This document shows, in pieces, positions 1 to 63,035 of a stretch of DNA of 63,035 nt. A program made the translations under genes and the position numbers. The stretch covers positions 1 through 63,035 of the forward strand of contig JAZRVZ010000167.1 of NCBI GenBank assembly GCA_045599425.1, in the 5' to 3' direction. The notes beneath the pieces were generated by a model. That model saw only the letters and a list, made by a program, of their open reading frames with translations, made no database searches and was not told the DNA's origin. Position 1 is the first letter of the stretch. Each line of letters opens with the position of its first letter. Source of the stretch: Bacteroidaceae bacterium (GTDB taxonomy: Bacteria > Bacteroidota > Bacteroidia > Bacteroidales > Bacteroidaceae).

Positions 1-2
1 CC

Positions 3-287
3 CTGCCCATCAAGCAGATCATCCTTGACCGCCTGACCATGGCAGCATCCGATCCGTACGTCCGTCAGTCCATGAGGGTTGAGGATGAGGTGATGAGTGC
101 CCTTGCCCGCCGCGATAACAAGATTGAGGAGCAGCAACTGACGATTGCACAACAGGCAGAAGAACTGTCCCAGAAGGATGAGCAACTCACACAGCAGGCA
201 GAAGAACTGTCGCAGAAGGATGAGCAGTTGTCGCAACAGGCAGAGGAAATCCGCAGATTGAAGGAATTGCTTGCCGGAAAGTCATGA
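3..287 (+). CDS. 3' end of a coiled-coil protein whose start lies upstream of the window
   Basis: The frame is open from the window edge to the stop at 285-287. The C-terminus is three near-identical QQAEELSQKDEQL units (Gln/Glu-rich coiled coil). No family assignment is possible. Confidence 0.5.
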   Translation: MPIKQIILDRLTMAASDPYVRQSMRVEDEVMSALARRDNKIEEQQLTIAQQAEELSQKDEQLTQQAEELSQKDEQLSQQAEEIRRLKELLAGKS

Positions 288-288
288 T

Positions 289-420
289 GTGAAGACTGAA
301 GTGAAAGGTCAGTGAAGGGTTGGTGAAGGGTAGGTGAAGTGTTGATGGCACCCTCCACTGCGTAAATCCCCAGTATTTGCTGGGGTTCTGGGCTTGTCAG
401 GTGAAGGGATGAAGGGTTAG
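289..420 (+). repeat. GTGAAGG-rich intergenic repeat element, copy 1
   Basis: Five to six GTGAAG(G) units, a CCCCAG-tatttg-CTGGGG hairpin, then GTGAAGGGATGAAGGG. A near-identical copy lies inverted at 38072-38190, with 28-bp and 23-bp identical blocks. Confidence 0.75.
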
Positions 421-463
421 CGGCTATTCACGACAATACCGCTTCTAACTCTTTGGTCTTAAA

Positions 464-503
464 CATTAATTATCATTAATCAGACATTAATTTGACCATT
501 AAT
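464..503. promoter_or_regulatory. four helically phased CATTAAT boxes upstream of the porin-like gene
   Basis: CATTAAT starts at 464, 474, 485 and 497 (spacing 10/11/12 bp) in an AT-rich intergenic region. Confidence 0.35.
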
Positions 504-669
504 TATTTATTGCAGTTCATCTCCTGCTATATGAAATTATTGAACCTTCTATACTAAGATTCTTTTCGGGATCGCGATTGCATGGGTATCGGTACTGCAA
601 ATGTTGGATGAACCTCATTATTCTTTCTTGTTTTGGCATGGTTTTCTTTGTGGGTTGATTATTTTGTAG

Positions 670-677
670 TAAATTTG
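670..677 (+). promoter_or_regulatory. Bacteroidota -7 promoter box (TAAATTTG)
   Basis: Matches TAnnTTTG, 20 bp upstream of the ATG at 697. Confidence 0.5.
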
Positions 678-696
678 CAGTTCAAACGACTTATGT

Positions 697-2097
697 ATGA
701 TTTTGAAAGGAATATATGCTTTTTGCCTTTCCGCGCTGGCTTTGCTTTGCCCGGGAATGGCCGTGGCCCAGGAACTTGAGGGGACGCTGAGGCTGACTCC
801 TCCGGCCAATCAGTCGGAGGAGATGGATGTGTTGGTTGATCCCTGGTCGGGTCTGGAGACGGTGACGGGCAATGGGGAACAGGTGTCCTTTGCAGCAGAC
901 GGAGAAGGGCAGGCATTCTGCATCGACCTGGATCTTCGCGGACGCGGTGAGTACCGTAACGGTTGGGGGACGCTCCGCTGGAAGAGGCAGAAACCGGCCT
1001 GGTTTGTGTCTGACCGTGCCCGTCTGTCCATGGGTTATTCGCGTGGCATACTGAGTGCCAGGGTAAGCGGTCAGCATGCGGGGATATGGGGCGATGAGAC
1101 GCTGGAAGGAAAGAAGGGGGCCTGGGGGCTGCATGAGGCATGGGGACGCGTGGATGCTCCCATGGGATTGTTTGTGCAGGTGGGCCGTCAGGTGCTTTCC
1201 TATGATGATGAGCGCATTCTGGGTGCAGAGGACTGGAATCAGTATGGCTTCACGCATGATGTGGTGCGCCTGGGCTATGAGCATGGCATGCACAAGGTGC
1301 ATGGCATCGTGGGGTTCAACCAGGCTGGCGAGAAGACGATTGGCGGTACCTACTATGATGGGGCGAAGCCATACAAGAACATGCAGTTCCTGTGGTATCA
1401 CTATGGCAATGGAGATCAGCCTCTGCAGTTCTCCCTGATGGGGTTGAACCAGGGACTGGAGATCGGTTCGGAGATGTTGCCCAAGACCGGGTACATGCAG
1501 ATGGTGGGCGGCTGGTTCCAGTACAGGCGCCAGGGCTGGTATGGCAAGGCTGAGGGATACTATGAGCTGGGGCATGACCAGGACCAGAGGGCGATGTCGG
1601 CATTCCTGGCTGGAGTCAGGGGTGGATATGATGAGAATCGATGGGGTGCCGTGGTCGGTGCGGATTATGTCAGCGGTTCCAAGTCTTCGCTGAGGAAGGG
1701 TACCAACAAGTGCTTTGACCTGTTGTATGGTTCTGCGCATTGCTTCTATGGCTCAATGGATTATTTCATGCGGGGCACCATGTTGTCCTGCGGACTGATT
1801 GATGCCACGGCATCCGTGCATGGCAGTCCGGTGTCAGGACTGGACCTGTCCGTGGACTATCATTATTTCATGACGGGTGTGAAGCGGGCCAGGCTGCACC
1901 GCCAGCTGGGGCATGAGCTGGATCTCCGCCTGCGTTACAATCTGCTGAAGGATGTGGCTGTGGAGGCTGGCTACAGTGTGATGATGCCCACCAGTGTGCT
2001 GGTATATTTCAAGGATGGCAGTTCCCAGTCCTGGCAGGACTGGGGATGGGTGTCCGTCTGCTTCTCGCCACGCCTGTTCTCGGCTAAATCCAGATAG
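697..2097 (+). CDS. outer-membrane beta-barrel / porin-like protein (alginate-export-like)
   Basis: Signal peptide with cleavage context AVA|QE. The rest is 466 aa, Gly/Tyr/Trp-rich with alternating beta-strand-like segments. The family call is tentative. Confidence 0.55.
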   Translation: MILKGIYAFCLSALALLCPGMAVAQELEGTLRLTPPANQSEEMDVLVDPWSGLETVTGNGEQVSFAADGEGQAFCIDLDLRGRGEYRNGWGTLRWKRQKPAWFVSDRARLSMGYSRGILSARVSGQHAGIWGDETLEGKKGAWGLHEAWGRVDAPMGLFVQVGRQVLSYDDERILGAEDWNQYGFTHDVVRLGYEHGMHKVHGIVGFNQAGEKTIGGTYYDGAKPYKNMQFLWYHYGNGDQPLQFSLMGLNQGLEIGSEMLPKTGYMQMVGGWFQYRRQGWYGKAEGYYELGHDQDQRAMSAFLAGVRGGYDENRWGAVVGADYVSGSKSSLRKGTNKCFDLLYGSAHCFYGSMDYFMRGTMLSCGLIDATASVHGSPVSGLDLSVDYHYFMTGVKRARLHRQLGHELDLRLRYNLLKDVAVEAGYSVMMPTSVLVYFKDGSSQSWQDWGWVSVCFSPRLFSAKSR

Positions 2098-2132
2098 GCA
2101 ACTTGCTCAGTTTCCAAAGGTACCGATAAAGT

Positions 2133-2171
2133 TATCCCCCGATAGAGAGGCTCTTTCGGGGGATATATTTT
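2133..2171. terminator. bidirectional intrinsic terminator hairpin
   Basis: TATCCCCCGA / TCGGGGGATA 10-bp stem with a 13-nt loop between two convergent genes, with a T-run on the + side. Confidence 0.6.
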
Positions 2172-2184
2172 GCCGCCGGGTTGT

Positions 2185-2400
2185 CTATCCGTTCTTGTGA
2201 CGGTTGGCTCGCTTGCGTCGTATGTCTGCCTTCATCTTGGCAGAACCGGAACCATGGGCACCGGTGATGTACTGTTTTTTCCTGGCCTTTGTCCTGACCT
2301 TCGGCTCTTCCTTGCCTTTTTCCTTCCTGGGACCTCCCTTGAAGGTGATGCCGCCACCCATGATGACGGCATCTATGTCGTCGCCTCCGAAGTTCGCCAT
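2185..2400 (-). CDS. small basic protein (71 aa), function unknown
   Basis: The ATG lies 5 nt after the stop of the upstream PurH-like gene. The protein is Lys/Arg/Gly-rich and the gene is followed by the terminator hairpin. Confidence 0.45.
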   Translation of the reverse strand: MANFGGDDIDAVIMGGGITFKGGPRKEKGKEEPKVRTKARKKQYITGAHGSGSAKMKADIRRKRANRHKNG

Positions 2401-2405
2401 AAGGA

Positions 2406-3587
2406 TTAGTGATGGAAAAGGCGGACGCCGGTGAAGGTCATGGCAATGTCGTACTTGTCACAGGTCATGATGACATGGTCGTCACGTACGCTTCCGCCGG
2501 CCTGGGCAATGTACTGCACGCCGGACTTGTGGGCGCGCTCGACGTTGTCGCCGAAGGGGAAGAAGGCGTCGCTGCCCAGGCATACGTTGGTGTTCTGGGC
2601 CAGCCACTCGCGGGTCTCCTGCTCGGTGAGGGGCTCGGGCTGCTCGGTGAAGAACTTCTGCCACTCGCCGTCACGCAGCACGTCATCGCGCTCGGGACCG
2701 ATGTAGATATCGATGGTGTTGTCGCGGTCGGCACGACGGATGCCGGGCACGAAGGGCAGGTTCATTACCTTGGGATGCTGGCGCAGCCACCAGATGTCGG
2801 CCTTGTTGCCGGCCAGGCGGGTGCAGTGGATGCGGCTCTGCTGGCCGGCACCGATACCGATGGCCTGTCCGTCCTTGACGTAGCAGACGCTGTTGGACTG
2901 GGTGTACTTCAGGGTGATGAGGGCGATGATCAGGTCGCGCCTGGCCTCTGCAGGGAAGTTCTTGTTCTGGGTGGGGATGTTCTGGAAGAGGGCATCGTCG
3001 GCCAGGTTGATCTCGTTGCGGCCCTGCTCGAAGGTTACGCCGAAGCACTGCTTGTGCTCAACGGGGGCGGGACGGTAGCCGGGGTCGATCTTGATGACGT
3101 TGTAGGTGCCCTTGCGCTTCTCGCGCAGTACCTGAAGGGCTTCCTCGGTGAAGGCGGGCGCGATGACGCCGTCGCTTACCTCGGGCTTGATGAGCAGGGC
3201 GGTGGGGAGGTCGCAGACGTCACTGAGGGCAATGAAGTCGCCGTAGCTGGACATGCGGTCGGCGCCGCGGGCACGGGCGTAGGCACAGGCCTGGGCACTC
3301 AGCTCACCGATGCTTTCGGGTACGAAGTAGATGTGCCTGAGGGTGTCGCTCAGGGGCAGGCCGACGGCTGCACCGGCAGGGCTGACGTGCTTGAAGCTGG
3401 CGGCTGCGGGCAGACCGGTGGCCTCCTTGAGTTCTTTTACTAACTGCCAGGCGTTCAGGGCATCCAGGAAGTTGATGTAGCCGGGACGGCCGTTCAGGAC
3501 CTCAACGGGAAGTTCGCCCTCCTCCATGTAGATGCGTGAGGGCTTCTGGTTGGGGTTGCAGCCGTACTTGAGTTCTAATTCCTTCAT
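2406..3587 (-). CDS. phosphoribosylaminoimidazolecarboxamide (AICAR) formyltransferase-domain protein, short PurH-like form
   Basis: MKELELKYGCNPNQKP...FKHVSPAGAAVG... matches the AICARFT half of PurH. At 393 aa it has no N-terminal MGS/IMP-cyclohydrolase domain. Confidence 0.8.
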   Translation of the reverse strand: MKELELKYGCNPNQKPSRIYMEEGELPVEVLNGRPGYINFLDALNAWQLVKELKEATGLPAAASFKHVSPAGAAVGLPLSDTLRHIYFVPESIGELSAQACAYARARGADRMSSYGDFIALSDVCDLPTALLIKPEVSDGVIAPAFTEEALQVLREKRKGTYNVIKIDPGYRPAPVEHKQCFGVTFEQGRNEINLADDALFQNIPTQNKNFPAEARRDLIIALITLKYTQSNSVCYVKDGQAIGIGAGQQSRIHCTRLAGNKADIWWLRQHPKVMNLPFVPGIRRADRDNTIDIYIGPERDDVLRDGEWQKFFTEQPEPLTEQETREWLAQNTNVCLGSDAFFPFGDNVERAHKSGVQYIAQAGGSVRDDHVIMTCDKYDIAMTFTGVRLFHH

Positions 3588-3641
3588 ATTATTTGTAACT
3601 GTTTTGTGTTGATGCTTGTTGTGTCAAGCTGCTGAAACGTG

Positions 3642-3666
3642 CAAGCCTCGCTTTCGGCGAGGCTTG
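3642..3666 (-). terminator. hairpin downstream of ssrA
   Basis: CAAGCCTCGC-tttc-GGCGAGGCTTG lies immediately 3' of the tmRNA acceptor end. Confidence 0.5.
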
Positions 3667-3672
3667 ACGATG

Positions 3673-4075
3673 GGTGGAGCTGGAGGGGATTGAACCCTCG
3701 TCCAAACAGGGAAACCCTGTGCTTTCTACACGCTTATTCCAGACTTGGTTTTCGAGTACAAGCAAGACCTGGACCACCAACCTGTACCTTATTCTCTAAA
3801 GATTCGCCATACGATAGAGACGTCTCGTGTGACTATTCCCGATTTTCCAGCACCGCTTGATCAGACGCCTCGGAACAAGAGCTTCTGAGCGATGTCTCGT
3901 CCCAGCACCTGGTGCCGGGATTAGGCCAGTAATCTACTGTACTTCGATCAGGCAGCGAGAGCGTAAGTGTTTTCGCCAGATAAATCTTTGAAAGCCATTG
4001 ATTATAGAGAGCGACCAACGACTCTCTGCGTGCTTACACAACGTTCCATCCCGCTGTCAAATCCATGTCAGCCCC
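3673..4075 (-). ncRNA. ssrA: tmRNA (SsrA)
   Basis: On the reverse strand the 5' end GGGGCTGACATGGATTTGACAGCGGG pairs with a 3' tRNA-like end GGTTCAATCCCCTCCAGCTCCACC. An internal tag ORF GGCGAAAACACTTACGCTCTCGCTGCC TGA encodes GENTYALAA plus stop (3977-3948). The terminal A of CCA is not encoded. Confidence 0.92.
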
Positions 4076-4099
4076 TTGATGCATAGTTGCTTTTCGATG

Positions 4100-4107
4100 C
4101 AAAGATA
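4100..4107 (-). promoter_or_regulatory. -7 box TATCTTTG for ssrA
   Basis: TAnnTTTG on the minus strand, about 25 nt upstream of the mature tmRNA 5' end. Confidence 0.45.
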
Positions 4108-4213
4108 CACTTTTCCTCTGGAAGTGCCAAATATCTGACTCCTTATTTGTACTTTATCCCGGTATCTGGGCGGATTGTATGCCTCTGCTGATGGTTTATA
4201 TGTAAAAATAGGC

Positions 4214-4221
4214 TATCTTTG
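4214..4221 (+). promoter_or_regulatory. -7 box TATCTTTG ahead of the EPS plus-strand operon
   Basis: TAnnTTTG about 110 bp upstream of the exporter ATG. Confidence 0.45.
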
Positions 4222-4330
4222 CAATAATTTGGGGCTTTTGTCGTTTTTATTAAAACGGTATTCCCCGCAGCGCCCTCTGGCAGGGCGGTGCCCCTGACAG
4301 GAAGAACAGAACGAAAATTTGTTTCAGACT

Positions 4331-6874
4331 ATGATAAAGAGAATCGCATTGATGCTGACCCTCCTGATGGTCAGCGTGGCCGGTGCACTGGCCCAGTCCA
4401 TGACGGATGATCAGGTCATCCGCTATGTGCAGCAGGAGCAGGCGAACGGCAAGAACCAGCAGACCATCGTCCAGCAGTTGCTGAAGAGGGGTGTGACGGT
4501 GGAGCAGCTGCGCAAGATCCGCAAGAAGATAGAGGCAGAGCAGGCCCAGCCGGGTGCTGTTGACCTGACGGGTGCCCGCCAGCAGAACGGCCAGAACCGT
4601 CAGCGCACGAACCAGGAGAGGGCGCTGGAGGAGCTGCAGCAGCGGAATGCCCGGATGGTGCAGTCGCGTGCAGAGCAGAACCGCAGGCTGACCCGTCAGG
4701 AGCGTCTGGACGGACTGAACGAAGAGATTGCCTTCATGGACATCGACTCCCTGATCTACTACCAGAACATGTTCCGGGATGAGAGTGCGGTGTTCGGCCG
4801 TGACATCTTCAACAATCCCTATCTTACCTTCGAGCCCAACCAGAACATGGCTACGCCGGCCAACTACCGGCTGGGTGCCGGCGACCAGGTGGTCATTGAC
4901 GTTTGGGGGGCCAGCCAGGAGGTGTTCGACTGTGTCGTCTCTCCCGACGGCTATATCGTGGTGGAGGGCGTGGGGCCCATCAAGCTGGGCGGACTGTCCG
5001 TGCAGCAGGCTACCTCCACGGTCAAGGCCAGGCTGGGACAATACTACAGTGACTGCAGCGTCAGCCTCTCGGTTGGTGAGACGCGCAGCATACAGGTGCA
5101 GGTGCTGGGCGAGGTGCAGGTGCCGGGCACGTACACCCTGAGCAGCCTGAGCAGTGCCTTCAATGCGCTCTACGCGGCCGGAGGTATCAGTGAGATAGGT
5201 ACCCTGCGTAACATCAAGGTTTACCGTTCCGGCCGTCAGGTCTCCACCATAGACGTCTATGACTATCTGATCAACGGCAATGCCGGAGGCGACATCCGTC
5301 TGCAGGACAATGACGTGGTGCTTGTCGGTCCGTACGACTGCCTGGTCAATGTGCGGGGTAAGGTGAAGCGCCCCATGTGGTATGAGATGAAGAGCAACGA
5401 GAGCGTGAAGCAGGTGCTGGCCTATGCCGGAGGCTTTGCCGGAGATGCCTATACGAAGAACGTGACCCTGATCCGCAAGCAGGGAAGCGAGTATTCCGTG
5501 CATACGGTGGATGAGTTCCAGATGGGCAGCTTCCAGCTTCGCGACCAGGATTCGATATCCGTGGACAGTGTGCTGGCGCGTTTCAGCAACCTGGTGGAGG
5601 TGCGTGGTGCCGTGAAGCATGCCGGACAGTTCCAGTTGGGTGGCAGCATCCAGACGGTGCGCGAGCTGCTCCTGGCTGCCGAGGGACTGCGTGAGGATGC
5701 CTTCCGCAGCCGTGCCGTGATGCACCGTGAGAAGGAGGACCTGACGCTGGAGATGGTGTCCGTGGACCTGGATGGCATCCTGGCCGGTACGGTGGCTGAC
5801 ATCCCCCTGAAGAAGAACGATGTGCTCTATGTGCCCAGTACGGTGGACATGAAGGGGGAGCAGACCTTCCAGATCCTGGGTGAGGTTATCTATCCCGGTA
5901 CCTATCAGTATGCGGAGAATACCTGTGTGGAGGACCTGATCCTGCAGGCCGGCGGTCTGACGCAGGCTGCCTCGACGGCCAAGGTGGATGTGTTCCGCCG
6001 CATCCGCAACGCGGAGGCCACGGAGAACAGCGAACTGATGTCGGAGGCGTTCAGCGTCACCATCAATGATGCCCTTCGTGCGGGGGACAGCATCTGTGTG
6101 CTGATGCCCTTTGACGTGGTGGTGGTGCGCAAGAGTCCTGCCTACAGCGAGCAGCAGAACGTGAAGGTGACCGGTAGCGTCAACTTTGAGGGAGAATATT
6201 CCATGACCAACAAGAACTACAGGCTGAGCGACCTGGTCAGGTCGGCCGGCGGCCTGTCTTCGCTGGCCTATGCCAAGGGTGCCCGTCTGGAACGCAAGAT
6301 GACGGACGAGGAGAGGCTTCAGCGTGAGAATGCCATGCGTGCCAGTCAGATCCAGATGTACGAGGAGGCCATGCAGAGCAACGACAAGAGCTACAACCTG
6401 AACCTGGCCGACTCGCTGCTTACCATGAAACTGGAACTCGGTACGACCTATCCCGTGGCCATTGACCTGGAGGAGGCACTGCAGAATCCGGGTGAGGGGA
6501 GTGACATCGTGCTGCGTGAGGGGGACGAGTTGATTATTCCCCAGTACAGCAATACCGTCAAGATCAGCGGTGAGGTGATGTATCCCATCTCCATGAGCTG
6601 GGAGAAGGGAAAGTCGCTCAACTACTACATCAAGCATGCCGGAGGCTATGGCAACCGGGCCAAGAAGAGCAATGTCTACGCGATATACATGAATGGAGCG
6701 GTTGAGAAGATCAACAAGTTCAGGTCCAGTGATATCCAGCCGGGCTGCGAGATTGTCGTGCCGACCAAGACGCAGAGCCATAAGATGACGACCGGCGAGG
6801 TAATGGCCGTGGCCAGTGGCGGTGCATCCCTGGCCAGCGTGGTTGTGGCATTGATCAGTATTTTGAAGAAATAG
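4331..6874 (+). CDS. polysaccharide export protein, long Wza/SLBB-repeat type
   Basis: Signal peptide ...AGALA|QS, followed by repeated soluble-ligand-binding beta-grasp-like segments (..GEV..PG.Y...) and a C-terminal hydrophobic helix. It lies directly upstream of Wzz. The ATG at 4331 is preferred over the TTG at 4319. Confidence 0.8.
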   Translation: MIKRIALMLTLLMVSVAGALAQSMTDDQVIRYVQQEQANGKNQQTIVQQLLKRGVTVEQLRKIRKKIEAEQAQPGAVDLTGARQQNGQNRQRTNQERALEELQQRNARMVQSRAEQNRRLTRQERLDGLNEEIAFMDIDSLIYYQNMFRDESAVFGRDIFNNPYLTFEPNQNMATPANYRLGAGDQVVIDVWGASQEVFDCVVSPDGYIVVEGVGPIKLGGLSVQQATSTVKARLGQYYSDCSVSLSVGETRSIQVQVLGEVQVPGTYTLSSLSSAFNALYAAGGISEIGTLRNIKVYRSGRQVSTIDVYDYLINGNAGGDIRLQDNDVVLVGPYDCLVNVRGKVKRPMWYEMKSNESVKQVLAYAGGFAGDAYTKNVTLIRKQGSEYSVHTVDEFQMGSFQLRDQDSISVDSVLARFSNLVEVRGAVKHAGQFQLGGSIQTVRELLLAAEGLREDAFRSRAVMHREKEDLTLEMVSVDLDGILAGTVADIPLKKNDVLYVPSTVDMKGEQTFQILGEVIYPGTYQYAENTCVEDLILQAGGLTQAASTAKVDVFRRIRNAEATENSELMSEAFSVTINDALRAGDSICVLMPFDVVVVRKSPAYSEQQNVKVTGSVNFEGEYSMTNKNYRLSDLVRSAGGLSSLAYAKGARLERKMTDEERLQRENAMRASQIQMYEEAMQSNDKSYNLNLADSLLTMKLELGTTYPVAIDLEEALQNPGEGSDIVLREGDELIIPQYSNTVKISGEVMYPISMSWEKGKSLNYYIKHAGGYGNRAKKSNVYAIYMNGAVEKINKFRSSDIQPGCEIVVPTKTQSHKMTTGEVMAVASGGASLASVVVALISILKK

Positions 6875-6908
6875 CAGAGGTGGGTTCCATAGATTAAGTA
6901 GTAAGGAA

Positions 6909-7961
6909 ATGGAGAAGAAACTTGATATCAAGGAGGTTGTTGCACTGTTGTGGGCAAGGAAGAAACTGTTTATCTGGGGTACGGTCATAGCCTTTGTCCT
7001 TTCCTGTGTATGGATTTTGCCGAAACCCCGGTATTATACCTCAACCGTGAGCCTTGCTCCCGAGACGGAGAATGGTGGCGATGTGGGTGGATCGCTCAGT
7101 TCGCTGGCTTCTTCCTTCGGCTTCAATATGGGGGGAAGTGCGTCGGGTGACGCCATCTATCCCATGCTCTACCCTGATATCCTGAGTTCATCGGATTTCC
7201 TGGTAAGTTTGTTTGATGTACGGGTGAAGGATTCAAAGGGCAAGGTTGATACGGACTATTATACCTACCTTACGGAACACCAGGAGGAATTCATCTGGTC
7301 CATCCCCCTAAACCGGTTCAAGCGATGGATGCGCAGTCTTATGCCCAAGGCCGAACCATTCACGCTGGACAATGGTCAGGGAGGGGAGCAGAAGGTCAAC
7401 CCTTTCTGTCTGACCGAGAAACAGGATATGGTGGTCAATGCGCTGCGCCAGAACATTGTAGGAGTGTTTGATCTCAAGACTGAGGTCATCACCATTTCCG
7501 TGACGGACCAGGACAAGCTGATTTGTGCAACGATGGCGGATTCCGTCAGAACCCGGTTGCAGAAGTACATCACGGACTACCGTACGAGCAAGGCACGCAT
7601 AGATGCCGACTATTACCGTGGTCTGGCAGACGAGGCCAGGCAAGGCTATGAACAGGCGGCCAAGGCTTACAGTGATTATTGCGATGCCCACCAGAACGTC
7701 ATCCTGCAGGCTTTCCTGTCCGAGCGTGACATGCTGGAGAACGACATGCAGACCAAGCTGAACACCTACACCGCCCTGGAAGCACAGTACCAGGCAGCAC
7801 TGGCCAAGATACAGCAGTGCACACCTGCCTTTACCATTATCCAGGGTGCCACCGTTCCCATCAAGCCTGCCGGTCCCAAGCGCATGATTTTCATTGCTGC
7901 CATGATGTTCCTGACTTGCCTGGGCATCTCTGTCTATGAACTCAGGAAGTATCTGTTCTGA
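6909..7961 (+). CDS. chain-length determinant (Wzz family) protein
   Basis: N- and C-terminal TM helices flank a helical periplasmic region, and the gene follows the exporter. Confidence 0.75.
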   Translation: MEKKLDIKEVVALLWARKKLFIWGTVIAFVLSCVWILPKPRYYTSTVSLAPETENGGDVGGSLSSLASSFGFNMGGSASGDAIYPMLYPDILSSSDFLVSLFDVRVKDSKGKVDTDYYTYLTEHQEEFIWSIPLNRFKRWMRSLMPKAEPFTLDNGQGGEQKVNPFCLTEKQDMVVNALRQNIVGVFDLKTEVITISVTDQDKLICATMADSVRTRLQKYITDYRTSKARIDADYYRGLADEARQGYEQAAKAYSDYCDAHQNVILQAFLSERDMLENDMQTKLNTYTALEAQYQAALAKIQQCTPAFTIIQGATVPIKPAGPKRMIFIAAMMFLTCLGISVYELRKYLF

Positions 7962-7994
7962 TCTTGTCCATTCCCCGTAATCCCGGTAGCATTC

Positions 7995-9128
7995 ATGTTC
8001 TCAGTTCCTGAAACCTTCTTTCTGTATACCTTGCTCGCAGTGGTGTGTCCCATGCTGTGCATGTTTTCAGAACGGACTGATTCCAAGTGGGGGGTATATG
8101 CTGCCTATGCACTGCTGATCCTGGTTTCGGTGATAAGGTTTGACATCGGGGCAGACTATGAGAACCATGCTACGATGTTTCTCAGGAGGGCACAGATACT
8201 GAATCATGGGACGCTTACCCTGATGGACTACCTGAAGCCGGAGCCTCTGATCTATCTGTTCATCTACCTCTACAAGGGGCTGGATTTCTGTTACGTTTAT
8301 GTGTTTGGAACGATATCCGTGGTGTCCATTGTGCTGATGTACAAGGCCCTGGACTATTACAAGGTGCATACTCTGGGCATATTGGTCTATATTGTTTCCT
8401 TCACGCTGTTCCAGTCCTGGGACTGGGCCAGACAGGGAATGGCATTGTCCTTCTTCCTGTTCTCGCTGAGGTATGCGGAGGCGCGTAATCCATGGAAGTA
8501 TCTGGCATGCATCTTCCTGGCCGTCATCTCGCATTATTCGGCATTCCTGCTGGTTCCCATGTATCTGGTGTATCGCTATACGCCGAGGCACCGGCATACG
8601 TCCATGGTCATCTGTGCCGTACTGTTCTTCATGTTTTGCCTGGTTGAGGTGGGCATCTTCAGTTCCCTGCATGAGCGACTGGTCTCGCTGATACCTTTCT
8701 ATGGACAGATATACAGCAAGACGGGTTATATGCAAAATGGCGAGGGAACCTACCATACCAGTACCTACATCATGTCGGTCCTGATCTATATCGCCATCAT
8801 CTTTTTCTCCAGGAAGGAACATGCGGGACTGGTGGCCTTGCTGGGCTTGGGGGCATTCGTCTACATCATTGCCGGCGGTAATCTGAACTTTACCCGCATG
8901 GCGTGGTATGCAACCAGCATACAGATTATCCTGATACCGAAGATCCTGATGGATAGCGACACAGTGAACTACAACAAGATGTTCGTGCGCTATCTGTATC
9001 TGTTCATGGTCATGTTTGCCATATTTGAATATGTGTACATCAAGTCCAACTTCCGTGACGTGGTGCCTTACGAGACGGTGTTCTCCGAGGAATTTGACCG
9101 GCAGCAGTTCCGGATAAGGGCGTATTGA
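7995..9128 (+). CDS. EpsG-family membrane protein (putative polysaccharide polymerase)
   Basis: Polytopic membrane protein with the RFDIGADYENH motif typical of EpsG/Wzy-like proteins. Confidence 0.7.
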   Translation: MFSVPETFFLYTLLAVVCPMLCMFSERTDSKWGVYAAYALLILVSVIRFDIGADYENHATMFLRRAQILNHGTLTLMDYLKPEPLIYLFIYLYKGLDFCYVYVFGTISVVSIVLMYKALDYYKVHTLGILVYIVSFTLFQSWDWARQGMALSFFLFSLRYAEARNPWKYLACIFLAVISHYSAFLLVPMYLVYRYTPRHRHTSMVICAVLFFMFCLVEVGIFSSLHERLVSLIPFYGQIYSKTGYMQNGEGTYHTSTYIMSVLIYIAIIFFSRKEHAGLVALLGLGAFVYIIAGGNLNFTRMAWYATSIQIILIPKILMDSDTVNYNKMFVRYLYLFMVMFAIFEYVYIKSNFRDVVPYETVFSEEFDRQQFRIRAY

Positions 9129-9182
9129 CAGTGAGGCAGGAAGAGTGAAGGACAGCGGAACGCGGAGTGAAAGGACAGTGGA

Positions 9183-9953
9183 ATGAGAAAGACAATCTAT
9201 ACATGTATCATCGGGGCTTATGACCAGTTGCAGCAGCCTGCTGTGACAGATGGGTCGTTTGACTACATCCTGTTTGTGAAGCGGGGTACGAAGACTTGCG
9301 ATCGAATGGGCGTGTGGCAGGTCCGTGAACTGGATCATGAGGGCGAGGATAACACCATTCTCTCCCGTTTCCCCAAGATGAATCCTCATCTGGTGCTTCC
9401 CGGATATGACTATAGTGTCTGGATGGACGGGAATATCGCCATACGGTCAGCGGCGTTCTATGATGCCGTCAACCGGAAGGTGGAGCAGGGGGTGGCCTAC
9501 AGTGGGGTGAAGCATCCGCACCGGGATTGCGTTTACCTGGACATTGAAGGGTGTGTGCATGCCATGCGTGACAGGAGCAGCAATATCTTCCGTGCCTTGA
9601 GATTCCTGCTGAGGATGAAGTTCCCGGCTCATTATGGCATGTATGAGAACAACATCATCCTGCGCCGGCATGATTCGGAACGGGTGAGGAGGTTCGGACA
9701 GATGTGGTGGGAACTGTATCAGCGCTATCCGCGTCGCGACCAGTTCACGGCTCCTTTCTGCCTGAGGGAATGTGGCCTGCCCTTTGACTATCTGTTGCCG
9801 GAAGGGGAGAGTGCCAAGACTTCGGCTTGGTTTGTCTATCAGGAACACATAGCAGGCAAAAAGCCCTTCCTGCGTTACTGGTACGATTACTTTGCCTGCA
9901 GGGTAAGAACCTATGCCTTTATTGGCTATATGAAGTTTCATGGCGTAATGTAA
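9183..9953 (+). CDS. DUF616/TOD1-type glycosyltransferase-domain protein
   Basis: The N-terminal IYTCIIGAYDQL motif and the ~255-aa size fit this family, and the gene sits in the EPS locus. Confidence 0.6.
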   Translation: MRKTIYTCIIGAYDQLQQPAVTDGSFDYILFVKRGTKTCDRMGVWQVRELDHEGEDNTILSRFPKMNPHLVLPGYDYSVWMDGNIAIRSAAFYDAVNRKVEQGVAYSGVKHPHRDCVYLDIEGCVHAMRDRSSNIFRALRFLLRMKFPAHYGMYENNIILRRHDSERVRRFGQMWWELYQRYPRRDQFTAPFCLRECGLPFDYLLPEGESAKTSAWFVYQEHIAGKKPFLRYWYDYFACRVRTYAFIGYMKFHGVM

Positions 9954-9961
9954 GTCTGCAG

Positions 9962-11053
9962 ATGAAAAAGATACTGTTTATCTCGCAATACCTGAACCGC
10001 AATGGCACCGAGGCCTTCATGATGAGTGTCTTCCGGGGGATAGACCATGCGCGCTTTCATGTGGATTTCCTGCTGTACACCCGGCAGGAGTCGGATTACA
10101 CGCGTGAGGTCGAGGCGTCGGGAGGGCGTGTGTACAGGGTTACGTCCCGCAGGGAGTCTCCCCTGAGGTGGTACCGGGAGCTGAACCGCTTCCTCAAGGA
10201 ACATGCCGGTGAATATCATGCCATTCATTTCTGCGGCAACCATGTCAATGCAATGGCGCCCATATTCTTCTCCTGGCTCTATCGGGTGCCAGTCCGCATC
10301 GTGCATTCCCATAATTCCCTTGCCCGGGGACTTGCCGTGAAAGTGTGCCATGTGCTCAACCGTGGACTGGTCCGGCGGATGACCACCCATCATCTGGCCT
10401 GTTCAGACCTGGCGGCCAGGTGGTTCTTCGGTTCTCATCCGGCCATGATCATCAAGAATGGCATAGATGTGGAGACATTCGCGTATGATCCTGCAAAGAG
10501 AGTTTCCATGAGGGAAAGCCTGGGGCTCGCTCCCGGGGAGGTTGTGATCGGGCATGTGGGCGCTTTCCGCGCAGAGAAGTATCACTCGCAGATCCTTCGT
10601 GTGTTCCATTCATTCCTGCAGACGGAACCACATGCCAGGCTTCTTCTGGCCGGAACTGGCATGCTGATGGAGGATACCAGGCGGCTGGCTGCAGAACTGG
10701 GTGTGGAGGACAAGGTTTCGTTCCTGGGCGAACGCAATGATGTTCCCCTGCTGATGCAGGCCATGGATCTTTTCCTGATGCCCTCAACGTTTGAAGGCCT
10801 TCCTTTTGTCTTGATAGAGGCTCAGGCGGCAGGTCTTCCCTGTGTCATCTCTGACGTCATTTCCCGTGACATTGTCCTGACGTCACTGGTCTGCTACCGA
10901 AGGCTTGATGATACGCATGCCAGCTGGGCCTCTGCAATACGTTCTGCCTTGGATGAACCGCGAAAGGACAGATCCTCAGAGGTGAGGGATGCTGGATATT
11001 CCATAAAGGATTCCATCAGGAGTCTGGAAACTATATATATGTCAAATGAATAA
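9962..11053 (+). CDS. glycosyltransferase family 4 (GT-B)
   Basis: [14 protein letters not shown] start and an E..G.P..EA C-terminal motif ([17 protein letters not shown]). The ORF-track N-terminal extension from 9827 overlaps the previous gene and is rejected. Confidence 0.8.
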
Positions 11054-11639
11054 GAAACTCGTCAGAAACTACCTGCGGCTGGCCAAAAGTCTGCTGTTCG
11101 TACCTTTGTGTCTGCCCCATCTATTGGCCTACCTGTTGTCTTCAGCTTCCAGAAGGGCACTGATAAAAAGTGACTTGTCGGTGATGGCCTATCAGATTGG
11201 GATAGGGCTGGGGACCATGATGTCCCTGGTGTATATGTTGGCCAACAACCGTTTCTACCGCAATCTGTTCTATCACCGCATCGGTCCCGCTTGTGCCTTG
11301 CTGATAGGTTGGATTCTTCCAAAGGATCGCTATTTCAGCATAAGCAAGACGACCGGTATCGGTGAGGGATGCTGGATGGCTCATCCGTTCTCGACGATAA
11401 TCAATGCAGAATCGATAGGCCGGAATTTCCGGGTTATCAATAATACGACGATTGGTGAAACGGCCAAGGGCCGGCCTGTCATAGGTGACAATGTCGATGT
11501 GGGGGCAGGGGTCATCATCATTGGTAATGTGAAAATCGGTGACAATGTCAGGATTGGGGCAGGAAGTGTGGTTGTGAGGGATATACCTGGCAATTGTGTT
11601 GCCGTTGGCAATCCTGCCCGTCCTGTGAAGTTCCTGTAG
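11046..11639 (+). CDS. hexapeptide-repeat O-acetyltransferase (serine acetyltransferase-like)
   Basis: Left-handed beta-helix repeats ([31 protein letters not shown]). There is an 8-nt overlap with the upstream GT gene. Confidence 0.75.
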
Positions 11640-11676
11640 TTATCCTGTTGTTATTGTTTCCCCATATTCATAATAT

Positions 11677-12723
11677 ATGCGAATCCTTCATTTGATCAAT
11701 GCCGTGGAGATCGGTGGCGCCCAGCGTCTCCTTGTAGACCTGCTCCCCCGTATGGCACGCCTGGAGGAGGTGGTTGATCTGGTCGTGTTTGAGGACTTGG
11801 ATAATGAGTTTACGAGATGCCTGAAGGAAGCAGGCATACGTATCATTGTCCTCGGAGAGAGGAACTACCGTAACCCGCTGCTGGCAGGGAAACTCAGAAA
11901 GATTTTCCGGCAGTACGATCTGGTACACGTACATTTGTTTCCTTCCAGCTATTGGGCTTCCCTGGCTGCCCGGGGACTGAATGTGAAACTGGTTTTCACT
12001 GAACATAGCACATCAAACGCCCGCAGGACAAAAAGCGTGTTCCGTCCCATCGAGAGGTTCATATACAGGCGCTATGACAGGATTATTTCCATCAGTCGAC
12101 AAACTCAGGATGCCCTGACCCGATGGCTGCGGCAGGAGGATGAGCGGTTCGTGGTGGTCCATAACGGCATAGATACACGTCGTTTTGCCAATGTCTCACA
12201 TTCGGATGAGGGGAGCACACTTATCATGGTTGCGCGTTTTGTGTCTGCCAAGGATCATCAGACGGTGATTCGTGCCATGAGGATGCTGCCGGAGGACGTG
12301 ACGCTGAACCTGGTTGGCGACGGGCCTACGCGTCCGTCTTGTGAGGCCCTGGTCCGGGAGCTTGGACTGGAGAAACGGATCTGTTTCCTGGGGGAACGGA
12401 CGGATGTGGCTTCTCTCATCGCTGCATCGCGCATCGGTATACAGTCTTCTTACTGGGAAGGTTTTGGGTTGACAGCCGTGGAAATCATGGCTTGCGGCAA
12501 ACCGGTGGTGGCAAGTCGGGTGGAGGGGCTTAGGCAGGTGGTTGAAGGTGCCGGATTACTGTTTGACCAAGGGGATGCCGTTGCTTTGGCCGACTTGGTG
12601 CGTGGTCTTATGGAGGACAGTAACCGCTATGACAGTATTGTCCAAAAGTGTCTGGAGAGGGCTGCCGACTATGATATTGGGTATATGGTGGATCGTTACT
12701 TGCAGGTGTACAGGACACTCTGA
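11677..12723 (+). CDS. glycosyltransferase family 4 (GT-B)
   Basis: MRILHLINAVEIGGAQR start and the WEGFGLTAVEIMACGKPVV motif. Confidence 0.8.
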   Translation: MRILHLINAVEIGGAQRLLVDLLPRMARLEEVVDLVVFEDLDNEFTRCLKEAGIRIIVLGERNYRNPLLAGKLRKIFRQYDLVHVHLFPSSYWASLAARGLNVKLVFTEHSTSNARRTKSVFRPIERFIYRRYDRIISISRQTQDALTRWLRQEDERFVVVHNGIDTRRFANVSHSDEGSTLIMVARFVSAKDHQTVIRAMRMLPEDVTLNLVGDGPTRPSCEALVRELGLEKRICFLGERTDVASLIAASRIGIQSSYWEGFGLTAVEIMACGKPVVASRVEGLRQVVEGAGLLFDQGDAVALADLVRGLMEDSNRYDSIVQKCLERAADYDIGYMVDRYLQVYRTL

Positions 12724-12761
12724 AGTTGTGTGATTCTTTCCGCTAATTATTCCGCTGTTCA

Positions 12762-13775
12762 TCAGTGAAGCAGGAAGTCCCTGGGAGAGTCTGCCCAGTC
12801 CAGGCCGAGGCCATAGTGTTTGCCATTGCGTGCTGAATAGTATAGGCTGAATCCTGTTTCTGTCCTGACCAGACAACTTCGGTAGAGTTCTGCGTCCCAG
12901 TGCTTTTCACGGGGGAGTCTCATGATGACCGGAATGCTCCAATGGACATTGTCGGTGGATTCGCTGTAGAACAAGCACCACTTGCTAATGGAATCTCTTC
13001 CCTTGACCATGACCGTGAGACGGAAAAGTCCGTCGGCATGAATGACATCGATGTGCCAGGGGTAAAACTCCTGTCCGTTGTATTCGTATGGAAGATCGAT
13101 GCTTTGCAGATGTTGCCAGTTGGTACCATCCAGACTTTCATGATAGTCTATGGTCTTGGTCTTGAGGCTTACCGTCCAGATGTGATACCTGCCGTTCTCG
13201 TAGCAGGCGGCCGGACTGAGGAATAGGGCGCAGTTGCGGTTGCCTCTGTTTTCATGCAGTATTTCTTTGTCTTTCCAGTTCTGGCCGTCTTTTGATATCA
13301 TCCGGTAGATGATTTCCTCCTGGCTCTTCTCGTCGGCATAACGGAACCAGACTTCCAGTTCGCCGTGCTGATCGTTGTATAGCAGATGTGTGTCAGAATA
13401 ATACTTTTTGTCGGTGTCGATGGGAACGTCTAATGGTGTTCTTGCAATGTTCTGCCAATTCTTTCCGTCATCAGAGAAGGCAACGCACGGATTTTCATAT
13501 TTTGGATTCCCGTCAGGATAGGGAGTATAGGCCATCCAGTAGGGATGCCCGAAGAGGCTGTCCGGAAAGTACAGAACCTTGGGATGGACGTTCTGGGTAT
13601 TCCCCCGATAGTTGCGGACCGGCAGGAAATATTCATAAAACGGGGATTGATACCTCTGTTCATCCTCGGGCTGGCAGGAGCAAAGAATGAGACAGAGTAG
13701 CAAGCTGGGTATTTTGCATGTCATGGTTTGGCGGTATGACTTTTTAAACAGAGATTTCCATGTTTTATTGTTCAT
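12762..13775 (-). CDS. lipoprotein with beta-propeller-like (glycosidase-fold-like) repeats, function unknown
   Basis: Lipobox LILCSC. Repeated ..DG.NW.. / W-rich strands and HPKVLYFPDSLFGHPYWMAYTPYP. It is the only minus-strand gene inside the plus-strand EPS operon. Confidence 0.6.
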   Translation of the reverse strand: MNNKTWKSLFKKSYRQTMTCKIPSLLLCLILCSCQPEDEQRYQSPFYEYFLPVRNYRGNTQNVHPKVLYFPDSLFGHPYWMAYTPYPDGNPKYENPCVAFSDDGKNWQNIARTPLDVPIDTDKKYYSDTHLLYNDQHGELEVWFRYADEKSQEEIIYRMISKDGQNWKDKEILHENRGNRNCALFLSPAACYENGRYHIWTVSLKTKTIDYHESLDGTNWQHLQSIDLPYEYNGQEFYPWHIDVIHADGLFRLTVMVKGRDSISKWCLFYSESTDNVHWSIPVIMRLPREKHWDAELYRSCLVRTETGFSLYYSARNGKHYGLGLDWADSPRDFLLH

Positions 13776-13878
13776 GGCGGGGAATATCGGGTTTGAAGCC
13801 GCAATTTAGTGTTTTTTTGCGAGACTGTACCCAAAGATTTATAGAAATTGATTAACTTTGTATTAGAATTACGGAAAC

Positions 13879-15000
13879 ATGGCAAAATTACTGATAGTCG
13901 TAAACGAAGACCGCTTCTTTCTGAGTCATCGTAAGGATATCGCCTTGCGTGCACGTCAGGAGGGGTATGATGTCACCGTGGTATGCAAGGATACCGGGCA
14001 GCATGGTGTCATCAAGGCCATGGGATTGCCGGTAATAGAGTTGCCAGTGAATCCTACGGGAATGAGCCTGATGGAAGAACTGAGGACTTTCCGTTTTCTC
14101 TGTAAACTCTACAAACGCGAGAAGCCGGACCTGGTTCATCATGTAGGATTGAAGAATATTCTTTGGGGAGGCTTGGCTGCCAGGTACCGGAAGATTCATG
14201 GCGTAGTGAACGCGGTGAGTGGACTGGGTGTCCTGTTTTCTGGATACAAGCCTTCGCTTTTGGCCTCGGCTATTCTGCGTGTCATGGCGTATGCCTCCAA
14301 CCGTCCTCGGGTCAAGGCGATATTCCAGAACCCAGAGGATCAGAGTCTTTTCATTATGAAGGATGTGGTGCGAGTGGATCAGTGTGAGTTTATTAAGGGC
14401 TCTGGGGTTAGCCTGCGCGAATACGGTTTCGTTCCAGAACCTGAAGGTGGAAAGATTCGTGTAATCTTCACGGCTCGTATGTTGAAGGAAAAAGGTGTGC
14501 TGACCTTAATCGAGGCTGCCAATCTCCTGCGTAGGGATTATGTTGATAAGGTTGAGTTTATCCTGTGCGGCGGACTGTCAAATAACCCCGATGGTATCAG
14601 GAAGGAGGAACTGGAAAGAATGTGTGACGGGACTTATATCCAGTGGCTTGGCCATCGCACCGATGTCAAGGAACTGTTGGAGTCAAGTCATATCATGGCT
14701 TTTCCCAGCTACTACCGTGAGGGTGTTCCACGTTCACTGATTGAGGCCTGTGCTGTTGGGCGCCCCATTGTGACCTGCGACAGTATTGGCTGTAAGGATG
14801 CTGTGGATGATGGCGTCAACGGTTATCTGATCAAACCGATGGATGCCAATGCACTGGCTGCAAGATTGAAGAAACTGTTTGACAGTTCTTCGCTGCGACG
14901 TCTGTTGGGAGCCAAGGGACGTGTGAAAGCCGAGATGGAGTTTGACTTGGAATTTGTGCTGGACAAGCACATGGAGATATATCGAAGTCTGCTGATTTGA
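13879..15000 (+). CDS. glycosyltransferase family 4 (GT-B)
   Basis: MAKLLIVVNEDRFFLSHR start and the YREGVPRSLIEACAVGRPIV motif. Confidence 0.8.
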   Translation: MAKLLIVVNEDRFFLSHRKDIALRARQEGYDVTVVCKDTGQHGVIKAMGLPVIELPVNPTGMSLMEELRTFRFLCKLYKREKPDLVHHVGLKNILWGGLAARYRKIHGVVNAVSGLGVLFSGYKPSLLASAILRVMAYASNRPRVKAIFQNPEDQSLFIMKDVVRVDQCEFIKGSGVSLREYGFVPEPEGGKIRVIFTARMLKEKGVLTLIEAANLLRRDYVDKVEFILCGGLSNNPDGIRKEELERMCDGTYIQWLGHRTDVKELLESSHIMAFPSYYREGVPRSLIEACAVGRPIVTCDSIGCKDAVDDGVNGYLIKPMDANALAARLKKLFDSSSLRRLLGAKGRVKAEMEFDLEFVLDKHMEIYRSLLI

Positions 15001-15037
15001 CCCGTGCAACCATAGAAGAGCATACATAGTAGCCGGA

Positions 15038-16504
15038 ATGAATCATACGCTGAACGAGAAAGTAAGGACCGCCACCAAATGGTCCGTGATAACGGAGGTT
15101 GCAGCAAAGCTTGTGACCCCATTGTCCACGATGGTTCTGGCCAGACTGCTCATCCCCGATGCGTTTGGTGTACTGGTAACGGCCACGATGGTTATCTATT
15201 TTGCTGAGATCTTCACAGATGCTGGTTTCCAGAAATATATCATTCAGAAGGATTTCAATTCTGAGGATGAACTCTATCGCAGTACCAATGTAGCCTTCTG
15301 GTCTAATCTTTGCTTGTCTTGTCTTATCTGGCTGGTCATTGCTATCTTCTCTTCCGATATCGCACACTTGGTGGGTAGTGATGGTTATGGATTAGTTGTC
15401 GCCGTGTCGTGCGTTTGCATTCCGTTTGCGGCCTTCAGTAGCATTCAGATGGCTTTGCTGAAGAGGTCTTTGGATTTCAAGACCTTGTTTGCCGTGCGTA
15501 TCGTCGGTATCATGGTGCCCATTGTGGTGACTATTCCTATTGCCTATCTTACACGTAGCTATTGGGCCTTGATCATTGGCATGATTGCCAGGGAGTGCGT
15601 CAATGCTGTTGTCTTGACCTACTTTTCCCCTTTCAAGCCAAGATTTACTTATCAGTTTTCTCTTTTTAAGAGCATGTTCTCTTTTACATTCTGGTCCATG
15701 CTCGAATCTGTAAGTATATGGCTCACTTCCTATCTGGATATCTTTATCGTCGGGACCATCTTGAATACCTATTATATGGGTGTCTATCGCACTTCGATGA
15801 ATATCGTAAGTCAGATCATGCTGGTGGTGACAGCCTCTACTACCCCGATATTGTTCTCGGCTCTGTCCCGTTTGCAGAATGACCGTGAAGAGTTCGCCAG
15901 GATGTTTATGAACTTCCAGCGTATGGTGGCCATTCTCATTATCCCGATGGGTGTGGGGATATTCTTGTTTTCGGATACTATCACAGACATTTTGCTTGGG
16001 GCACAGTGGAGTGAGGCGAGTGATTTTATAGGATGGTGGGGATTGTCAAGTGCATGGGTCATCATCTTCAGTCATTATGCCAGTGAGATATATCGCTCTT
16101 TGGGAAAACCCAAGGTCTCTGTCTTAGCTCAGTTTCTTCACCTTATTTGTCTGATTCCTACGGTGTATATATCGATAGAATATGGATTTGATACCTTGGT
16201 GGTATGCCGCTCGTTGATTCGTCTTCAGATGATCATGGTCAATGCGGTGCTGTTGTGGATGATTGCACGCATGTCTTTGTGGCAAATGTTGTATAACTGC
16301 CGCAACATATTTGTGGCAACGATGGGAATGACGATGGTTGCCTGTCTGCTGCCGGAGGTAAATGCTTTGGGTTGGGGTATCGCACAGATGCTTCTCTGTG
16401 CAATTGTTTATTTTGCAGTATTGTGCAGTTTTCCAAAGGAGCGCGCTGCCCTGATGCGACTTATTCAGGGATTTATAGGTAAATTGAATAGTAGGAAATC
16501 GTAA
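15038..16504 (+). CDS. wzx: Wzx-type polysaccharide flippase (MOP superfamily)
   Basis: A 488-aa protein with about 12-14 TM helices, and the N-terminal ..KWSVITEVAAKLVTPLSTMVLARLL.P..FG motif. Confidence 0.75.
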   Translation: MNHTLNEKVRTATKWSVITEVAAKLVTPLSTMVLARLLIPDAFGVLVTATMVIYFAEIFTDAGFQKYIIQKDFNSEDELYRSTNVAFWSNLCLSCLIWLVIAIFSSDIAHLVGSDGYGLVVAVSCVCIPFAAFSSIQMALLKRSLDFKTLFAVRIVGIMVPIVVTIPIAYLTRSYWALIIGMIARECVNAVVLTYFSPFKPRFTYQFSLFKSMFSFTFWSMLESVSIWLTSYLDIFIVGTILNTYYMGVYRTSMNIVSQIMLVVTASTTPILFSALSRLQNDREEFARMFMNFQRMVAILIIPMGVGIFLFSDTITDILLGAQWSEASDFIGWWGLSSAWVIIFSHYASEIYRSLGKPKVSVLAQFLHLICLIPTVYISIEYGFDTLVVCRSLIRLQMIMVNAVLLWMIARMSLWQMLYNCRNIFVATMGMTMVACLLPEVNALGWGIAQMLLCAIVYFAVLCSFPKERAALMRLIQGFIGKLNSRKS

Positions 16505-16521
16505 TAATTAGGACTTGTCTT

Positions 16522-17418
16522 ATGCAGAAACAGAAACTGAGCATTGCTTACCGAATAAAAATACGCCTGTTGGAGTACGCCGCCTTCTTAGTCCCTGATA
16601 CCTGGTATTTGAAATGGCAATTCCAGTTCTGCATGCATCGTCCGCTTGATTTGAAAAATCCTCGCTCCTTCAACGAAAAGTTACAGTGGCTGAAGCTTTA
16701 TTACAGAAAGCCGGAACTTACCCAGATGGTTGACAAGGTTGCAGCGAAGGACTATGTGGCAAGTCTTGTCGGGCAGGACTATCTGGTTCCTACTTTGGGA
16801 GTGTGGAATAATGTTGATGAGATTGATTGGGATATCCTGCCCAACCAGTTTGTCATAAAGTCTGCAGGCGATAGCGGCGGCATCGTTATATGTCGCGACA
16901 AGTCAGGACTTGATATTGAAAGCGCAAAAGCAAAATTAAGGCTTTGTGGCTCACGCCAGTATTGGCGTTATAACAAGGAATATCCCTATAAGGACGTTCC
17001 TCATCGCTACATTGCAGAAGCATATCTGGAAGAAGAGGGAGGAGTCAGGGATTATAAATTCTTCTGTTTTGATGGCGAACCAAAATATTTGTACCTGTCG
17101 CAGGGCCTGGAAGACCATGCCACAGCAAGGATCAGCTTTTTGGATATCGACTGGCAGATTGCTCCATTCCGTAGGTCTGACTACGAACCGTTTAAAGAGC
17201 TGCCCGAGAAGCCTTTAAACTATGATAAGATGATAGGGGTTGCACGGGTTCTGTCTAAGGGGCTTCCTCATGTCAGGATCGATTTGTACAATATAAATGG
17301 GAAGATATATTTTGGAGAAATGACTTTCTTCACTTGCAGCGGTATGGTACCCTTTGAGCCAGAAGAATGGGATTATCGACTGGGGTCAATGATAAAACTT
17401 CCGGACAAGTGCAACTAA
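16522..17418 (+). CDS. TupA-like ATP-grasp amidoligase family protein
   Basis: NPRSFNEKLQWLKLYY and DYKFFCFDGEP motifs typical of the ATP-grasp amidoligases found in polysaccharide loci. Confidence 0.7.
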   Translation: MQKQKLSIAYRIKIRLLEYAAFLVPDTWYLKWQFQFCMHRPLDLKNPRSFNEKLQWLKLYYRKPELTQMVDKVAAKDYVASLVGQDYLVPTLGVWNNVDEIDWDILPNQFVIKSAGDSGGIVICRDKSGLDIESAKAKLRLCGSRQYWRYNKEYPYKDVPHRYIAEAYLEEEGGVRDYKFFCFDGEPKYLYLSQGLEDHATARISFLDIDWQIAPFRRSDYEPFKELPEKPLNYDKMIGVARVLSKGLPHVRIDLYNINGKIYFGEMTFFTCSGMVPFEPEEWDYRLGSMIKLPDKCN

Positions 17419-18816
17419 GGAAAGAATTAGTGCAAGGACTACGGTTGAGACAAATAGAAATGGTCTGGGACTTATATTCCAGGCCATTCCTTTTATTTGG
17501 TTTTTGGAGGTCTTCAGGTTGAATATCCTGATTTCTCCTCCCAGTTTCCTCTTTGAGGCACGTTTGAATATATTTCCCTTGAAACTCCAGTTCTTGCTCT
17601 TTCCTTTACCGTAGAAGATATAAGGGTCTGTGTTCTCATCAATAAAGTTGTTCTCCACCTTGATTTCGTCGGCCACGTCATCGCATTCCACTGCAAATTC
17701 CAGGCCACGTGTACTATTGGTGATGCGATTGTCCCGAATAAGTACGTTGTGTATAGGGCCTTGGCGTTTGTTGGAGACTACGCTTATGGCAGCATTGTTG
17801 CCTTGGCAAGCATCGATGGTATTGCCCATGATGCGTATATTATTGATGGTGAAGACGTGAGAGTTGGGTTCTATGTCAATGGCTCCCGGCATCTTGCTGT
17901 GCGCACAGTTCTTAAGTTGGTTGTTCTTTATGATGACGTCCTCACCGCTGATGATGGAGATGCCGTTCCGATTGCTGTGTTTGTAACCATCTATGCGGTT
18001 GCCCTCTAATATCACTTTCATGTTTCGGGTGCGTTCCCCTGTATTCTCATTGTCGTTGTAGTGATTCAGGCAGATAGCATCCCCCCAGTAGTTCTTGAAC
18101 TGGCAGTTTTTCACTGTGGCTCCCTTTACACCGATGAAACTGATGGTATGGCAGTGCTCTTGGTAAGGATCAAAGCCAGTATCTTCGTTCTCTACCTGAA
18201 AGGTCAGCCCTTCAATGGTGATCTTTGCCACACTCTCTTTCAGGGCATAGGGCTTACTGTAGATGCAAAGCGTGCCGGCTTTGGTTCGGGTCAGCAGGAC
18301 TGTACCCTCTTCACCTTTCAGGCTTATGCCGCTACGGTTGATACCCAGATGGTAGGGCTTGTTGATAGGGTACAGGGGAGTATGGAATGCCTCCAGCAAA
18401 TATGTGCCTCTTGGGAAAAACACCTGCTTACATAGGGAAAGGATTTCATTAATGTTTGTGGCATCATCCTTCTTGCCATCTGCGTAGCAAAGCCACCTTG
18501 CATTGAAGGTCTTGTTGGCTATTGTGCCGGATATCCTTGAACCATGCAATCTGACAGTTCCCTTCAATGTGGTTCTGCAGAATTCCACGGGAGCTTGTAT
18601 GCTTCCTCCGTCAAAGTTTAAGGTAGAGTTGGAAGGAATGGTGATCTTCTGCTTTCCTGCGTGCTGATATCTGATGACGTAGGTGGAATTAGCGGACGCA
18701 AAGAATCTGCCCAGGTCTGTATCGGGGGCATCATAGAAAGTCTTGGCTTGTAGGAACTGAGGGATAAGGAAGGCCAGGATGAATGCCAGGCAGCTGAACT
18801 TACGTATGTTTGCCAT
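17386..18816 (-). CDS. right-handed parallel beta-helix repeat protein with signal peptide and C-terminal TM anchor
   Basis: Repeated ..I.I.GN.I.. / N-ladder segments (IIKNNQLKN, IRIMGNTID, VLIRDNRITN), an N-terminal signal peptide and the C-terminal segment FLFVSTVVLALILSLVALV. Confidence 0.7.
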   Translation of the reverse strand: MANIRKFSCLAFILAFLIPQFLQAKTFYDAPDTDLGRFFASANSTYVIRYQHAGKQKITIPSNSTLNFDGGSIQAPVEFCRTTLKGTVRLHGSRISGTIANKTFNARWLCYADGKKDDATNINEILSLCKQVFFPRGTYLLEAFHTPLYPINKPYHLGINRSGISLKGEEGTVLLTRTKAGTLCIYSKPYALKESVAKITIEGLTFQVENEDTGFDPYQEHCHTISFIGVKGATVKNCQFKNYWGDAICLNHYNDNENTGERTRNMKVILEGNRIDGYKHSNRNGISIISGEDVIIKNNQLKNCAHSKMPGAIDIEPNSHVFTINNIRIMGNTIDACQGNNAAISVVSNKRQGPIHNVLIRDNRITNSTRGLEFAVECDDVADEIKVENNFIDENTDPYIFYGKGKSKNWSFKGNIFKRASKRKLGGEIRIFNLKTSKNQIKGMAWNISPRPFLFVSTVVLALILSLVALVRKFYH

Positions 18817-19901
18817 TAGTTGAATTCCTTCTTTATCGGTAGAATGAGGTTAAGGATGGTGAACAGGATGATATCCAGAATCATGATCCATATCATGTCT
18901 GTCCCGAGATAGTACATCAGGAAGTTGATCAGGATGAATCCGATTTGCAATGCAAGTATGCAGAGCAGGGCTTTGTGCATGCTGAATCCCGCAGCCATGA
19001 ATTTGTGGTGAAGATGTGTCTTGTCTGGATGGAAGATTCCTTCTCCTCGCCTGATGCGGCAAAGTGCCACGCGGCATAGGTCAAAGCATGGTGTGATCAG
19101 GAGGGTGTAGGCCACGAGGAGGCCGTCTGCATGATGGGGGAGTGTGGGAGAATCGGCCATGGCATATTTCAATGTGAAGTAGGCAAGGACGATTCCCAGT
19201 GACAACGAGCCGCTGTCTCCCATGAAAGTCTTATTCTCTCTTTTTGCCGTTCCCCATAGATTATAGGGAAGGAATACAAGCAATGTGCCAGAGAGCGCTG
19301 CTGTAATCAGTACGAAACTGGGTATGTTGATGATATGAAACAGGATGCAATAGGCAACAAGGGCAATCAGTGAGAGGCCTGCAGCCAAACCGTCAATTCC
19401 ATCAATGAGGTTGATGGCGTTGACAATAAGCAGGATGGTGAATATTGTAAGGACGTATGAGACAGCCATTGGCAGCTCATGGATGCCTAACATGCCATAG
19501 AGGGAATCGATTCTGAGTCCGCAGACGGGAAACATGGTTGCAGTGATGGACTGGATTGCAAATTTCAGTCGTGCACTACATCCGACCAGGTCGTCAATAA
19601 TGCCTACGAAGTAGATAAGCATGGCACTGCCGGCAAACAAAAGTGAACTGAATCGGAATGTATCCGGAGTCTTGTAACCGCAGATGTGGATTATGCTCAT
19701 GGCACCAAGAGTTCCGATGATGGTGGCGGGTACGAATATAAAGCCACCGAGTCGCGGTATCCCGTTTTTGTGGACCTTACGTCCGTCTGGCAGGTCATAA
19801 AGTCCACGTTTATAGCATTGCCGAAGCAGATATGGCATAAATATAGCCGTGCATATCATGGACAATGCCAATGCTATAAAAGGAAATATGATTCCGTCCA
19901 T
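18816..19901 (-). CDS. WecA/MraY-family polyprenyl-phosphate N-acetylhexosamine-1-phosphate transferase
   Basis: DLPDGRKVHKNGIPRLGG, NLIDGIDGLA and MGDSGSL motifs. The ATG at 19901 is preferred over the TTG at 19994. Confidence 0.8.
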   Translation of the reverse strand: MDGIIFPFIALALSMICTAIFMPYLLRQCYKRGLYDLPDGRKVHKNGIPRLGGFIFVPATIIGTLGAMSIIHICGYKTPDTFRFSSLLFAGSAMLIYFVGIIDDLVGCSARLKFAIQSITATMFPVCGLRIDSLYGMLGIHELPMAVSYVLTIFTILLIVNAINLIDGIDGLAAGLSLIALVAYCILFHIINIPSFVLITAALSGTLLVFLPYNLWGTAKRENKTFMGDSGSLSLGIVLAYFTLKYAMADSPTLPHHADGLLVAYTLLITPCFDLCRVALCRIRRGEGIFHPDKTHLHHKFMAAGFSMHKALLCILALQIGFILINFLMYYLGTDMIWIMILDIILFTILNLILPIKKEFN

Positions 19902-19990
19902 GATTATTTCTGCTATTTGGGTTTCTTTATGGATTGTATATCTAAATAACTCTACCTTTGCGAAATTATTGTATAGAGGACTTGGTAATT

Positions 19991-20518
19991 TCAATATTTA
20001 CGGAAAAGCAGGACATCGCATGGCGTGCTCAGTTGCAGGCTGTTTCCGTCAAGGCGGTCGATATGAAAACGACCGTTGGCCGGCACACCAAAACTGTTCA
20101 GCTCATTCAATTCTTGATCTTTGGCCGGGGTGTGGGGCATGCTGAAATCGTAGTAGTCCTTGCCGGATTCAGTTACAACAGTGCCCAACTGGATGTAGCC
20201 CTCTTTAACCTCAAAGGTGCTGAAAAAGAAATCTCTGGGATGATCAACATCCTTGGCATCGCGAAGTTGGAAGACGTCACGATGTATACCATAATAGATC
20301 TTTCTTTTGTTTGGCAACGTACTGTCGTTTCTCAGGTTATTTGCGACCAGGCTGTCAATCTCTCCTGACAGGCTCAGGGTACGCCATTGTTGCAGTTGCC
20401 ACATGCCACCAAGTTCTCCGTTGGTATCGCGGAAATTTTCGCAAGACATCAATCCTATGCTGATGATTGCAATGAAGAGTATGCAGAATTGCTTCATTTG
20501 TCCTTTATTTGTTTTCAT
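19991..20518 (-). CDS. lipocalin-like lipoprotein
   Basis: Lipobox GLMSC and the GMWQLQQW motif in a 175-aa protein. Its start overlaps the stop of the Wzi-like gene (ATGA). Confidence 0.55.
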   Translation of the reverse strand: MKTNKGQMKQFCILFIAIISIGLMSCENFRDTNGELGGMWQLQQWRTLSLSGEIDSLVANNLRNDSTLPNKRKIYYGIHRDVFQLRDAKDVDHPRDFFFSTFEVKEGYIQLGTVVTESGKDYYDFSMPHTPAKDQELNELNSFGVPANGRFHIDRLDGNSLQLSTPCDVLLFRKY

Positions 20519-22002
20519 TTCCTGATGATTCCATTGTATGTGACGGTTAGCATTCCGCCTGTGCTCTTACCCAGAAGGCTGCCTGTATTCTGACCAAGAC
20601 TCGCCGTGATTCCAAGTCCCTTGATATGGTGGGGACGGTAGGTTGACTCAATCAGCAGGAATGTGCCATGCCTGGGACTTTCATGTGGAAGGAAATAGGT
20701 TCCCAGACTTTTTTCGAGGGTAAGCAATACACGGTAGCTCACGTCATTATGAGGCTGTCCGCTGATACCGAGATGGTTTACCAGGATACGGTTGTCATAG
20801 GTGCAGATCCTGCCGTCTTTATTATATAAAGGTGAAAGAAGGCAGGGGTTTCCCATGACAAAACCTGCATGTTGGTATGCGCCATAGATGTTATGATTGT
20901 AATAGTTGTCTTGTCCGCCGATATTATGGACCTTGTTGCCCAGGAACAGGAGGATTGGTCCTGACTGATCCGTCGTGCGCATATACTCGTATAGCAAGGT
21001 GCTTACGAATCTGTTTTTGGGCAGATTTAACTCTGTGCCTAATGTGATATCCTTCCAGGCAAAGTCAAATCCCATCTGACTGTGGTCGTCAAAATAGTGT
21101 TCTCCATATAGACTGGCGCTCCAGCCTTTGCCGACGTAGTCAAGCCGTGCCATGTATGATCCAAGCTGGTTGCCCATGATGTTGGGATTCTCTCCGTCAA
21201 CAATGTCGCTACCTGTCGGAATGAACGCCTGCAGGAATTCTTTTATGCCATGCTTGAATTTGTAGCTTCCGTCAGCGTTGCTTCCAGGAATGTCGCGGTT
21301 CCAGACCGTACCGCCAAATTGGCAAACCATCTCGCAGCCTCCTGTCAGGACCAGGGGGAACCTTTCGGGATTTCCGATGCGAAGGTAACCGGCTTTGCTG
21401 TGGAACAGGGGATTGGCTGTATAAACAGCGTTCTTGTTTCCTCCATTGAAATCCTGCTGCCATTTCCTGTCTGTCTGGACACCATAGGCCAGGTGGCCTT
21501 TTAATCCGATCCAATCGGCCTTCTCAAAGCTGAGATAATCGGGAAAGAAGTCAAACCTGACCTGAGGAATGGGACGGGAGTTTGCACCAAGCGTCATTCC
21601 ACCGCTCGACAGACTGTTGTTTTTCAGTTCAAAGGGCCTTTCCTTCTGGCCTATCGACAGACCTATCTTCCTGTAATGGAAGTCTGCATAGAGTTGCTGT
21701 ACCAGGAATTTGCTGCTATAGCCAATGGGCGTGACAAAGTCAGCGCCATACCCGATACGCCATTTCCGTTGCGCATCAGCATTGACACTGCGGTTCAGAC
21801 CGACCCTGAAATAGCCGGTGTTATTACTGATCTCGGCCAGTCCGTATCGGTTGGCTGTCTGCCAGAATGGCGTGTGGTCTCCCTGACCCAGTTGGCCGCT
21901 AAGCTCAAGTTTATATCCGAGTCCTTCGGTAAGACGTGAAACCTGGGCATTCAGTACGCCAAAGATGAGATTGACGAAGATGACGGAAGCTGTTCTTCTC
22001 AT
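20515..22002 (-). CDS. wzi: capsule-assembly Wzi-family outer-membrane protein
   Basis: Signal peptide MRRTASVIFVNLIFGVLNA|Q and the TPFWQTANRYG motif near the N-terminus in a beta-barrel-like, Gly/Tyr-rich sequence. It lies downstream of Wzc. Confidence 0.6.
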   Translation of the reverse strand: MRRTASVIFVNLIFGVLNAQVSRLTEGLGYKLELSGQLGQGDHTPFWQTANRYGLAEISNNTGYFRVGLNRSVNADAQRKWRIGYGADFVTPIGYSSKFLVQQLYADFHYRKIGLSIGQKERPFELKNNSLSSGGMTLGANSRPIPQVRFDFFPDYLSFEKADWIGLKGHLAYGVQTDRKWQQDFNGGNKNAVYTANPLFHSKAGYLRIGNPERFPLVLTGGCEMVCQFGGTVWNRDIPGSNADGSYKFKHGIKEFLQAFIPTGSDIVDGENPNIMGNQLGSYMARLDYVGKGWSASLYGEHYFDDHSQMGFDFAWKDITLGTELNLPKNRFVSTLLYEYMRTTDQSGPILLFLGNKVHNIGGQDNYYNHNIYGAYQHAGFVMGNPCLLSPLYNKDGRICTYDNRILVNHLGISGQPHNDVSYRVLLTLEKSLGTYFLPHESPRHGTFLLIESTYRPHHIKGLGITASLGQNTGSLLGKSTGGMLTVTYNGIIRK

Positions 22003-22146
22003 GTTTCCTTGTTGTGCTATTGATGCAGGACGTTCATGGTAATCGTCATGTACTGTTGATCTCTGTCCTGTCAAACAAATAAATGAGGTATGCCGGCTTC
22101 CCGGCATACCTCGCTGCTTTGTATAATCCTCAATCAGGAGGTCTGG

Positions 22147-24609
22147 TTATTTCTCAGTGTGGAATCTGGCCTTGCCTTTGTCCTGTCCGTCGCTGGAGTA
22201 GTTACCATACACACCGTAGCGACCGTATTTGCCATAATGACCATACTTTCCGTATCCGTAGTAGTAACCGTATTTCTTCTTCTTGAGGTCGATGCCATTG
22301 AGTACCAGACTGAGTTTGGGCAGCTTGTTGTCAGCCTTGATGTTGTTAATCAGCTCAAAGTTGGACTTGGGGCTGTAGTCTGCACGGCAGACATAAATGC
22401 AGACGTCTGCCACACGACCGATTTCAAGGGTGTCACTAACCAAGCCAACGGGTGGTGTATCAATGATGACAATGTCATACTTGGCACGGAGATGGCTGAT
22501 GGCCTCGTCCAGTCGCTTGCGGGAGATCAGTTCACCGGGGTTGGGAGGAATCGTGCCTGCGGGCAGGACGTCAAGGTTCTCGTTTTTCACACCATGGTGA
22601 ATCTGCTCCTCAAGCAGGTCAAAGCCAGCCGAGTTGGTCCTGAGGAACTCGGTGATACCCCGCTTGTCAGCGGGCAAGTTGAACAGGCCGACAAGACGAG
22701 GCTTACGGATATCCAGTCCGATAAGCAGCACCTTCTTGCCCAGCAGTGCAAATGACATGGCAAGGTTGGATGCCACGAAAGTCTTGCCTTCGCCAGGAAT
22801 GGTGGAGGTACACAGGATGACCTTCTCTTCCTCGGTCATGACAAAGCGCAGGTTGGTACGCAGGCCGCGGAAGGTCTCCTCCATGGAGTCATTGCTGTTC
22901 TCGGATACGACGATGGCACGTTCGGGAGTCCCTTTCTTCCGGTGCGAAAGCGGAACGTCGCAGATAACGGGAATCTTGGTAATTTTCTCGACATCTTCCC
23001 TGCCCTCGATGCGGAAACGCAGGAGATCCAGCAGATAGAACAGGGCGATGGGAATGCAGAGACCCAGCATAAGCGCTATCAGCCAGATCATGCTTGGCTT
23101 GGGTGATACCTGACCGACAAGCTGGGGGGCGTCAATAATCTTGGCCTTGGTGGCGGTGCTGGCAAGTGAAATGAAGTTCTCCTCGCGCTTCTGGAGCAGC
23201 ATGAGGTACAGGCCGGACTTGATCTCCTGCTGGCGGCCGATATCGTTCAATGTGCGCTCGTGGGTGGGAGTACTCTGGATACGGCCACTGTAGAGTTCGT
23301 ACTGCTTGTCGATGCTTCGCTTCTGAATCAGCAGGTTGGCGTACACGCTGCTCAGTGACTGCTCAATGGCAGCATGCATGTCCATGATCTCATCCTGCAG
23401 CTTCTTCAGGGCAGGGTTGGATTCTGCACCAGTACGTGCCAGACGGTTGTACTGCAGCACTGCATCATTGTAGGTGTTGATGCGCTGGTTCAGTGTCTGG
23501 TCCTTCAGGCCCAGGTTGGCGGGGATTACCTGGAAGTTGTTCTCGGGCTTGCTGACGTATTCAATCAATGACTTTACAAGGGTGATCTCGGTTTGGCTCT
23601 CTACCTGCTCCTTCTGGAAGTCGGTGGATCCCGAGAGTGAGTTGGTTGCATCGTTGGTCAGGTTGATCAACTCATTGCGCTTCTTGTAGACCTCCAGCTG
23701 GCTCTCTGTGGTATTCAGCTCCTTGCGGATGGAGTCGATACGGCCGTCAATGAAGATACCAGTCTTTTCCGCCACCTCATTCTTGTCCTTGTTGGCGTCC
23801 TCGTTGTAGCTGATGATGAGCTGGTTCAGGTAGTCCAATGCCCTTTCCACCTGACTGTCGTTGATGCTCAGCTGTGCCACAGTGGTAGTCTTGCTGGTTG
23901 CCTGGGCGTGAAGTGCCTGGGCATACGTGGCTGCCATCTTCTGGAGGGGCGTGATGGTGACATACAACTTGCCTTTGGACTCAATTGCCTTCGAATCCTC
24001 GTTCCTGCTGAACACGATGGTGCCATATTCGGTATGGATGGTGTTGGGCAGTGAGGCAATCTCATGAACAGAGTGGATGAACTCCTTGGAGTTCTTTATT
24101 TCCAGGTCCGCTTCTACGTGCAAACCCTTACCCCTTTCGGTGATGGTCAGCCTGATTCCGTTCTCCAGATTGAGAAGGTCCTCCTCTGTCATATCCACAA
24201 TGATGGGGGAGTGCTTGTAGGTCTCGATCTTTTTCAGACGTCCTTCGGTGTAATAGCGGGTGTACAGCTTCAGTGCCTTGACGGCATCACCGGAGATGGC
24301 GGTACTGGTCAGGATTTCCAGCTCGTTGTCAAAACCGTTGCTGTTGCTGATGATACCCATGTCTGCCAGGGACAAGGCGTTGGCGTTGGAGCGCTTCTTG
24401 TCATCATCCTTGACCAGGACCTTGGCGGAAGCTGAGTAGACGGGCGTCTTGTAGCGGAGGTACCCGTAGGCGGCTCCAAGGCAGATAATGACTGACAGGA
24501 TAATCCAGTACCAGTGCAGCATCACGATGCGCCAGATGGTCTTCAGACTGAAGCCGTCGGACCCCTCCTGCTCGGGGGCAATCTGTTGGTTGTTGATGTT
24601 TTCGGCCAT
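22147..24609 (-). CDS. wzc: polysaccharide co-polymerase / tyrosine autokinase (Wzc, GumC family)
   Basis: Two TM helices flank a long coiled-coil periplasmic domain. Walker A is IPGEGKT. The C-terminal Tyr cluster is KYGYYYGYGKYGHYGKYGRYGVYGNY. Confidence 0.88.
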   Translation of the reverse strand: MAENINNQQIAPEQEGSDGFSLKTIWRIVMLHWYWIILSVIICLGAAYGYLRYKTPVYSASAKVLVKDDDKKRSNANALSLADMGIISNSNGFDNELEILTSTAISGDAVKALKLYTRYYTEGRLKKIETYKHSPIIVDMTEEDLLNLENGIRLTITERGKGLHVEADLEIKNSKEFIHSVHEIASLPNTIHTEYGTIVFSRNEDSKAIESKGKLYVTITPLQKMAATYAQALHAQATSKTTTVAQLSINDSQVERALDYLNQLIISYNEDANKDKNEVAEKTGIFIDGRIDSIRKELNTTESQLEVYKKRNELINLTNDATNSLSGSTDFQKEQVESQTEITLVKSLIEYVSKPENNFQVIPANLGLKDQTLNQRINTYNDAVLQYNRLARTGAESNPALKKLQDEIMDMHAAIEQSLSSVYANLLIQKRSIDKQYELYSGRIQSTPTHERTLNDIGRQQEIKSGLYLMLLQKREENFISLASTATKAKIIDAPQLVGQVSPKPSMIWLIALMLGLCIPIALFYLLDLLRFRIEGREDVEKITKIPVICDVPLSHRKKGTPERAIVVSENSNDSMEETFRGLRTNLRFVMTEEEKVILCTSTIPGEGKTFVASNLAMSFALLGKKVLLIGLDIRKPRLVGLFNLPADKRGITEFLRTNSAGFDLLEEQIHHGVKNENLDVLPAGTIPPNPGELISRKRLDEAISHLRAKYDIVIIDTPPVGLVSDTLEIGRVADVCIYVCRADYSPKSNFELINNIKADNKLPKLSLVLNGIDLKKKKYGYYYGYGKYGHYGKYGRYGVYGNYSSDGQDKGKARFHTEK

Positions 24610-24652
24610 GATTATTGTGTGATTTTGTTTTGTTGCAGTTATTGTAAGCGTG

Positions 24653-24660
24653 CAAATTTA
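24653..24660 (-). promoter_or_regulatory. -7 box TAAATTTG for the wzc operon
   Basis: TAnnTTTG on the minus strand, 44 nt upstream of the wzc ATG. Confidence 0.5.
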
Positions 24661-24775
24661 CGTATTATTTTCGATACACGAAAGAAAAATGGTGAATATC
24701 TTCCTTTCCTATATAAAAAATGTTATGGTTGGGCTAAAATGCCCTCCAAAACTTGTCTGAGAGAAGGATTTTGCC

Positions 24776-24783
24776 TATCTTTG
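24776..24783 (+). promoter_or_regulatory. -7 box TATCTTTG for the divergent sugar-transferase-like gene
   Basis: TAnnTTTG. It lies inside the ORF-track N-terminal extension, which argues for a start at 24798 or 24837. Confidence 0.5.
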
Positions 24784-24836
24784 CACAAATTGGAAGGATG
24801 TGGCCCTGTCGCGCCGCATTTCTGCCAGCCAAGAAA

Positions 24837-25694
24837 ATGGTGACCCGGAAAGAACAGAAGGATACGATTCTCGTAGGAGATGGCATGGAACTTACCTCTC
24901 TCTACGGCAGGTTGAAGCGCCCCGAAAGGGTGCTGGGGCATTTCTGCGGGGATGCAGATTCTGGCCAGGAACTGGCGTTTCGCCTGGGTGCCGTGGATGA
25001 GGTTCCTGCCTGGTTGGAGGGACAGCCACAAGTGCGACGGGTGTACTGCTGTGCCTCCGGTGTGGAGGCTGCCCAGGTACTTGCCATCCAACAGGCCTGC
25101 AAGGTACGTGATGTCCGGCTGTGTATGGTCCTTCCCGTCATAAACGAGCTGGACGGGCAGTTCGTGCCCATGACGGTGGGACGACAGTTGCTGCTGACCC
25201 CCCGGCGCGAACCCCTTTCGCACTGGTATAACCTCTGCATGAAAAGGGTAGGCGACAGCCTGGTTGCGCTTGTTCTGCTCCTGACAGTCTTTCCCGTTGT
25301 GTATCTTGTCAGGTACATCGTGGCAAGAAGATACAGGTCCGGTGCAACGCTGAGGGTGCAGCGCTGTCAGGGACCTGACGGAAAGTCGTTCCCGCGACTG
25401 ACATTCAGGACAGCGGCAGGAAACCCTGAGTCCGGGTGGGATGGCCTGCCCCAGTTGCTGAATGTGATGGCGGGTCAGATGAGCCTGGTGGGCCCTGCTC
25501 CCCGACCGCTCTCCGGGGAGGTTGAGGCAAGCCGGTGCGGAGAGCTGGAACGCCCCTTCCTAAAGAGTGGCATGACGGGACTGGCCCAGCTGAAAGACTG
25601 TGAAGGAAGCGACAGGCTTCGCAACGACATCTGGTACGTAGGGCACTGGACACCCTGGCTGGATCTGAAGATCCTGCTTCGCCGGAAGGTATGA
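24837..25694 (+). CDS. degenerate bacterial sugar transferase (polyprenyl-phosphate glycosyl-1-phosphate transferase) homologue
   Basis: The family signature is recognisable but altered: TFRTA replaces KFRTM, DGLPQLLNV replaces DELPQL.NV, MSLVGPAPRP replaces MSLVGPRP, and SGMTGLAQL replaces PG.TGLWQ. About 20 residues are missing between the first two motifs. Confidence 0.65.
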   Translation: MVTRKEQKDTILVGDGMELTSLYGRLKRPERVLGHFCGDADSGQELAFRLGAVDEVPAWLEGQPQVRRVYCCASGVEAAQVLAIQQACKVRDVRLCMVLPVINELDGQFVPMTVGRQLLLTPRREPLSHWYNLCMKRVGDSLVALVLLLTVFPVVYLVRYIVARRYRSGATLRVQRCQGPDGKSFPRLTFRTAAGNPESGWDGLPQLLNVMAGQMSLVGPAPRPLSGEVEASRCGELERPFLKSGMTGLAQLKDCEGSDRLRNDIWYVGHWTPWLDLKILLRRKV

Positions 25695-25754
25695 GCAGAA
25701 CATGCATGTCTGGAAGTATGAAACGTGTACAATCATTAATAGAAATACAGTAAA

Positions 25755-26396
25755 ATGTCAATATTCAGTAAACTATTTGGACGCAAGGAGGCCGTGGCGG
25801 AAAGCAAGGCCGGCGGAATGGAGGATTTCATGACGCTCATCCGCGTGTACTATCAGTCCGTCATGGCGGCCCATGTCGGCATCAATAATCTCGGAGCTTT
25901 GCCTGACCTTAGGGTTTTCAAGCAGACCTTCCGTGTCCCGACCCTGAACAACAAGATCGGGTTGGGCGAGAAGAAACATTGCCAGAAACTCCTGATGGAT
26001 CTCTATAATCTGCCGGAAAGCTTCTTTGCGGAGATAGATTCCAGTGTAAAGAAACGTTGCAAGAAGATGCAGGACGTCCAGCCCTACTTCATCATGTTCC
26101 AGGGATTCAGTCAGGACCTCATGATGCTGATGGGTAATCTGATGAAGTGGAAGTTCCGCCTTCCCGGCTTCTTCAAGAGTGCCATGCACGAGATGGTGGC
26201 CAAGCAGATTCATCAGATCATGACCCGTCCGGTCTGGAAGGATGAAGGGGTGCGCCGAACCTGCGTGGCCATCCGCCAGTACCAGCAGCAGTTGGGGTAC
26301 AGTGAGTCCTGGATGACGGAGTACACCTATACCATAATCATGCTGGCAAAGAAGGAACCCAGGCACAATATCGACAAGGAACAGGCCGCGAAATAG
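25755..26396 (+). CDS. hypothetical cytoplasmic protein (213 aa)
   Basis: Clean ORF with host-like codon usage. No motif recognised. Confidence 0.65.
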   Translation: MSIFSKLFGRKEAVAESKAGGMEDFMTLIRVYYQSVMAAHVGINNLGALPDLRVFKQTFRVPTLNNKIGLGEKKHCQKLLMDLYNLPESFFAEIDSSVKKRCKKMQDVQPYFIMFQGFSQDLMMLMGNLMKWKFRLPGFFKSAMHEMVAKQIHQIMTRPVWKDEGVRRTCVAIRQYQQQLGYSESWMTEYTYTIIMLAKKEPRHNIDKEQAAK

Positions 26397-26438
26397 CGTT
26401 TTTCCGGTCAAATATTTTGATACGTCAGACAAAATTAC

Positions 26439-26446
26439 TAATTTTG
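26439..26446 (+). promoter_or_regulatory. -7 box TAATTTTG
   Basis: TAnnTTTG, 27 nt upstream of the ATG at 26473. Confidence 0.5.
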
Positions 26447-26472
26447 TTGCAAATTAGGCATATCACACAAAG

Positions 26473-26772
26473 ATGACGAACGAGGAAGCCCAACTTATAA
26501 AGTTGCTGGAAACCAGAATCCGACAACTCATCCTGCAGGATCGCGAGCTGCGCAGACAGAATACGCAGCTGTGGGAGCAGGTGGCGGAGGATGATGCCCT
26601 CATCGCATCCTTGCGCGACGAGAACCGCAAGCTTGCCGCGCAATATGCCGACCTGAAGACAGCAAGGATGATGCAGCTCAGCGATGATGATACCCGCAAT
26701 GCCAAGCTGCGCGTCAGCAGACTGATGAGAGAAGTAGATAAATGTATCGCCTTACTTAAAGCCGAGAGATGA
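26473..26772 (+). CDS. coiled-coil protein (ZapB-like), translationally coupled to zapA
   Basis: A 99-aa all-helical heptad sequence. Its stop overlaps the zapA start (ATGA). Confidence 0.6.
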   Translation: MTNEEAQLIKLLETRIRQLILQDRELRRQNTQLWEQVAEDDALIASLRDENRKLAAQYADLKTARMMQLSDDDTRNAKLRVSRLMREVDKCIALLKAER

Positions 26773-27080
26773 TGCCACAACCCGACGATACGCTATCCAT
26801 AACGCTGAAGCTGGGCAGTCAGATCCTGCCCATGACGGTTAACCGGAAGGACGAGATTATCTATCGTGACGCGGAGAAACTGATCAATCAGCGATTTACC
26901 TATTATGCCACCAAATACCCCAAGCTGGGCAACGAGATGTATCTGACCATGATGGCTCTTGACGTGGCGGTCCAGCTCAAGGGCATGGAGCGCGATACGG
27001 ATCCCCAACCCATGGTGGGAGCGCTTCAGGGGATGCTCTCCGAACTGGAGGCAGCCCTGGAGGAAGGCGGCAGTAAATAG
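26769..27080 (+). CDS. zapA: cell division protein ZapA
   Basis: About 100 aa, containing ..ITLKLGSQILPMTVNRKDEIIYRDAEKLINQRF.., and lying directly upstream of rny as in other Bacteroidales. Confidence 0.65.
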   Translation: MMPQPDDTLSITLKLGSQILPMTVNRKDEIIYRDAEKLINQRFTYYATKYPKLGNEMYLTMMALDVAVQLKGMERDTDPQPMVGALQGMLSELEAALEEGGSK

Positions 27081-27216
27081 GATACTTCCCTTATTGCTTG
27101 ATGAACTTGTGATGTCTTCACCCTTGCCGCCGGACAGGATGGGCGCAGGAAACCGTGTGACAGCACAGTGACATACATTATATATTAATAACTAATTCAA
27201 AAAAAGTACAGAGTTT

Positions 27217-28773
27217 ATGGAATACATAATTGCCATAATCGTTGCCTTGGTCATCGTGGGGGTATGGGCCTTTGTCCTCTACCGTGTCACGCTGCCTGCC
27301 CGCATGAAGAAGATGCAGGCGGAAGCCCACGAACTGGCCGAACAGGAGGCAGAAGTAATCAAGCAGAAGAAGCTGCTTGAAGTGAAGGAGAAGTTCCTCA
27401 ACAAGAAGGCTGAGCTGGAAAAGGAAGTGCAGCAGCGCAACCAGCAGATCCAGCAGGGCGAGAACAGGGTGAAGCAGCGTGAGCTGAGCCTGAACCAGAA
27501 GCAGGACGAGCTGAACCGCAAGCGTCAGGAACTGGACAACCAGCGCCAGCGCACGGAGCAGCAGATGGTCATCCTGGAGAAGCGCGAGGAGGAACTGAAC
27601 CAGCGTCAGAACAGCCTGATTGAACAGGAGCGCACCAAGTTGGAGGAAATCAGCGGACTGAGTGCTGAGGAGGCTCGCAACCAGTTGATCGAGGGTCTGA
27701 AGGACGAGGCCAAGACGGCCGCCGCCGCCTATATCAATGATATTATGGATGAGGCTAAGCTGAATGCCAACAAGGAGGCCAAGAAGATCATCATCCAGAC
27801 CATCCAGCGTGTGGCTACCGAGACGGCTGTGGAAAACAGCGTGACCGTCTTCCACATCGACAACGATGACGTGAAGGGCCGTGTCATCGGTCGTGAGGGC
27901 CGCAACATCCGTGCCCTGGAGGCTGCCACCGGTGTGGAGATCGTCGTGGACGATACGCCCGAGGCTATTGTCATCAGTGCCTTTGACCCCGTCCGCCGTG
28001 AGATCTGCCGACTGGCCCTTCACCAGCTTGTGGCCGACGGGCGTATTCATCCCGCCCGAATTGAGGAGGTTGTGGCCAAGGTCAAGAAGCAGGTTGAGGA
28101 GGAGATCATGGAGACCGGTAAGCGTACTGCCATCGATCTGGGCGTACATGGCCTGCACCCCGACCTGATCCGCATCATCGGTAAGATGAAGTACCGTTCC
28201 AGCTACGGCCAGAACCTGCTGCAGCACAGCCGCGAGACCGCCAACCTCTGTGCCGTCATGGCTGCCGAGCTGGGTCTCAATCCCAAGAAGGCCAAGCGTG
28301 CCGGTCTGCTGCACGATATCGGTAAGGTGCCCGACGAGGATCCCGAGATGCCTCACGCTCTCTACGGTGCCAAGCTGGCGGAGCAGTGCAAGGAGAAGCC
28401 CGATATCTGCAATGCCATCGGTGCCCATCATGAGGAGATGGAGATGAACTCACTCATCGCTCCCATCGTTCAGATCTGTGATGCCATCAGCGGTGCCCGT
28501 CCCGGTGCCCGTCGCGAGATTGTCGAGGCCTACATCAAGCGTCTGAAGGATCTGGAGAATATCGCCATGAGCTATCCCGGCGTCACCAAGACCTATGCCA
28601 TCCAGGCCGGTCGTGAACTGCGTGTCATCGTGGGTGCCGACAAGATCGACGACCGCCAGATTGAGGTTCTCAGCAGCGATATCGCCACTCGCATCCAGAA
28701 TGAGATGACCTATCCCGGACAGGTGAAGATCACCGTGATTCGTGAAACGCGCGCCGTAAGCTATGCCAAGTAG
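27217..28773 (+). CDS. rny: ribonuclease Y
   Basis: N-terminal TM helix, a long Glu/Lys/Gln coiled coil, a KH domain ([15 protein letters not shown]) and an HD domain (LLHDIGK...GAHHEE). Confidence 0.93.
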
Positions 28774-28893
28774 CGGGCGACGGAAAGAAAGATAAGACAG
28801 AAACTAAGGAATAGGGACTTGCACGGGCCTGCTCCATACAGGACGCCCGTACAGCCCTCATTCCTTATCATAATTTAATAAAGAAAGGCCAAT

Positions 28894-29313
28894 ATGACCA
28901 TTGCAGTAGATTTTGACGGGACGATCGTCCAGCACCGTTATCCCGAAATCGGTAACGAGATTCCTTTTGCCACCGAGACCCTGAAGATGCTGATTGCTGA
29001 GCATCACAGACTGATCCTCTGGAGTGTCCGCGAAGGCGAACTGCTGGATGAGGCAGTTGAATGGTGCCGTAAGCGCGGTGTGGAGTTTTATGCCGTGAAT
29101 CGCGACTATCCCGAGGAGGATGAAGGAAAGAACCGCCATTACAGCCGTAAGTTGAAGGCGGATCTTTTCATTGATGACCGCAACGTGGGTGGATTGCCCG
29201 ACTGGGGTACGATCTACACCATGATTCACGAGCACAAGTCCTATGAGCAGGTACTCCTGGAAAGTACCGGCGAGTACGAGGAGAAGCCCAAAAAGAAGTG
29301 GTGGCATTTCTGA
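28894..29313 (+). CDS. small capless HAD-superfamily hydrolase-like protein
   Basis: The N-terminal motif I, DFDGT (DxDxT), in a 139-aa protein. Confidence 0.5.
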   Translation: MTIAVDFDGTIVQHRYPEIGNEIPFATETLKMLIAEHHRLILWSVREGELLDEAVEWCRKRGVEFYAVNRDYPEEDEGKNRHYSRKLKADLFIDDRNVGGLPDWGTIYTMIHEHKSYEQVLLESTGEYEEKPKKKWWHF

Positions 29314-29396
29314 TCCGTCCCCTCTGCTGGGAATGGTCTTTCCTGCCCGTTCCGGTCGGCCTATGAAGCGCATCATGCGCATGGCGCTTTGGGACC

Positions 29397-29528
29397 GGCA
29401 GCAGGAATCGTTTTGAACCGCCGCAGGATTTGTCCAGGTCCGCCGTAGGATTTGCCCAAGTCGCCCGCAGGATTTGCCCAAGTCCGCCGTAGGATTTGCC
29501 AATGTCGCCTATAGGACGTATTTCCTGC
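29397..29528. repeat. 22-bp tandem repeat array (4 in-phase units plus 1-2 degenerate)
   Basis: AGGATTTG anchors at 29425, 29447, 29469 and 29491 give an exact 22-bp period. The unit is approximately CCGCCGTAGGATTTGCCCAAGT. The array ends 92 bp upstream of giant gene A. Confidence 0.85.
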
Positions 29529-29619
29529 CTCGCCATTCCGGAAACTTTTGGGGAAGGAGTCGCCATCCGTCATTCCACCTTATTTCTATTATATCAACCA
29601 TTCAAAAACCAAAACAAAC

Positions 29620-32600
29620 ATGAAGAAGAACTTACTTCTATTTTGTACAATGATGCTTTCCGCTGTGGGAGCATGGGCACAGAGTTGGGTAGAGCCTTCG
29701 TTGCAGTATTATAACGATGCTGTGCCCGAGAAGGCAGCAATCTACAATGTCGCACAGAAACAGTTCCTGACCAAGGGAGGTGCATGGGGTACCCATGCCG
29801 CACTGGGTGATGCCGGCAAGGCCTTTGTCTATGACATTGAGGCCCAGCAGGAGGATGGTGTGTACAAACTCCATTGTTCGGCTGCCGCCAATACCGGCTA
29901 CCTGGGTCGCAACTCCACCAAGGATGTCTACACAGACTACAAGTCTGGCGACTGGGGCCTTTTGTGGGAGTTTGTCAAGCTGGAGTCGGGCAACTACAAC
30001 ATCAAGACTGCCGCCTCTGACCCTGTCTATGGTTCCAACAAGGCTATCTTTGAGGGCGAGTATGACCCTGATGCGGATCTGGGTGGCCGCTACCTGCTTG
30101 GCTGGAGCGAGAATGAACAGGACCTGACCAACGGCAACGGTGACCCTATGGGCACCAACGTGGGTTGCTATATGTTTGACATGGAGGATGCTGCCAATGC
30201 CGGCGTGAGCATTGAGTGGTGCTTCGTCACCGCGGATGCCTTTACACTGTATGATGCCCAGTCTGCCCTCTATAACAAGCTCAACGAGGCCTTTGAAATG
30301 GGTTATACCGAGGCTGAGCTTGCCGCTGCCGCCAGCGTACTGACGGGTACGGATGTGGAGATGCTGAACGCCGCCGTCAAGGATGTTGAGCAGCTGATCC
30401 TGGAGTATGGATACAACCATGCCACACCCGACAATCCCTATGATGTCAGCAGCGTTATCCTCAACGCAGCCCTGAACGGTACGAAGGGTCAGAAGCCTGC
30501 CGACTGGATCTGTACTGACAATGCGCTGATCCAGAACAACAAGATCTATCCCGACTACGACAATACCGATGCCAATGCTTTCAACAATTTCGTGCAGGAT
30601 TGGACCAGTTCCAACAACACGAGTATCAATGCGGCCGACATTCATCAGGTGATTGCCGACCTGCCTCAGGGTACTTATCGCCTGACGGCCTACTGTATTG
30701 CTACCAGCGGCAGCGCCGACCTGATTCCCAACGGAGCCGAACTGTATGCTGAGAGTGGTGTCATTCACTACAGCACTCCCGTCAGCATGCCCAACGGAGC
30801 TGAGGGTAGTGGCTCGCCCCACCTGACAACGGTCGAGATCACCCACTTCGGCGGCGACCTGACTATCGGCTATGGCTTCACGCCTGGCTATACCAAGTGG
30901 TGGGGTGTGGACAACTTCAAGCTCTACTATTGCGGTCCTGTTGCCAATCCCGGTCTGCTGGCCCTGACCAGCACCTATGCGGCTGCTCAGGAATATGCAG
31001 AGAACTATGAAGGCGAGGACGCCTACTTCACGGCTGCAACCTACAGTGCATTGACCAGCGAGCTCAAGGAGGCCGATGGTATCATGGCTGGTGCAGACAG
31101 CGAGGAATGCCAGGAGGAGGCTGCCAAACTGAATGCGCTGATGAACACGATCAAGGCAGAGATGGCTGCCTATGAGAAGCTGTATACGCTGGTTGAGAAG
31201 GTGAAGGCGGACGTTTCCGCCTATGAGACCTCTGTTCCTTCTCTGGGCGAGACCTTGTCGGGAATGCTTGACCAGTACCTGGGTGCCTATGAGGACAGGG
31301 AAGCTTCCGTTGAGGATATCGAGTCATGGATTGCCGGCTACAACGACGTAATCGTATCCGGCATCAAGGAGGCAATGTCCACTGCCAGTGTGGAGAAACC
31401 CATCGAGATCACCGCCCTCTTCCCCAATATGGGTTATGAGGAGAATACGGCGGAGAGTGCTGCACCCAACGGATGGACTTGCGAGGCCGGTGCCTTCAAG
31501 GCTCGTGCCAACACGGCCGAGGTATGGCAGGCCAGCTTCAACTGCTACCGTATCCTGGAGGGCCTTCCCGCCGGTGCCTACAAACTGACGGCCAAGGCCC
31601 TGAGCCGTCTGGGTGGCAGTGATGAGAACTACCTGAACTACGTGCCTGGCGAGAACCGTCAGATGTCCCGTCTCTATCTGAACACCAATGAGGTGCCTGT
31701 GGCCGACCAGGCTGAGGGTGCCACTCCCGAGCAGCGTTACTCCAATGACATGAACGTGGGTACTGAGGATGAGCCTCTCTGGGTACCCAATTCAATGGAG
31801 GGTGCACGTGTGTACTTCAATGTGGAGGAGTTATATAACAACGAGGTTATTGGTGTATCCCTGGAGGATGGTGCCCCCATTACCATCGGTATCAAGCATG
31901 AGGGCGACGTACCAGGTAACAGCTGGACCATCTGGAGCGACTTCCATGTCTACTACATGGGCGTCAGCAACAATGCCCTCTATGACACCATGGTGGCTTT
32001 GGCCGAACAGGCAAGGCAGAAGGCTGGAGATTCCATGACCGACGAGGGTGAGGACAAGCTGAACAAGGCTGTGGATGCCAGCGAGAGGCTGAATGTGACT
32101 TCCTCAGCAGATGATATCACAGCAGTTATCAACAGCCTGAATGATGCACTGGCCTATGATGCAGCCACCATTCCTCTGTTTGAAAAGCTTATGTCCATGG
32201 TCAGCGAAATGGATGGAAAGGTTTCATCCCTTGATGTTGAGAGCGACTATCAGGGACTGTCAGACATGCTGGATGAGGCTGGTGTTGCTGTCATGGACGA
32301 GCATGCCAACAGCAATGAGCAGATCGAGTCATGGCTGAGTCTGCTGCCCATCGAGCTCACCAAGTTTGTTCAGGATCCCGTTCTGACTACTGCCTCTGAG
32401 GCAAATCCCGGCGACATCACGCCCGTTCTCTCAAATCCCGACTTCACTGGTGTGACCAAAAACAACTGCCCCGGCTGGATCTTTACCTATGAGGCTGATC
32501 ACATTGGTCCCAACAATGATGCCCAGGCTGCATCGAATGCCTGTGAGTTCTGGAAGGCCGCTTCCTTCGACATGCATCAGGATATCGTGGGTCTGGCCGA

Positions 32601-33129
32601 GGGCTACTACCGCCTGACCATGAACGGTTTCTACCGTGCCGGTAATGCCGATCCCAATATCGCAGCATACACCGAGAATCCCGATTCTTGCCGTGATATG
32701 TCCCTCTATGCCAACAATGCAAGCGTACTCCTGAAGAACATCCTGGACGACTGCTCTGAGGAGGCCATCGCTGACGCTCCCGAGTATGTGCTGGGTGAGA
32801 AGACCGTTTATGCTCCCAACACCATGCTGCAGGGTGCCGCATTCTTTGAGGAGGGCAAGTACCAGAATACCCTGGAATTCCACCTTGACAAGGATCAGGT
32901 ACTTACGCTGGGTCTGAAGCTCACCGGAAAGGTGGTTGATGCCAACTGGTGTATGTATGACAACTTCCAGCTGTTCTATCTGGGTACAACCTGTCCCACT
33001 GCTGTCGAGAGCATTGCCAGCGGAACCGTTTCAGGCAACGGACAACTCTACGACCTGCAGGGCCGCAAGGTTGCCAAGGCCCAGAAGGGACTTTATATTC
33101 AGAATGGTAAAGTGGTGCTCGTAAAGTAA
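29620..33129 (+). CDS. giant secreted protein A (1169 aa) with T9SS C-terminal sorting domain; paralogue family member
   Basis: Signal peptide ..AVGAWA|QSW and an N-terminal WG-repeat domain. Three beta modules end in DNFKLYYCG, SDFHVYYMG and DNFQLFYLG, separated by helical spacers. The tail is GQLYDLQGRKVAKAQKGLYIQNGKVVLVK. Confidence 0.85.
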   Translation: MKKNLLLFCTMMLSAVGAWAQSWVEPSLQYYNDAVPEKAAIYNVAQKQFLTKGGAWGTHAALGDAGKAFVYDIEAQQEDGVYKLHCSAAANTGYLGRNSTKDVYTDYKSGDWGLLWEFVKLESGNYNIKTAASDPVYGSNKAIFEGEYDPDADLGGRYLLGWSENEQDLTNGNGDPMGTNVGCYMFDMEDAANAGVSIEWCFVTADAFTLYDAQSALYNKLNEAFEMGYTEAELAAAASVLTGTDVEMLNAAVKDVEQLILEYGYNHATPDNPYDVSSVILNAALNGTKGQKPADWICTDNALIQNNKIYPDYDNTDANAFNNFVQDWTSSNNTSINAADIHQVIADLPQGTYRLTAYCIATSGSADLIPNGAELYAESGVIHYSTPVSMPNGAEGSGSPHLTTVEITHFGGDLTIGYGFTPGYTKWWGVDNFKLYYCGPVANPGLLALTSTYAAAQEYAENYEGEDAYFTAATYSALTSELKEADGIMAGADSEECQEEAAKLNALMNTIKAEMAAYEKLYTLVEKVKADVSAYETSVPSLGETLSGMLDQYLGAYEDREASVEDIESWIAGYNDVIVSGIKEAMSTASVEKPIEITALFPNMGYEENTAESAAPNGWTCEAGAFKARANTAEVWQASFNCYRILEGLPAGAYKLTAKALSRLGGSDENYLNYVPGENRQMSRLYLNTNEVPVADQAEGATPEQRYSNDMNVGTEDEPLWVPNSMEGARVYFNVEELYNNEVIGVSLEDGAPITIGIKHEGDVPGNSWTIWSDFHVYYMGVSNNALYDTMVALAEQARQKAGDSMTDEGEDKLNKAVDASERLNVTSSADDITAVINSLNDALAYDAATIPLFEKLMSMVSEMDGKVSSLDVESDYQGLSDMLDEAGVAVMDEHANSNEQIESWLSLLPIELTKFVQDPVLTTASEANPGDITPVLSNPDFTGVTKNNCPGWIFTYEADHIGPNNDAQAASNACEFWKAASFDMHQDIVGLAEGYYRLTMNGFYRAGNADPNIAAYTENPDSCRDMSLYANNASVLLKNILDDCSEEAIADAPEYVLGEKTVYAPNTMLQGAAFFEEGKYQNTLEFHLDKDQVLTLGLKLTGKVVDANWCMYDNFQLFYLGTTCPTAVESIASGTVSGNGQLYDLQGRKVAKAQKGLYIQNGKVVLVK

Positions 33130-33161
33130 AAGCGGAGCATTGACTGATAAAAAAAGGAAGG

Positions 33162-33190
33162 AAGCCTCATTTTTGGGGCTTTCTTCTTTG
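33162..33190 (+). terminator. intrinsic terminator after gene A
   Basis: AAGCCTCA-tttt-TGGGGCTT stem followed by a T-rich run. Confidence 0.5.
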
Positions 33191-33209
33191 TTATTAATTA
33201 AATAAGGTG

Positions 33210-33217
33210 TAACTTTG
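33210..33217 (+). promoter_or_regulatory. -7 box TAACTTTG for gene B
   Basis: TAnnTTTG about 110-115 nt upstream of the gene B start. Confidence 0.45.
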
Positions 33218-33331
33218 CACAAGGTGTCTGCTTGCCATTGTCTTTCCTGTAGGGCAAATGGCGATGAAGGCATTGCTTTGAGAGAATATTTGCTAATTAC
33301 TATTTACTAACCAATCAAACAACAAATGTTT

Positions 33332-36300
33332 ATGAGAAAGCTTATACTTTCTATTGCAACGCTGTTTGCCGTCACGTCTTCTCAGGCTGCCGTGGGTGAT
33401 GACCTCACCAGCAAGTACCTGAAGAATGCAGACTTCAGTCAGGGTGCCGTCATTGACAATGGCATCTGCACCTATGACAGGGATATGGAGGCAAACGGTA
33501 CAGTCTATTTCGGTCAGCAGGCTGTAGAGGGATGGGAGGCATTTTCACTGTCTTCCAACACCTATGAAGCCCCCGGTTTGAATGACGCTTCCCCCAACCG
33601 GGCTGCTTCTGCCGTTTTTGCGTTCAACGATGAGATGAACGAGGAGGATGACAACATTTTCCTGGGAGGCAAGGGCTTTCTGGCTCCCTTCATGAATTCG
33701 CAGGAGCAGGAAGCTGGTACCTTCCTGGGCCTGGTTGCAGTATGGGGCGGTACTGCCCAGTACACTCAGACTGCCACTCTGCCCGCCGGCTGCTACACCA
33801 TGACCTTTACCACCTATAATGGTAGCGGTACGGGTGAGGTATCCAGCAACCTTTTTGGTTTCATTGCAGACAACGGCAAGGCTTATACCTGTGCTGAGAA
33901 GTCTTGGGGAGAGATTGGTACATGGAATGAAATGACCGTAACCTTCATCCTGGACGAGGAGACCAGCGGCGTCATCTCTGTGGGCTATGTAGGTCCTGCC
34001 GGTTCTGGTGCCATGCCTCACCTATTCATCGAAAGCGTGAAGATTGAGGTGGGTGATGCAACTCCCATCATCCAGGCCCAGATTGATGAGCTGAAGGAGG
34101 TACTGCTTCCCTTGCTGGAGGCTGGTGACGAACTGGGTGTTGATACCAAGGCCGGTTGGGCAGTCTACAACAACGACAACGCAACCCTGGACGAGGTGAA
34201 GGATGCTGTTGCCAACCAGAAGGAGATCAATGAAAAGGGCATGACCGACCTCACCGACTTCTTCATCAACAATGCCCACTTTGCAGAGGGTAGTCCCCTG
34301 GACGCCGGTGTCTGCACCTACGACTATGATATGCCTGGCAACGGTACCAAGTACTTTGGTATGCAGCCCATTGAGAAGTGGACTGCCAGCTCTCCCTCTG
34401 ACAATGTTCAGACGATGGCTAACAGTGGCAGTACTCCCGCCAATCCCCTGAACAGCCGTGCTTCCGGTCTCTTTGCCGTAGGTTCTGGTGACGAGGTATG
34501 GCTGGGTAGCAAGGGCGATACCGCTCCTGCCACCAAGGCTAATGGTTCCACCGAGGGTAATGTGTTCGGCTTCATCTCCGTATGGGGTGGTACCGCCTAT
34601 TATTCCCAGCATGTAACCCTGCCCGCAGGTAACTACACCATTACCATCCCCACCTACAACGAGCGTGGTACGGGTGCCATCGGTAAGAATATGTGTGGCT
34701 TCATTGCCGACAGTGGCGAGGAGTATCTGGCAGAGACCAAGACCTTCCCCGTTGGCAAGTGGACCAATGAGACCATCAAGTTCTCCCTGGACGATGAAAC
34801 CCCGGGCTTGATTACTATCGGTTATGTGGCTGCCAATGCCGGTTCGGCTTCCATGCCTCACCTGTTCATCGACGAGTTTGAGCTGAAGTACAACGGTCTG
34901 CTGGACGTAACTCCCAGCGTGCTGGCTCTTCAGGGTGCCATCCGTACGGCAGAGGAATACACCGGTGGTGACATCCTCTGTGAGAGTGCCATCGTTGAGC
35001 GTCTGGCTGAGGCAGTTGGTGCTGGCCAGTCCCTGATTAGCGCCGGTGGCAGTGACGATGAGGCCAATGTTGCAGCAGCAACGGAAATCAACAATATCAT
35101 TGCCGAGGCAAAGGCCAGTGCGGATCTCTATACCAAGTTCGGTGAATTCCTTGAGGGTGAGCTGGCAGAGACCATTGACCTGTATAGCGAGGGTGAGCTG
35201 GCAGCTTTCTCTGCCGAGCTGTCCGAGTCTTTCGATGAGTACTTTGATGCCTGGGAGAGCGGTGAATATACCAGTGAGCAGATCAATGAGATCATGTCCG
35301 GCCTGAACGGAAAGGTCGTTGCTGCCATCAAGGCTGCCCTTGAGTCTGCAGCTGCCGATGGCAAGGAGCACAGTCTGGACATCTCTGCACTCTTTGCCAA
35401 CATCAAGTACGCCAACAGCACCGTTGAGGGATGGAAGAATGAGACCGGTACCTCGGCCTTCCTGAGCCGCGTACAGACTGCTGAGGTCTGGAACCAGAAC
35501 AAGTTCAATGTATACCAGACCCTGTCTGAGATGCCTGCAGGTGCCTATGAGGTTCGCGTGAATGGCTTCTATCGCAGTGCTGCCAATCTGGACAATTACA
35601 CCGAATGGGAAAGCCAGGATGTTATTGGTCATGCCTACCTCTATGCCGGTGGTAACCAGGTACTGATGCACAACGTGGCAGAGTATGCTGCCGACCAGGA
35701 TGACAACCACACCGCAGAGACCGGTGTCGGTTCGTATGTTCCCAATAGCAATGCCAATGCCAACTACATCTTCTACACCGACGGTGAGGCTGTCAATACC
35801 TTGACTACGGCCCTGCTTGAGACCGGTGACCTGACCATCGGTATCAAGGGTATGGACCTCGAGGATAATGCCTGGGTAGTCTGGGGTGGTTTCACCGTAG
35901 TCTACAAGGGTGCCGGCGAGGAACTTGTCAAGGAAGCTGTCAACGGTGAGATTGATGTCCTGATTGCCGAGGCCCAGGCCATGGACGAGAATGACATCAT
36001 TGTAAAGGTTGAACTGTCGGATAAGAAGCTGAATGACGCAATCACTGCCGGTGAGGCTGCCAAGGAAAGTTCCAGCATAGAAGACAAGACCGATGCCATC
36101 GCAGAGCTGAAGGCTGCCATTGAGTATGCATCCAAGAGCGAGGGACTCCTCATGAAGCTCATGGATGTCTTCACCTTGTATTACGATCTGTTGGACAAGA
36201 CCGAGGTTGAGGGTGATACCAAGGCCATCTCCGGTTTGCTGGACGATGAGATTGGTGATCCCGAGGAAGGTGCCAAGAGCAACGAGCAGATCGAGCAGTG

Positions 36301-37120
36301 GATCGATGAGCTTCCCCTGGCCTGGACCAGGTTCGTATGCAGCCAGGACGGTATGGCAACTGCCAGCGAGAAGGCTCCCGTCAACGTTACGGAGGCCATC
36401 CTGAACCCCGGCTTCGAGGGCGTAACCTCTGAAAGTGCACATGTTGAGTTCTGGTCAGTTGCGAAGGATGGCGGAAACGAAGGCTATGAGGCCGGTATCT
36501 ACGAGTTCTTCAACAATAACAGCTTCGACATCCATCAGACTGTCAATGCCCTGACTCCTGGTTACTACCGTGTACGCGTACAGTCCTTCTATCGTGCAGG
36601 CTCCAATGCTGCCAATGTGGATTCCCTGACGGTCAGCCCCGATTCAATCAACAAGGCATACCTCTATGCAAACGAATCTGCCGTTGCCCTGAAGAACGTA
36701 CTCGACCTGGAGGACGTAGAGGAGAGCGGCTATGTGGCAGGTGAGGCTATGGGTGTTGATGGCGAGGTAACCGTGGCATACAAGGATTCCGAGGCTTACT
36801 ACATCCCCAACAACCGTAATTCACTCAGCACCTACTTTGAGGCAGGATGCTACTGGAATGAGATAGACTGTAAGGTTGCCGAGGACGGCAAGCTGGTTCT
36901 GGGTCTGAAGAAGGATAGCCGTATGGAAAATGACTGGTGTCCCTACGACAACTTCCAGCTGTTCTATCTGGGTACCTCTGCGCCTACCGCCGTCCAGGGC
37001 GTAGCTGCCGATGCTGAGCTTGCCGGCAAGGCTGGCATCTTCGATCTGCAGGGCCGCAAGGTTAGCAAGACACAGAAGGGCCTGTATATCATGAATGGCA
37101 AGGTTGTCATTGTGAAGTAA
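33332..37120 (+). CDS. giant secreted protein B (1262 aa) with T9SS C-terminal sorting domain; paralogue family member
   Basis: MRKLILSIATLFAVTSSQA signal peptide (alternative ATG at 33326). Two gamma modules end in HLFIESVKIEVG and HLFIDEFELKYNG. Two beta modules end in GGFTVVYKGAG and DNFQLFYLGT. The tail is GIFDLQGRKVSKTQKGLYIMNGKVVIVK. Confidence 0.85.
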   Translation: MRKLILSIATLFAVTSSQAAVGDDLTSKYLKNADFSQGAVIDNGICTYDRDMEANGTVYFGQQAVEGWEAFSLSSNTYEAPGLNDASPNRAASAVFAFNDEMNEEDDNIFLGGKGFLAPFMNSQEQEAGTFLGLVAVWGGTAQYTQTATLPAGCYTMTFTTYNGSGTGEVSSNLFGFIADNGKAYTCAEKSWGEIGTWNEMTVTFILDEETSGVISVGYVGPAGSGAMPHLFIESVKIEVGDATPIIQAQIDELKEVLLPLLEAGDELGVDTKAGWAVYNNDNATLDEVKDAVANQKEINEKGMTDLTDFFINNAHFAEGSPLDAGVCTYDYDMPGNGTKYFGMQPIEKWTASSPSDNVQTMANSGSTPANPLNSRASGLFAVGSGDEVWLGSKGDTAPATKANGSTEGNVFGFISVWGGTAYYSQHVTLPAGNYTITIPTYNERGTGAIGKNMCGFIADSGEEYLAETKTFPVGKWTNETIKFSLDDETPGLITIGYVAANAGSASMPHLFIDEFELKYNGLLDVTPSVLALQGAIRTAEEYTGGDILCESAIVERLAEAVGAGQSLISAGGSDDEANVAAATEINNIIAEAKASADLYTKFGEFLEGELAETIDLYSEGELAAFSAELSESFDEYFDAWESGEYTSEQINEIMSGLNGKVVAAIKAALESAAADGKEHSLDISALFANIKYANSTVEGWKNETGTSAFLSRVQTAEVWNQNKFNVYQTLSEMPAGAYEVRVNGFYRSAANLDNYTEWESQDVIGHAYLYAGGNQVLMHNVAEYAADQDDNHTAETGVGSYVPNSNANANYIFYTDGEAVNTLTTALLETGDLTIGIKGMDLEDNAWVVWGGFTVVYKGAGEELVKEAVNGEIDVLIAEAQAMDENDIIVKVELSDKKLNDAITAGEAAKESSSIEDKTDAIAELKAAIEYASKSEGLLMKLMDVFTLYYDLLDKTEVEGDTKAISGLLDDEIGDPEEGAKSNEQIEQWIDELPLAWTRFVCSQDGMATASEKAPVNVTEAILNPGFEGVTSESAHVEFWSVAKDGGNEGYEAGIYEFFNNNSFDIHQTVNALTPGYYRVRVQSFYRAGSNAANVDSLTVSPDSINKAYLYANESAVALKNVLDLEDVEESGYVAGEAMGVDGEVTVAYKDSEAYYIPNNRNSLSTYFEAGCYWNEIDCKVAEDGKLVLGLKKDSRMENDWCPYDNFQLFYLGTSAPTAVQGVAADAELAGKAGIFDLQGRKVSKTQKGLYIMNGKVVIVK

Positions 37121-37176
37121 ATCACGATACAACCTCCATAGATACTATTATAGTTATACATAACAGAAAATCGAAG

Positions 37177-37205
37177 AAGCCCCGAGTCTTTCGGGGCTTT
37201 TTCTT
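37177..37205 (+). terminator. intrinsic terminator after gene B
   Basis: AAGCCCCGA-gtctt-TCGGGGCTT followed by TTTCTTT. Confidence 0.7.
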
Positions 37206-37258
37206 TGTCCCTACGGCAAATTGTGAATTATGTATTGTGAATTATGAATTATTCTTCG

Positions 37259-37266
37259 TATCTTTG
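37259..37266 (+). promoter_or_regulatory. -7 box TATCTTTG for rnpB
   Basis: TAnnTTTG a few nt upstream of the predicted RNase P RNA 5' end. It is preceded by a direct repeat of TTGTGAATTATG (37221-37232 and 37235-37246). Confidence 0.55.
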
Positions 37267-37269
37267 CAG

Positions 37270-37727
37270 GCAGAAAAGGCAGCAGGACGGTCTGTCGCTG
37301 GTTCTTTCCGCCGCAAGGAGGAATGGGCGAGAGGAAAGTCCGGGCAGCATAGGGTGCTCCGCTTCTTAATGGGAAGGAGGCCGCGAGGCTTGGCACGTGC
37401 AGAAGAAAACAACCGCCCCTTTCTGAATTGAAGTTTTCAACTTTCCATTCTGTAGGGGTAAGGGTGAGAAGGTGAGGCAAGAGCTCACCAGGCGAGTGGT
37501 GACATTCGTGCTGTGCACACCGGAGGCTGAAAGTTCATGTAAACCGGCGAATCAAAGAGAGGGCGACCCGCCCGAGCCGGAGGGTAGAACGATTGAGGCG
37601 TGTGGTGACATGCGTCCTGGATAAATGACAGACACCAGACTTCGTTTCCTGTCGGCACAGGCTTTCCGGTTTGTCGTCGTATGGAAATGTCTGGTACAGA
37701 ACCCGGCTTATAGGCCAGCTGCCTTTT
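37270..37727 (+). ncRNA. rnpB: RNase P RNA (bacterial type A)
   Basis: Universally conserved P4 strands GAGGAAAGTCCGGGC (5') and ACAGAACCCGGCTTA (3'). P1 pairing is AAAAGGCAGC/GCTGCCTTTT. A T8 run follows the 3' end. Boundaries are good to about +/-5 nt. Confidence 0.9.
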
Positions 37728-37760
37728 TTTTGATTGACATCTATAAATACTGTTCGTGCT

Positions 37761-37895
37761 ATGGTTCAGTTTCTTCTTGGATGGGGCATTTTCGTAGCCC
37801 TGGTCTATCTGCTCATGTATGTGGACTATTTCACCCACAAGCATAATATCGCAGAGGCCTTCCGGGCCTTTGCCGATTCCTTTGGCGAAGAATAA
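37761..37895 (+). CDS. possible 44-aa small hydrophobic protein
   Basis: MVQFLLGWGIFVALVYLLMYVDYFTHKHNIAEAFRAFADSFGEE has one predicted TM helix. There is no supporting homology and it may be spurious. Confidence 0.2.
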   Translation: MVQFLLGWGIFVALVYLLMYVDYFTHKHNIAEAFRAFADSFGEE

Positions 37896-38071
37896 ACCCA
37901 GATAGTCCATTAGACGACATTGGCGTTATTCTGTTTCTCTTTGGCATTATTTTCACCACATTTTACTCACATAGGAACCCCTATGCTCATAAAATGTGAT
38001 GCAAATCCTGACACAAAGATAATCCAAAATACCATCCTTGGTCTAATGAACTATCTGGGATAAAAAAATGC

Positions 38072-38190
38072 CGGAACCCTTCATCCCTTCACCTGACCTT
38101 GCCAGAACCCCAGCAAATACTGGGGATTTGAGCGGTTGAGGGTTGGCGCAACCCTTCACTATCCCTTCACTAACCCCTTCACCTGTTCCC
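38072..38190 (-). repeat. GTGAAGG-rich intergenic repeat element, copy 2 (inverted relative to copy 1)
   Basis: The reverse complement contains AAATCCCCAGTATTTGCTGGGGTTCTGG and GTCAGGTGAAGGGATGAAGGGTT, both identical to stretches within 289-420. Confidence 0.75.
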
Positions 38191-38241
38191 TTGGGCAAGT
38201 ACACCGGTTGCCTGGCATGGCAAGGACTGTAGCATACCAAT

Positions 38242-38271
38242 CAAGCCTGGTCGCAAACGCGGCCAGGCTTG
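38242..38271 (-). terminator. 13-bp-stem hairpin downstream of the short wza gene
   Basis: CAAGCCTGGTCGC-aaac-GCGGCCAGGCTTG. The U-tract is weak. Confidence 0.45.
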
Positions 38272-38313
38272 ATTATATGATGGACTGGTTGTGAATTCCG
38301 GATCTTGTAGTCC

Positions 38314-39135
38314 TTAGTTCTTCTTGATCAGGAAGAAGAGGGAAACGCAGGTCGTCACAACAGCCAGGATGCTGCTCCATGCAGACAGGCTCGTATAGAA
38401 TGAGCTTGACTTGACGCGCTTTGACTTGTTGGGCTCGACATAGATCATATCGTTCTGCTGGACGTAGTAGGCCGGGCTCGAGAAAATGTTGCTCTTGGTC
38501 ATGTCCAGAGGATACATCTTCAGCTCGCCGTTCTCTTCACGATAAAGTTTCACACGGTAGCGGAGACCGGTATCATCGATGTCGCTGCACTGGGCAAGGA
38601 CGTCTACGATGGTGTTGCGCTCACTGGTCAGGCTGACAACCCTGGGAGAATGAACGGCACCCACAACGGTCACGCGGGCATTCAGCAGACGTACCGTAAC
38701 CTCGGGGTCAGGAACAAGTCCTTTCTCCTTGATCTTGTTCTCAATGATGGTGGCACATTCCTCAACGGTGGTTCCGTCCACCCTGATATTGCCGATGGCA
38801 GGAAGAACCAGGTCGCCACCATTGGTCACGGTATAGCCGTAGGCATTGCTCATGGTTCCGGAGTTGTTCATGTTCATGTTCGTATTGGTGCCGGCCGTAC
38901 CCATGGTAAGATCCTGTGCAAAGATCTGCAGCAGCCTGGGCTCGCTGCAGGTAATCTTGATGAGAACCTGATCGGCAGGCTTCAGTCTCATCTCGTACTG
39001 CTGCATAATCTTCTGGGGAGTGGCAAACTGCTCCTCAGATCCCTGGAAATAGACAATCTTCTCTGTGCTGACGCAACTGGTCACTGCCATCATTGCAAGC
39101 ACTGCGATGGCCAATTTTGAAAATATCTTCTTCAT
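38314..39135 (-). CDS. wza: polysaccharide export protein, short Wza family (Poly_export + SLBB), orphan
   Basis: Lipobox AVTSC, the IVYFQG...Y.L.P.D.L.I motif, an SLBB-like segment and a C-terminal TM helix. There is no adjacent Wzc or Wzz. Confidence 0.75.
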   Translation of the reverse strand: MKKIFSKLAIAVLAMMAVTSCVSTEKIVYFQGSEEQFATPQKIMQQYEMRLKPADQVLIKITCSEPRLLQIFAQDLTMGTAGTNTNMNMNNSGTMSNAYGYTVTNGGDLVLPAIGNIRVDGTTVEECATIIENKIKEKGLVPDPEVTVRLLNARVTVVGAVHSPRVVSLTSERNTIVDVLAQCSDIDDTGLRYRVKLYREENGELKMYPLDMTKSNIFSSPAYYVQQNDMIYVEPNKSKRVKSSSFYTSLSAWSSILAVVTTCVSLFFLIKKN

Positions 39136-39207
39136 AGCATGTATGTTTTTCCTTTCTCCAATTTATTGTTATGTGATGTGGAAATGGGCTTATTGCCCAA
39201 AACAATG

Positions 39208-39215
39208 CAAATATA
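39208..39215 (-). promoter_or_regulatory. -7 box TATATTTG for the short wza gene
   Basis: TAnnTTTG on the minus strand, 73 nt upstream of the ATG. Confidence 0.45.
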
Positions 39216-39248
39216 CAATGTTTTTTATTCTTGGCAAAAGGAAATGTG

Positions 39249-39286
39249 AAAAAAAAGCGTCCCGCAGGGAAAACCTTGCGGGACGC
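39249..39286 (-). terminator. strong intrinsic terminator for gene C
   Basis: 13-bp stem GCGTCCCGCAGGG/CCTTGCGGGACGC followed by T8 on the minus strand. Confidence 0.75.
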
Positions 39287-39321
39287 CGTGATTATAGCGG
39301 CTTTATTGCCTTGTCAATTCT

Positions 39322-39355
39322 GCAAAACTCAAGCGAGCTAACTCTTACTTAACCA
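39322..39355 (-). pseudogene. decayed extra copy of the paralogue 3' module (hairpin, stop codon and last CTD codons)
   Basis: GCAAAACTCAAGCGAGCT (18/18) and CTTACTTAACCA (12/12) match the real 3' end of gene C, which lies 66 bp away. Confidence 0.6.
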
Positions 39356-39416
39356 ATACTTGGCTTCGCCGAGCTGCTTTGCGTTCGGCAAAACTCAAGC
39401 GAGCTTGGTTTTGCGC

Positions 39417-42400
39417 TTACTTAACCAGCACCTTCTTGCCATTGATGATGTACAGGCCGGGCTTAGCCAGGCTGTTGACACGCAGGCCGGTGATGGTGAA
39501 GATTGCCTTCTGGGCAGGTGCGGTCTCAATGCTCTCGATGGGAGTAGCGTCGCCGCTGAGTTCAGCCTGGCTTGCACCACCCAGGTACATCAGAGAGAAG
39601 TTGTCCACAACAACCCAGTCCTGACCGACAGCGTTAACCTTCTCGATACCCACGCGCAGGATGCCATCCTTGCCCACCTTGACGGTGATGCTGTTGTGGT
39701 AGAAGCCTGCCTTGAAGAAGTTGTCTGCGGTAGCCAGCTGATCAGCACCCTTGAACGAACCGCCGAAGGTAGAGTTACCGGGAGTGATGTCGATGCCCAG
39801 GACTGCGAGTGAATCCTCGTTCAGCTGAACAGAAGCGATGTTGTTGAGCTCGGTGGCATACTTGCCCTCAGAAGAGGTAGCATAGAGGTAAGCGTAAACC
39901 TGCTGCTCCTTCTCGCCATTCAGGATGGCGTAAGAGTCAGCGGTACCACCACCATGGCGCAGGAAGCCCTGGCATGACAGAACATAGGTACCCTCGGGCA
40001 GACCGGTCAGTTCCTGGTACATGTTGAATGCACCTGAGTTCCATACCTCACCACAGTTGCCAGGCTGGCCACCACCGGTACCGGGCTGCTTGCCCTTCCA
40101 CTCGGTGAAGTTGTGGTTCTGAACGGCACCGGGCTCCTCAACGTAGCCATCCTCGTCGGGCTCGTAGGTCATACCATCCACGTTGAACTGGGGATTCAGG
40201 ATCATGGCAGTGAAGTCAACGGGATTCTCGTCGCTGGCATTCTCCCAGCCCTTAGGCATTCTGATGAGAGCCAGTACCTCGTTGGCCTCCTGGATGAACT
40301 CCTCCATGGCCTTGTTGTCCAGGGTCAGGTATGCGGCATCACCCATGTTGACCTCCTCGATTACTTCCATTACCTTGTCATAGCGTGCCTTCAGGTCGGC
40401 GTCAGCCTCCTCGGCCTTCTCCCACATGTTGTTGGCAGTCTCATACAGGTCAGCAATCTTCTGCTGCAGCTCCATGTTCTTGGCAATCTCATTGTACTGG
40501 GCACGAAGCAGTTCCTTCATCTCCATGCACTCGTCCTCAGAGTGGCTCTTGATGTCCTTGATGAATGCCTGAACATCCTTGATCACCTTCTCAATGGTAT
40601 TGTACTCACCGTCGGTGATTGCCGAAGCGCTCATTCTGGCCTCCAGCTGAGCAATCTCGTCCTGCAGGGTAACAACCCATGCATCAGAGCCAGAACCCTC
40701 GTAAACCAGCTTGAAGTTATCGAAGATTACCCACTGGTGACCGTTGTCAACGCGTACACCGACAGTCAGGTTACCGGGCTCCTTCAGCTGGATGCTGAAC
40801 TTGTTGGTGTAGTCGTAGTTCTCACCGTCCTTCTTGTTCATGAAGTGCCATGCTGAGCCAGTCATTGAGTTGGGGCACCACAGACCGTTGGAGCCACTGG
40901 GATTGTTGTCGCTCATCCACTGAACCTCGCCAGCGTCGTTGACAACCTCGTAGAGCTTCTCCTCGGTACCGTAATCGGTAACGTTGGCAAATACCTGAAT
41001 CTTCTCGGTGCCGTCGGGCAGTACAGCGTAGAGCTCGGCAGGATTGTAACCTGCATCCTGAACGCGATAGAAGCCCTGTACGGAGAGGGTGTACAGACCT
41101 GCGGGTACATTATATACAGTCTGGTACATAGAGAACGCACTCATGAAGTTCTCGGCCAGACCATCCTCCTCATCGGGAGCCTCCTGGCAGAGCTCTGCGT
41201 TGTTGTTTACGCCATTGCCATAGTTTGAACCCCACCAGGGTGAGTTACCGGTAGTGCTCCAACCACTGAAGTTCTTGTTGAACTTGGGATTGTTCAGCAG
41301 GTAGGAAACATCGTCACCGGGCTGCATCTCACCATTGTACTTACCCTCGATCTCAGCCATGCCGGCGTAGATCATGTCAATCTCGGTGCGAGTCCACTCG
41401 CAAGCCTCGTAGGCCTCATTCAGACTGTCGTAGTAGTCCTCCAGCTCACCGGCCAGGTCGGGATTGGTCTCACGGTACTCCTCGATCTTCTCGTAAACAT
41501 CCTCCATGCGCTGTGCGAATACGCGGTAGTCGCTGATGGTAGCCTTCAGGGCGTTCATGGCGTTCTGGATAGAATCGCTCCACAGCTGGCAATCCTCGTC
41601 GCTCAGCTGAGCAGCCTCTGCCAGGGCAGTAACCTCCTCATAGAGAGCGTCATAGGCATCGATGACAGCCTGATTGCCATAGACGTTCAGCGAGCCGTAC
41701 TCCTCGTTCAAGGCAGCAACCTTGTCGCGCAGGGCGATCTGTGCGAGGGTCAGCTCGGTCTTGCCATAGTACTTCAGAGAGAAGTTGTCCATAGCCAGCC
41801 AGTTGATGGTCTTGTCGCTGTCGTAGCGGATACCGAAGGTGAATGCACCACCCTCAGTGGTGAAGGACAGCTCGAAGTGCTCGGGAGCGTTGTTGCCGGT
41901 GGCAACGGGAATCTCGTAGCTCTCGCCGGTAGCGGGGCAGTTGGCGAACAGATATACACCCTTGGAGTCTGCCTTGCTGCCCTGCTGACGGGTTGCAATC
42001 ATGTCCACACCCAGGATATACAGACCCTCGGGCAGGCCTACGGTCTGCTGTGCGTAGCCGGAACCGTTCAGCTGGGGATCCCAGGTCCAGGTCTCCAGGA
42101 AGTTCTGGATGGTTACGCCGTTGCTGCTGTAGGATGCGCTCTGAACCTGGTTGTTTACGCCAGTGAGGGAAATAGTCCAACCGTCGTAGGTGCCATCAGA
42201 GAAGTCTGAGTTGAGGGCGATACCCATCTCGAAGAGGTCGATGGGGTCCTCGGCGGTAGCACCCTCCAGCAGGTCTGCGTTCTGGGCAACCTTCAGCCAA
42301 CCTACGGCCTTCATGATCTCAGCGTATGCAGCATTCAGCTGCTCAATGGTGGCACTGGGATCGTCGTAAACCTTCTGGGCCTTGTCGCAGGCAGCCTTTA

Positions 42401-43217
42401 CGGTGGGCTCGCTCTCGTAGTAGTCAACGCCAGACATGCCCTCGATGTCTACGTCCAGCCAGAACCAGTTGTAGAACTGCATCCTTGCGTTGTAGAGGGT
42501 AGCATCGTACAGGGTCCAGGTGGTATATGCCTCGTTGCCGTACGCATACCTGGGAGTCTTGCCGGTGATCTCTTCCGTGATAGGATCAATGACGTCAACG
42601 CTGTCCACAATGACGGAACCGTAGAAGTACAGACGGCTGTCGAAGCCATAGTCGTCATGGATACCCTGGCTGTAGTCATCGGGAGCATTGTCGTAGGTGG
42701 CCAGGATGTACTCCTGAGCCTCGTTGTTCCAGATCATGTTGGAGGGAACCATACCGAACTTACCGCCGGGAGCAAAGGCGTTGGTCAGCTCGATCTTGCC
42801 ACCACCCAGGTCTGTCAGACCCCATGCGTGGTCACCCTGGCGATTCTGGCCGTCAACCCATGCCTTCTTGGCACCGTCGCAGTCCACGGCGTTCCAGTTG
42901 CCGTTGATCAGGTCCTGGAACCTAACGCCTTCCTTTTCCACTTCCACTCCGGTCTCGTCCTTGATCTTGTAGGTCGAGACAGCGAAGCGTACCTGACGGG
43001 CCTCTTCCTTGGTGTCCTTTGCAGAAGCGCGGGTACCCCAGTTGTTGCCCTGACCATAGAAGTACTCATCACCCTCTGAATTGGTTACAGAGAGGTAGTA
43101 CACCGTGGTGCCGTCGATCTTGACGCTGGTTGCCTTGGTCAGTTCGGGCTCGTCGAACTGTGCCCAGGAGGCTGCAGACACCAAAATCGCGCTCAAAAGA
43201 GTAAATAGCTTTCTCAT
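39417..43217 (-). CDS. giant secreted protein C (1266 aa) with T9SS C-terminal sorting domain; paralogue family member
   Basis: Signal peptide ..AASWA|QFD and an N-terminal WG-repeat domain. Modules end in DNFSLKYYG (alpha), DNFKLVYEG (beta) and DNFSLMYLGG (beta). The tail is IFTITGLRVNSLAKPGLYIINGKKVLVK. Confidence 0.85.
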   Translation of the reverse strand: MRKLFTLLSAILVSAASWAQFDEPELTKATSVKIDGTTVYYLSVTNSEGDEYFYGQGNNWGTRASAKDTKEEARQVRFAVSTYKIKDETGVEVEKEGVRFQDLINGNWNAVDCDGAKKAWVDGQNRQGDHAWGLTDLGGGKIELTNAFAPGGKFGMVPSNMIWNNEAQEYILATYDNAPDDYSQGIHDDYGFDSRLYFYGSVIVDSVDVIDPITEEITGKTPRYAYGNEAYTTWTLYDATLYNARMQFYNWFWLDVDIEGMSGVDYYESEPTVKAACDKAQKVYDDPSATIEQLNAAYAEIMKAVGWLKVAQNADLLEGATAEDPIDLFEMGIALNSDFSDGTYDGWTISLTGVNNQVQSASYSSNGVTIQNFLETWTWDPQLNGSGYAQQTVGLPEGLYILGVDMIATRQQGSKADSKGVYLFANCPATGESYEIPVATGNNAPEHFELSFTTEGGAFTFGIRYDSDKTINWLAMDNFSLKYYGKTELTLAQIALRDKVAALNEEYGSLNVYGNQAVIDAYDALYEEVTALAEAAQLSDEDCQLWSDSIQNAMNALKATISDYRVFAQRMEDVYEKIEEYRETNPDLAGELEDYYDSLNEAYEACEWTRTEIDMIYAGMAEIEGKYNGEMQPGDDVSYLLNNPKFNKNFSGWSTTGNSPWWGSNYGNGVNNNAELCQEAPDEEDGLAENFMSAFSMYQTVYNVPAGLYTLSVQGFYRVQDAGYNPAELYAVLPDGTEKIQVFANVTDYGTEEKLYEVVNDAGEVQWMSDNNPSGSNGLWCPNSMTGSAWHFMNKKDGENYDYTNKFSIQLKEPGNLTVGVRVDNGHQWVIFDNFKLVYEGSGSDAWVVTLQDEIAQLEARMSASAITDGEYNTIEKVIKDVQAFIKDIKSHSEDECMEMKELLRAQYNEIAKNMELQQKIADLYETANNMWEKAEEADADLKARYDKVMEVIEEVNMGDAAYLTLDNKAMEEFIQEANEVLALIRMPKGWENASDENPVDFTAMILNPQFNVDGMTYEPDEDGYVEEPGAVQNHNFTEWKGKQPGTGGGQPGNCGEVWNSGAFNMYQELTGLPEGTYVLSCQGFLRHGGGTADSYAILNGEKEQQVYAYLYATSSEGKYATELNNIASVQLNEDSLAVLGIDITPGNSTFGGSFKGADQLATADNFFKAGFYHNSITVKVGKDGILRVGIEKVNAVGQDWVVVDNFSLMYLGGASQAELSGDATPIESIETAPAQKAIFTITGLRVNSLAKPGLYIINGKKVLVK

Positions 43218-43315
43218 TTTGATACTGATTTAATAGGTTAATAATTAGTTGTTAAGTTAGTGTTTTCTTGGTCTGTTGGGTGTGTGGGTGCGCACATGTG
43301 CGGACTACCACCTTG

Positions 43316-43323
43316 CAAAGATA
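43316..43323 (-). promoter_or_regulatory. -7 box TATCTTTG for gene C
   Basis: TAnnTTTG on the minus strand, about 100 nt upstream of the ATG. It is flanked by an A8 tract upstream and a 12-bp perfect palindrome downstream. Confidence 0.5.
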
Positions 43324-43400
43324 GTGATTTTTTTTCAAATACAGCGTGATAAAACGGATAATTTGTGGTATTTTTCCGATATATCTCTGATATGGTACGG

Positions 43401-43442
43401 GCAAAAAGAAAGTATCCTGCAAGGAAGACCCTTGCAGGATAC
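43401..43442 (-). terminator. intrinsic terminator for gene D
   Basis: 13-bp stem GTATCCTGCAAGG/CCTTGCAGGATAC followed by TTTCTTTTT on the minus strand. It is homologous to the gene C terminator. Confidence 0.7.
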
Positions 43443-43513
43443 GCTATTGTCTATGCTTGGCTTTGCCGAGCTGCTTTGCGTTTGGCAAAACTCAAGCGAG
43501 CTTGGTTTTGCGC

Positions 43514-46500
43514 TTACTTAACCAGCACCTTCTTGCCATTGATGATGTACAGGCCAGCCTTGTTCAGGTTGCTTACGCGTACACCGGTGATGGTATAGAT
43601 GTTCCTGGCAGCCTCGGTGGCAATGCCGTTGATGGCATCAACCGTACCGTTCTCGCCCAGGGCACTGTTGGTACCGTAGGCGGTCAGGGTGAAGTTGTCG
43701 GCTGCCAGCCAGTTGGCGGTGGTAGTCTCAGAGCAGTTGATACCCAGGCGAACGAGGGTCTTGTCCTCAGCCACCTTGAATACCAGTTCGAAGTGCTCGG
43801 GAGCACCGTTGCCGGTTGCTACCTCCATGTGGCTGCCGCCAGCGAAGAGGAAGCAGTCCTTGGTGTCCTGCTTGCTGCCACCCTGCCAGGTAGCGATGAT
43901 GTCAGCACCCAGCTTGTAGGTACCGGCGGGAAGCAGGATCTCCTGGTAGATGTTACCCAGGATGGGAGAGTTGCCGCTGCGCCATACCTCGATGAACTGG
44001 TTACACTCGGGAGTGTAAGGTGCACCGTTCAGCTCGGTCTCAGCACCGGTGTAGGCGCTGTTGGCCTGATAGCCCTTGTTGGTGTAGGTGGTCAGGTCGA
44101 GCGTCCAGCCGTTGGCGGTACCGTCAGACATGTCGGGGTTAACCAGGAACTCGGTCAGCTCAGCGGGATCCTTGTCGTCCGCACCGGCTACAGCCTCGGC
44201 AATCCTGGTATACTTGTCCTCCTGCTGCCAGGTGGTGTAGGCCTTGTCCACCTTCTCGATGAAGGCGTTGATCTCGTCGATGTATGCACTCAGCTCCTCG
44301 GTGGTCAGCTCCAGGTACTTCTGGTCCTCGATGTCGTTGTAGTACTTGTTGCACTCATCCAGCAGGGCATCGTCGCTCATCTCCTCGCACTTGTTGTTGG
44401 CATCGCCGCCCAGCTTGGTGTAGACGGGCTCAATGCCAGCCACAACCTTGGCGTTCTCCTGGGCAGCAGCGTATGCAGCGTTCAGGTCAATCAGGGCCTG
44501 GTACATGGCGTCACCATCAGTGCCGTTCATGGCATCCTGTGCCTCAGCGATGGCGTTGGCCAGGGCAGATGCAGCGGGATCGGTCAGGTTCTCGTCCTTG
44601 TTGGCATCGTAGTACTCCTCGATACCGGGCAGTACAACCGACAGTACGTTGCTGACAGCCTTGGCGCTCTTGCCCTCGTAGACGAGCTTGAACTTGGCCC
44701 AGAGTACCCAGTGTGCCTTCTGACCGTTGGAGGTCAGACCAATGGTCATCTTGCCGCCCTCAACAAGGCCGTAGACGGTCTGGTAGTAGCGCTCGGCAGC
44801 GAAGGCGTATGAAGCACCGTCAACTGAGTTGGGAACCCAGCCGTAGCCCTCTACGTTGTAGTCATAGGGCCATGCACCGGTCTCCTCGGTGATGTAGCAG
44901 TTAACCTTGTCCTCAGCCTGATCCTCGGGCATGGCATCCTTGCAGATGTTCTGTACGGGGGTCTTGAAGTCGTTCATGAACAGGAATACCTTGGAAGCCT
45001 CGGTACCGTCGAAGCTGCCGTTGCCGGCAGGACGCTCGAAGGCCTGGCAGGTCAGGGCATAGATACCATCGGGTACACCCTCAACAACCTGCTGTACGTC
45101 AACTACATTGTCATAAACCTCCACGTTCTTGCAGATGTCCAGACCGCAGTTCTGGTTGCCGACGGGAGTCGCACCCTTGGAGTTGGTCCAGTAGTTGAAG
45201 CCCTCTGCGAAGCTGGGGTTCTTCAGCATGTCGGTGCAGTCGTCGCCCTCGTTGATGCTGGCCTTTACGGCAGCCTCGAACATGTCCTCGAGCTCAACTG
45301 CCTTGGCAGCGATCTCCTCGCCGGTCAGCTCACCGGGCTTCAGGGTGTTCTCCTCCTCTGCGAGGACGAGGTCAACGAACTCATCCCACAGGTCGCCGTT
45401 GTAGTCATACTCGCCGCTGTTGATGCCCTCGACATACTTGTCAACCAGGGCCTTGTAGGCGTTGTATGAGTTGATGCTGGCCAGGGCACGCTGGGTAACC
45501 TCGGTCATGGCCATGGTGTTCTTGTGGATCTCCTCGGGAGTGGTAGCCTCGCGGGCAGCCTGGAGGGCAGCCTGGAAGTTGGCAATCTCAGCGCGGCAGT
45601 AGTAGGTGTCCTCGGTGATGAAGTCCTGCAGGTCGCCGGCGATGGTGGCAATCACGTCCTCGCTCCACATCTTGTAGGCATCCAGGGCACCGCCGTAGTA
45701 GGTCAGGCGCCAGGTGTCGGTGATGGTCCAGTTGTCAGTCTGTGAGTTGTCCTTCTTCACTACACCGATCTTCAGCTTGCCGTCCATGACGGGCAGCATG
45801 ATGGTGTTGTCCATGTCGATACCGGCATTCTCGAAGCGGACGAAGTCCTGCATGGAGTTGGGAGCGTAGTAGTTCTCACCGATGACAGCGCCACCCAGGT
45901 CGGTACGGTCGGTAGATACGGATGACAGTGAACGGATGTTCACATTCAGGCTGTCCTCGCCGCTAACGGCATACAGCTTGGCATGACGGTAGCTGGGATC
46001 ATCCTTGGTGTTCCAGTCGTTGGCAATGGAACCGGCGCGGTAGAAGGCGTTCACGTTGACGCGGTAGATACCGGCGGGCAGACCCTCGATAACCTGCCAT
46101 GTGTCATAGTCCATATTGAAGCGCTCACCGCACTCGTCGGTGGCACCGCCGGCGCCGAAGCTTGAGCCCTTCCAGCCGTCGAACTTGATGCCGTCGAAGT
46201 TGGGGTTGACGATTGAGCTGGTCATGTCCTGAGGATTGTCCACGCTGGCCTGAGCCTTCTTCCAGTCGTTGATCTTCTGGTTTACGGACTCGGCGGCTGC
46301 GTTCAGCTCATCCGCGCTGCTGTCGGCGTTCTTGTAGACAGCGGTCTCGGCGGCAGTGTCCAGACCGGCACACTCGGCAGCGTTCTTCAGGGCAGTTGCC
46401 AGCAGGGCCGAGGCATCCAGGGCGGGCTTCACTGCATCCCACTTGGCCTTCCAGCTGTTGTACTCCTCCTGGCTTACGAAGGCCCAATCCAGACCGGCAC

Positions 46501-47038
46501 CCTCCTTGTCAGCGGGGATGTTGGCATCGATGATGGTGGATGCACCGCTCCAGCCGAAGAAGGTGGTCTCGTAGTTGTCATAGGTGTCTGCACCCCACTT
46601 GTCGTCGTTGGCAGCGCTGCGGATGCGGTAGTACTGGCCGTTCTTGGTGATGTTCCAGTACTCGTGACCCTGAGTGCCCATGTCGATGAAGCAGCCAGCC
46701 TCGTTGTCACGGAACAGGTACTTGCCAGCCTTTTCACCGCTTGAGGTCTTCAGGGAGTAGCCACCAGCGGTCTCGTCATAGGTTACTACGTACAGCAGAC
46801 CCTCGGGCAGAATGGAGGTCTGGGTGCCCCATGCGTTTGAACCGCACAGGAAGGCATTACCCTCCACGTTGTAGATGTAGACTGAGTCGGGAGCCTGGGG
46901 AGGATCCAACTCGGAAACGTCTGCGCCCTTCAGATTCTCCAACTCAAGGAAGCTGGTTGGCTTCGGAGCCTGGATCTGAGCGAAGACACCCATCGTTGCA
47001 CATGCAACGCTGAGCAGAGTGAGTAATCTTTTCTTCAT
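43514..47038 (-). CDS. giant secreted protein D (1174 aa) with T9SS C-terminal sorting domain; paralogue family member
   Basis: Signal peptide ..MGVFA|QIQ and an N-terminal WG-repeat domain. Modules end in TWRLTYYGG (beta), KFKLVYEGK (beta) and DNFTLTAYG (alpha). The tail is IYTITGVRVSNLNKAGLYIINGKKVLVK. Confidence 0.85.
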   Translation of the reverse strand: MKKRLLTLLSVACATMGVFAQIQAPKPTSFLELENLKGADVSELDPPQAPDSVYIYNVEGNAFLCGSNAWGTQTSILPEGLLYVVTYDETAGGYSLKTSSGEKAGKYLFRDNEAGCFIDMGTQGHEYWNITKNGQYYRIRSAANDDKWGADTYDNYETTFFGWSGASTIIDANIPADKEGAGLDWAFVSQEEYNSWKAKWDAVKPALDASALLATALKNAAECAGLDTAAETAVYKNADSSADELNAAAESVNQKINDWKKAQASVDNPQDMTSSIVNPNFDGIKFDGWKGSSFGAGGATDECGERFNMDYDTWQVIEGLPAGIYRVNVNAFYRAGSIANDWNTKDDPSYRHAKLYAVSGEDSLNVNIRSLSSVSTDRTDLGGAVIGENYYAPNSMQDFVRFENAGIDMDNTIMLPVMDGKLKIGVVKKDNSQTDNWTITDTWRLTYYGGALDAYKMWSEDVIATIAGDLQDFITEDTYYCRAEIANFQAALQAAREATTPEEIHKNTMAMTEVTQRALASINSYNAYKALVDKYVEGINSGEYDYNGDLWDEFVDLVLAEEENTLKPGELTGEEIAAKAVELEDMFEAAVKASINEGDDCTDMLKNPSFAEGFNYWTNSKGATPVGNQNCGLDICKNVEVYDNVVDVQQVVEGVPDGIYALTCQAFERPAGNGSFDGTEASKVFLFMNDFKTPVQNICKDAMPEDQAEDKVNCYITEETGAWPYDYNVEGYGWVPNSVDGASYAFAAERYYQTVYGLVEGGKMTIGLTSNGQKAHWVLWAKFKLVYEGKSAKAVSNVLSVVLPGIEEYYDANKDENLTDPAASALANAIAEAQDAMNGTDGDAMYQALIDLNAAYAAAQENAKVVAGIEPVYTKLGGDANNKCEEMSDDALLDECNKYYNDIEDQKYLELTTEELSAYIDEINAFIEKVDKAYTTWQQEDKYTRIAEAVAGADDKDPAELTEFLVNPDMSDGTANGWTLDLTTYTNKGYQANSAYTGAETELNGAPYTPECNQFIEVWRSGNSPILGNIYQEILLPAGTYKLGADIIATWQGGSKQDTKDCFLFAGGSHMEVATGNGAPEHFELVFKVAEDKTLVRLGINCSETTTANWLAADNFTLTAYGTNSALGENGTVDAINGIATEAARNIYTITGVRVSNLNKAGLYIINGKKVLVK

Positions 47039-47161
47039 ACTCGTTTTGAATTTTGGATTAAGTTAGTAATTAGTTGATTGATAAATTGGTTTGTCTTTTT
47101 CATGTCCGCCCCGCTGGTTGGGCGGGGGCTTGGTGGGGATGCGTTTTCTTCAAATAGTGTG

Positions 47162-47169
47162 CAAATATA
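47162..47169 (-). promoter_or_regulatory. -7 box TATATTTG for gene D
   Basis: TAnnTTTG on the minus strand, about 125 nt upstream of the ATG. A GC-rich hairpin (CCGCCC..GGGCGG) lies in the leader. Confidence 0.45.
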
Positions 47170-47302
47170 CTTCTTTTTGTTGATTTGGCAAAATCTTTAG
47201 GCGGGATTTTTCAGATTTCATACATTATTTATTACGTGTGTGCCCAGGCGTGCAGGTCTGGCGGGTGGGGTGGGGCGGCCGTCTGTTGCCGGGTGGGGCG
47301 GT

Positions 47303-47412
47303 TCCGCCGGTCGGTTTGTCCGGGTCCTTATGGCGATTTGCCCAGGTCCTTATGGCGATTTGCCCAGGTTACTATAGTGACAAGGCCGGATCGCTATAGC
47401 GACTTCACCGTC
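47303..47412. repeat. 22-bp tandem repeat array (5 units), related to the array at 29397-29528
   Basis: TCCTTATGGCGATTTGCCCAGG occurs twice exactly (47325-47368), with degenerate 22-bp units either side. It shares the GATTTGCCCA(A/G)GT core with the first array, in the same absolute orientation. Confidence 0.85.
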
Positions 47413-47597
47413 CAGCCTTGGCTGGCAGCATGGAGCGACAGGCTGTGTGGGTGGGCAAGGTGGTGCGTTGTTCCGGGAAGGGTATGTGACGGGGGTGGGA
47501 CGGCCGTCTGCTGTTACCTGACGTTAACAGATGCCCCGTTGTGTTAATAATTGGGAAAAAAGTACCCCGTATAGTACCAACCAATAAACTTTTGTGT

Positions 47598-47605
47598 TAT
47601 TTTTG
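47598..47605 (+). promoter_or_regulatory. -7 box TATTTTTG for htrA
   Basis: TAnnTTTG, 40 nt upstream of the ATG at 47645. Confidence 0.5.
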
Positions 47606-47644
47606 CGTCCGAATTTCAGAGACGGAACAAGACAGACATACGAT

Positions 47645-49111
47645 ATGAAGACAACAACGAATTGTTTATGTGCGGCCATGCTGGCATTGACGCTGGGCAT
47701 GGGTGCCCTGCCCCTTGAGGTGCAGGCGGTACAGCCGGTGGCTGGCCTGGTGGACCTGACCACCGCAGCCGAGAGCAGTGTGAACAGTGTGGTGTATATC
47801 AAGGTGGTAACGGGCGGCCAGACGCAGACGGTGACCGTGCAGGATCCCTTCGAGGATTTCTTCGGTGACTTCTTCGGCTTTGGCGGTGGCGGTCGTGGCC
47901 GCGGCCAGCAGCGCCAGGTCCAGACCCCCAAGCGTGAGGCTGCCGGAAGTGGTGTGATCATCAGTCGGGACGGCTACATCGTGACCAACAACCACGTTGT
48001 GCGTGACGCCAATGAGATCACCGTGAAGCTGAACGACAACCGGGAGTTCACGGGACGCATCATCGGCCTGGATGAGAACACCGACCTGGCCCTCATCAAG
48101 ATTGATGCCAAGGATCTGCCCGCCATCAAGATTGGCAACAGCGACGACCTGAAACTGGGTCAGTGGGTGCTGGCAGTTGGCAATCCCTTCAACCTGACCA
48201 GTACCGTGACGGCCGGCATCGTCAGTGCCAAGGCCCGCAGCCTGGGTGCGAACGGCATTGAAAGTTTCATACAAACGGATGCAGCCATCAATGCCGGTAA
48301 CAGCGGTGGCGCCCTGGTTAACGAGAAGGGTGAGCTGGTAGGCATCAATGCCATGCTGTACAGTCAGACGGGCAGCTACAGCGGCTATGGATTTGCCATT
48401 CCCACGACCATCATGAACAAGGTGGTGGCCGACCTGAAGGAGTTCGGTACCGTGCAGCGTGCCCTGCTGGGCGTACGTGGTTCGGATGTGACGAACTACA
48501 TCGACAGCGAGAAGTCCAAGGGCAACGAGGTTGACCTGGGAACCGTGACCGGCGTCTATGTGGATGCCGTGACCGAGGGCAGTGCGGCTGAGGAGGCTGA
48601 CCTGAAGAAGGGAGATGTGGTAACGAAGATCAACGGAAAGAATATCAGTAAGATGGCAGAGATGCAGGAGGCACTCTCGCAGTATCGCCCAGGCGACAAG
48701 GTGAGCATTACCTACCTGCGTGACAAGAAGGAGCACACGAAGAACGTCACCCTGCGCAACTCACAGGGCAACACCACCGTGATGAAGGAGGTGGATATCG
48801 ATGACTACGGCGTGCAGCTCACCCCCATCACCCAGAAGGAGCGCGGTACCTATGACATCAACTACGGCCTGCTGGTCAGCAACATCAGGAAGGGCAAGCT
48901 GATGGATGCCGGCATCACCAAGGGCATGATCATCCTGATGGTGAACGATGAGAAGATGACCAGTCTGGAGGACTGGGAAGAGGTGGTAAGAAATGCCAAC
49001 AAGAGCAAGGATCGCACGCTTTGGATCCGTGCGCTGACTCCCAGTGGCCGCAAGGCCAGCTTCGTCGTTGAGATGGAGGAGGAAAAGGCGAGGGTAAAGA
49101 GTGAAAAGTAG
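47645..49111 (+). CDS. htrA: Do/DegQ/HtrA-family periplasmic serine endopeptidase
   Basis: Signal peptide, catalytic triad contexts TNNHVV, DLALIK and GNSGGAL, and two PDZ-like C-terminal domains. The start at 47645 is chosen over the TTG/ATG extension at 47594. Confidence 0.9.
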   Translation: MKTTTNCLCAAMLALTLGMGALPLEVQAVQPVAGLVDLTTAAESSVNSVVYIKVVTGGQTQTVTVQDPFEDFFGDFFGFGGGGRGRGQQRQVQTPKREAAGSGVIISRDGYIVTNNHVVRDANEITVKLNDNREFTGRIIGLDENTDLALIKIDAKDLPAIKIGNSDDLKLGQWVLAVGNPFNLTSTVTAGIVSAKARSLGANGIESFIQTDAAINAGNSGGALVNEKGELVGINAMLYSQTGSYSGYGFAIPTTIMNKVVADLKEFGTVQRALLGVRGSDVTNYIDSEKSKGNEVDLGTVTGVYVDAVTEGSAAEEADLKKGDVVTKINGKNISKMAEMQEALSQYRPGDKVSITYLRDKKEHTKNVTLRNSQGNTTVMKEVDIDDYGVQLTPITQKERGTYDINYGLLVSNIRKGKLMDAGITKGMIILMVNDEKMTSLEDWEEVVRNANKSKDRTLWIRALTPSGRKASFVVEMEEEKARVKSEK

Positions 49112-49164
49112 GTTCGCCATCGCAGGAAGGTCTGATACAAAGATCTTTTAATTATAAATTAAAC

Positions 49165-49195
49165 GCCCGAAAGTTTTGTGCTTTCGGGCTTTTTT
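49165..49195 (+). terminator. intrinsic terminator after htrA
   Basis: GCCCGAAAG-ttttgtg-CTTTCGGGC followed by T6. Confidence 0.75.
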
Positions 49196-49197
49196 CG

Positions 49198-49205
49198 TAC
49201 TTTTG
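49198..49205 (+). promoter_or_regulatory. -7 box TACTTTTG for rpoD
   Basis: TAnnTTTG, 24 nt upstream of the ATG at 49229. Confidence 0.5.
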
Positions 49206-49228
49206 CGCGCAAATTGATAAATAGGCTT

Positions 49229-50089
49229 ATGAGACAATTAAAGATTACCAAGAGTATCACCAACCGCGAGAGTGCCTCGCTGGACAAGTATCTGCAGGAA
49301 ATCGGTCGTGAGGAACTGATCACCGTGGAGGAGGAGGTTGAGCTGGCACAGCGCATCCGCAAGGGTGATCGCGAGGCCCTGGAGCGCCTGACGCGTGCCA
49401 ATCTGCGCTTCGTGGTCAGTGTGGCCAAGCAATACCAGAACCAGGGACTCAGTCTGCCGGACCTGATCAACGAGGGTAACCTCGGACTGATCAAGGCTGC
49501 GGAGAAGTTTGACGAGACCCGCGGCTTCAAGTTTATCTCATACGCGGTATGGTGGATCCGCCAGAGCATCCTGCAGGCCCTGGCCGAGCAGAGCCGTATC
49601 GTCCGTCTGCCTCTGAACCAGGTAGGTTCGCTGTACAAGATCAGCAAGGCGCTGAGCAAGTTTGAGCAGGAGAACGAGCGTCGTCCCAGTCCCGAGGAGC
49701 TGGCCATGGAGCTGGATCTGCCCGTGGACAAGGTAAGCGATACGCTGAAGGTCAGCGGCCGTCACATCTCCGTGGATGCCCCCTTCGTGGAGGGTGAGGA
49801 CAACAGTCTGCTGGATGTGCTGGTCAACGATGACAGTCCCATGGCGGACAGGACCCTGGTGGGCGAGTCGCTGCACCGTGAGATCGACCGTGCGCTGAGT
49901 ACCCTGAGCGAGCGTGAGAAGGAGATCATCCAGATGTTCTTCGGCATCGACCATCAGGAGATGACGCTGGAGGAGATCGGCGACCGCTTCAATCTGACCC
50001 GTGAGCGTGTACGTCAGATCAAGGAGAAGGCCATCCGCCGTCTGCGCCAGAACAGCAAGAGCAAACTGCTGAAGACCTACCTGGGATAG
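49229..50089 (+). CDS. rpoD: primary RNA polymerase sigma factor (Bacteroidota sigma-A, short RpoD)
   Basis: [15 protein letters not shown].., region 2 ([52 protein letters not shown]) and region 4 ([12 protein letters not shown]...[21 protein letters not shown]). Confidence 0.92.
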
Positions 50090-50092
50090 TAT

Positions 50093-50623
50093 ATGAAGAG
50101 ATTGCTAAGATATATCTGTCTGCTGCTGTTTGTTGCAGTGGCGGCGGAAGCCAGCGCGGAGAAGAAGCCCGTGATGCAGAAGGTGTATATGTTTGGCTTC
50201 GCCTCTTCCTTCACCGACTCCCTGGCCTATCTGACGGAGGTGCAGGAACTGGATTCGGTCTGCGTCATGCCCAATGGCTTCCTGGCCGACAGGTCGCTGT
50301 ACAGCCTGCAGCTGTATGGATTCGTCAATGAGCAGCGTGGGGTGGCCTATCCCACGGCGGCCGTCTTCTTTGACGTCAAGTCCAAGAAGCTGGCCAAGAG
50401 GTACCAGAAGATCAAGCGCATGTACCAGGATAATCCCAACGTGAAACTGGTCGTGCTCACCAGGGAGGAGTTTGGCTTCCGCCCCGAGGAGTATATGGAA
50501 TCCATCGTGATGGAGGCTGACGGAGAGAATGGGGAAGGGGACACTCCGGAGAAGGAGGAGTCTGCTGACGGAAAGAAGAAGACTAAGAAGCAGAAGAAGG
50601 ACAAGAAAGGAGGCGGACGATGA
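50093..50623 (+). CDS. secreted protein with acidic/lysine-rich tail (176 aa), function unknown
   Basis: Signal peptide and a C-terminal DGENGEGDTPEKEESADGKKKTKKQKKDKKGGGR tail. It starts 3 nt after the rpoD stop, and its own stop overlaps the next gene's ATG (ATGA). Confidence 0.65.
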   Translation: MKRLLRYICLLLFVAVAAEASAEKKPVMQKVYMFGFASSFTDSLAYLTEVQELDSVCVMPNGFLADRSLYSLQLYGFVNEQRGVAYPTAAVFFDVKSKKLAKRYQKIKRMYQDNPNVKLVVLTREEFGFRPEEYMESIVMEADGENGEGDTPEKEESADGKKKTKKQKKDKKGGGR

Positions 50624-51510
50624 GCAGTGTGCTGCGTTGCCGGGTGGCCGGCCATGTGCTGGCCGTCGAGTTCTGTGATGCACACAATGATGCGTCCCTG
50701 CTGCCTTCCTTCAGACCGTTTGAACTGACGGCCGAGGAGGTGGCAGAGCCTGTGCTTTCCGTGAGTGTGCGCGACGATTTTGATTTCGAGACCCTCGGAC
50801 GTGAGGTCGGTCAGTTTGACTGTGGCGGCTGCAACCATGGCGTGTATGTCCTGGAGGACGGTTCCTACCAGTTTGTGGTGAGTGACGTGGCAGGCCGGGT
50901 CTGCTCCCTGATGCAGGGAAATCCTGACTTCAGCCGTTGTGTGGTGGCCCTCAGGGGCGAGACTTTCAGCCAGCGCAACTTTGGCCTGAACAATGCCATG
51001 ATGATGGCATTTGCCTTCTGCTTTGCCACGCAGGGTACCCTGCTGGTTCATGCCAGCGTGATCCGCAAGGACGGTTACGGATACCTGATGACGGCTCCCA
51101 GCGGCACGGGCAAGAGTACCCATACCCACCTGTGGTACAAGAATATACCGGGATGCGACCTGATGAATGATGACAATCCCGTGGTGCGTGTGCTGGAGGA
51201 TGGCGAGGTGGTGATCTATGGCAGTCCATGGAGCGGCAAGACCCCCTGCTACCGTAACATTCAGGCTCCCGTGGGTGCCTTTGTGCGCATCCAGCAGCGT
51301 CCGCGCAATGAGATCCGCCGGATGTCTTCCATCGAGGCCTTCACCACGCTGTTGCCTGCCGTGAGCAGCATGAAGTGGGATTCCCGTGTGTACAAGGGCG
51401 TCTGCAGCACCATCAGTGCCGTGGTAGGCAGGGTGGGTGTGTATGAGCTGGGTTGCCTGCCTGATGCCGGTGCGGCCCATTTGTGCTATGAGACGGTAAG
51501 AAAGGTGTGA
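50620..51510 (+). CDS. HPr-kinase-related P-loop protein (HprK C-terminal-domain-like)
   Basis: LLVHASVIRKDGYGYLMTAPSGTGKSTHTHLW matches the HprK/PEPCK-like fold signature (HAS.V...G.G.L..G.SG.GKST). Confidence 0.7.
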   Translation: MSSVLRCRVAGHVLAVEFCDAHNDASLLPSFRPFELTAEEVAEPVLSVSVRDDFDFETLGREVGQFDCGGCNHGVYVLEDGSYQFVVSDVAGRVCSLMQGNPDFSRCVVALRGETFSQRNFGLNNAMMMAFAFCFATQGTLLVHASVIRKDGYGYLMTAPSGTGKSTHTHLWYKNIPGCDLMNDDNPVVRVLEDGEVVIYGSPWSGKTPCYRNIQAPVGAFVRIQQRPRNEIRRMSSIEAFTTLLPAVSSMKWDSRVYKGVCSTISAVVGRVGVYELGCLPDAGAAHLCYETVRKV

Positions 51511-51520
51511 GGGCAAGATA

Positions 51521-52051
51521 GTGAAGGAACTGGTCAAGCGTTTTCTGAGACTGATCTTTACGCCGTTGCGCAGGCACAAGCAGGCCCGTGACGGTGTGAT
51601 GGAGGCGACTCCGCGCAAGGAGTTTCCGAATGATGTGTTGCTGGGGCTGGTGAGCCGCGAGATTGCCGAAGGGCATAATGCCAAGATCATCGTCAAGGGC
51701 TTCAGTATGCGTCCCTTCCTGGAACATGAGCGCGACAAGGTGATCCTGGCTCCTGTCAGGGAACCGCTCAAGGTTGCGGATGCCGTGCTGGCCGAGATTG
51801 CGCCAGGCCATTATGTCCTCCATCGCATCATTGAGATTCAGGGAGAGCAGCTTACGCTGATGGGCGACGGAAATATCCGTGGAACGGAATCCTGCACGGT
51901 ACGGGATGTGCGCGGTGTGGTGACCCATTACATCCGTCCCAGGCGTACCCTGCTGGCAAGCGACAGGAAGCTGCAGCGCCGCATCCGCATCTGGAGGCGA
52001 CTGTTGCCTGTCAGGCGATACCTATTATTAATATATAAGAGTCTGGTTTAG
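51521..52051 (+). CDS. S24/S26-family peptidase with Ser-His (SipW/ER-type) dyad context
   Basis: KGFSMRPFL (the G.SM.P nucleophile motif) and YVLHRIIEI (VHRV-type general base instead of the Lys of LexA/SPase I). No N-terminal TM anchor. The start is GTG 51521 or ATG 51599. Confidence 0.6.
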   Translation: MKELVKRFLRLIFTPLRRHKQARDGVMEATPRKEFPNDVLLGLVSREIAEGHNAKIIVKGFSMRPFLEHERDKVILAPVREPLKVADAVLAEIAPGHYVLHRIIEIQGEQLTLMGDGNIRGTESCTVRDVRGVVTHYIRPRRTLLASDRKLQRRIRIWRRLLPVRRYLLLIYKSLV

Positions 52052-52157
52052 GACCGGCCGAAATAGGACCGGCCTAATGTGAACGACCAAATGTGACCGG
52101 CCGGGAGCGTATCGGCCGGGATAAGATAGAATGAATTAAGATAGATCAAAATAAGAC

Positions 52158-52424
52158 ATGAAGATCAAGAACGGTTTTGAGATGGTAGACCTTTGCGACG
52201 ATCACGTAATCGTGGCAACCGGTATGCAGAATATAGATTTCAGTAAGGTTATCAGCCTGAACGAGAGTGCGACCCTGATGTGGAAGGCCGTGGAAGGCAA
52301 GGAGTTCACTGTGGAGGATATGGCCAAGGCACTTACCGACGAGTACGAAGTGGATGAGGCTACCGCCCTGGCTGATGCCGGCAAGATTGCCCGGGAGTGG
52401 AAGGAAATCGGTCTGGTGGAGTAG
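52158..52424 (+). CDS. PqqD-family protein (RiPP recognition element-like)
   Basis: An 88-aa protein with ..LNESATLMWKAVEGKEFTVEDMAKALTDEYEVDEATALADAGKIAREWKEIGLV, the typical PqqD winged-helix pattern. Confidence 0.7.
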   Translation: MKIKNGFEMVDLCDDHVIVATGMQNIDFSKVISLNESATLMWKAVEGKEFTVEDMAKALTDEYEVDEATALADAGKIAREWKEIGLVE

Positions 52425-52566
52425 ACCCGCTGACGGAGGAATTCCCTCAGGTTTCCCGGCTTGCTGACATTGCGGTGGGACTGTCCCCCTCCCCTCCAAA
52501 GGCGTGACCATATAGAACAGACCATATAGAACCTACCTTAATAGAGCCCACCTATACGCTATCCTG

Positions 52567-53235
52567 ATGACAGACGTTCTTTCTGTGTTGCAGCAGTTGG
52601 GACACGCCTTGCGTATCCCGGCTTCATTCGTTATCATTGAGTTCATCGGCACGATGGCCTTTGCCATTTCCGGCATCCGACTGGCTTCTGCCAAGCGCTT
52701 TGACTTGTTTGGTGCACTGATTGTGGGCATGGCTACGGCCGTAGGCGGTGGTACCTTGCGTGATATAATGCTGGGAATCACGCCCTTCTGGCTGACCAAC
52801 AAGATCTATATCATCTGTTGCATCATCTCACTTCTCTGGGTGATGGCTTTCCGGAAGTATATGATCCGGCAGAACAATACCTGGTTCATCTTCGACTCCA
52901 TCGGACTGGCACTCTTCAATGTGATTGGTATTGAGAAGACGCTCAATATGGATTATCCCTATTGGACTGCCGTTGTCATGGGTTGCATCACGGGTGCCGG
53001 CGGAGGTGTCATCCGCGACGTCTTCCTGAATGAGGTTCCCCTCATCTTCCGCAAGGAGATCTATGCCGTGGCCTGCATCCTGGGTGGAGTGGTCTATGTC
53101 ACCTGTCATGCGGCCTTCGGAATGAATGCCGAACTGAATGCCCTCTTCAGCAGCGTCGTGGTCATTGTAATCCGTGTCCTGGCCGTGAAGTACCAGTGGC
53201 ATCTGCCTGTGCTGAAGGGGGAGGAAGGGAGCTGA
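52567..53235 (+). CDS. trimeric intracellular cation channel (TRIC/UPF0126, YadS-like) family protein
   Basis: Seven-TM protein with two internal repeats, each carrying GGG..RD (ATAVGGGTLRDIM and TGAGGGVIRDVF). Confidence 0.75.
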   Translation: MTDVLSVLQQLGHALRIPASFVIIEFIGTMAFAISGIRLASAKRFDLFGALIVGMATAVGGGTLRDIMLGITPFWLTNKIYIICCIISLLWVMAFRKYMIRQNNTWFIFDSIGLALFNVIGIEKTLNMDYPYWTAVVMGCITGAGGGVIRDVFLNEVPLIFRKEIYAVACILGGVVYVTCHAAFGMNAELNALFSSVVVIVIRVLAVKYQWHLPVLKGEEGS

Positions 53236-53278
53236 AAACGGAAATAGAAGCCTATCGGCAGTGAACAACTTCCAGCTT

Positions 53279-54517
53279 TCAATTGTCCATTTTCAGTTCG
53301 TAGAAGCCGACCAGTCTGTCATACCTTCCGCCGGGTTCCTTGTAATAGACCCAGATCTGGTAGTCGTTGAGGGTCTGGTAGAAGTTGCCGTCGGTCTGGG
53401 CTGAAGTGGACTTCCTGCCTTCCCACTGCAGGAAACGGTAGTCGTAGTAGCCTTGCTTGAGGAGTATGGCAGCCTGATACTCACCGTCTTCCGTGTTGTA
53501 TTCCATCTTGTATTCGTCCGACGGCCACTGGTTGACCCAGTTTCCGTGTACATACAGGGGGGCGCCGTTCAGGGGAGGGGTCTTGAGCCTGAAGTGCACG
53601 TAGGCGTACTCGCTTTCCGTGTCCTGGTTCTCATTGTATCTGTTGTCAATCATGTGGGAACCGTTCCTGTCGGTCTCCAGGGAATAGTGGCGGGTTGGAA
53701 ATTCCTCGTTGAGCGTGACATGGTAGTAGGGGTCGTACCAGCGTATGTTGTCCACTCCTGCGTTGACTCCCCGCAGGTTAAGTAGCTCAAAACTGTGGCA
53801 CTCGTTTCCGCCAGGGAAGATCAGGTCGGTCTGGTGGCTGAACTGCACGCCCGTGTTGTTCTGCATGTTGGGATGCACCTCCCGCATCAGGTCCTGCCGG
53901 CGGTTCTGTGTGACCAGTACTTTCAGCTCGCGCTTCGGGTCGTTAACGCGAAGGCCGTTGTATCTCAGGTCGATGGCAAGCTGCTGATGTTGCTGCTGGA
54001 AGTCGATGTCCGTATTGCCGCTTACCGTGGCACTGATCCCGACTTCCTGCTTTACCAGACAGAACTCGGCCTTCAGCACGGGATTGTCCCTGTCGTCCTC
54101 GTCGTACACGGTGACGCGGTAGTTGCCTGACAGGAGAAGACGGGCCTCCTGGTTGGGCAGGGTAAGGCTGTAGTGGGTGTAGATCTGTGTGGTGTTGAAG
54201 CTCTTCTCGCTGTCTTCAATGAGCTGGTCGTTCAGCCCGGCCAGGTAGTCCGACTCAAAGATGTATTCGCTCACCGTCCAGTCTGCCTCGCAATGGTCAA
54301 TGTGGTAGCGCAACCGACGGTAATCGTGGCTCATTTCGTCAAAGCCGATCTCAATGTGTCCCACCTTCCTGGTGCCAAGGACGGGAGGAAGCAGGACGTC
54401 CCCTCCTGCAATGAGTTGCAGGGAGCGGAAGTTGTCAGTGTCATAGATCAGATTCTGCTGGGCAAAAGTGTGAAGGCCGAGGCAGAACAGGATAAGCAGG
54501 ATTGAAAGGTGCTTCAC
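53279..54517 (-). CDS. DUF5103-family protein (T9SS plug protein-like)
   Basis: Signal peptide ..HTFA|QQ. The segment IEIGFDEMSHDYRRLRYHIDHCEADWTVSE..YLAG.ND...SGNYRVTVYDEDD matches my recollection of the DUF5103 / T9SS_plug first domain. Confidence 0.55.
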   Translation of the reverse strand: MKHLSILLILFCLGLHTFAQQNLIYDTDNFRSLQLIAGGDVLLPPVLGTRKVGHIEIGFDEMSHDYRRLRYHIDHCEADWTVSEYIFESDYLAGLNDQLIEDSEKSFNTTQIYTHYSLTLPNQEARLLLSGNYRVTVYDEDDRDNPVLKAEFCLVKQEVGISATVSGNTDIDFQQQHQQLAIDLRYNGLRVNDPKRELKVLVTQNRRQDLMREVHPNMQNNTGVQFSHQTDLIFPGGNECHSFELLNLRGVNAGVDNIRWYDPYYHVTLNEEFPTRHYSLETDRNGSHMIDNRYNENQDTESEYAYVHFRLKTPPLNGAPLYVHGNWVNQWPSDEYKMEYNTEDGEYQAAILLKQGYYDYRFLQWEGRKSTSAQTDGNFYQTLNDYQIWVYYKEPGGRYDRLVGFYELKMDN

Positions 54518-54592
54518 GGTCAGATTCAGTGTTTTTTCGAAAGATGTTACCTTAATTGATGGGTATGGAGGGAATAGTGTGAAATGAATGAT

Positions 54593-55492
54593 TTATGCTT
54601 TCATCTTTCCATTTTCCATTTTCAGTTCTCTTGGCCTCACGACCCGGATGCCGAGCTGTGAGGGATGCTTGCCCATGTATTCGTAGAGGGTCATGGGTTC
54701 CAGGACCACCTTGTGGTGGATGCTGCTGGCATTGAGGAGGTGCAGTTTGCCGTCCTTGCCCCAGACCGCCAGGCCAAGGTGGGAAACGTCCAGTCCGTCC
54801 TTCTTCGTGACAATGGCAAGGATGTCCCCGTCGTGGATGCAGCCCAGGACGTCCTTTCCCTTGTCCAGCATGCTGCGGGGAATATAGCGGATGACCTGTC
54901 CGCTGGCTTCCTTCTCGTATTTCGTGATGAGCGCCAGCTGGCTCTTGTCGTGCCTGAGCATGGGGTAGGAGCCGGGATGGGCCGTCATGTAATGGAGGTC
55001 CGTCTTCTTGGTGGCGATGAAGGGCGAGTGGTTCTTGCCGGCCTCTCCCTGCAGTTCGGTGACCAGACCCATCTTGTGGTTGCTGATGCACCATTGTGTG
55101 AAATAATGGTTGCGCGAGGCGTAGCCGTCCAGTTTGCCGTTGCGGTAGCGGATGCGTTCCAGCCAGTAGCAGAAATCCTCGAAGCGCGTGCTTTTCTGCT
55201 GCGTGGCAAAGCTCAGTGCGACCACATTGTCAACCAGCGTGGCGCAATCCAGCTGGGTCAGGTTGACAGCCAGCTGCTCGGTGGGGTTGAATTCCAGTGT
55301 CGATGCCACATAGGGCAGGCCTTTCAGCTGATTGGCATAATAGATTGTGAGACAGGTGCCCTTGGGCTGCTCCAGACCGCCTTTGAGGAGTCTCTCAACC
55401 GTAATGCTGTCCTGTTTGGTATAGATCACGGCCTGTGCCTTGGCATAGGCCAGGGAAAGGATGGCGATACAAAGGATTCTGATTGATTTCAT
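54593..55492 (-). CDS. DUF1460 (N-acetylmuramoyl-L-alanine amidase-like) domain protein
   Basis: Signal peptide ..AKA|QA and the motifs YVASTLE....E.L.VNL..LDC.T.V. Confidence 0.6.
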   Translation of the reverse strand: MKSIRILCIAILSLAYAKAQAVIYTKQDSITVERLLKGGLEQPKGTCLTIYYANQLKGLPYVASTLEFNPTEQLAVNLTQLDCATLVDNVVALSFATQQKSTRFEDFCYWLERIRYRNGKLDGYASRNHYFTQWCISNHKMGLVTELQGEAGKNHSPFIATKKTDLHYMTAHPGSYPMLRHDKSQLALITKYEKEASGQVIRYIPRSMLDKGKDVLGCIHDGDILAIVTKKDGLDVSHLGLAVWGKDGKLHLLNASSIHHKVVLEPMTLYEYMGKHPSQLGIRVVRPRELKMENGKMKA

Positions 55493-55551
55493 CTGGCTTT
55501 CTTTCTTGCTGGTCTGGAAGGGTCATTCCTTTCTGACAGGTCTGAAAAGGG

Positions 55552-56250
55552 TTATTCCTTCTCCTTCAGTTCCTTCCAGTAATGTTCTACGTTGTTCATC
55601 TGCCTGAGAATCTGTCGCTGCCTCTTCAGTATGTAGGCGGATGGATTCCTGCTGCTGAATTTGCGGGGATTGGGAAGGGTGCCGGCAATGAGTGCGCACT
55701 GGGCCCGCGTCAGTTCTGACGGTTCGCAATGAAAATGTTCGTCAGCCACGGCGCTGACGCCATAGATGCCATCGCCCATCTCAATGGAATTCAGGTAGAT
55801 TTCCATGATGCGCTCCTTGCCCCAGATGTTTTCGATGAGGAAGGTGAAGTAGACCTCGAAACCCTTCCGTATCCAGGTTGATGCCGGCCAGAGGAACACA
55901 TTCTTGGCTGTCTGCTGGCTGATGGTGCTGGCACCGCGACGACGCTTGCCCTGGGCTGCCTCCTTGCGGGCCTGCTCAATGGCCTTCATGTCAAAGCCGT
56001 TGTGCCGGGTGAAGAGCTGGTCCTCGGAGGCAATGACTGCCACGGGCAGGCTGGCGGGCATTTCCTCCAGGGGAATCCACCGGTGACTGCACTTGGCGGG
56101 ACATCCCTCGCGTTTCATCTCAATGCTGCGGATAAGCATCAGCGGTGTGCAGTACACGGGAACCCACTTGTATATTAAAACAGTTAGGATTGTGCTTCCA
56201 AAGAACAGAAGCACAATCCATAACAGTATCTTACGCAGTTTCTTCTTCAT
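55552..56250 (-). CDS. mtgA: monofunctional biosynthetic peptidoglycan transglycosylase
   Basis: N-terminal TM helix, then GT51 motifs [29 protein letters not shown] and [23 protein letters not shown]. Confidence 0.88.
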
Positions 56251-56325
56251 TGCGTAAAGGCTGGTTCAGGTTACTTTCAGGTGGCCGGTTTTTTTATCCC
56301 AGCCATGGACCTTCAACCGTAAACC

Positions 56326-57045
56326 TTACTTCAGGGTACCCTCGTTGGCAGCCTTGATCATCTCGTCGCTGGCGTACAGGTAAACCTCTACGCGACGGCT
56401 GGCCTTCTGGTCCTCCTTGCCGTCAGCCTTGTAGATCAGGTACTCGGGGTTCTCACCGAAACCGGTAGCGGTCTTGATCTGACGGGTGCTGACGCCGCAC
56501 TTGCCGGTCAGGTAGTTGCTGACAGAGTTGGCACGCTGCTGGCTCAGGGTCAGGTTGGTGGCATCAGAACCGTCGCTGCTGGCAAAGCCGTAGATGTTCA
56601 CGTCACAGTCGGTGTAAACCTTCAGTACGTTGTCGGCGAACTTCTTCAGGCTGGCCTGGGCAGCGCTCTGCAGGTCGCTCTTGCCTACGGTGAAGAGAAT
56701 GCCATTGTCGAAGGTTACCTTTACGCCCTCCAGGCCATTGGCATCGGTGAAGGTCTCAGCCTCTGCGATGGCAGCGGCAGCAGCCTTGGCACGATCCATC
56801 TTCTTGCCGATCAGGGCACCTGCGGTTGCACCTGCGGCTACACCTGCACCTGCACCGATGGCAGCACCGAGCTTGGCGCCCTTCTTGCCATTAACCAGTG
56901 CACCGATACCGGCACCGATACCGGCACCTGCAGCACCACCTGCAGCACCACCGATCATGCCACCCTTGGCAGCATTGGTCAGGTTACAACCCTCGAGCAA
57001 CATACTGGCGCAAAGAACGCCAAGAATCATTTTCATACCTTTCAT
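56326..57045 (-). CDS. OmpA-family lipoprotein with glycine-zipper N-terminal region
   Basis: Lipobox LLEGC, a GxxxG-rich glycine zipper, and an OmpA C-terminal domain (..[25 protein letters not shown]...G......GFGE..P........NRRVEV). Confidence 0.8.
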
Positions 57046-57274
57046 AATCTTTCTGTATAAATTGGTTTGTTTTGTATCGCTATCCGCTAAAATATGCCAC
57101 AAAGTTACGGATTTTTTCTTAATACCTTATATCATTAGCCTTTTTTTTAGTAATTTTGCACACAGAACGGAAGAATATAACAAATTTTCATACGGTTTTG
57201 CGGTTTTTGGCAGCAAATGTAATGTCGCAGGGCCGGTGCAACGCGTAAATATAATAAGAATAAATACCCGAAAA

Positions 57275-58756
57275 ATGGCAAAAGAATTGGATTTCCTCAC
57301 AAAGAGGAGTACTGACTACTCAAAGTGGTATAACGAACTGGTGGTGAAGGCCGACCTGGCAGAGCAGGCCGACGTGCGTGGCTGTATGGTCATCAAGCCC
57401 TACGGCTATGCCATCTGGGAGAAGATGCAGCGTGTGCTGGATGACATGTTCAAGGAGACCGGTGTGCAGAACGCCTACTTCCCCCTGCTCATCCCCAAGA
57501 GCTTCCTTAGCCGTGAGGCTGAGCATGTGGAGGGTTTCGCCAAGGAGTGTGCCGTGGTGACCCACTACCGCCTGAAGACGAACGAGACCCACGACGGCGT
57601 GATCGTGGATCCCGCTGCCAGGCTGGAAGAGGAGCTGATCATCCGTCCCACCAGCGAGACCATCATCTGGAATACCTTCAAGAACTGGATTCACTCCTAC
57701 CGCGACCTGCCCCTGCTGGTCAACCAGTGGTGCAACGTGATGCGCTGGGAGATGCGTACCCGCCTGTTCCTGCGCACCAGCGAGTTCCTGTGGCAGGAGG
57801 GCCATACCGCACATGCCACCCGTGAGGAGGCCGAGGCGCGTGCCCAGCAGATGCTGAAGGTGTATGCCAACTTTGCCGAGAAGTACATGGCTGTACCCGT
57901 CGTGCAGGGCGTGAAGAGCGAGACCGAGCGCTTCGCCGGTGCACTGGACACCTACACCATCGAGGCCATGATGCAGGACGGCAAGGCCCTGCAGAGCGGT
58001 ACCAGCCACTTCCTGGGCCAGAACTTCGGCAAGGCCTTTGACGTGACCTTCATGGACGAGCAGAACCAGCAGCAGTATGCCTGGGCTACCTCGTGGGGTG
58101 TAAGTACCCGACTGATGGGTGCCCTCATCATGACCCACTCCGATGACAACGGTCTCGTGCTGCCTCCCGCCCTGGCTCCCATCCAGGTTGTCATCGTACC
58201 CATCTACAAGAGCGCCGAGCAGCTGGCCACCGTGGATGCCGCCGTGGCTCCCATTGTGGAGCAGCTGAAGAAGCTGGGCATTACCGTGAAGTACGACAAC
58301 GCCGACAACAAGCGTCCCGGATTCAAGTTTGCCGACTATGAGCTGAAGGGTGTGCCCGTACGCCTCGTGCTGGGTGCGCGCGACCTGGAGAACGGTACCG
58401 TGGAGGTGATGCGCCGTGATACCCTGGAGAAGGAGACCCGTCCCCTGGAGGGCATCGTGGAATATGTTCAGGGCTTGCTGGATGACATCCAGGCCAATAT
58501 CTTTGAGAAGGCCAAAAAGTTCCGCGACGAGCATATCTACGAGTGCGACGACTACGAGGAGTTCAAGAAGCGCGTCAAGGACGGCGGTTTCTTCCTCTGT
58601 CACTGGGACGGTACGGCCGAGACCGAGGCTCAGATCAAGGCCGAGACGCAGGCAACCATCCGTTGCGTGCCCTTCGGCGTGGAGCAGACTCCCGGTGTGG
58701 ATATGGTCAGCGGAAAGCCCAGCGTGGCCCGTGTCCTCATTGCCCGTAGCTACTAA
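57275..58756 (+). CDS. proS: proline--tRNA ligase (archaeal/eukaryote-like class II, 493 aa)
   Basis: [30 protein letters not shown]...[14 protein letters not shown] and class II motifs. The ORF-track extension from 56630 is antisense to the OmpA gene and is rejected. Confidence 0.92.
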
Positions 58757-58765
58757 TCCTGATTT

Positions 58766-60073
58766 GTGCAAAAGGTAGGTTCCATACTCTCGCTCTTTGC
58801 TGCTGAGGAGATTCCCGCAGCAATGATAACCTTTGTATCCCTGCTTTTGTTCCTGCAGACGGGAAACACTCCGGCCCTATCGGTGTGTTTCTCGTCTCTC
58901 TTGTTCCTGCCCTGGGTGCTCAAGTCCTTCCTGCGCGAGAAGGTCCGTAGCCGTGCCCGCTTCCGTCGTGCCCTGCAATGGAGCGAGCTGCTCATGGTGC
59001 TTTGCCTCGTGTTCCTGGGGCTGGCCCTCAATCCGTCGTCCTCCATGTTCCGTCTGGCCGGACTGGTACGGGGCAGCGGATTCGGCATTTTCCTCCTGCT
59101 CTTCCTGCTCTCCCTCCTGACGGCCTGGCACGAACTGGCGGCCCGCATGTACTACGAGCGCATGCTCCGCCCCAGCCTCCAGCGTTTCTACAACGGACCG
59201 AAGATGCTGGTGTCCCAGGTGATGGTGGTGTTTACCTACGGTCTGCTCATCATCTTCGTGGGCACGCTGCAGGTACTCAGCCGCAGTATTTTCATGGCCT
59301 GGTCCATGGGTATGCTCTTCACCGCCCTTGTGCTGTCCGTGTTCTTCGTCTTCCACCTGTTCTCCCTGCAGGTCTGTCCTGTGGGCGAGGGGTCGCGTTC
59401 GGGATCCGTGCTGCATGCCGTGAGGAAGGAACTGCATATCCTGGAGCGTGTGCGCCGGCGAAAGGGATGGTACCGTCCCGTCCTTCTGCTCTTCGTCCTC
59501 TTGCTGCCACAGTCCCTGATGTTCTACAGCCGTGTCCTGTATTTCCTCTTCCCGGAGGCCGACGGTGGTCTGGGACGCAGCATCCAGGATGTGGGCTTTG
59601 CCCAGGGCGTTGTGGGCGTGATAGCCTTCTGCCTGGGAATTTCGCTGGGCAGACGCATGGTTCACAATGACGCGGAGCGCGAACGCCGGGCCATGCCCTG
59701 TCTCATGTTCCTGCTTACCCTCTCACCCTTCGTCTATGTGGGACTCACCTGCATGTCTTCGCCTCTGCTGTGGCAGCTGTCCGTGGCAACCTCACTGGCG
59801 CAGTTCTGCTTCGGCTTCGGTCTGAATGCCTGCCATCCGTTCGTGCAGGAAATCAGCGGCGGACGCTACCGCAATACCATCAACTACCTCTACGTGCCAC
59901 TCGTTGCAACGGTCATGATCGTGCCCATGCTGCTGAGCGGCTGGATGGTCGAGTGCCTGGGATTCAGCCGTTTCTTCCTGCTTGATGCCCTGACGGCTCC
60001 GGTGGCCTGGCTTGTCCTTGTCCTTTGCCGCAGGCAGATTCCGGCTGTCCAGCCTCCTGTTTCCAACCCATAA
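58766..60073 (+). CDS. divergent AmpG-like MFS membrane protein
   Basis: Polytopic membrane protein. Its N-terminus (LFAAEEIPAAMITFVSLLLF...LLFLPWVLKSF) aligns with the downstream AmpG (YFAEAVPYMAVMTLSVIMY...WLYLPWVIKPL). It uses a GTG start. Confidence 0.6.
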   Translation: MQKVGSILSLFAAEEIPAAMITFVSLLLFLQTGNTPALSVCFSSLLFLPWVLKSFLREKVRSRARFRRALQWSELLMVLCLVFLGLALNPSSSMFRLAGLVRGSGFGIFLLLFLLSLLTAWHELAARMYYERMLRPSLQRFYNGPKMLVSQVMVVFTYGLLIIFVGTLQVLSRSIFMAWSMGMLFTALVLSVFFVFHLFSLQVCPVGEGSRSGSVLHAVRKELHILERVRRRKGWYRPVLLLFVLLLPQSLMFYSRVLYFLFPEADGGLGRSIQDVGFAQGVVGVIAFCLGISLGRRMVHNDAERERRAMPCLMFLLTLSPFVYVGLTCMSSPLLWQLSVATSLAQFCFGFGLNACHPFVQEISGGRYRNTINYLYVPLVATVMIVPMLLSGWMVECLGFSRFFLLDALTAPVAWLVLVLCRRQIPAVQPPVSNP

Positions 60074-60086
60074 AATTCAATATTCA

Positions 60087-61346
60087 ATGTCCCTGTTACG
60101 CAATCCATACGCCTGGGTTCCCTCGCTCTACTTTGCCGAGGCTGTTCCCTATATGGCAGTCATGACGCTCAGCGTCATCATGTACACCAACCTGGACCTG
60201 TCCAATACCGAACTGGCCCTCTACACCTCGTGGCTCTACCTGCCCTGGGTCATCAAGCCGCTGTGGAGTCCCCTGGTGGATTCCCTGCGTACGAAGCGCT
60301 GGTGGATCGTGGCCATGCAACTGCTCTCCGGTGCGGCCCTTGCGGCCGTGGCACTGACGCTGCAGACGGATTGGTGGCTCAAGGGATCACTTGGCTTCTT
60401 CTGGCTCATGGCCTTTGGCAGTGCGACGCACGACATTGCGGCCGACGGTTTCTATATCCTCGGCCTGGACGATCGTCAGCAGGCACTCTTCGTCGGCATC
60501 CGCAGTACCGCCTACCGTGTCGGCATGATCTTCTGCCAGGGACTGATCGTGGTGCTGGCCGGCTATCTCAGCGAACACTATGGGGTTTCCCTGGGCTGGA
60601 CCATCACCATGCTTCTTCTGGCCGTGGTCATGATGCTGCTTTCCGCCTGGCACACCCTCTCCGTACCCAGGGTGGAGGAGAAGGGTGGTCAGGATGAACA
60701 GGTAGGCGCAGGTGGCGTGTTCAGGGGATTCTGGCTGACAATCAAGACTTTTGTCGGCAAGCCCCACCTGCTGACCGCCATTCTCTTCATGCTCCTCTTC
60801 CGCTTTCCCGAGGCTCAGCTGGCCAAGATGGCCCAGCCCTTCATGCTGCGTGGTGTCAGCGAGGGTGGTCTGGAACTCAGTACGATGGACGTTGGTGTGG
60901 CCTACGGAACCATTGGTGTCATCGGACTGCTCCTGGGTGGCATCGTGGGCGGCATACTTGTTTCCCGCAACGGGCTTCGCCGATGGTGGTGGCCCATGGT
61001 GATGGCCATCTCCGTGCCCGACCTTGTCTACGTCTACTTCGCCCTCTGCCAGCCCACCAACCTATACCTTATTTATATAGGTGTAGCACTGGAGCAGTTG
61101 GGCTATGGCTTCGGCTTCACGGCCTACAGCCTTTTCCTGGTCTATTTCTCCCGTGGCGAGCGCAGCACCAGTGTCTTCAGCCTCTGCACCGCCCTTCAGG
61201 CCCTGGGCATGATGCTGCCCGGCATGATGGCCGGCTGGCTGGCCGATCAGCTTGGCTTCACCCTCTTCTTCACCTTCGTCGTTGTCTGCTGCCTGATCAC
61301 CTTTGCCGTCAGCGCTATGGTGAAGCTGCCGAAGGAGAGTAGGTAA
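60087..61346 (+). CDS. ampG: AmpG-family MFS muropeptide permease
   Basis: NPYAWVPSLYFAEAVPY...LYLPWVIKPLWSPLVD...ATHDIAADGFYI are AmpG signatures. Confidence 0.75.
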   Translation: MSLLRNPYAWVPSLYFAEAVPYMAVMTLSVIMYTNLDLSNTELALYTSWLYLPWVIKPLWSPLVDSLRTKRWWIVAMQLLSGAALAAVALTLQTDWWLKGSLGFFWLMAFGSATHDIAADGFYILGLDDRQQALFVGIRSTAYRVGMIFCQGLIVVLAGYLSEHYGVSLGWTITMLLLAVVMMLLSAWHTLSVPRVEEKGGQDEQVGAGGVFRGFWLTIKTFVGKPHLLTAILFMLLFRFPEAQLAKMAQPFMLRGVSEGGLELSTMDVGVAYGTIGVIGLLLGGIVGGILVSRNGLRRWWWPMVMAISVPDLVYVYFALCQPTNLYLIYIGVALEQLGYGFGFTAYSLFLVYFSRGERSTSVFSLCTALQALGMMLPGMMAGWLADQLGFTLFFTFVVVCCLITFAVSAMVKLPKESR

Positions 61347-61409
61347 TTCTTCTGGGAGATTCCTTTTGGAGGTGGTTTCTATTCTGTCAACTGTATGGCC
61401 TGCCCTTTC

Positions 61410-61478
61410 GGCTTCATCCTCTTCTTCGGCTTCGTCGTTGTCTGCTGCCTGATCACCTTTGCCGTCAGTTGGCGGTAA
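61410..61478 (+). pseudogene. duplicated fragment of the ampG 3' end
   Basis: Positions 61410-61468 match 61254-61312 at 55 of 59 bases, with the last 37 identical. The fragment would encode an alternative C-terminus ..GFVVVCCLITFAVSWR followed by a stop. Confidence 0.7.
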
Positions 61479-61551
61479 AGCTACCTGAGCAGGGGAGATA
61501 GCTGTTTCGGCTGGCCGTACAGCCCTGCCTCTATACTTGTAAACCATGCAA

Positions 61552-61859
61552 TTTTACCTTCACTTCCTTCACTATGCATGTAACATATTGTATAATAGAA
61601 TGATAACGCGTGAAGGATGGCGTGAAGGCAGCGTGAAGGAAGTGAAGGATGGCAGTTTGGGCGTAAGCGTAATGAAGGCAAGACACGAATACACTAAATT
61701 TGAAATAGGGATAAGTCTAAATCCATTCAACTTTTTTCAGGGCAAGACACACAGTGAAGGGAGTGAAGGAAGCGTGAAGGATAAAAATGGGTCAACCTTC
61801 ACGCGTAACATGCAAATAATAAGCATGATAAATGGTGCGTGAAGGAAGTGAAGGTAAAA
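61552..61859. repeat. 308-bp GTGAAGG-rich element bounded by perfect 21-bp inverted repeats
   Basis: TTTTACCTTCACTTCCTTCAC (61552-61572) is the exact reverse complement of 61839-61859. There is a nested inner IR ACGCGTGAAGG/CCTTCACGCGT (about 61614 and 61797), at least 9 GTGAAGG units, and an internal TAAATTTG -7 box at 61695-61702. Confidence 0.8.
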
Positions 61860-62176
61860 AACAATACTTTTGTTGTTTTATGGCGAAAGTCGGTTCATAT
61901 CAGGTTCTTGTCTGGTTTCCGGAAAAGACGGCGGTTGTCTTCGGATAATCAAAAGGTCATAATATCAAACATATACGCAGGATTTCACCTGCCAACCTTA
62001 GGCTGGTAGGTGAAGTCGATAGCATGACTTGAGCTTCCCGATAGCAGGACTTGCCCGCCCTGGACTTAATTGAAACTGAAAAGGTTTTATGTGCTTCATG
62101 GGCTGAGTATATGCTTGTTTTGACTGGTTTGGTGCAAATTGTTCTGGTACTTGCTCCATCCTATCTGTATTTTTAC

Positions 62177-62184
62177 TATCTTTG
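62177..62184 (+). promoter_or_regulatory. -7 box TATCTTTG upstream of the PAP2 gene (second candidate TAAATTTG at 62242-62249)
   Basis: Two TAnnTTTG matches lie 93 and 28 nt upstream of the ATG at 62277. Confidence 0.4.
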
Positions 62185-62276
62185 TAGGGCAGGAACGGTT
62201 TGCCGTGACCTTGCTGAACTCATTAGACACTTACCTATAGATAAATTTGATTGCTTGCTTAATTGATAGATTGCTC

Positions 62277-62822
62277 ATGAAACGAATCATGTTTTTTTTG
62301 CTCGGCCTGCTCATGACAGGGATTGGTGCGGTGAATGCCCAGTCCAGGTTTGTGCAGCGCTCCACCGACGTGCTGTGTCTTGTGCCCTCGGCCACCGGTC
62401 TGGTGAAGGCCATCGTGGAGAAGGACAGGAAGGGCATCCTGCAGCTGGGCCTGGGCAGTGCCACCACCCTGGCTGTGAACTATGGCCTGGAGGCAGCCGT
62501 CAGGAAGGACCGGCCCGACGGAACGGGCCATCATGCCTTTCCCAGCACCCACACCGCCGTGGCCTTCAACGGTGCCTCGTTCCTCCTCCGCCGCTATGGC
62601 TGGAAGTGGGGTGTTCCTGCATACGCCGTGTCCGCATACGTGGCCTGGGGACGCGTACATGCCAGGCGTCATGACTGGTGGGACGTGCTGGGCGGTGCGG
62701 CCATCGGTGCGGGCAGTGCCTTCATCTACACCCGTCCGTTTGTCAGGAACGTGGATCTGTCCATCTCGCCTGCCAGCTTCGGTACGGATGCCTGCGGCCT
62801 GATGGCCACGCTGCAGTTCTGA
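62277..62822 (+). CDS. PAP2-family (acid/lipid) phosphatase
   Basis: Signal peptide ..AVNA|QS. PAP2 motifs are KDRPDG (K..RP), PSTH (PSGH) and GRVHARRHDWWDV (SR....H...D). Confidence 0.8.
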   Translation: MKRIMFFLLGLLMTGIGAVNAQSRFVQRSTDVLCLVPSATGLVKAIVEKDRKGILQLGLGSATTLAVNYGLEAAVRKDRPDGTGHHAFPSTHTAVAFNGASFLLRRYGWKWGVPAYAVSAYVAWGRVHARRHDWWDVLGGAAIGAGSAFIYTRPFVRNVDLSISPASFGTDACGLMATLQF

Positions 62823-62896
62823 TCCACAATTCACAACGAAGTGACAAGGCCATGCAGGGGTGATGCCACGGGCCAGCTGACTCCCTGCATCAAAAA

Positions 62897-62928
62897 GAGG
62901 CCGTGTCAAAAGTAGCTGACACGGCCTC
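62897..62928. terminator. 12-bp-stem hairpin, probably bidirectional
   Basis: GAGGCCGTGTCA-aaagtagc-TGACACGGCCTC. A T5 run follows on the minus strand and a weak T-run on the plus strand. Confidence 0.6.
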
Positions 62929-63035
62929 TGGTTGGCTTTACACATTAGGTTTCTATAAGAGGTCGCATTTTTAGGCAACTATTCTAAAATTGTGATTATT
63001 AGCCCGGGCAAGCATTATATGAGGCCCATTGGGCT

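Follow-up and report, generated by a model that had tools for sequence, protein, structure and literature searches.

Four giant paralogous proteins of a Prevotellaceae-type bacterium combine lectin-type and CBM61-related domains and are likely cargo of the type IX secretion system

The stretch of DNA analyzed here, 63,035 nucleotides long and referred to as the window, carries a block of four very large genes that we call A to D. Translation places gene A at 29620 to 33129 (+; 1,169 aa), gene B at 33332 to 37120 (+; 1,262 aa, or 1,264 aa from an ATG at 33326, two codons upstream), gene C at 39417 to 43217 (−; 1,266 aa), and gene D at 43514 to 47038 (−; 1,174 aa). These positions and sizes, and the arrangement as two head-to-tail pairs that converge, agree with an earlier note on this DNA. 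The note had also called the four amplified paralogues, and this was borne out by all-against-all BLASTP, in which similarity ran over the full length and far beyond chance. The paralogues are divergent, at 22 to 33% identity: A and B share 33% over 858 aa (E = 7e-105), A and C 24% (E = 3e-41), A and D 22% (E = 1e-33), and C and D 25 to 35%. All four proteins are strongly acidic, with about 170 to 196 Asp plus Glu residues against 67 to 88 Lys plus Arg.

Signal peptides were assigned to all four by reading the translations, each of which begins with a basic n-region and a hydrophobic h-region (10-residue Kyte-Doolittle maximum of 2.3 to 2.7), followed by predicted cleavage contexts of AWA|QSW, SQA|AVG, SWA|QFD, and VFA|QIQ. 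This is consistent with the description of A to D as very large Sec-exported proteins. In A, the signal peptide (residues 1 to 20) precedes a domain at residues 25 to 204 (29692 to 30231, +) and then a helical segment (residues 205 to 267). Modeled separately, the domain gave an AF2 pLDDT of 85 and a pTM of 0.83, and Foldseek matched it to BT0265 (presumably to that protein's own beta-trefoil domain), CdtA, HA33, lysenin, Symfoil, and FGF, with probability 1.0 and target-normalized TM scores of 0.5 to 0.77. By this model, the N-terminal domain of A is a beta-trefoil, a lectin-type fold; neither the ricin nor the CBM13 model of Pfam matched it. The fold is that of the ricin-type beta-trefoil lectins (CBM13-like; HA33, CdtA, and the C-terminal domain of lysenin), but sequence identity to the matches is 8 to 15%, and the domain of A, at 180 aa, exceeds them in size and has loop insertions that are modeled less confidently. 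An N-terminal domain in A, C, and D had been noted previously as a WG-repeat domain; the domain is there, but in A it is the trefoil. BLASTP and alignments give D a signal peptide, a trefoil-type domain, and helices, and C a signal peptide, an enlarged N-terminal beta domain, and helices. In B, two extra DUF5013-like modules (about residues 20 to 246 and 300 to 527) follow the signal peptide where the trefoil would stand, and the protein scores 36.2 bits against Pfam DUF5013 (cutoff, 28.5).

In the AF2 model of full-length A (mean pLDDT, 88.7), all-beta modules alternate with helical spacers, and each module terminates in a W..DNF.L.Y.G strand. Module 1 (residues 275 to 437 in the model) is CBM-like, of type I, and resembles DUF5013; modules 2 (residues 596 to 781; 31405 to 31962, +) and 3 (residues 930 to 1122; 32407 to 32985, +), delimited by the AF2 strands, are type II and CBM61-like. 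The spacers of A span residues 444 to 588 and 784 to 921 and are rich in Ala, Glu/Asp, and Leu (31 to 39% A+E+L). Helical spacers also separate the modules of B, C, and D. Alignments place the CBM61-like modules of B at about residues 679 to 863 and 1014 to 1217, the modules of C at about 322 to 488, 632 to 844, and 986 to 1216, and those of D at about 266 to 452, 596 to 795, and 940 to 1125. The model of A thus has the alternating design and the terminal strand that the note had described, but the modules are 163 to about 230 aa long rather than 160 to 190 aa.

The module profile, built from eight modules of A to D and five of relatives, was searched against the PDB and found both CBM61 modules of the GH53 galactanase 9fli (E = 4e-9) and TmCBM61 (2xom; E = 1.3e-4), with an alignment covering the first strands (NPxFE..W; F..Q.v.LPaGxY) and the last strand (G.l.iG…W..D.F.L). 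Single module sequences gave no CBM61 match in pairwise searches, and the type I or DUF5013-like modules reached an E value of 0.11 at best against CBM61. All single-domain Foldseek matches of the modules were carbohydrate-binding jelly rolls or proteins of the same fold, including TmCBM61 with galactotriose (2xon; probability 1.0, TMt 0.63), a porphyran CBM (8xmz; TMt 0.69), CBM70 (4d0q), CBM22, and CBM11. SGBP-B of Bacteroides thetaiotaomicron (7kwb; E = 1e-3) is also in the Foldseek list; jelly rolls in nonlectin roles (Stig cyclases, Cry domains, phage tail proteins) appear in the same lists. Judged by profile and predicted structure, these modules belong to the CBM-type jelly rolls and are distant relatives of CBM61, the beta-1,4-galactan-binding module of GH53 galactanases, with which they have the fold in common. 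CBM61 is about 150 aa long, whereas these modules are 185 to 230 aa, with a long insertion, which carries helices in the two modeled copies, and have a conserved PN(S/T)M loop; unlike the CBM61 of GH53 enzymes, they stand three to a protein without a catalytic domain. The view that no module belongs to a known family does not survive the trefoil, the CBM61-related jelly rolls, and a DUF5013 match above the Pfam threshold. By the note's own standard of refutation, these known domain families count in part against its reading, but a characterized orthologue was not found.

All type II modules have invariant Glu, Arg, and Tyr residues in addition to the conserved loop, and Stig cyclases, which have a CBM-like fold, are among the structural matches. 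Both observations would fit a cryptic enzyme, with at least one jelly-roll module acting as a lyase, hydrolase, or cyclase-like domain and A to D being unrecognized polysaccharide degraders. We find this hardly credible. No catalytic family was detected in A to D with Pfam, NCBIfam, or the PDB, and relatives carry these modules attached to genuine catalytic domains, at the place where CBMs usually sit. In addition, the conserved strands, N-terminal NPxF(D/E) and C-terminal DNF, look like the part of a CBM jelly roll that forms its structural core and calcium site.

Considered as a whole chain, the model of A had as its best PDB Foldseek matches the full-length Cry1Aa, Cry1Ac, Cry1Ca, and Cry8Ba protoxins (E = 1e-13 to 1e-12). 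The C-terminal half of the Cry1Ac protoxin reportedly alternates helical bundles with CBM-like beta-rolls, and such alternation along about 1,100 aa is a feature that Cry1 protoxins (PDB 4w8j and 8w7n) have in common with A to D. One can envision from this, and from the high acidity of the four proteins, structural components of a surface coat or lattice, whose bundles and jelly rolls would pack or self-assemble without binding a ligand, much as Cry1 protoxins build crystals from pro-domains in which helical and CBM-like parts alternate. However, the TM scores are 0.12 to 0.16, with an rmsd above 20 Å and 8 to 11% identity, and a profile of full-length A with 19 close relatives found no Cry sequence in the PDB. 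Because unrelated phage tail proteins with several CBM-like domains score equally well or better (E values down to 6e-16), the Cry score is a matter of which domains are present rather than of a common architecture. The likeness to Cry1 is one of composition only, and a lattice role seems to us very improbable.

The C termini suggest how the proteins may leave the cell. In A, a linker that AF2 leaves disordered (residues 1123 to 1141; pLDDT, 34) is followed by short strands, with about 28 folded residues in the tail; the 42 aa after the predicted PT|AV cleavage (33001 to 33126, +) are AVESIASGTVSGNGQLYDLQGRKVAKAQKGLYIQNGKVVLVK. The corresponding tails lie at 36989 to 37117 (+) in B (residues 1220 to 1262), at 39420 to 39542 (−) in C (last 41 aa), and at 43517 to 43636 (−) in D (last 40 aa). 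[quoted passage not shown] In Prevotella intermedia, short CTDs act as T9SS cargo signals, with demonstrated cleavage and C-terminal glycosylation (Ye et al., Open Biol 2025, PMC11969387). These signals stand at the extreme C terminus of signal-peptide proteins, comprise 40 to 43 aa after a P-T|(A/G)-(I/V)-type site in a disordered linker, and contain a motif B (Y/F-x-x-x-G, then R/K), a motif D (G-x-Y-I, 3 to 5 residues after motif B), and a motif E (a basic K/R near the C terminus, usually the last residue). The tails of A to D match each of these features, with G-x-N-I as motif D in many orthologues, and a small sheet of about three strands is predicted, as in P. intermedia. C (AT|PI) and D (VD|AI) have degenerate forms of the cleavage motif, and the validated signals come from an oral species, whereas A to D, known from sequence, belong to an uncultured gut or rumen bacterium of Prevotellaceae type.

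Neither PF18962 nor TIGR04183 matched the tails even at E ≤ 10, a failure that the earlier note had listed as a refutation, and hhalign against three canonical CTDs aligned motif B alone, at 15% probability. These results, and the small size of the folded part, would fit a tail that is not a T9SS signal, with release or anchoring by another route and a convergent likeness to CTD motifs. We regard this as improbable, given that P. intermedia cleaves and glycosylates tails of just these motifs and lengths (PMC11969387). A profile of the tail also found 4kca (E = 8e-10), the RgpB CTD (5hfs; 1.3e-3), and the RgpA CTD (7pq4; 2e-3) in the PDB, and entries carrying Porphyromonas gingivalis CTDs (RgpB, RgpA, HBP35) make up 5 of its 12 matches. 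In the fetched homologues, complete and with a signal-peptide-like N terminus, the tail invariably forms the very C terminus, across many architectures. Finally, a T9SS plug gene lies within the window, about 6 kb from the block (53279 to 54334, −; NCBIfam NF052315, E = 4e-109, 365 bits against a cutoff of 100), so the genome has T9SS machinery. The sorting domain suggested in the earlier note therefore holds up through the short-CTD motifs and the RgpB and RgpA matches, but not through the canonical CTD models.

The plug gene and an HtrA gene near gene D (47645 to 49111) are close to the block, as had been stated, and A to D also adjoin a large exopolysaccharide locus. Since no SusC/D, glycoside hydrolase, or carbohydrate-utilization genes were found beside A to D, the context offers nothing in favor of a role with dietary glycans. 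Orthologues occur as singletons or pairs in unrelated housekeeping contexts, with a copy number that varies between genomes; in a syntenic MAG, porP, a PorK-type gene, and gldM follow immediately downstream of the A-B pair. Because the neighbors are not conserved, the genes are not the system-like unit they had been taken for. Long antisense frames had been read as a sign of high expression. The longest such frame covers 25 to 64% of A to D, compared to 75 to 79% of HtrA and RNase Y; such frames are ordinary in this window, and expression level therefore cannot be read from them.

The family is uncharacterized, yet assembled from known parts. It matches 2,185 clusters (representatives at 50% identity), so it is not small, and it is lineage specific only in that its members come from uncultured Prevotellaceae-type MAGs. 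Among the relatives, P0078 combines GH53 with a trefoil, helices, modules, and the short tail; P0080 is a GH51 arabinofuranosidase with a module and the tail; P0075 carries F5/8 type C domains, trefoils, and a module; and P0067 joins CotH, LTD, and Big_2 domains to two modules and a canonical Por_Secre_tail. Module 3 of A is 27 to 33% identical to modules in P0067 (CotH/LTD) and P0080 (GH51), and the trefoil recurs beside other glycan-binding domains, as in P0075 and P0078.

With the same export and anchoring, A to D could be cell adhesins whose targets are mucin or epithelial glycans of the host, or the surface polysaccharides of their own or other bacteria, and which would thereby promote coaggregation and biofilm formation. 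They would then resemble RemA of Flavobacterium johnsoniae, a T9SS lectin adhesin. A beta-trefoil combined with CBM-like modules that are held on long spacers is a typical adhesin design, and the amplification of paralogues, their divergence, and their variable copy number fit diversifying pressure on surface proteins. The adjoining exopolysaccharide locus and the correlation of T9SS presence with biofilm formation in Segatella isolates (PMC11514259) point the same way. However, the domain fusions found in relatives are to plant-cell-wall enzymes (GH53 and GH51), the tail profile also matches the C terminus of a rumen GH43 arabinanase, and the sole sequence-detectable characterized relative binds plant galactan. 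An adhesin role is thus a possibility to be taken seriously, but on balance an unlikely one.

We lean, with slightly more confidence than doubt, toward A to D being noncatalytic, multivalent glycan-binding surface proteins of the lectin/CBM type, delivered as T9SS cargo to bind, most likely, plant pectic side chains. By analogy with the P. intermedia proteins, each would cross the inner membrane via Sec and signal peptidase I, and its short CTD of 40 to 43 residues would be recognized by the T9SS, with PorV as shuttle and Sov as translocon. PorU, the sortase, would then cut within the disordered linker, at P-T|A-V/I or close to it, and join the resulting C terminus to LPS or a surface glycan. 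Once mature, the protein would extend a single beta-trefoil and three CBM61-like jelly rolls from the cell, set apart by spacers of five to six helices. As surface-exposed, multidomain, noncatalytic proteins with several cooperating CBM-like domains, A to D would resemble both the SusE/F-type SGBPs and RemA-type T9SS adhesins. Unlike SusE/F-type SGBPs, they are not lipoproteins, do not lie in a PUL beside susC/susD, and combine proposed T9SS/PorU anchoring with long helical spacers. We imagine that several weak sugar-binding sites would jointly retain polysaccharide, or else cells or particles coated with glycans, on the bacterial surface; the fold and the domain fusions in relatives suggest beta-1,4-galactan, arabinan, and arabinogalactan as the likeliest ligands.

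The four large paralogous genes A to D occupy positions 29620-47038 as two head-to-tail pairs converging on a 2.3-kb spacer, which holds a small Wza-like lipoprotein gene and a 141-codon ORF without matches. From the ORF list and translations, A (29620-33129, +) encodes 1169 aa, C (39417-43217, −) 1266 aa and D (43514-47038, −) 1174 aa; B (33332-37120, +) encodes 1262 aa, or 1264 if translation starts at an in-frame ATG at 33326. All-against-all BLASTP gave identities of 33% for A/B (E 7e-105), 24% for A/C, 22% for A/D and 25-35% for C/D, values that show a paralogy which, judged by sequence, is full-length but old. Because their G+C and GC3 (0.64-0.78) resemble those of the adjacent housekeeping genes, the block looks native. 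By inspection and hydropathy, all four proteins begin with classical Sec/SPI signal peptides, with Gln at +1 in three of them, and the translations lack a lipobox Cys at the cleavage site.

When A was modeled with AlphaFold2 (AF2) from a 56-sequence family alignment (mean pLDDT 88.7), the signal peptide (residues 1-20) was followed by a beta-rich domain (25-204), three helices (205-267), a beta-sandwich (275-437), five helices (444-588), a second sandwich (596-781), six helices (784-921), a third sandwich (930-1122), a disordered linker (1123-1141, pLDDT 34) and, from about residue 1142 to 1169, a few short strands. An earlier note on this DNA had described just such a layout, with all-beta modules ending in W..DNF.L.Y.G, helical spacers of 120-150 aa and a WG-rich N-terminal domain, and the model bears it out. 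The same note had held that the modules belong to no recognizable family; on this point it was too pessimistic, as Foldseek places the trefoil, a module profile places type II near CBM61, and DUF5013 covers the N-terminal part of B.

Modeled alone (pLDDT 85, pTM 0.83), the N-terminal domain of A is a beta-trefoil. Its top Foldseek matches are all trefoil proteins or proteins containing one, with probability 1.0 for BT0265 (where we assume that the matched part is a trefoil), CdtA, HA33, lysenin, FGF, IL-18, the Symfoil designs and trefoil lectins. The fold is that of the ricin-type lectins (CBM13), but the QxW repeats are replaced by loose W-containing repeats, and the ricin/CBM13 Pfam model found no match in A to D. 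At the N-terminus of B, two DUF5013-like modules stand in place of the trefoil. DUF5013 (PF16405), a family without known function for which a literature search gave nothing useful, scores 36.2 bits in B, above the Pfam gathering threshold of 28.5, and just under it in A (27.2), C (25.2) and D (24.7).

Three kinds of module can be told apart by sequence: the DUF5013-like pair; type I (A1, C1 and D3; about 165 aa, with the motifs ..IAT..GS.. and ATGN.APEHFEL); and type II (A2, A3, B3, B4, C2, C3, D1 and D2; 185-230 aa, with GFYR.G, LYAN and PN(S/T)M..A..F..G.Y.N). The single-domain Foldseek matches of the whole A model are carbohydrate-binding jelly rolls or proteins of that fold, among them TmCBM61 with beta-1,4-galactotriose (2xon_L; probability 1.0, TMt 0.63, 167 columns), a porphyran-binding CBM (8xmz; TMt 0.69), the hyaluronan-binding CBM70, CBM22, CBM11, an endo-arabinanase CBM and the CBM-fold Stig cyclases. 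An HMM of type II, built from the eight A-D modules and five from relatives and searched against PDB sequences, matched both CBM61 modules of 9fli, a GH53 arabinogalactan endo-beta-1,4-galactanase (E 4e-9), as well as TmCBM61 (2xom, E 1.3e-4). Only the first and last strands are aligned (NPxFE..W and F..Q.v.LPaGxY; G.l.iG…W..D.F.L). The type II modules are probably distant kin of CBM61 that have gained a large insertion; type I and the DUF5013-like pair lie farther away (2xom, E 0.11 in the profile search). Single-sequence PDB searches with A and with the DUF5013-like region of B gave no matches, and Pfam found nothing meaningful in 13 isolated modules. The jelly-roll fold is common to CBM61 and the A model; galactan binding by A to D is a prediction.

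Two other readings of the folded part can be weighed here. A whole-chain Foldseek search with A returned full-length Cry1 protoxins at E 1e-13, with TM-scores of 0.12-0.16 and rmsd above 20 Å; phage tail proteins with several CBM-like domains score equally well or better (6e-16). Three-domain Cry protoxins show neither global superposition nor sequence homology with A, and with TM at or below 0.16 and no Cry match for the full-length profile, we dropped this kinship as non-specific. That A to D are cryptic enzymes is a minor alternative; Pfam, NCBIfam and PDB searches found no catalytic domain in any of the four.

The shared C-terminal tail had been read, in the earlier note, as a T9SS sorting domain (CTD). 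The curated models gave the result it had listed as refuting: PF18962 (Por_Secre_tail) and TIGR04183 matched neither the whole proteins at E≤1 nor, even at E≤10, the last 80-83 residues searched by themselves. What stands is the fit to a shorter class of CTD. A canonical type A CTD is a seven-stranded beta-sandwich of about 70-100 aa, whereas the tail of A is, in the AF2 model, a linker and then ~28 residues with short strands. In a 2025 study on Prevotella intermedia, 48 of 80 predicted T9SS cargo proteins have "short" CTDs of 43-55 aa, with a cleavage motif PT/GI, a conserved Ile at +2 and a flexible linker (PMC11969387). In the same study, motif B (Y..G plus Arg/Lys) follows cleavage by 6-11 aa; motif D (GxY, with a GxN subgroup, then Ile) follows motif B by 1-6 aa; motif E has a conserved Lys/Arg plus an extra basic residue; the predicted sheet has three strands, the counterparts of 3, 6 and 7 in the canonical fold; and cleavage and C-terminal glycosylation are supported by these short CTDs (PMC11969387).

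Each of these features (position, length, linker site and motifs B, D and E) is matched by the tails of A to D and their homologues. The tail lies at the extreme C-terminus, with the signal peptide at the N-terminus, as it does in the complete homologues fetched. From predicted cleavage (↓) to the end there are 40-43 aa, where 40-55 aa and an aliphatic residue at +2 are expected of the short class: PT↓AV in A (42 aa) and B (43 aa), with a degenerate motif in C (41 aa) and D (40 aa). The tail of A reads ..CPT↓AVESIASGTVSGNGQ-LYDLQGRKV-AKAQK-GLYI-QNGKVVLVK, with equivalents in the other three, and the orthologue consensus is P(T/D)↓A(I/V)E….IYDLxGRRVxKAxKG(I/L)YIxNGKKVxVK. A GxN subgroup is found among the orthologues too (..KGVNIVRKADGKVVKLLVK), and motifs B and D keep their glycines in all 24 tails compared.

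A profile of those 24 tails, searched against all PDB sequences, reached the RgpB CTD crystal structure (5hfs, E 1.3e-3), the RgpA CTD (7pq4, E 2.3e-3), the RgpB IgSF-CTD (5ag8 and 5ag9, E 0.02-0.03) and HBP35 (5y1a, E 5.7). Aligned by hhalign to three canonical CTDs, it matched in motif B alone, at 15% probability; sequence support for kinship with experimentally proven CTDs is therefore moderate despite the PDB matches. A database search with the profile found, for the most part, short fragments at the ends of contigs, annotated as "hypothetical protein [Prevotella sp.]", and contributed little. The window also holds a T9SS plug gene (53279-54334, E 4e-109). That the tail is not a T9SS signal, a minor alternative, would agree with the silence of the curated models; the short-CTD features, the PDB matches of the tail profile and the plug gene argue for the signal, and by this analogy we regard T9SS targeting of A to D as very probable.

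The best matches of the tail profile were two solved structures of other proteins with the same short tail at the C-terminus: 4kca (E 8e-10, residues 642-682), the GH43 arabinanase ARN2 from a bovine rumen metagenome, and 7jvi (E 5e-5, residues 813-842), a beta-helix protein. Given these two C-termini, short T9SS CTDs may already be present, unrecognized, in deposited constructs. At the nucleotide level, the 3′ ends of A and B (32945-33130 versus 36933-37121) are 77-79% identical over 73 and 84 nt, and those of C and D (39356-39503 versus 43453-43600) 89% over 148 nt, including 61 nt past the stop codon. Because these CTD-encoding ends are far more similar within pairs than the remaining gene (overall protein identity 33% for A/B and 25% for C/D), the comparison suggests gene conversion or recent exchange of a tail cassette within pairs.

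A word-indexed search found about 100 relatives, none of them named. In an exhaustive search of 1.84 billion cluster representatives, 2185 matched at E≤1e-3 and 386 at E≤1e-30, so the family, as defined by sequence match, is large; among the best 150 of the 2185, most are 1100-1300 aa long and match end to end. No characterized or named member was among the relatives found. A profile search of genome contigs with a single protein as query found nothing; seeded with a 20-sequence alignment, it yielded MAGs labeled Prevotellaceae, Bacteroidaceae or Bacteroidales, one of them labeled horse faeces.

Relatives with other architectures bear on the ligand. One (P0078) joins GH53 to trefoil, helices, modules and short tail, and another (P0080) joins a GH51 arabinofuranosidase to a module and the tail. 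Others combine a BspA-type LRR with modules and tail (P0073), F5/8 type C with trefoils, module and tail (P0075), or two modules with Big_2, LTD, CotH and a canonical Por_Secre_tail (P0067). Fold and fusions together suggest that A to D bind sugars; a structural coat is a minor alternative. Pectic galactan or arabinan is a plausible ligand class through guilt by association: the cassette is fused to GH53 and GH51, a rumen GH43 carries the tail, and the modules have the CBM61 relationship. The main rival keeps the same biogenesis and turns the proteins toward cellular glycans, in adhesion, co-aggregation or biofilm; the glycoside hydrolase fusions point instead to the plant polysaccharides.

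Gene context adds no further clue. A syntenic MAG locus (JAZLFZ010000007.1) has the gene order of the window, from Wzi and Wzc through the sugar transferase, ZapA, RNase Y and a small ORF to A and B. In that MAG (13728-23570), porP/sprF comes directly after the A-B pair, and behind it lie an FGE-sulfatase-type (PorK/GldJ-like) gene, one without annotation and gldM/porM. These genes are the core T9SS operon; at the corresponding place the window has a Wza-like gene, C and D. Elsewhere one or two copies lie between Peptidase_M49 or DNA-alkylation-repair genes and MatE, or among other housekeeping genes. Recurrent SusC/D genes, glycoside hydrolases or dedicated partners were absent from the neighbors examined. 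PUL-encoded SusE/F-like proteins are lipoproteins encoded beside susC and susD, unlike A to D, with no lipobox Cys and no SusC/D neighbors in the window and seven related contexts. The block had been called system-like; since neighbors are not conserved between contexts, where the genes occur as singletons or pairs, we dropped any operon or system reading. A to D are independent genes for predicted cargo.

Hairpins with 9-16-bp stems lie directly 3′ of the A, B and D stops, while terminator counts across the region are at chance level. Tandem arrays of a 22-bp unit (common core GATTTGCCCA(A/G)GTC) occur at 29418-29509, with about 4 copies 110-200 nt upstream of A, and at 47315-47369, with about 2.5 copies between the divergent genes D and HtrA. 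The two arrays share the (+) orientation and so bracket the four-gene block. Six of the eight matches to the pattern in the window (≤2 mismatches) fall inside the arrays, with 1.0 expected by chance; 12 related loci contain no exact match, and no array precedes the A orthologue in the syntenic MAG. The arrays may be regulator-binding sites or a recombination scar.

High expression of A to D had been suggested in the earlier note from their long antisense ORFs, a reading we dropped, as such ORFs are ordinary in this GC3-rich window. For A to D, the longest antisense frame covers 25-64% of the gene; the figure is 79% for RNase Y, 75% for HtrA and as high as 100% for several others. Throughout the window, shadow ORFs of 300-900 codons are frequent. 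The very long (−) ORFs at 4250-6988, 8067-9389 and 50347-51690 have no family matches; the genes opposite them (Wza-SLBB, EpsG and three small + ORFs) are evidently the real ones.

The window also carries a large exopolysaccharide or capsule-type locus at 4319-25694. It includes a Wza-like exporter with SLBB domains (4319-6874, +), Wzz (6909-7961, +), an EpsG polymerase (7995-9128, +), a flippase (15038-16504, +) and Wzc (22147-24609, −), together with several GT4-type (Glycos_transf_1) glycosyltransferases and a TOD1/MUCI70-like one, a TupA-like ATP-grasp, a beta-helix protein, a WecA-type transferase, Wzi and an initiating sugar transferase. The second, short Wza-like (Poly_export) lipoprotein gene (38314-39135, −; 273 aa, lipobox ..VTSC) sits by itself in the spacer of the two pairs, 3′ of C and away from this locus. 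Pfam gave no match for three small ORFs in a row (176, 296 and 176 aa) that follow the sigma-70 gene (50093-52051, +), nor for a 416-aa ORF after proS (58823-60073, +).

T9SS cargo is anchored to surface glycans. By analogy with P. intermedia, we imagine that A to D would be exported by Sec, that the short CTD would then be recognized by the T9SS, and that PorU would cut in the linker and join the new C-terminus to a surface glycan. The surface protein would display a single trefoil and three CBM61-like modules, held apart by helical bundles, and these could bind polysaccharide multivalently. Every building block has a known counterpart, and current concepts are not overturned; what is new is the combination, which by sequence is conserved across the many full-length relatives found. 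Pfam, NCBIfam and TIGR04183-based cargo surveys cannot see it: on whole A to D and isolated tails, Pfam and NCBIfam gave weak DUF5013 matches only and no CTD model. Surveys that define cargo by TIGR04183 (for example, PMC11107044) would miss proteins like these, and because the short CTD escapes that model, they may understate the role of the T9SS in Segatella and Xylanibacter.

One can envision, as a tentative and rather doubtful extension, that A to D represent a very large, wholly uncharacterized class of surface proteins in Prevotellaceae, with at least 2000 clusters at the 50% identity level, forming a PUL-independent, T9SS/LPS-anchored layer of "lectins on a stalk," with jelly rolls that would be new CBM families with their own specificities. 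Both the T9SS cargo of gut and rumen Prevotellaceae and a role in fiber capture or aggregation would then have been systematically undercounted, as neither TIGR04183 nor PF18962 sees the short CTD. The modules may represent new CBM specificities and could serve to probe pectic glycans. In many gut communities of humans (non-Western), pigs and ruminants, Prevotellaceae are dominant, and how they retain plant fiber outside SusC/D loci is poorly understood. If A to D are T9SS-anchored multivalent glycan binders, they would be a candidate for a PUL-independent capture or adhesion layer.

Follow-up and report, generated by a model that had tools for sequence, protein, structure and literature searches.

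Three genes (B, C and D) lying downstream of the sigma factor gene rpoD in a 63-kb stretch of DNA from a Bacteroidaceae bacterium (63,035 nucleotides analysed in full, here called the window) probably encode the core enzymes of a RiPP pathway of the LPP (linear polyphosphorylated peptide) type, pared down in a way peculiar to one Prevotellaceae/Bacteroidaceae lineage. In it, B would be the kinase, C the soluble leader peptidase and D the RiPP recognition element (RRE), of PqqD type; such a peptide-maturation set was suggested by a sequence-only reading of this DNA and is now supported by fold, homology and linkage. The evidence in hand consists of homology, fold, invariant catalytic and leader-binding residues, gene linkage and gene fusions, and from it we infer the chemistry and the order of the steps. 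The features of the locus are collected in Table 1.

Table 1. Features of the rpoD-A-B-C-D locus, in window coordinates
Feature	Coordinates	Strand	Description
Intrinsic terminator, htrA/rpoD intergenic	49165..49189	+	10-bp stem with 6 G-C pairs, followed by a T-run
rpoD (primary sigma-70)	49230..50089	+	ATG start at 49230; Sigma70 r1.2, r2, r3 and r4 domains
Gene A	50093..50623	+	176 aa; Sec-type signal peptide, alpha/beta domain of ~110 aa, variable acidic/Lys-rich tail
Gene B	50620..51510	+	296 aa; putative ScmC-family P-loop phosphotransferase, PEPCK/HprK superfamily; candidate LppK counterpart
Gene C	51521..52051	+	GTG start, 176 aa; putative soluble Ser/His(/Asp) clan-SF peptidase; LppS counterpart
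C-D spacer element	52052..52119	+	three GACCGGCC copies; G+C-rich 8-bp hairpin without a T-run
Gene D	52158..52424	+	88 aa; putative discrete PqqD-type RRE; LppB / lasso B1 counterpart

LPP clusters (lppA-K-B-S-D-N) were defined and reconstituted in Bacillota by Popov et al. (Nat Commun 2026; PMC13381572), so the system can no longer be called uncharacterised, as the sequence-only reading had it. The authors term LPPs restricted to Bacillota. In that work the kinase is defined by TIGR04249, TIGR04352 and TIGR04355, the peptidase by TIGR02228, the NTP transferase by NTP_transf_5 and the RRE by PqqD. Mutagenesis established S29, H68 and D93 as the catalytic residues of LppS, and N33 and D70 of LppB are essential for binding the YxxP leader. 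Precursors reach 200 aa, one core being Lys/Asp-rich, and the clusters of Bacilli are patchy, horizontally transferred and embedded in capsule loci (PMC13381572).

The gene sizes given earlier hold (Table 1), as do the junctions: 3 nt separate the rpoD stop (50087-50089) from the gene A ATG at 50093, the stop of A and the start of B overlap as ATGA, and gaps of 10 and 106 nt precede C and D. The motifs quoted for the locus (HASVIRKDGYGYLMTAPSGTGKST, GFSMRP and LHRII) were likewise found in place. The terminator between htrA and rpoD is the likely upstream boundary of an rpoD-A-B-C(-D) transcription unit. A scan for terminators 3′ of rpoD found nothing terminator-like at the rpoD-A junction; a sigma-70 promoter scan was uninformative for Bacteroidota promoters. 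In this genome, rpoD and the module probably share a transcript. Packing directly behind rpoD is true of the window but not obligatory: of 85 related loci, only 28 have rpoD immediately 5′ of gene A. The sigma factor gene is context only, outside the conserved module. Three of the window's five GACCGGCC copies fall inside the C-D spacer, whose fold z-score is -3.25; this element is specific to the window, and C and D overlap or abut in most relatives.

Placement of gene B in the HprK/PEPCK superfamily, as originally proposed, was borne out by its fold and by Pfam. The AF2 model (pLDDT 91.8) matches PEPCK (1oen, E = 1.1e-6) and HprK/P (1knx, E = 1.4e-5) in Foldseek, and a match to PF27840 ('ScmC') is precomputed in Pfam for every listed gene B homologue; a sequence-profile search of the PDB with gene B gave nothing significant. 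APSGTGKST, LMNDDNP and GSPWSGKTPCY are invariant in the family. The HMM check suggested for HprK-related proteins stood in part: the three TIGR models that define the LPP kinase were the best matches (TIGR04352, 25.7 bits; TIGR04249, 25.6; TIGR04355, 15), but far under their cut-offs (200, 125 and 200, respectively). We liken gene B to LppK through fold, Pfam ScmC and these models.

Membership in Pfam ScmC, and pairing with a PqqD protein, are shared with the SynChlorMet cassette, which consists of ScmD (TIGR04248), ScmC (TIGR04249) and two radical SAM/SPASM enzymes. The window differs in having a peptidase and, by HMM search, no radical SAM gene. Gene B scores 25.6 against the ScmC cut-off of 125, and gene D scores 14.4 against the NCBIfam ScmD cut-off of 100; only the Pfam-level ScmC family membership holds. 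At two related loci (L158 and L163) B and D adjoin radical SAM/SPASM genes. Nothing on PF27840 or SynChlorMet, and nothing relevant on PF14907, came up in the literature.

Sequence profiles assign gene C to peptidase clan SF (S24/S26), of the archaeal/ER signal-peptidase type. Its 176-aa form is supported because homologues of 175-178 aa cover 100% of the length; the 35-aa N-terminal extension is specific to type-1 loci, the form found in the window. Gene C alone matched no Pfam model, and on TIGR02228 it scored 17.6 bits against a cut-off of 51.9, while Peptidase_S24 was matched by 21 of 27 homologues (15 of 18 in another set; best E = 2e-6). A broad gene C profile searched against the PDB gave SEC11A as the best match with Ser and His aligned, and the top PDB matches are all SEC11A/C, LexA or SPase I; a narrow profile gave nothing significant there, leaving the broad profile and the fold search as the informative ones. 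S62, H101, R102 and G115-D116-G117-N118 are invariant in homologues of 27-66% identity, and no Lys is conserved, which points to His rather than Lys as the general base. The Ser/His, ER/SipW-type assignment made at first sight, and the lack of a membrane anchor, are therefore upheld. The likeness to SipW, SEC11 and archaeal type I signal peptidases (S26B) extends to Ser in GxSMxP, His in xHR(V/I) and Asp in a GDxN box. Gene C is unlike all three in being soluble and fused or coupled to a cytoplasmic ATP-dependent kinase, and, judged by homology, it would also differ from them in depending on an RRE and in cutting leaders rather than Sec signal peptides.

Gene D scores 56.4 bits against the Pfam PqqD threshold of 23.4 and so passes it. 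Its family profile matches the lasso protein TfuB1 (6jx3_B, E = 1.2e-5); a search of the PDB with the single sequence returned noise only. N35 and D73 are invariant across the family and correspond to N33 and D70 of LppB, by which gene D appears to be a lasso/LPP-type RRE retaining the two residues known to bind the YxxP leader.

The same relatives raise the question of a lasso-peptide cluster. Paeninodin/pseudomycoidin-type lasso clusters carry a kinase and a nucleotidyltransferase (PMC8498205). They resemble the module in having an HprK-type kinase, with a Ser of the precursor as its phosphorylation site, and a PqqD/B1 RRE that recognises [Y/W]xxP; the NTP transferase and ABC exporter are shared only by the window's relatives. 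The window differs in lacking a cyclase (C) and a cysteine protease (B2), a serine SpI-like peptidase presumably removing the leader instead, so that the product would be linear. The absence of a lasso cyclase and of radical SAM enzymes, noted from the start, was confirmed for the window, and an Asn-synthetase-like macrolactam cyclase or transglutaminase-type B2 was neither found near it nor recurrent in 165 related loci. Assignment to the TIGRFAM HPr-rel-A system (TIGR04352/TIGR04353/TIGR04354), raised in the sequence-only reading, fares no better: gene B weakly matches TIGR04352 at 25.7 of the required 200 bits, and TIGR04353 is not among the gene D matches at E<=0.1. With gene D closest to lasso B1 proteins among solved structures on one side and these results on the other, we regard a lasso cluster or an HPr-rel-A member as highly improbable.

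The comparison with LPP proteins themselves is closer. The discrete PqqD RRE, with both its leader-binding residues (Asn and Asp), and the soluble SpI-like Ser/His/Asp leader peptidase have counterparts in the window, and gene B is a candidate counterpart of the kinase (TIGR04249/04352/04355 type); 39 residues separate Ser and His in both gene C and LppS. In hhalign the gene C family matched the SpI of LPP SSN cluster 1 (WP_113034598.1) with 96.5% probability and E = 8e-10, and the RRE-linked SpI proteins of Dehalobacter and Ruminococcus (SSN clusters 4 and 9) with E = 5e-24 and E = 2e-20; gene D matched the LPP RRE with E = 7e-8 and the Dehalobacter RRE with E = 7e-20. Both profiles thus score better against SSN clusters 4 and 9, which are unstudied, than against cluster 1, the characterised LPP one; this counts against the LPP-type reading, as do the individual scores of genes B and C, well under the curated TIGRFAM/NCBIfam cut-offs. 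The window also differs from LPP clusters in its host phylum, Bacteroidota rather than Bacillota.

Gene order is strongly conserved. A-B-C-D occurs in identical order and strand in all 85 related loci long enough to judge, with median A-B and B-C gaps of -4 nt each, an arrangement far from chance. Co-occurrence of B, C and D beyond the window's genome, on which the first interpretation had depended, is widespread, the trio being kept in more than 150 loci; a strict pattern search found the module in at least 421 species-level genomes. B and C are also naturally fused, in at least 11 independent families (one with 779 members), a feature by which Bacteroidales-type systems differ from LPP. The A-B-C-D type of cluster is not covered in a 2023 survey of Bacteroidales RiPP clusters.

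Relatives of type 2 carry further LPP components: NTP_transf_5 in 17-18 loci, an MsbA-like ABC exporter beside B-C-D in about 35, and candidate YxxP precursors with variable Gly/Ser-rich cores. The precursor candidates, eight solid and one doubtful, are encoded on the same strand and are 41-60 aa long. Their conserved YxxP leaders align in register, position -3 is hydrophobic and the variable cores contain Ser; the leader motif had 0 matches in shuffled DNA, and no NCBIfam model matched the candidates. Their leader, YxxPxxE(V/I)(V/I)E(L/V/M), runs 19 residues to the predicted cut, whereas that of LPP (YxxPxVLxHQxIxFET) runs 16. The doubtful candidate, a YxxP-like ORF at a type-1 locus (L040), overlaps the 3′ end of a gene for a secreted protein; its motif is the weakest among the nine, and no other locus repeats it.

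In the window, the LppN-type NTP_transf_5, the LppD-type MsbA-like exporter and the YxxP-leader precursor are all missing, and the secreted orphan-fold protein A is present instead. HMM, strict and relaxed regular expressions and a permissive intergenic scan found no precursor ORF in either gap or elsewhere in the 63 kb, in agreement with the earlier failure to see one at the locus. Searches with hmmsearch found no ABC exporter, NTP_transf_5 (at E<=10) or radical SAM gene of the relatives' types in the window, and none of precursor, exporter and NTP transferase was found within 7 kb on each side of the 85 type-1 loci, bar the doubtful L040 ORF. These absences, like gene A, which the LPP-type reading leaves unexplained, count against that reading. 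In Bacillota, the RRE and precursor are sometimes encoded away from the peptidase, elsewhere in the genome, and for the window we think a YxxP-leader peptide from another part of the genome the most likely substrate. A defence-system reading is unsupported because PADLOC found no matches.

Could the locus be what is left of an LPP-type cluster in decay, no longer functional? Of the six LPP components it lacks three, namely precursor, NTP transferase and exporter. However, the catalytic and binding residues are all invariant, and type-1 kinases number at least 92 distinct sequences with a mean identity of 60%, intact ORFs and conserved 4-nt overlaps. We consider decay very unlikely.

Gene A offers a different account of the missing components. 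By inspection of its sequence and the predicted N-terminal helix, it appears to begin with a signal peptide (K/R n-region, hydrophobic core, ASA|E). Its AF2 model has a confident core (pLDDT 94-98) and a disordered tail that among homologues varies in length and is sometimes absent. The protein has zero matches in Pfam, NCBIfam and PADLOC, its fold has no match in the PDB (best E = 1.1), and none of the 52 homologues found in a family search is named. Gene A is always the immediate 5′ neighbour of gene B in related loci, and we read it from sequence as a lineage-specific partner, exported by Sec and with its translation coupled to that of the kinase.

That the 176-aa protein or its tail is itself the substrate, as was suggested at the outset, would mean that the machinery has been repurposed to phosphorylate and/or clip A before Sec export, and would account for a pathway that does without an exporter or small precursor of its own. 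Gene A fills the slot just 5′ of the kinase that lppA occupies in lppAKBSDN, closely coupled to it by the overlap noted above. It and ABC/NTP_transf_5 are mutually exclusive (6 loci with A only, 23 with ABC/NTP only, 0 with both), and all A-linked kinases form a single clade. LPP precursors can reach 200 aa, and the Lys/Asp-rich LPP core resembles the A tail. Two tests went the other way: only 12 of the 65 A proteins contain [Y/W]xxP, where the one conserved aromatic residue near the tail stands, and in 17 of the 65 the tail has no more than 8 residues. On these counts we reject the tail as an LPP-like leader and core. Moreover, the stretch of A that is conserved is predicted with confidence to be a folded domain, not a leader, gene D retains its YxxP-binding residues, and A has a classical signal peptide whereas B, C and D are cytoplasmic. 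We keep A as the substrate as an unlikely rival, its two failed tests notwithstanding.

Under the LPP-type reading, which we prefer, gene D would capture a precursor through its [Y/W]xxP leader, by homology with the reconstituted Paenibacillus system, Asn35 fixing the proline kink and Asp73 hydrogen-bonding the leader tyrosine. It would then hand the precursor to kinase B, for ATP-dependent phosphorylation of a Ser near the start of the core, and also to peptidase C, whose Ser62/His101/Asp116 would remove the leader in the cytoplasm. At the locus itself, the type-1 lineage has no NTP transferase, ABC exporter or precursor gene.

The setting of the module fits this scheme less well. The type-1 form is monophyletic and syntenic, its neighbours including htrA, rpoD, a T9SS plug gene, an amidase, a transglycosylase and an OmpA-family gene. 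Such vertical inheritance, stable beside housekeeping genes such as rpoD and htrA, is unlike the patchy LPP clusters in the capsule loci of Bacilli and counts against the LPP-type reading. It speaks for a domesticated trio that serves housekeeping or regulation in the cell envelope or in stress physiology, with no secreted natural product, as do the rpoD-A junction free of a terminator, the lack of an exporter at the locus and the large number of species-level genomes that carry the module. Yet rpoD is adjacent in only a third or so of the related loci, as counted above, and the genes downstream of the module stand in either orientation, so that synteny need not mean shared function; gene D has kept its leader-binding residues, B and C have kept their catalytic ones, and no candidate housekeeping substrate was identified. 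We judge such a role decidedly unlikely, less so than decay or a lasso cluster and more so than processing of gene A. In the Prevotellaceae/Bacteroidaceae, a domesticated LPP-type trio that phosphorylates or processes gene A or another envelope protein, rather than an exported small peptide, likewise seems to us doubtful; if true, it would mean housekeeping protein maturation expressed from the primary sigma factor operon.

The distribution of the module indicates that LPP-like enzyme logic is widespread in gut and rumen Bacteroidales (at least 421 species genomes). Complete sets of kinase, peptidase, RRE, NTP transferase, exporter and precursor exist, besides kinase-peptidase fusions, and one large lineage, including the Prevotella-like organism of the window, has the enzyme core alone, strongly conserved, beside rpoD and htrA and accompanied by a new secreted protein. 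LPP-type function thereby becomes open to testing in abundant host-associated bacteria, genome mining gains a new precursor family, and the module may be an example of RiPP machinery turned to a different purpose.

Behind rpoD the window carries four genes (see table): A, a Sec-signal protein of orphan fold; B, a predicted kinase of the ScmC family with an HprK-like fold; C, a predicted Ser/His peptidase; and D, a PqqD-type RiPP recognition element (RRE). Their ORF coordinates and junctions bear out the layout proposed by the sequence-only reading, and the long form of C is taken as the real one, since 175-178-aa homologues cover its full length. The htrA/rpoD intergenic region holds a strong intrinsic terminator and no terminator-like element was found 3′ of rpoD, an arrangement that fits a single predicted rpoD-A-B-C(-D) transcript. 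Base composition is unremarkable. Of the five GACCGGCC copies in the window, three fall in the 106-nt C-D spacer, which most relatives lack; the spacer also has a stable hairpin, rich in G+C and without a T-run (fold z-score -3.25). Neither of the two very long ORFs on the upstream side of htrA matched Pfam at E<=1e-5; they may encode large proteins of unknown type or be spurious reading frames on the opposite strand of G+C-rich DNA. A polysaccharide export gene lies ~11 kb upstream of the module; capsule loci often house clusters for linear polyphosphorylated peptides (LPPs) in Bacilli.

Coordinates of the module, its surroundings and features of related loci (L, locus; P, protein)
Feature	Location	Remarks
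Window: Poly_export (Wza-like) gene	38314-39135 (-)	
Window: very long ORF	39417-43217 (-)	1266 aa
Window: very long ORF	43514-47038 (-)	1174 aa
Window: htrA/rpoD intergenic terminator	49165-49189	
Window: rpoD stop	50087-50089	3 nt ahead of A
Window: gene A	50093-50623	176 aa
Window: gene B	50620-51510	296 aa; start overlaps A stop in ATGA
Window: gene C	51521-52051	176 aa; GTG start; 10-nt gap after B
Window: C-D spacer element	52052-52119	
Window: gene D	52158-52424	88 aa; 106 nt after C
B-C fusion	L088 6965-8329	
B-C fusion	L099 6923-8248	
B-C fusions, single polypeptides	P0247, P0281, P0290, P0311, P0334, P0342, P0366, P0369, P0374, P0380, P0381	433-515 aa
Opposite-strand PqqD gene	L099 8339-8644	
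Opposite-strand PqqD gene	L110 8689-8958	
Candidate precursor ORF	L086 9931-10080	
Candidate precursor ORF	L105 2987-3115	
Candidate precursor ORF	L112 7701-7829	
Candidate precursor ORF	L130 4456-4599	
Candidate precursor ORF	L137 9852-9989	
Candidate precursor ORF	L142 3971-4096	
Candidate precursor ORF	L148 2270-2395	between C and D
Candidate precursor ORF	L091 4598-4774	after exporter
Lipoprotein/outer-membrane region	L105 3161-4183	
Lipoprotein/outer-membrane region	L137 11459-12823	
Large secreted-looking genes	L040 33-4445	751 and 647 aa
Radical SAM/SPASM and PqqD genes	L158 3730-7004	two radical SAM/SPASM genes
Radical SAM/SPASM and PqqD genes	L163 1831-5433	one radical SAM/SPASM gene

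Scanning one genome for each GTDB species with a strict pattern yielded 421 relatives of B, the nearest in Prevotellaceae UBA1720 (84% identity); the best 80 are all from gut and rumen MAGs of Prevotellaceae or 'Bacteroidaceae'. The order and strand of A-B-C-D are kept in 85/85 related loci of sufficient length, with a median gap of -4 nt at both A-B and B-C. rpoD lies directly upstream of A in only 28 of these 85, the remainder having htrA or unrelated genes there (e.g. a DPP-IV peptidase in L004). Downstream, genes for Gly_transporter, T9SS plug, AmiA-like, transglycosylase and OmpA proteins recur in either orientation and are therefore regarded as synteny, not operon.

B had no match in the local Pfam copy and matched NCBIfam models weakly (TIGR04352 HprK_rel_A, 25.7 bits; TIGR04249 ScmC, 25.6; TIGR04355, 15; cut-offs 125-200). 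Every B homologue among the matches listed carries the precomputed Pfam family PF27840 'ScmC', and in distant members PEPCK_ATP and Hpr_kinase_C match below threshold. The confident AF2 model (pLDDT 91.8, pTM 0.90) matched the folds of PEP carboxykinases (1oen, E = 1.1e-6, TMq 0.52) and HPr kinase/phosphorylase (1knx, E = 1.4e-5), with probability 1.0 throughout. Walker A (APSGTGKST), LMNDDNP downstream of it, and GSPWSGKTPCY are invariant in the family.

No Pfam model matched C by itself; Peptidase_S24 was matched by 21 of 27 diverse homologues (best E = 2e-6). Homologues with 27-66% identity all retain S62 (GxSMxP), H101-R102, G115-D116-G117-N118, E123 and W158, with no conserved Lys. The family profile found human SEC11A best among solved structures (E = 0.032), the Ser and His aligning with its GSMEP and VHRV; other top matches were SEC11C, LexA and SPase I. 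C lacks a hydrophobic anchor. With cut-offs of E<=1e-3 and E<=1e-30, an exhaustive profile search gave 8,326 and 788 cluster representatives, respectively. Its best matches include natural B-C fusions, at least 11 of them distant from one another; the 779 members of one fusion cluster share a length of 491 aa. The fusions put the peptidase alongside an ATP-dependent enzyme in the cytoplasm and link both activities.

D scores 56.4 bits on Pfam PqqD, above the threshold of 23.4, and its family profile finds first the lasso-peptide RRE TfuB1 (6jx3_B, E = 1.2e-5) and then a second lasso PqqD chaperone, 9x90_B. In two A-linked loci on human-gut contigs, L099 and L110, the PqqD gene directly follows the peptidase gene on the opposite strand; D remains adjacent yet is not always co-transcribed.

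The earlier proposal of a peptide-maturation set proves largely right as to function, but this type of system is now characterised, in another phylum: the LPP family, described in Bacillota by Popov et al. (Nat Commun 2026; PMC13381572). Its conserved set comprises an archaeal-type SpI-like peptidase (LppS), a discrete RRE (LppB), an HprK-like kinase (LppK), an NTP transferase (LppN) and an MsbA-like exporter (LppD), with precursors of 35-200 aa that have the leader YxxPxVLxHQxIxFETxxS and variable C-termini. In a heterologous host LppK places up to four phosphates on core Ser3. LppS (catalytic residues S29, H68, D93) removes the leader, cleaves unphosphorylated precursor poorly and requires leader presentation by LppB, whose N33 and D70 bind the leader's Pro kink and Tyr. 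The domain table of that paper lists as 'HprK kinase' TIGR04249 (67), TIGR04352 (65) and TIGR04355 (11), with Hpr_kinase_C once only, and gives TIGR02228 for the peptidase, NTP_transf_5 for the transferase and PqqD for the RRE. The paper's Bacillota table shows that the peptidase need not be linked to the RRE and precursor. Its authors consider LPPs restricted to Bacillota, with role and final product unknown (PMC13381572). Earlier paeninodin and pseudomycoidin work provides a precedent for kinase plus nucleotidyltransferase in lasso clusters, and the module is absent from a 2023 survey of Bacteroidales RiPP clusters.

The models of that domain table are those weakly matched by the window's B and C, and neighbour cluster c1 of the related loci belongs to one of the same families. 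Ser and His are spaced 39 residues apart in LppS and C alike. Against SpI and RRE sequences from PMC13381572 Supplementary Data 1, the C family profile matched LPP-cluster SpI (96.5%, E = 8e-10) and was closer to the RRE-linked SpIs of SSN clusters 4 and 9 (E = 5e-24 and 2e-20); the D family matched the LPP RRE at E = 7e-8 and the cluster-4 RRE at E = 7e-20. The characterised cluster 1 is more distant from C and D than clusters 4 and 9, which hold RRE-associated SpI-like peptidases of Dehalobacter, Anaerocolumna and Ruminococcus. Clusters 4, 8 and 9 lie outside what that paper studied, and its dataset has only two Bacteroidota rows, both SpI-ABC transporter fusions of cluster 8 (PMC13381572).

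A second architecture appears among 80 metagenome loci (31-50% identity) found by searching with the fusion alignment. Most retain B-C-D, usually without A, followed by an ABC exporter (ABC_membrane plus ABC_tran, ~35 loci) and/or NTP_transf_5 (17-18 loci); the loci of this form are unlabelled contigs with heuristic gene calls, and their named members are Bacteroidales and Paludibacteraceae. Where flanks sufficed (36 loci), A alone was found in 6, exporter and/or NTP transferase alone in 23, neither in 7 and both in none. In a neighbour-joining, midpoint-rooted tree of 150 distinct B sequences sampled from two targeted scans, all 92 A-linked sequences group in a single, exclusive clade; the exporter-linked ones are more diverse (mean identity 0.44 against 0.60, and 0.36 between groups).

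A small-ORF search found same-strand ORFs of 41-58 aa that share a conserved N-terminus, MKKMNKxYEAPxAEV(V/I)EL, and have hypervariable C-termini rich in Gly, Ser, Asp and Pro; six of them lie directly after NTP_transf_5. The pattern Y..P..[EQH][VIML][VIL][EVD][VILM] matched nine times, always on the strand of the module, against zero matches in shuffled loci. All nine candidates align in register, with 19 residues from Tyr to the predicted cut site, a hydrophobic residue at -3, and a core that begins with S, G or D and has Ser within its first 8 residues; no NCBIfam model matched them. The ninth, in the A-linked locus L040, is doubtful. L040 has two large secreted-looking genes, whose products lack Pfam domains and share a C-terminal segment of ~45 aa with proteins in other loci; the end of the second gene is overlapped by a 60-aa ORF whose YxxP-like motif is weak.

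In L086, L105, L112, L130, L137 and L142 the precursor is followed by a conserved ~330-aa lipoprotein without Pfam domain, and farther downstream in NTP_transf_5-type loci is a FadL/Toluene_X-like outer-membrane protein; the two may form an outer-membrane export or receptor pair. L158 and L163 carry radical SAM/SPASM and extra PqqD genes directly upstream of the ScmC-like kinase, an arrangement resembling the SynChlorMet cassette. The exporter-linked Bacteroidales loci carry the full LPP gene set plus plausible precursors; the best reading is that they are LPP-type clusters that occur outside Bacillota and have a leader consensus of their own.

The window's 63 kb contain no precursor, exporter or NTP transferase. 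A, which matched no family in Pfam, NCBIfam or PADLOC, has a Sec-type signal peptide (judged by inspection and the predicted N-terminal helix) and a predicted alpha/beta core (residues ~27-135, pLDDT 94-98) with a disordered tail; a fold search found no solved structure resembling it (best E = 1.1). That A is itself the substrate is an attractive alternative, as it takes the position of a precursor gene, has its translation coupled to that of the kinase and supplies its own export signal, but [Y/W]xxP is found in just 12 of 65 A proteins, and 17 of the 65 have practically no tail. The most economical reading is that the trio would act on a YxxP-leader peptide encoded elsewhere, because D retains the YxxP-binding residues (N35 and D73, invariant in both architectures). 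The trio may otherwise have been re-used for housekeeping; a decaying remnant is unlikely, since the catalytic residues are invariant and the ORFs intact and overlapping. The window's locus appears to be a derived, reduced LPP-type form that has gained A and in which the kinase, peptidase and RRE core is strongly conserved: an LPP-type core without precursor and exporter, accompanied by an orphan secreted partner, that is widespread in Prevotellaceae and Bacteroidaceae.
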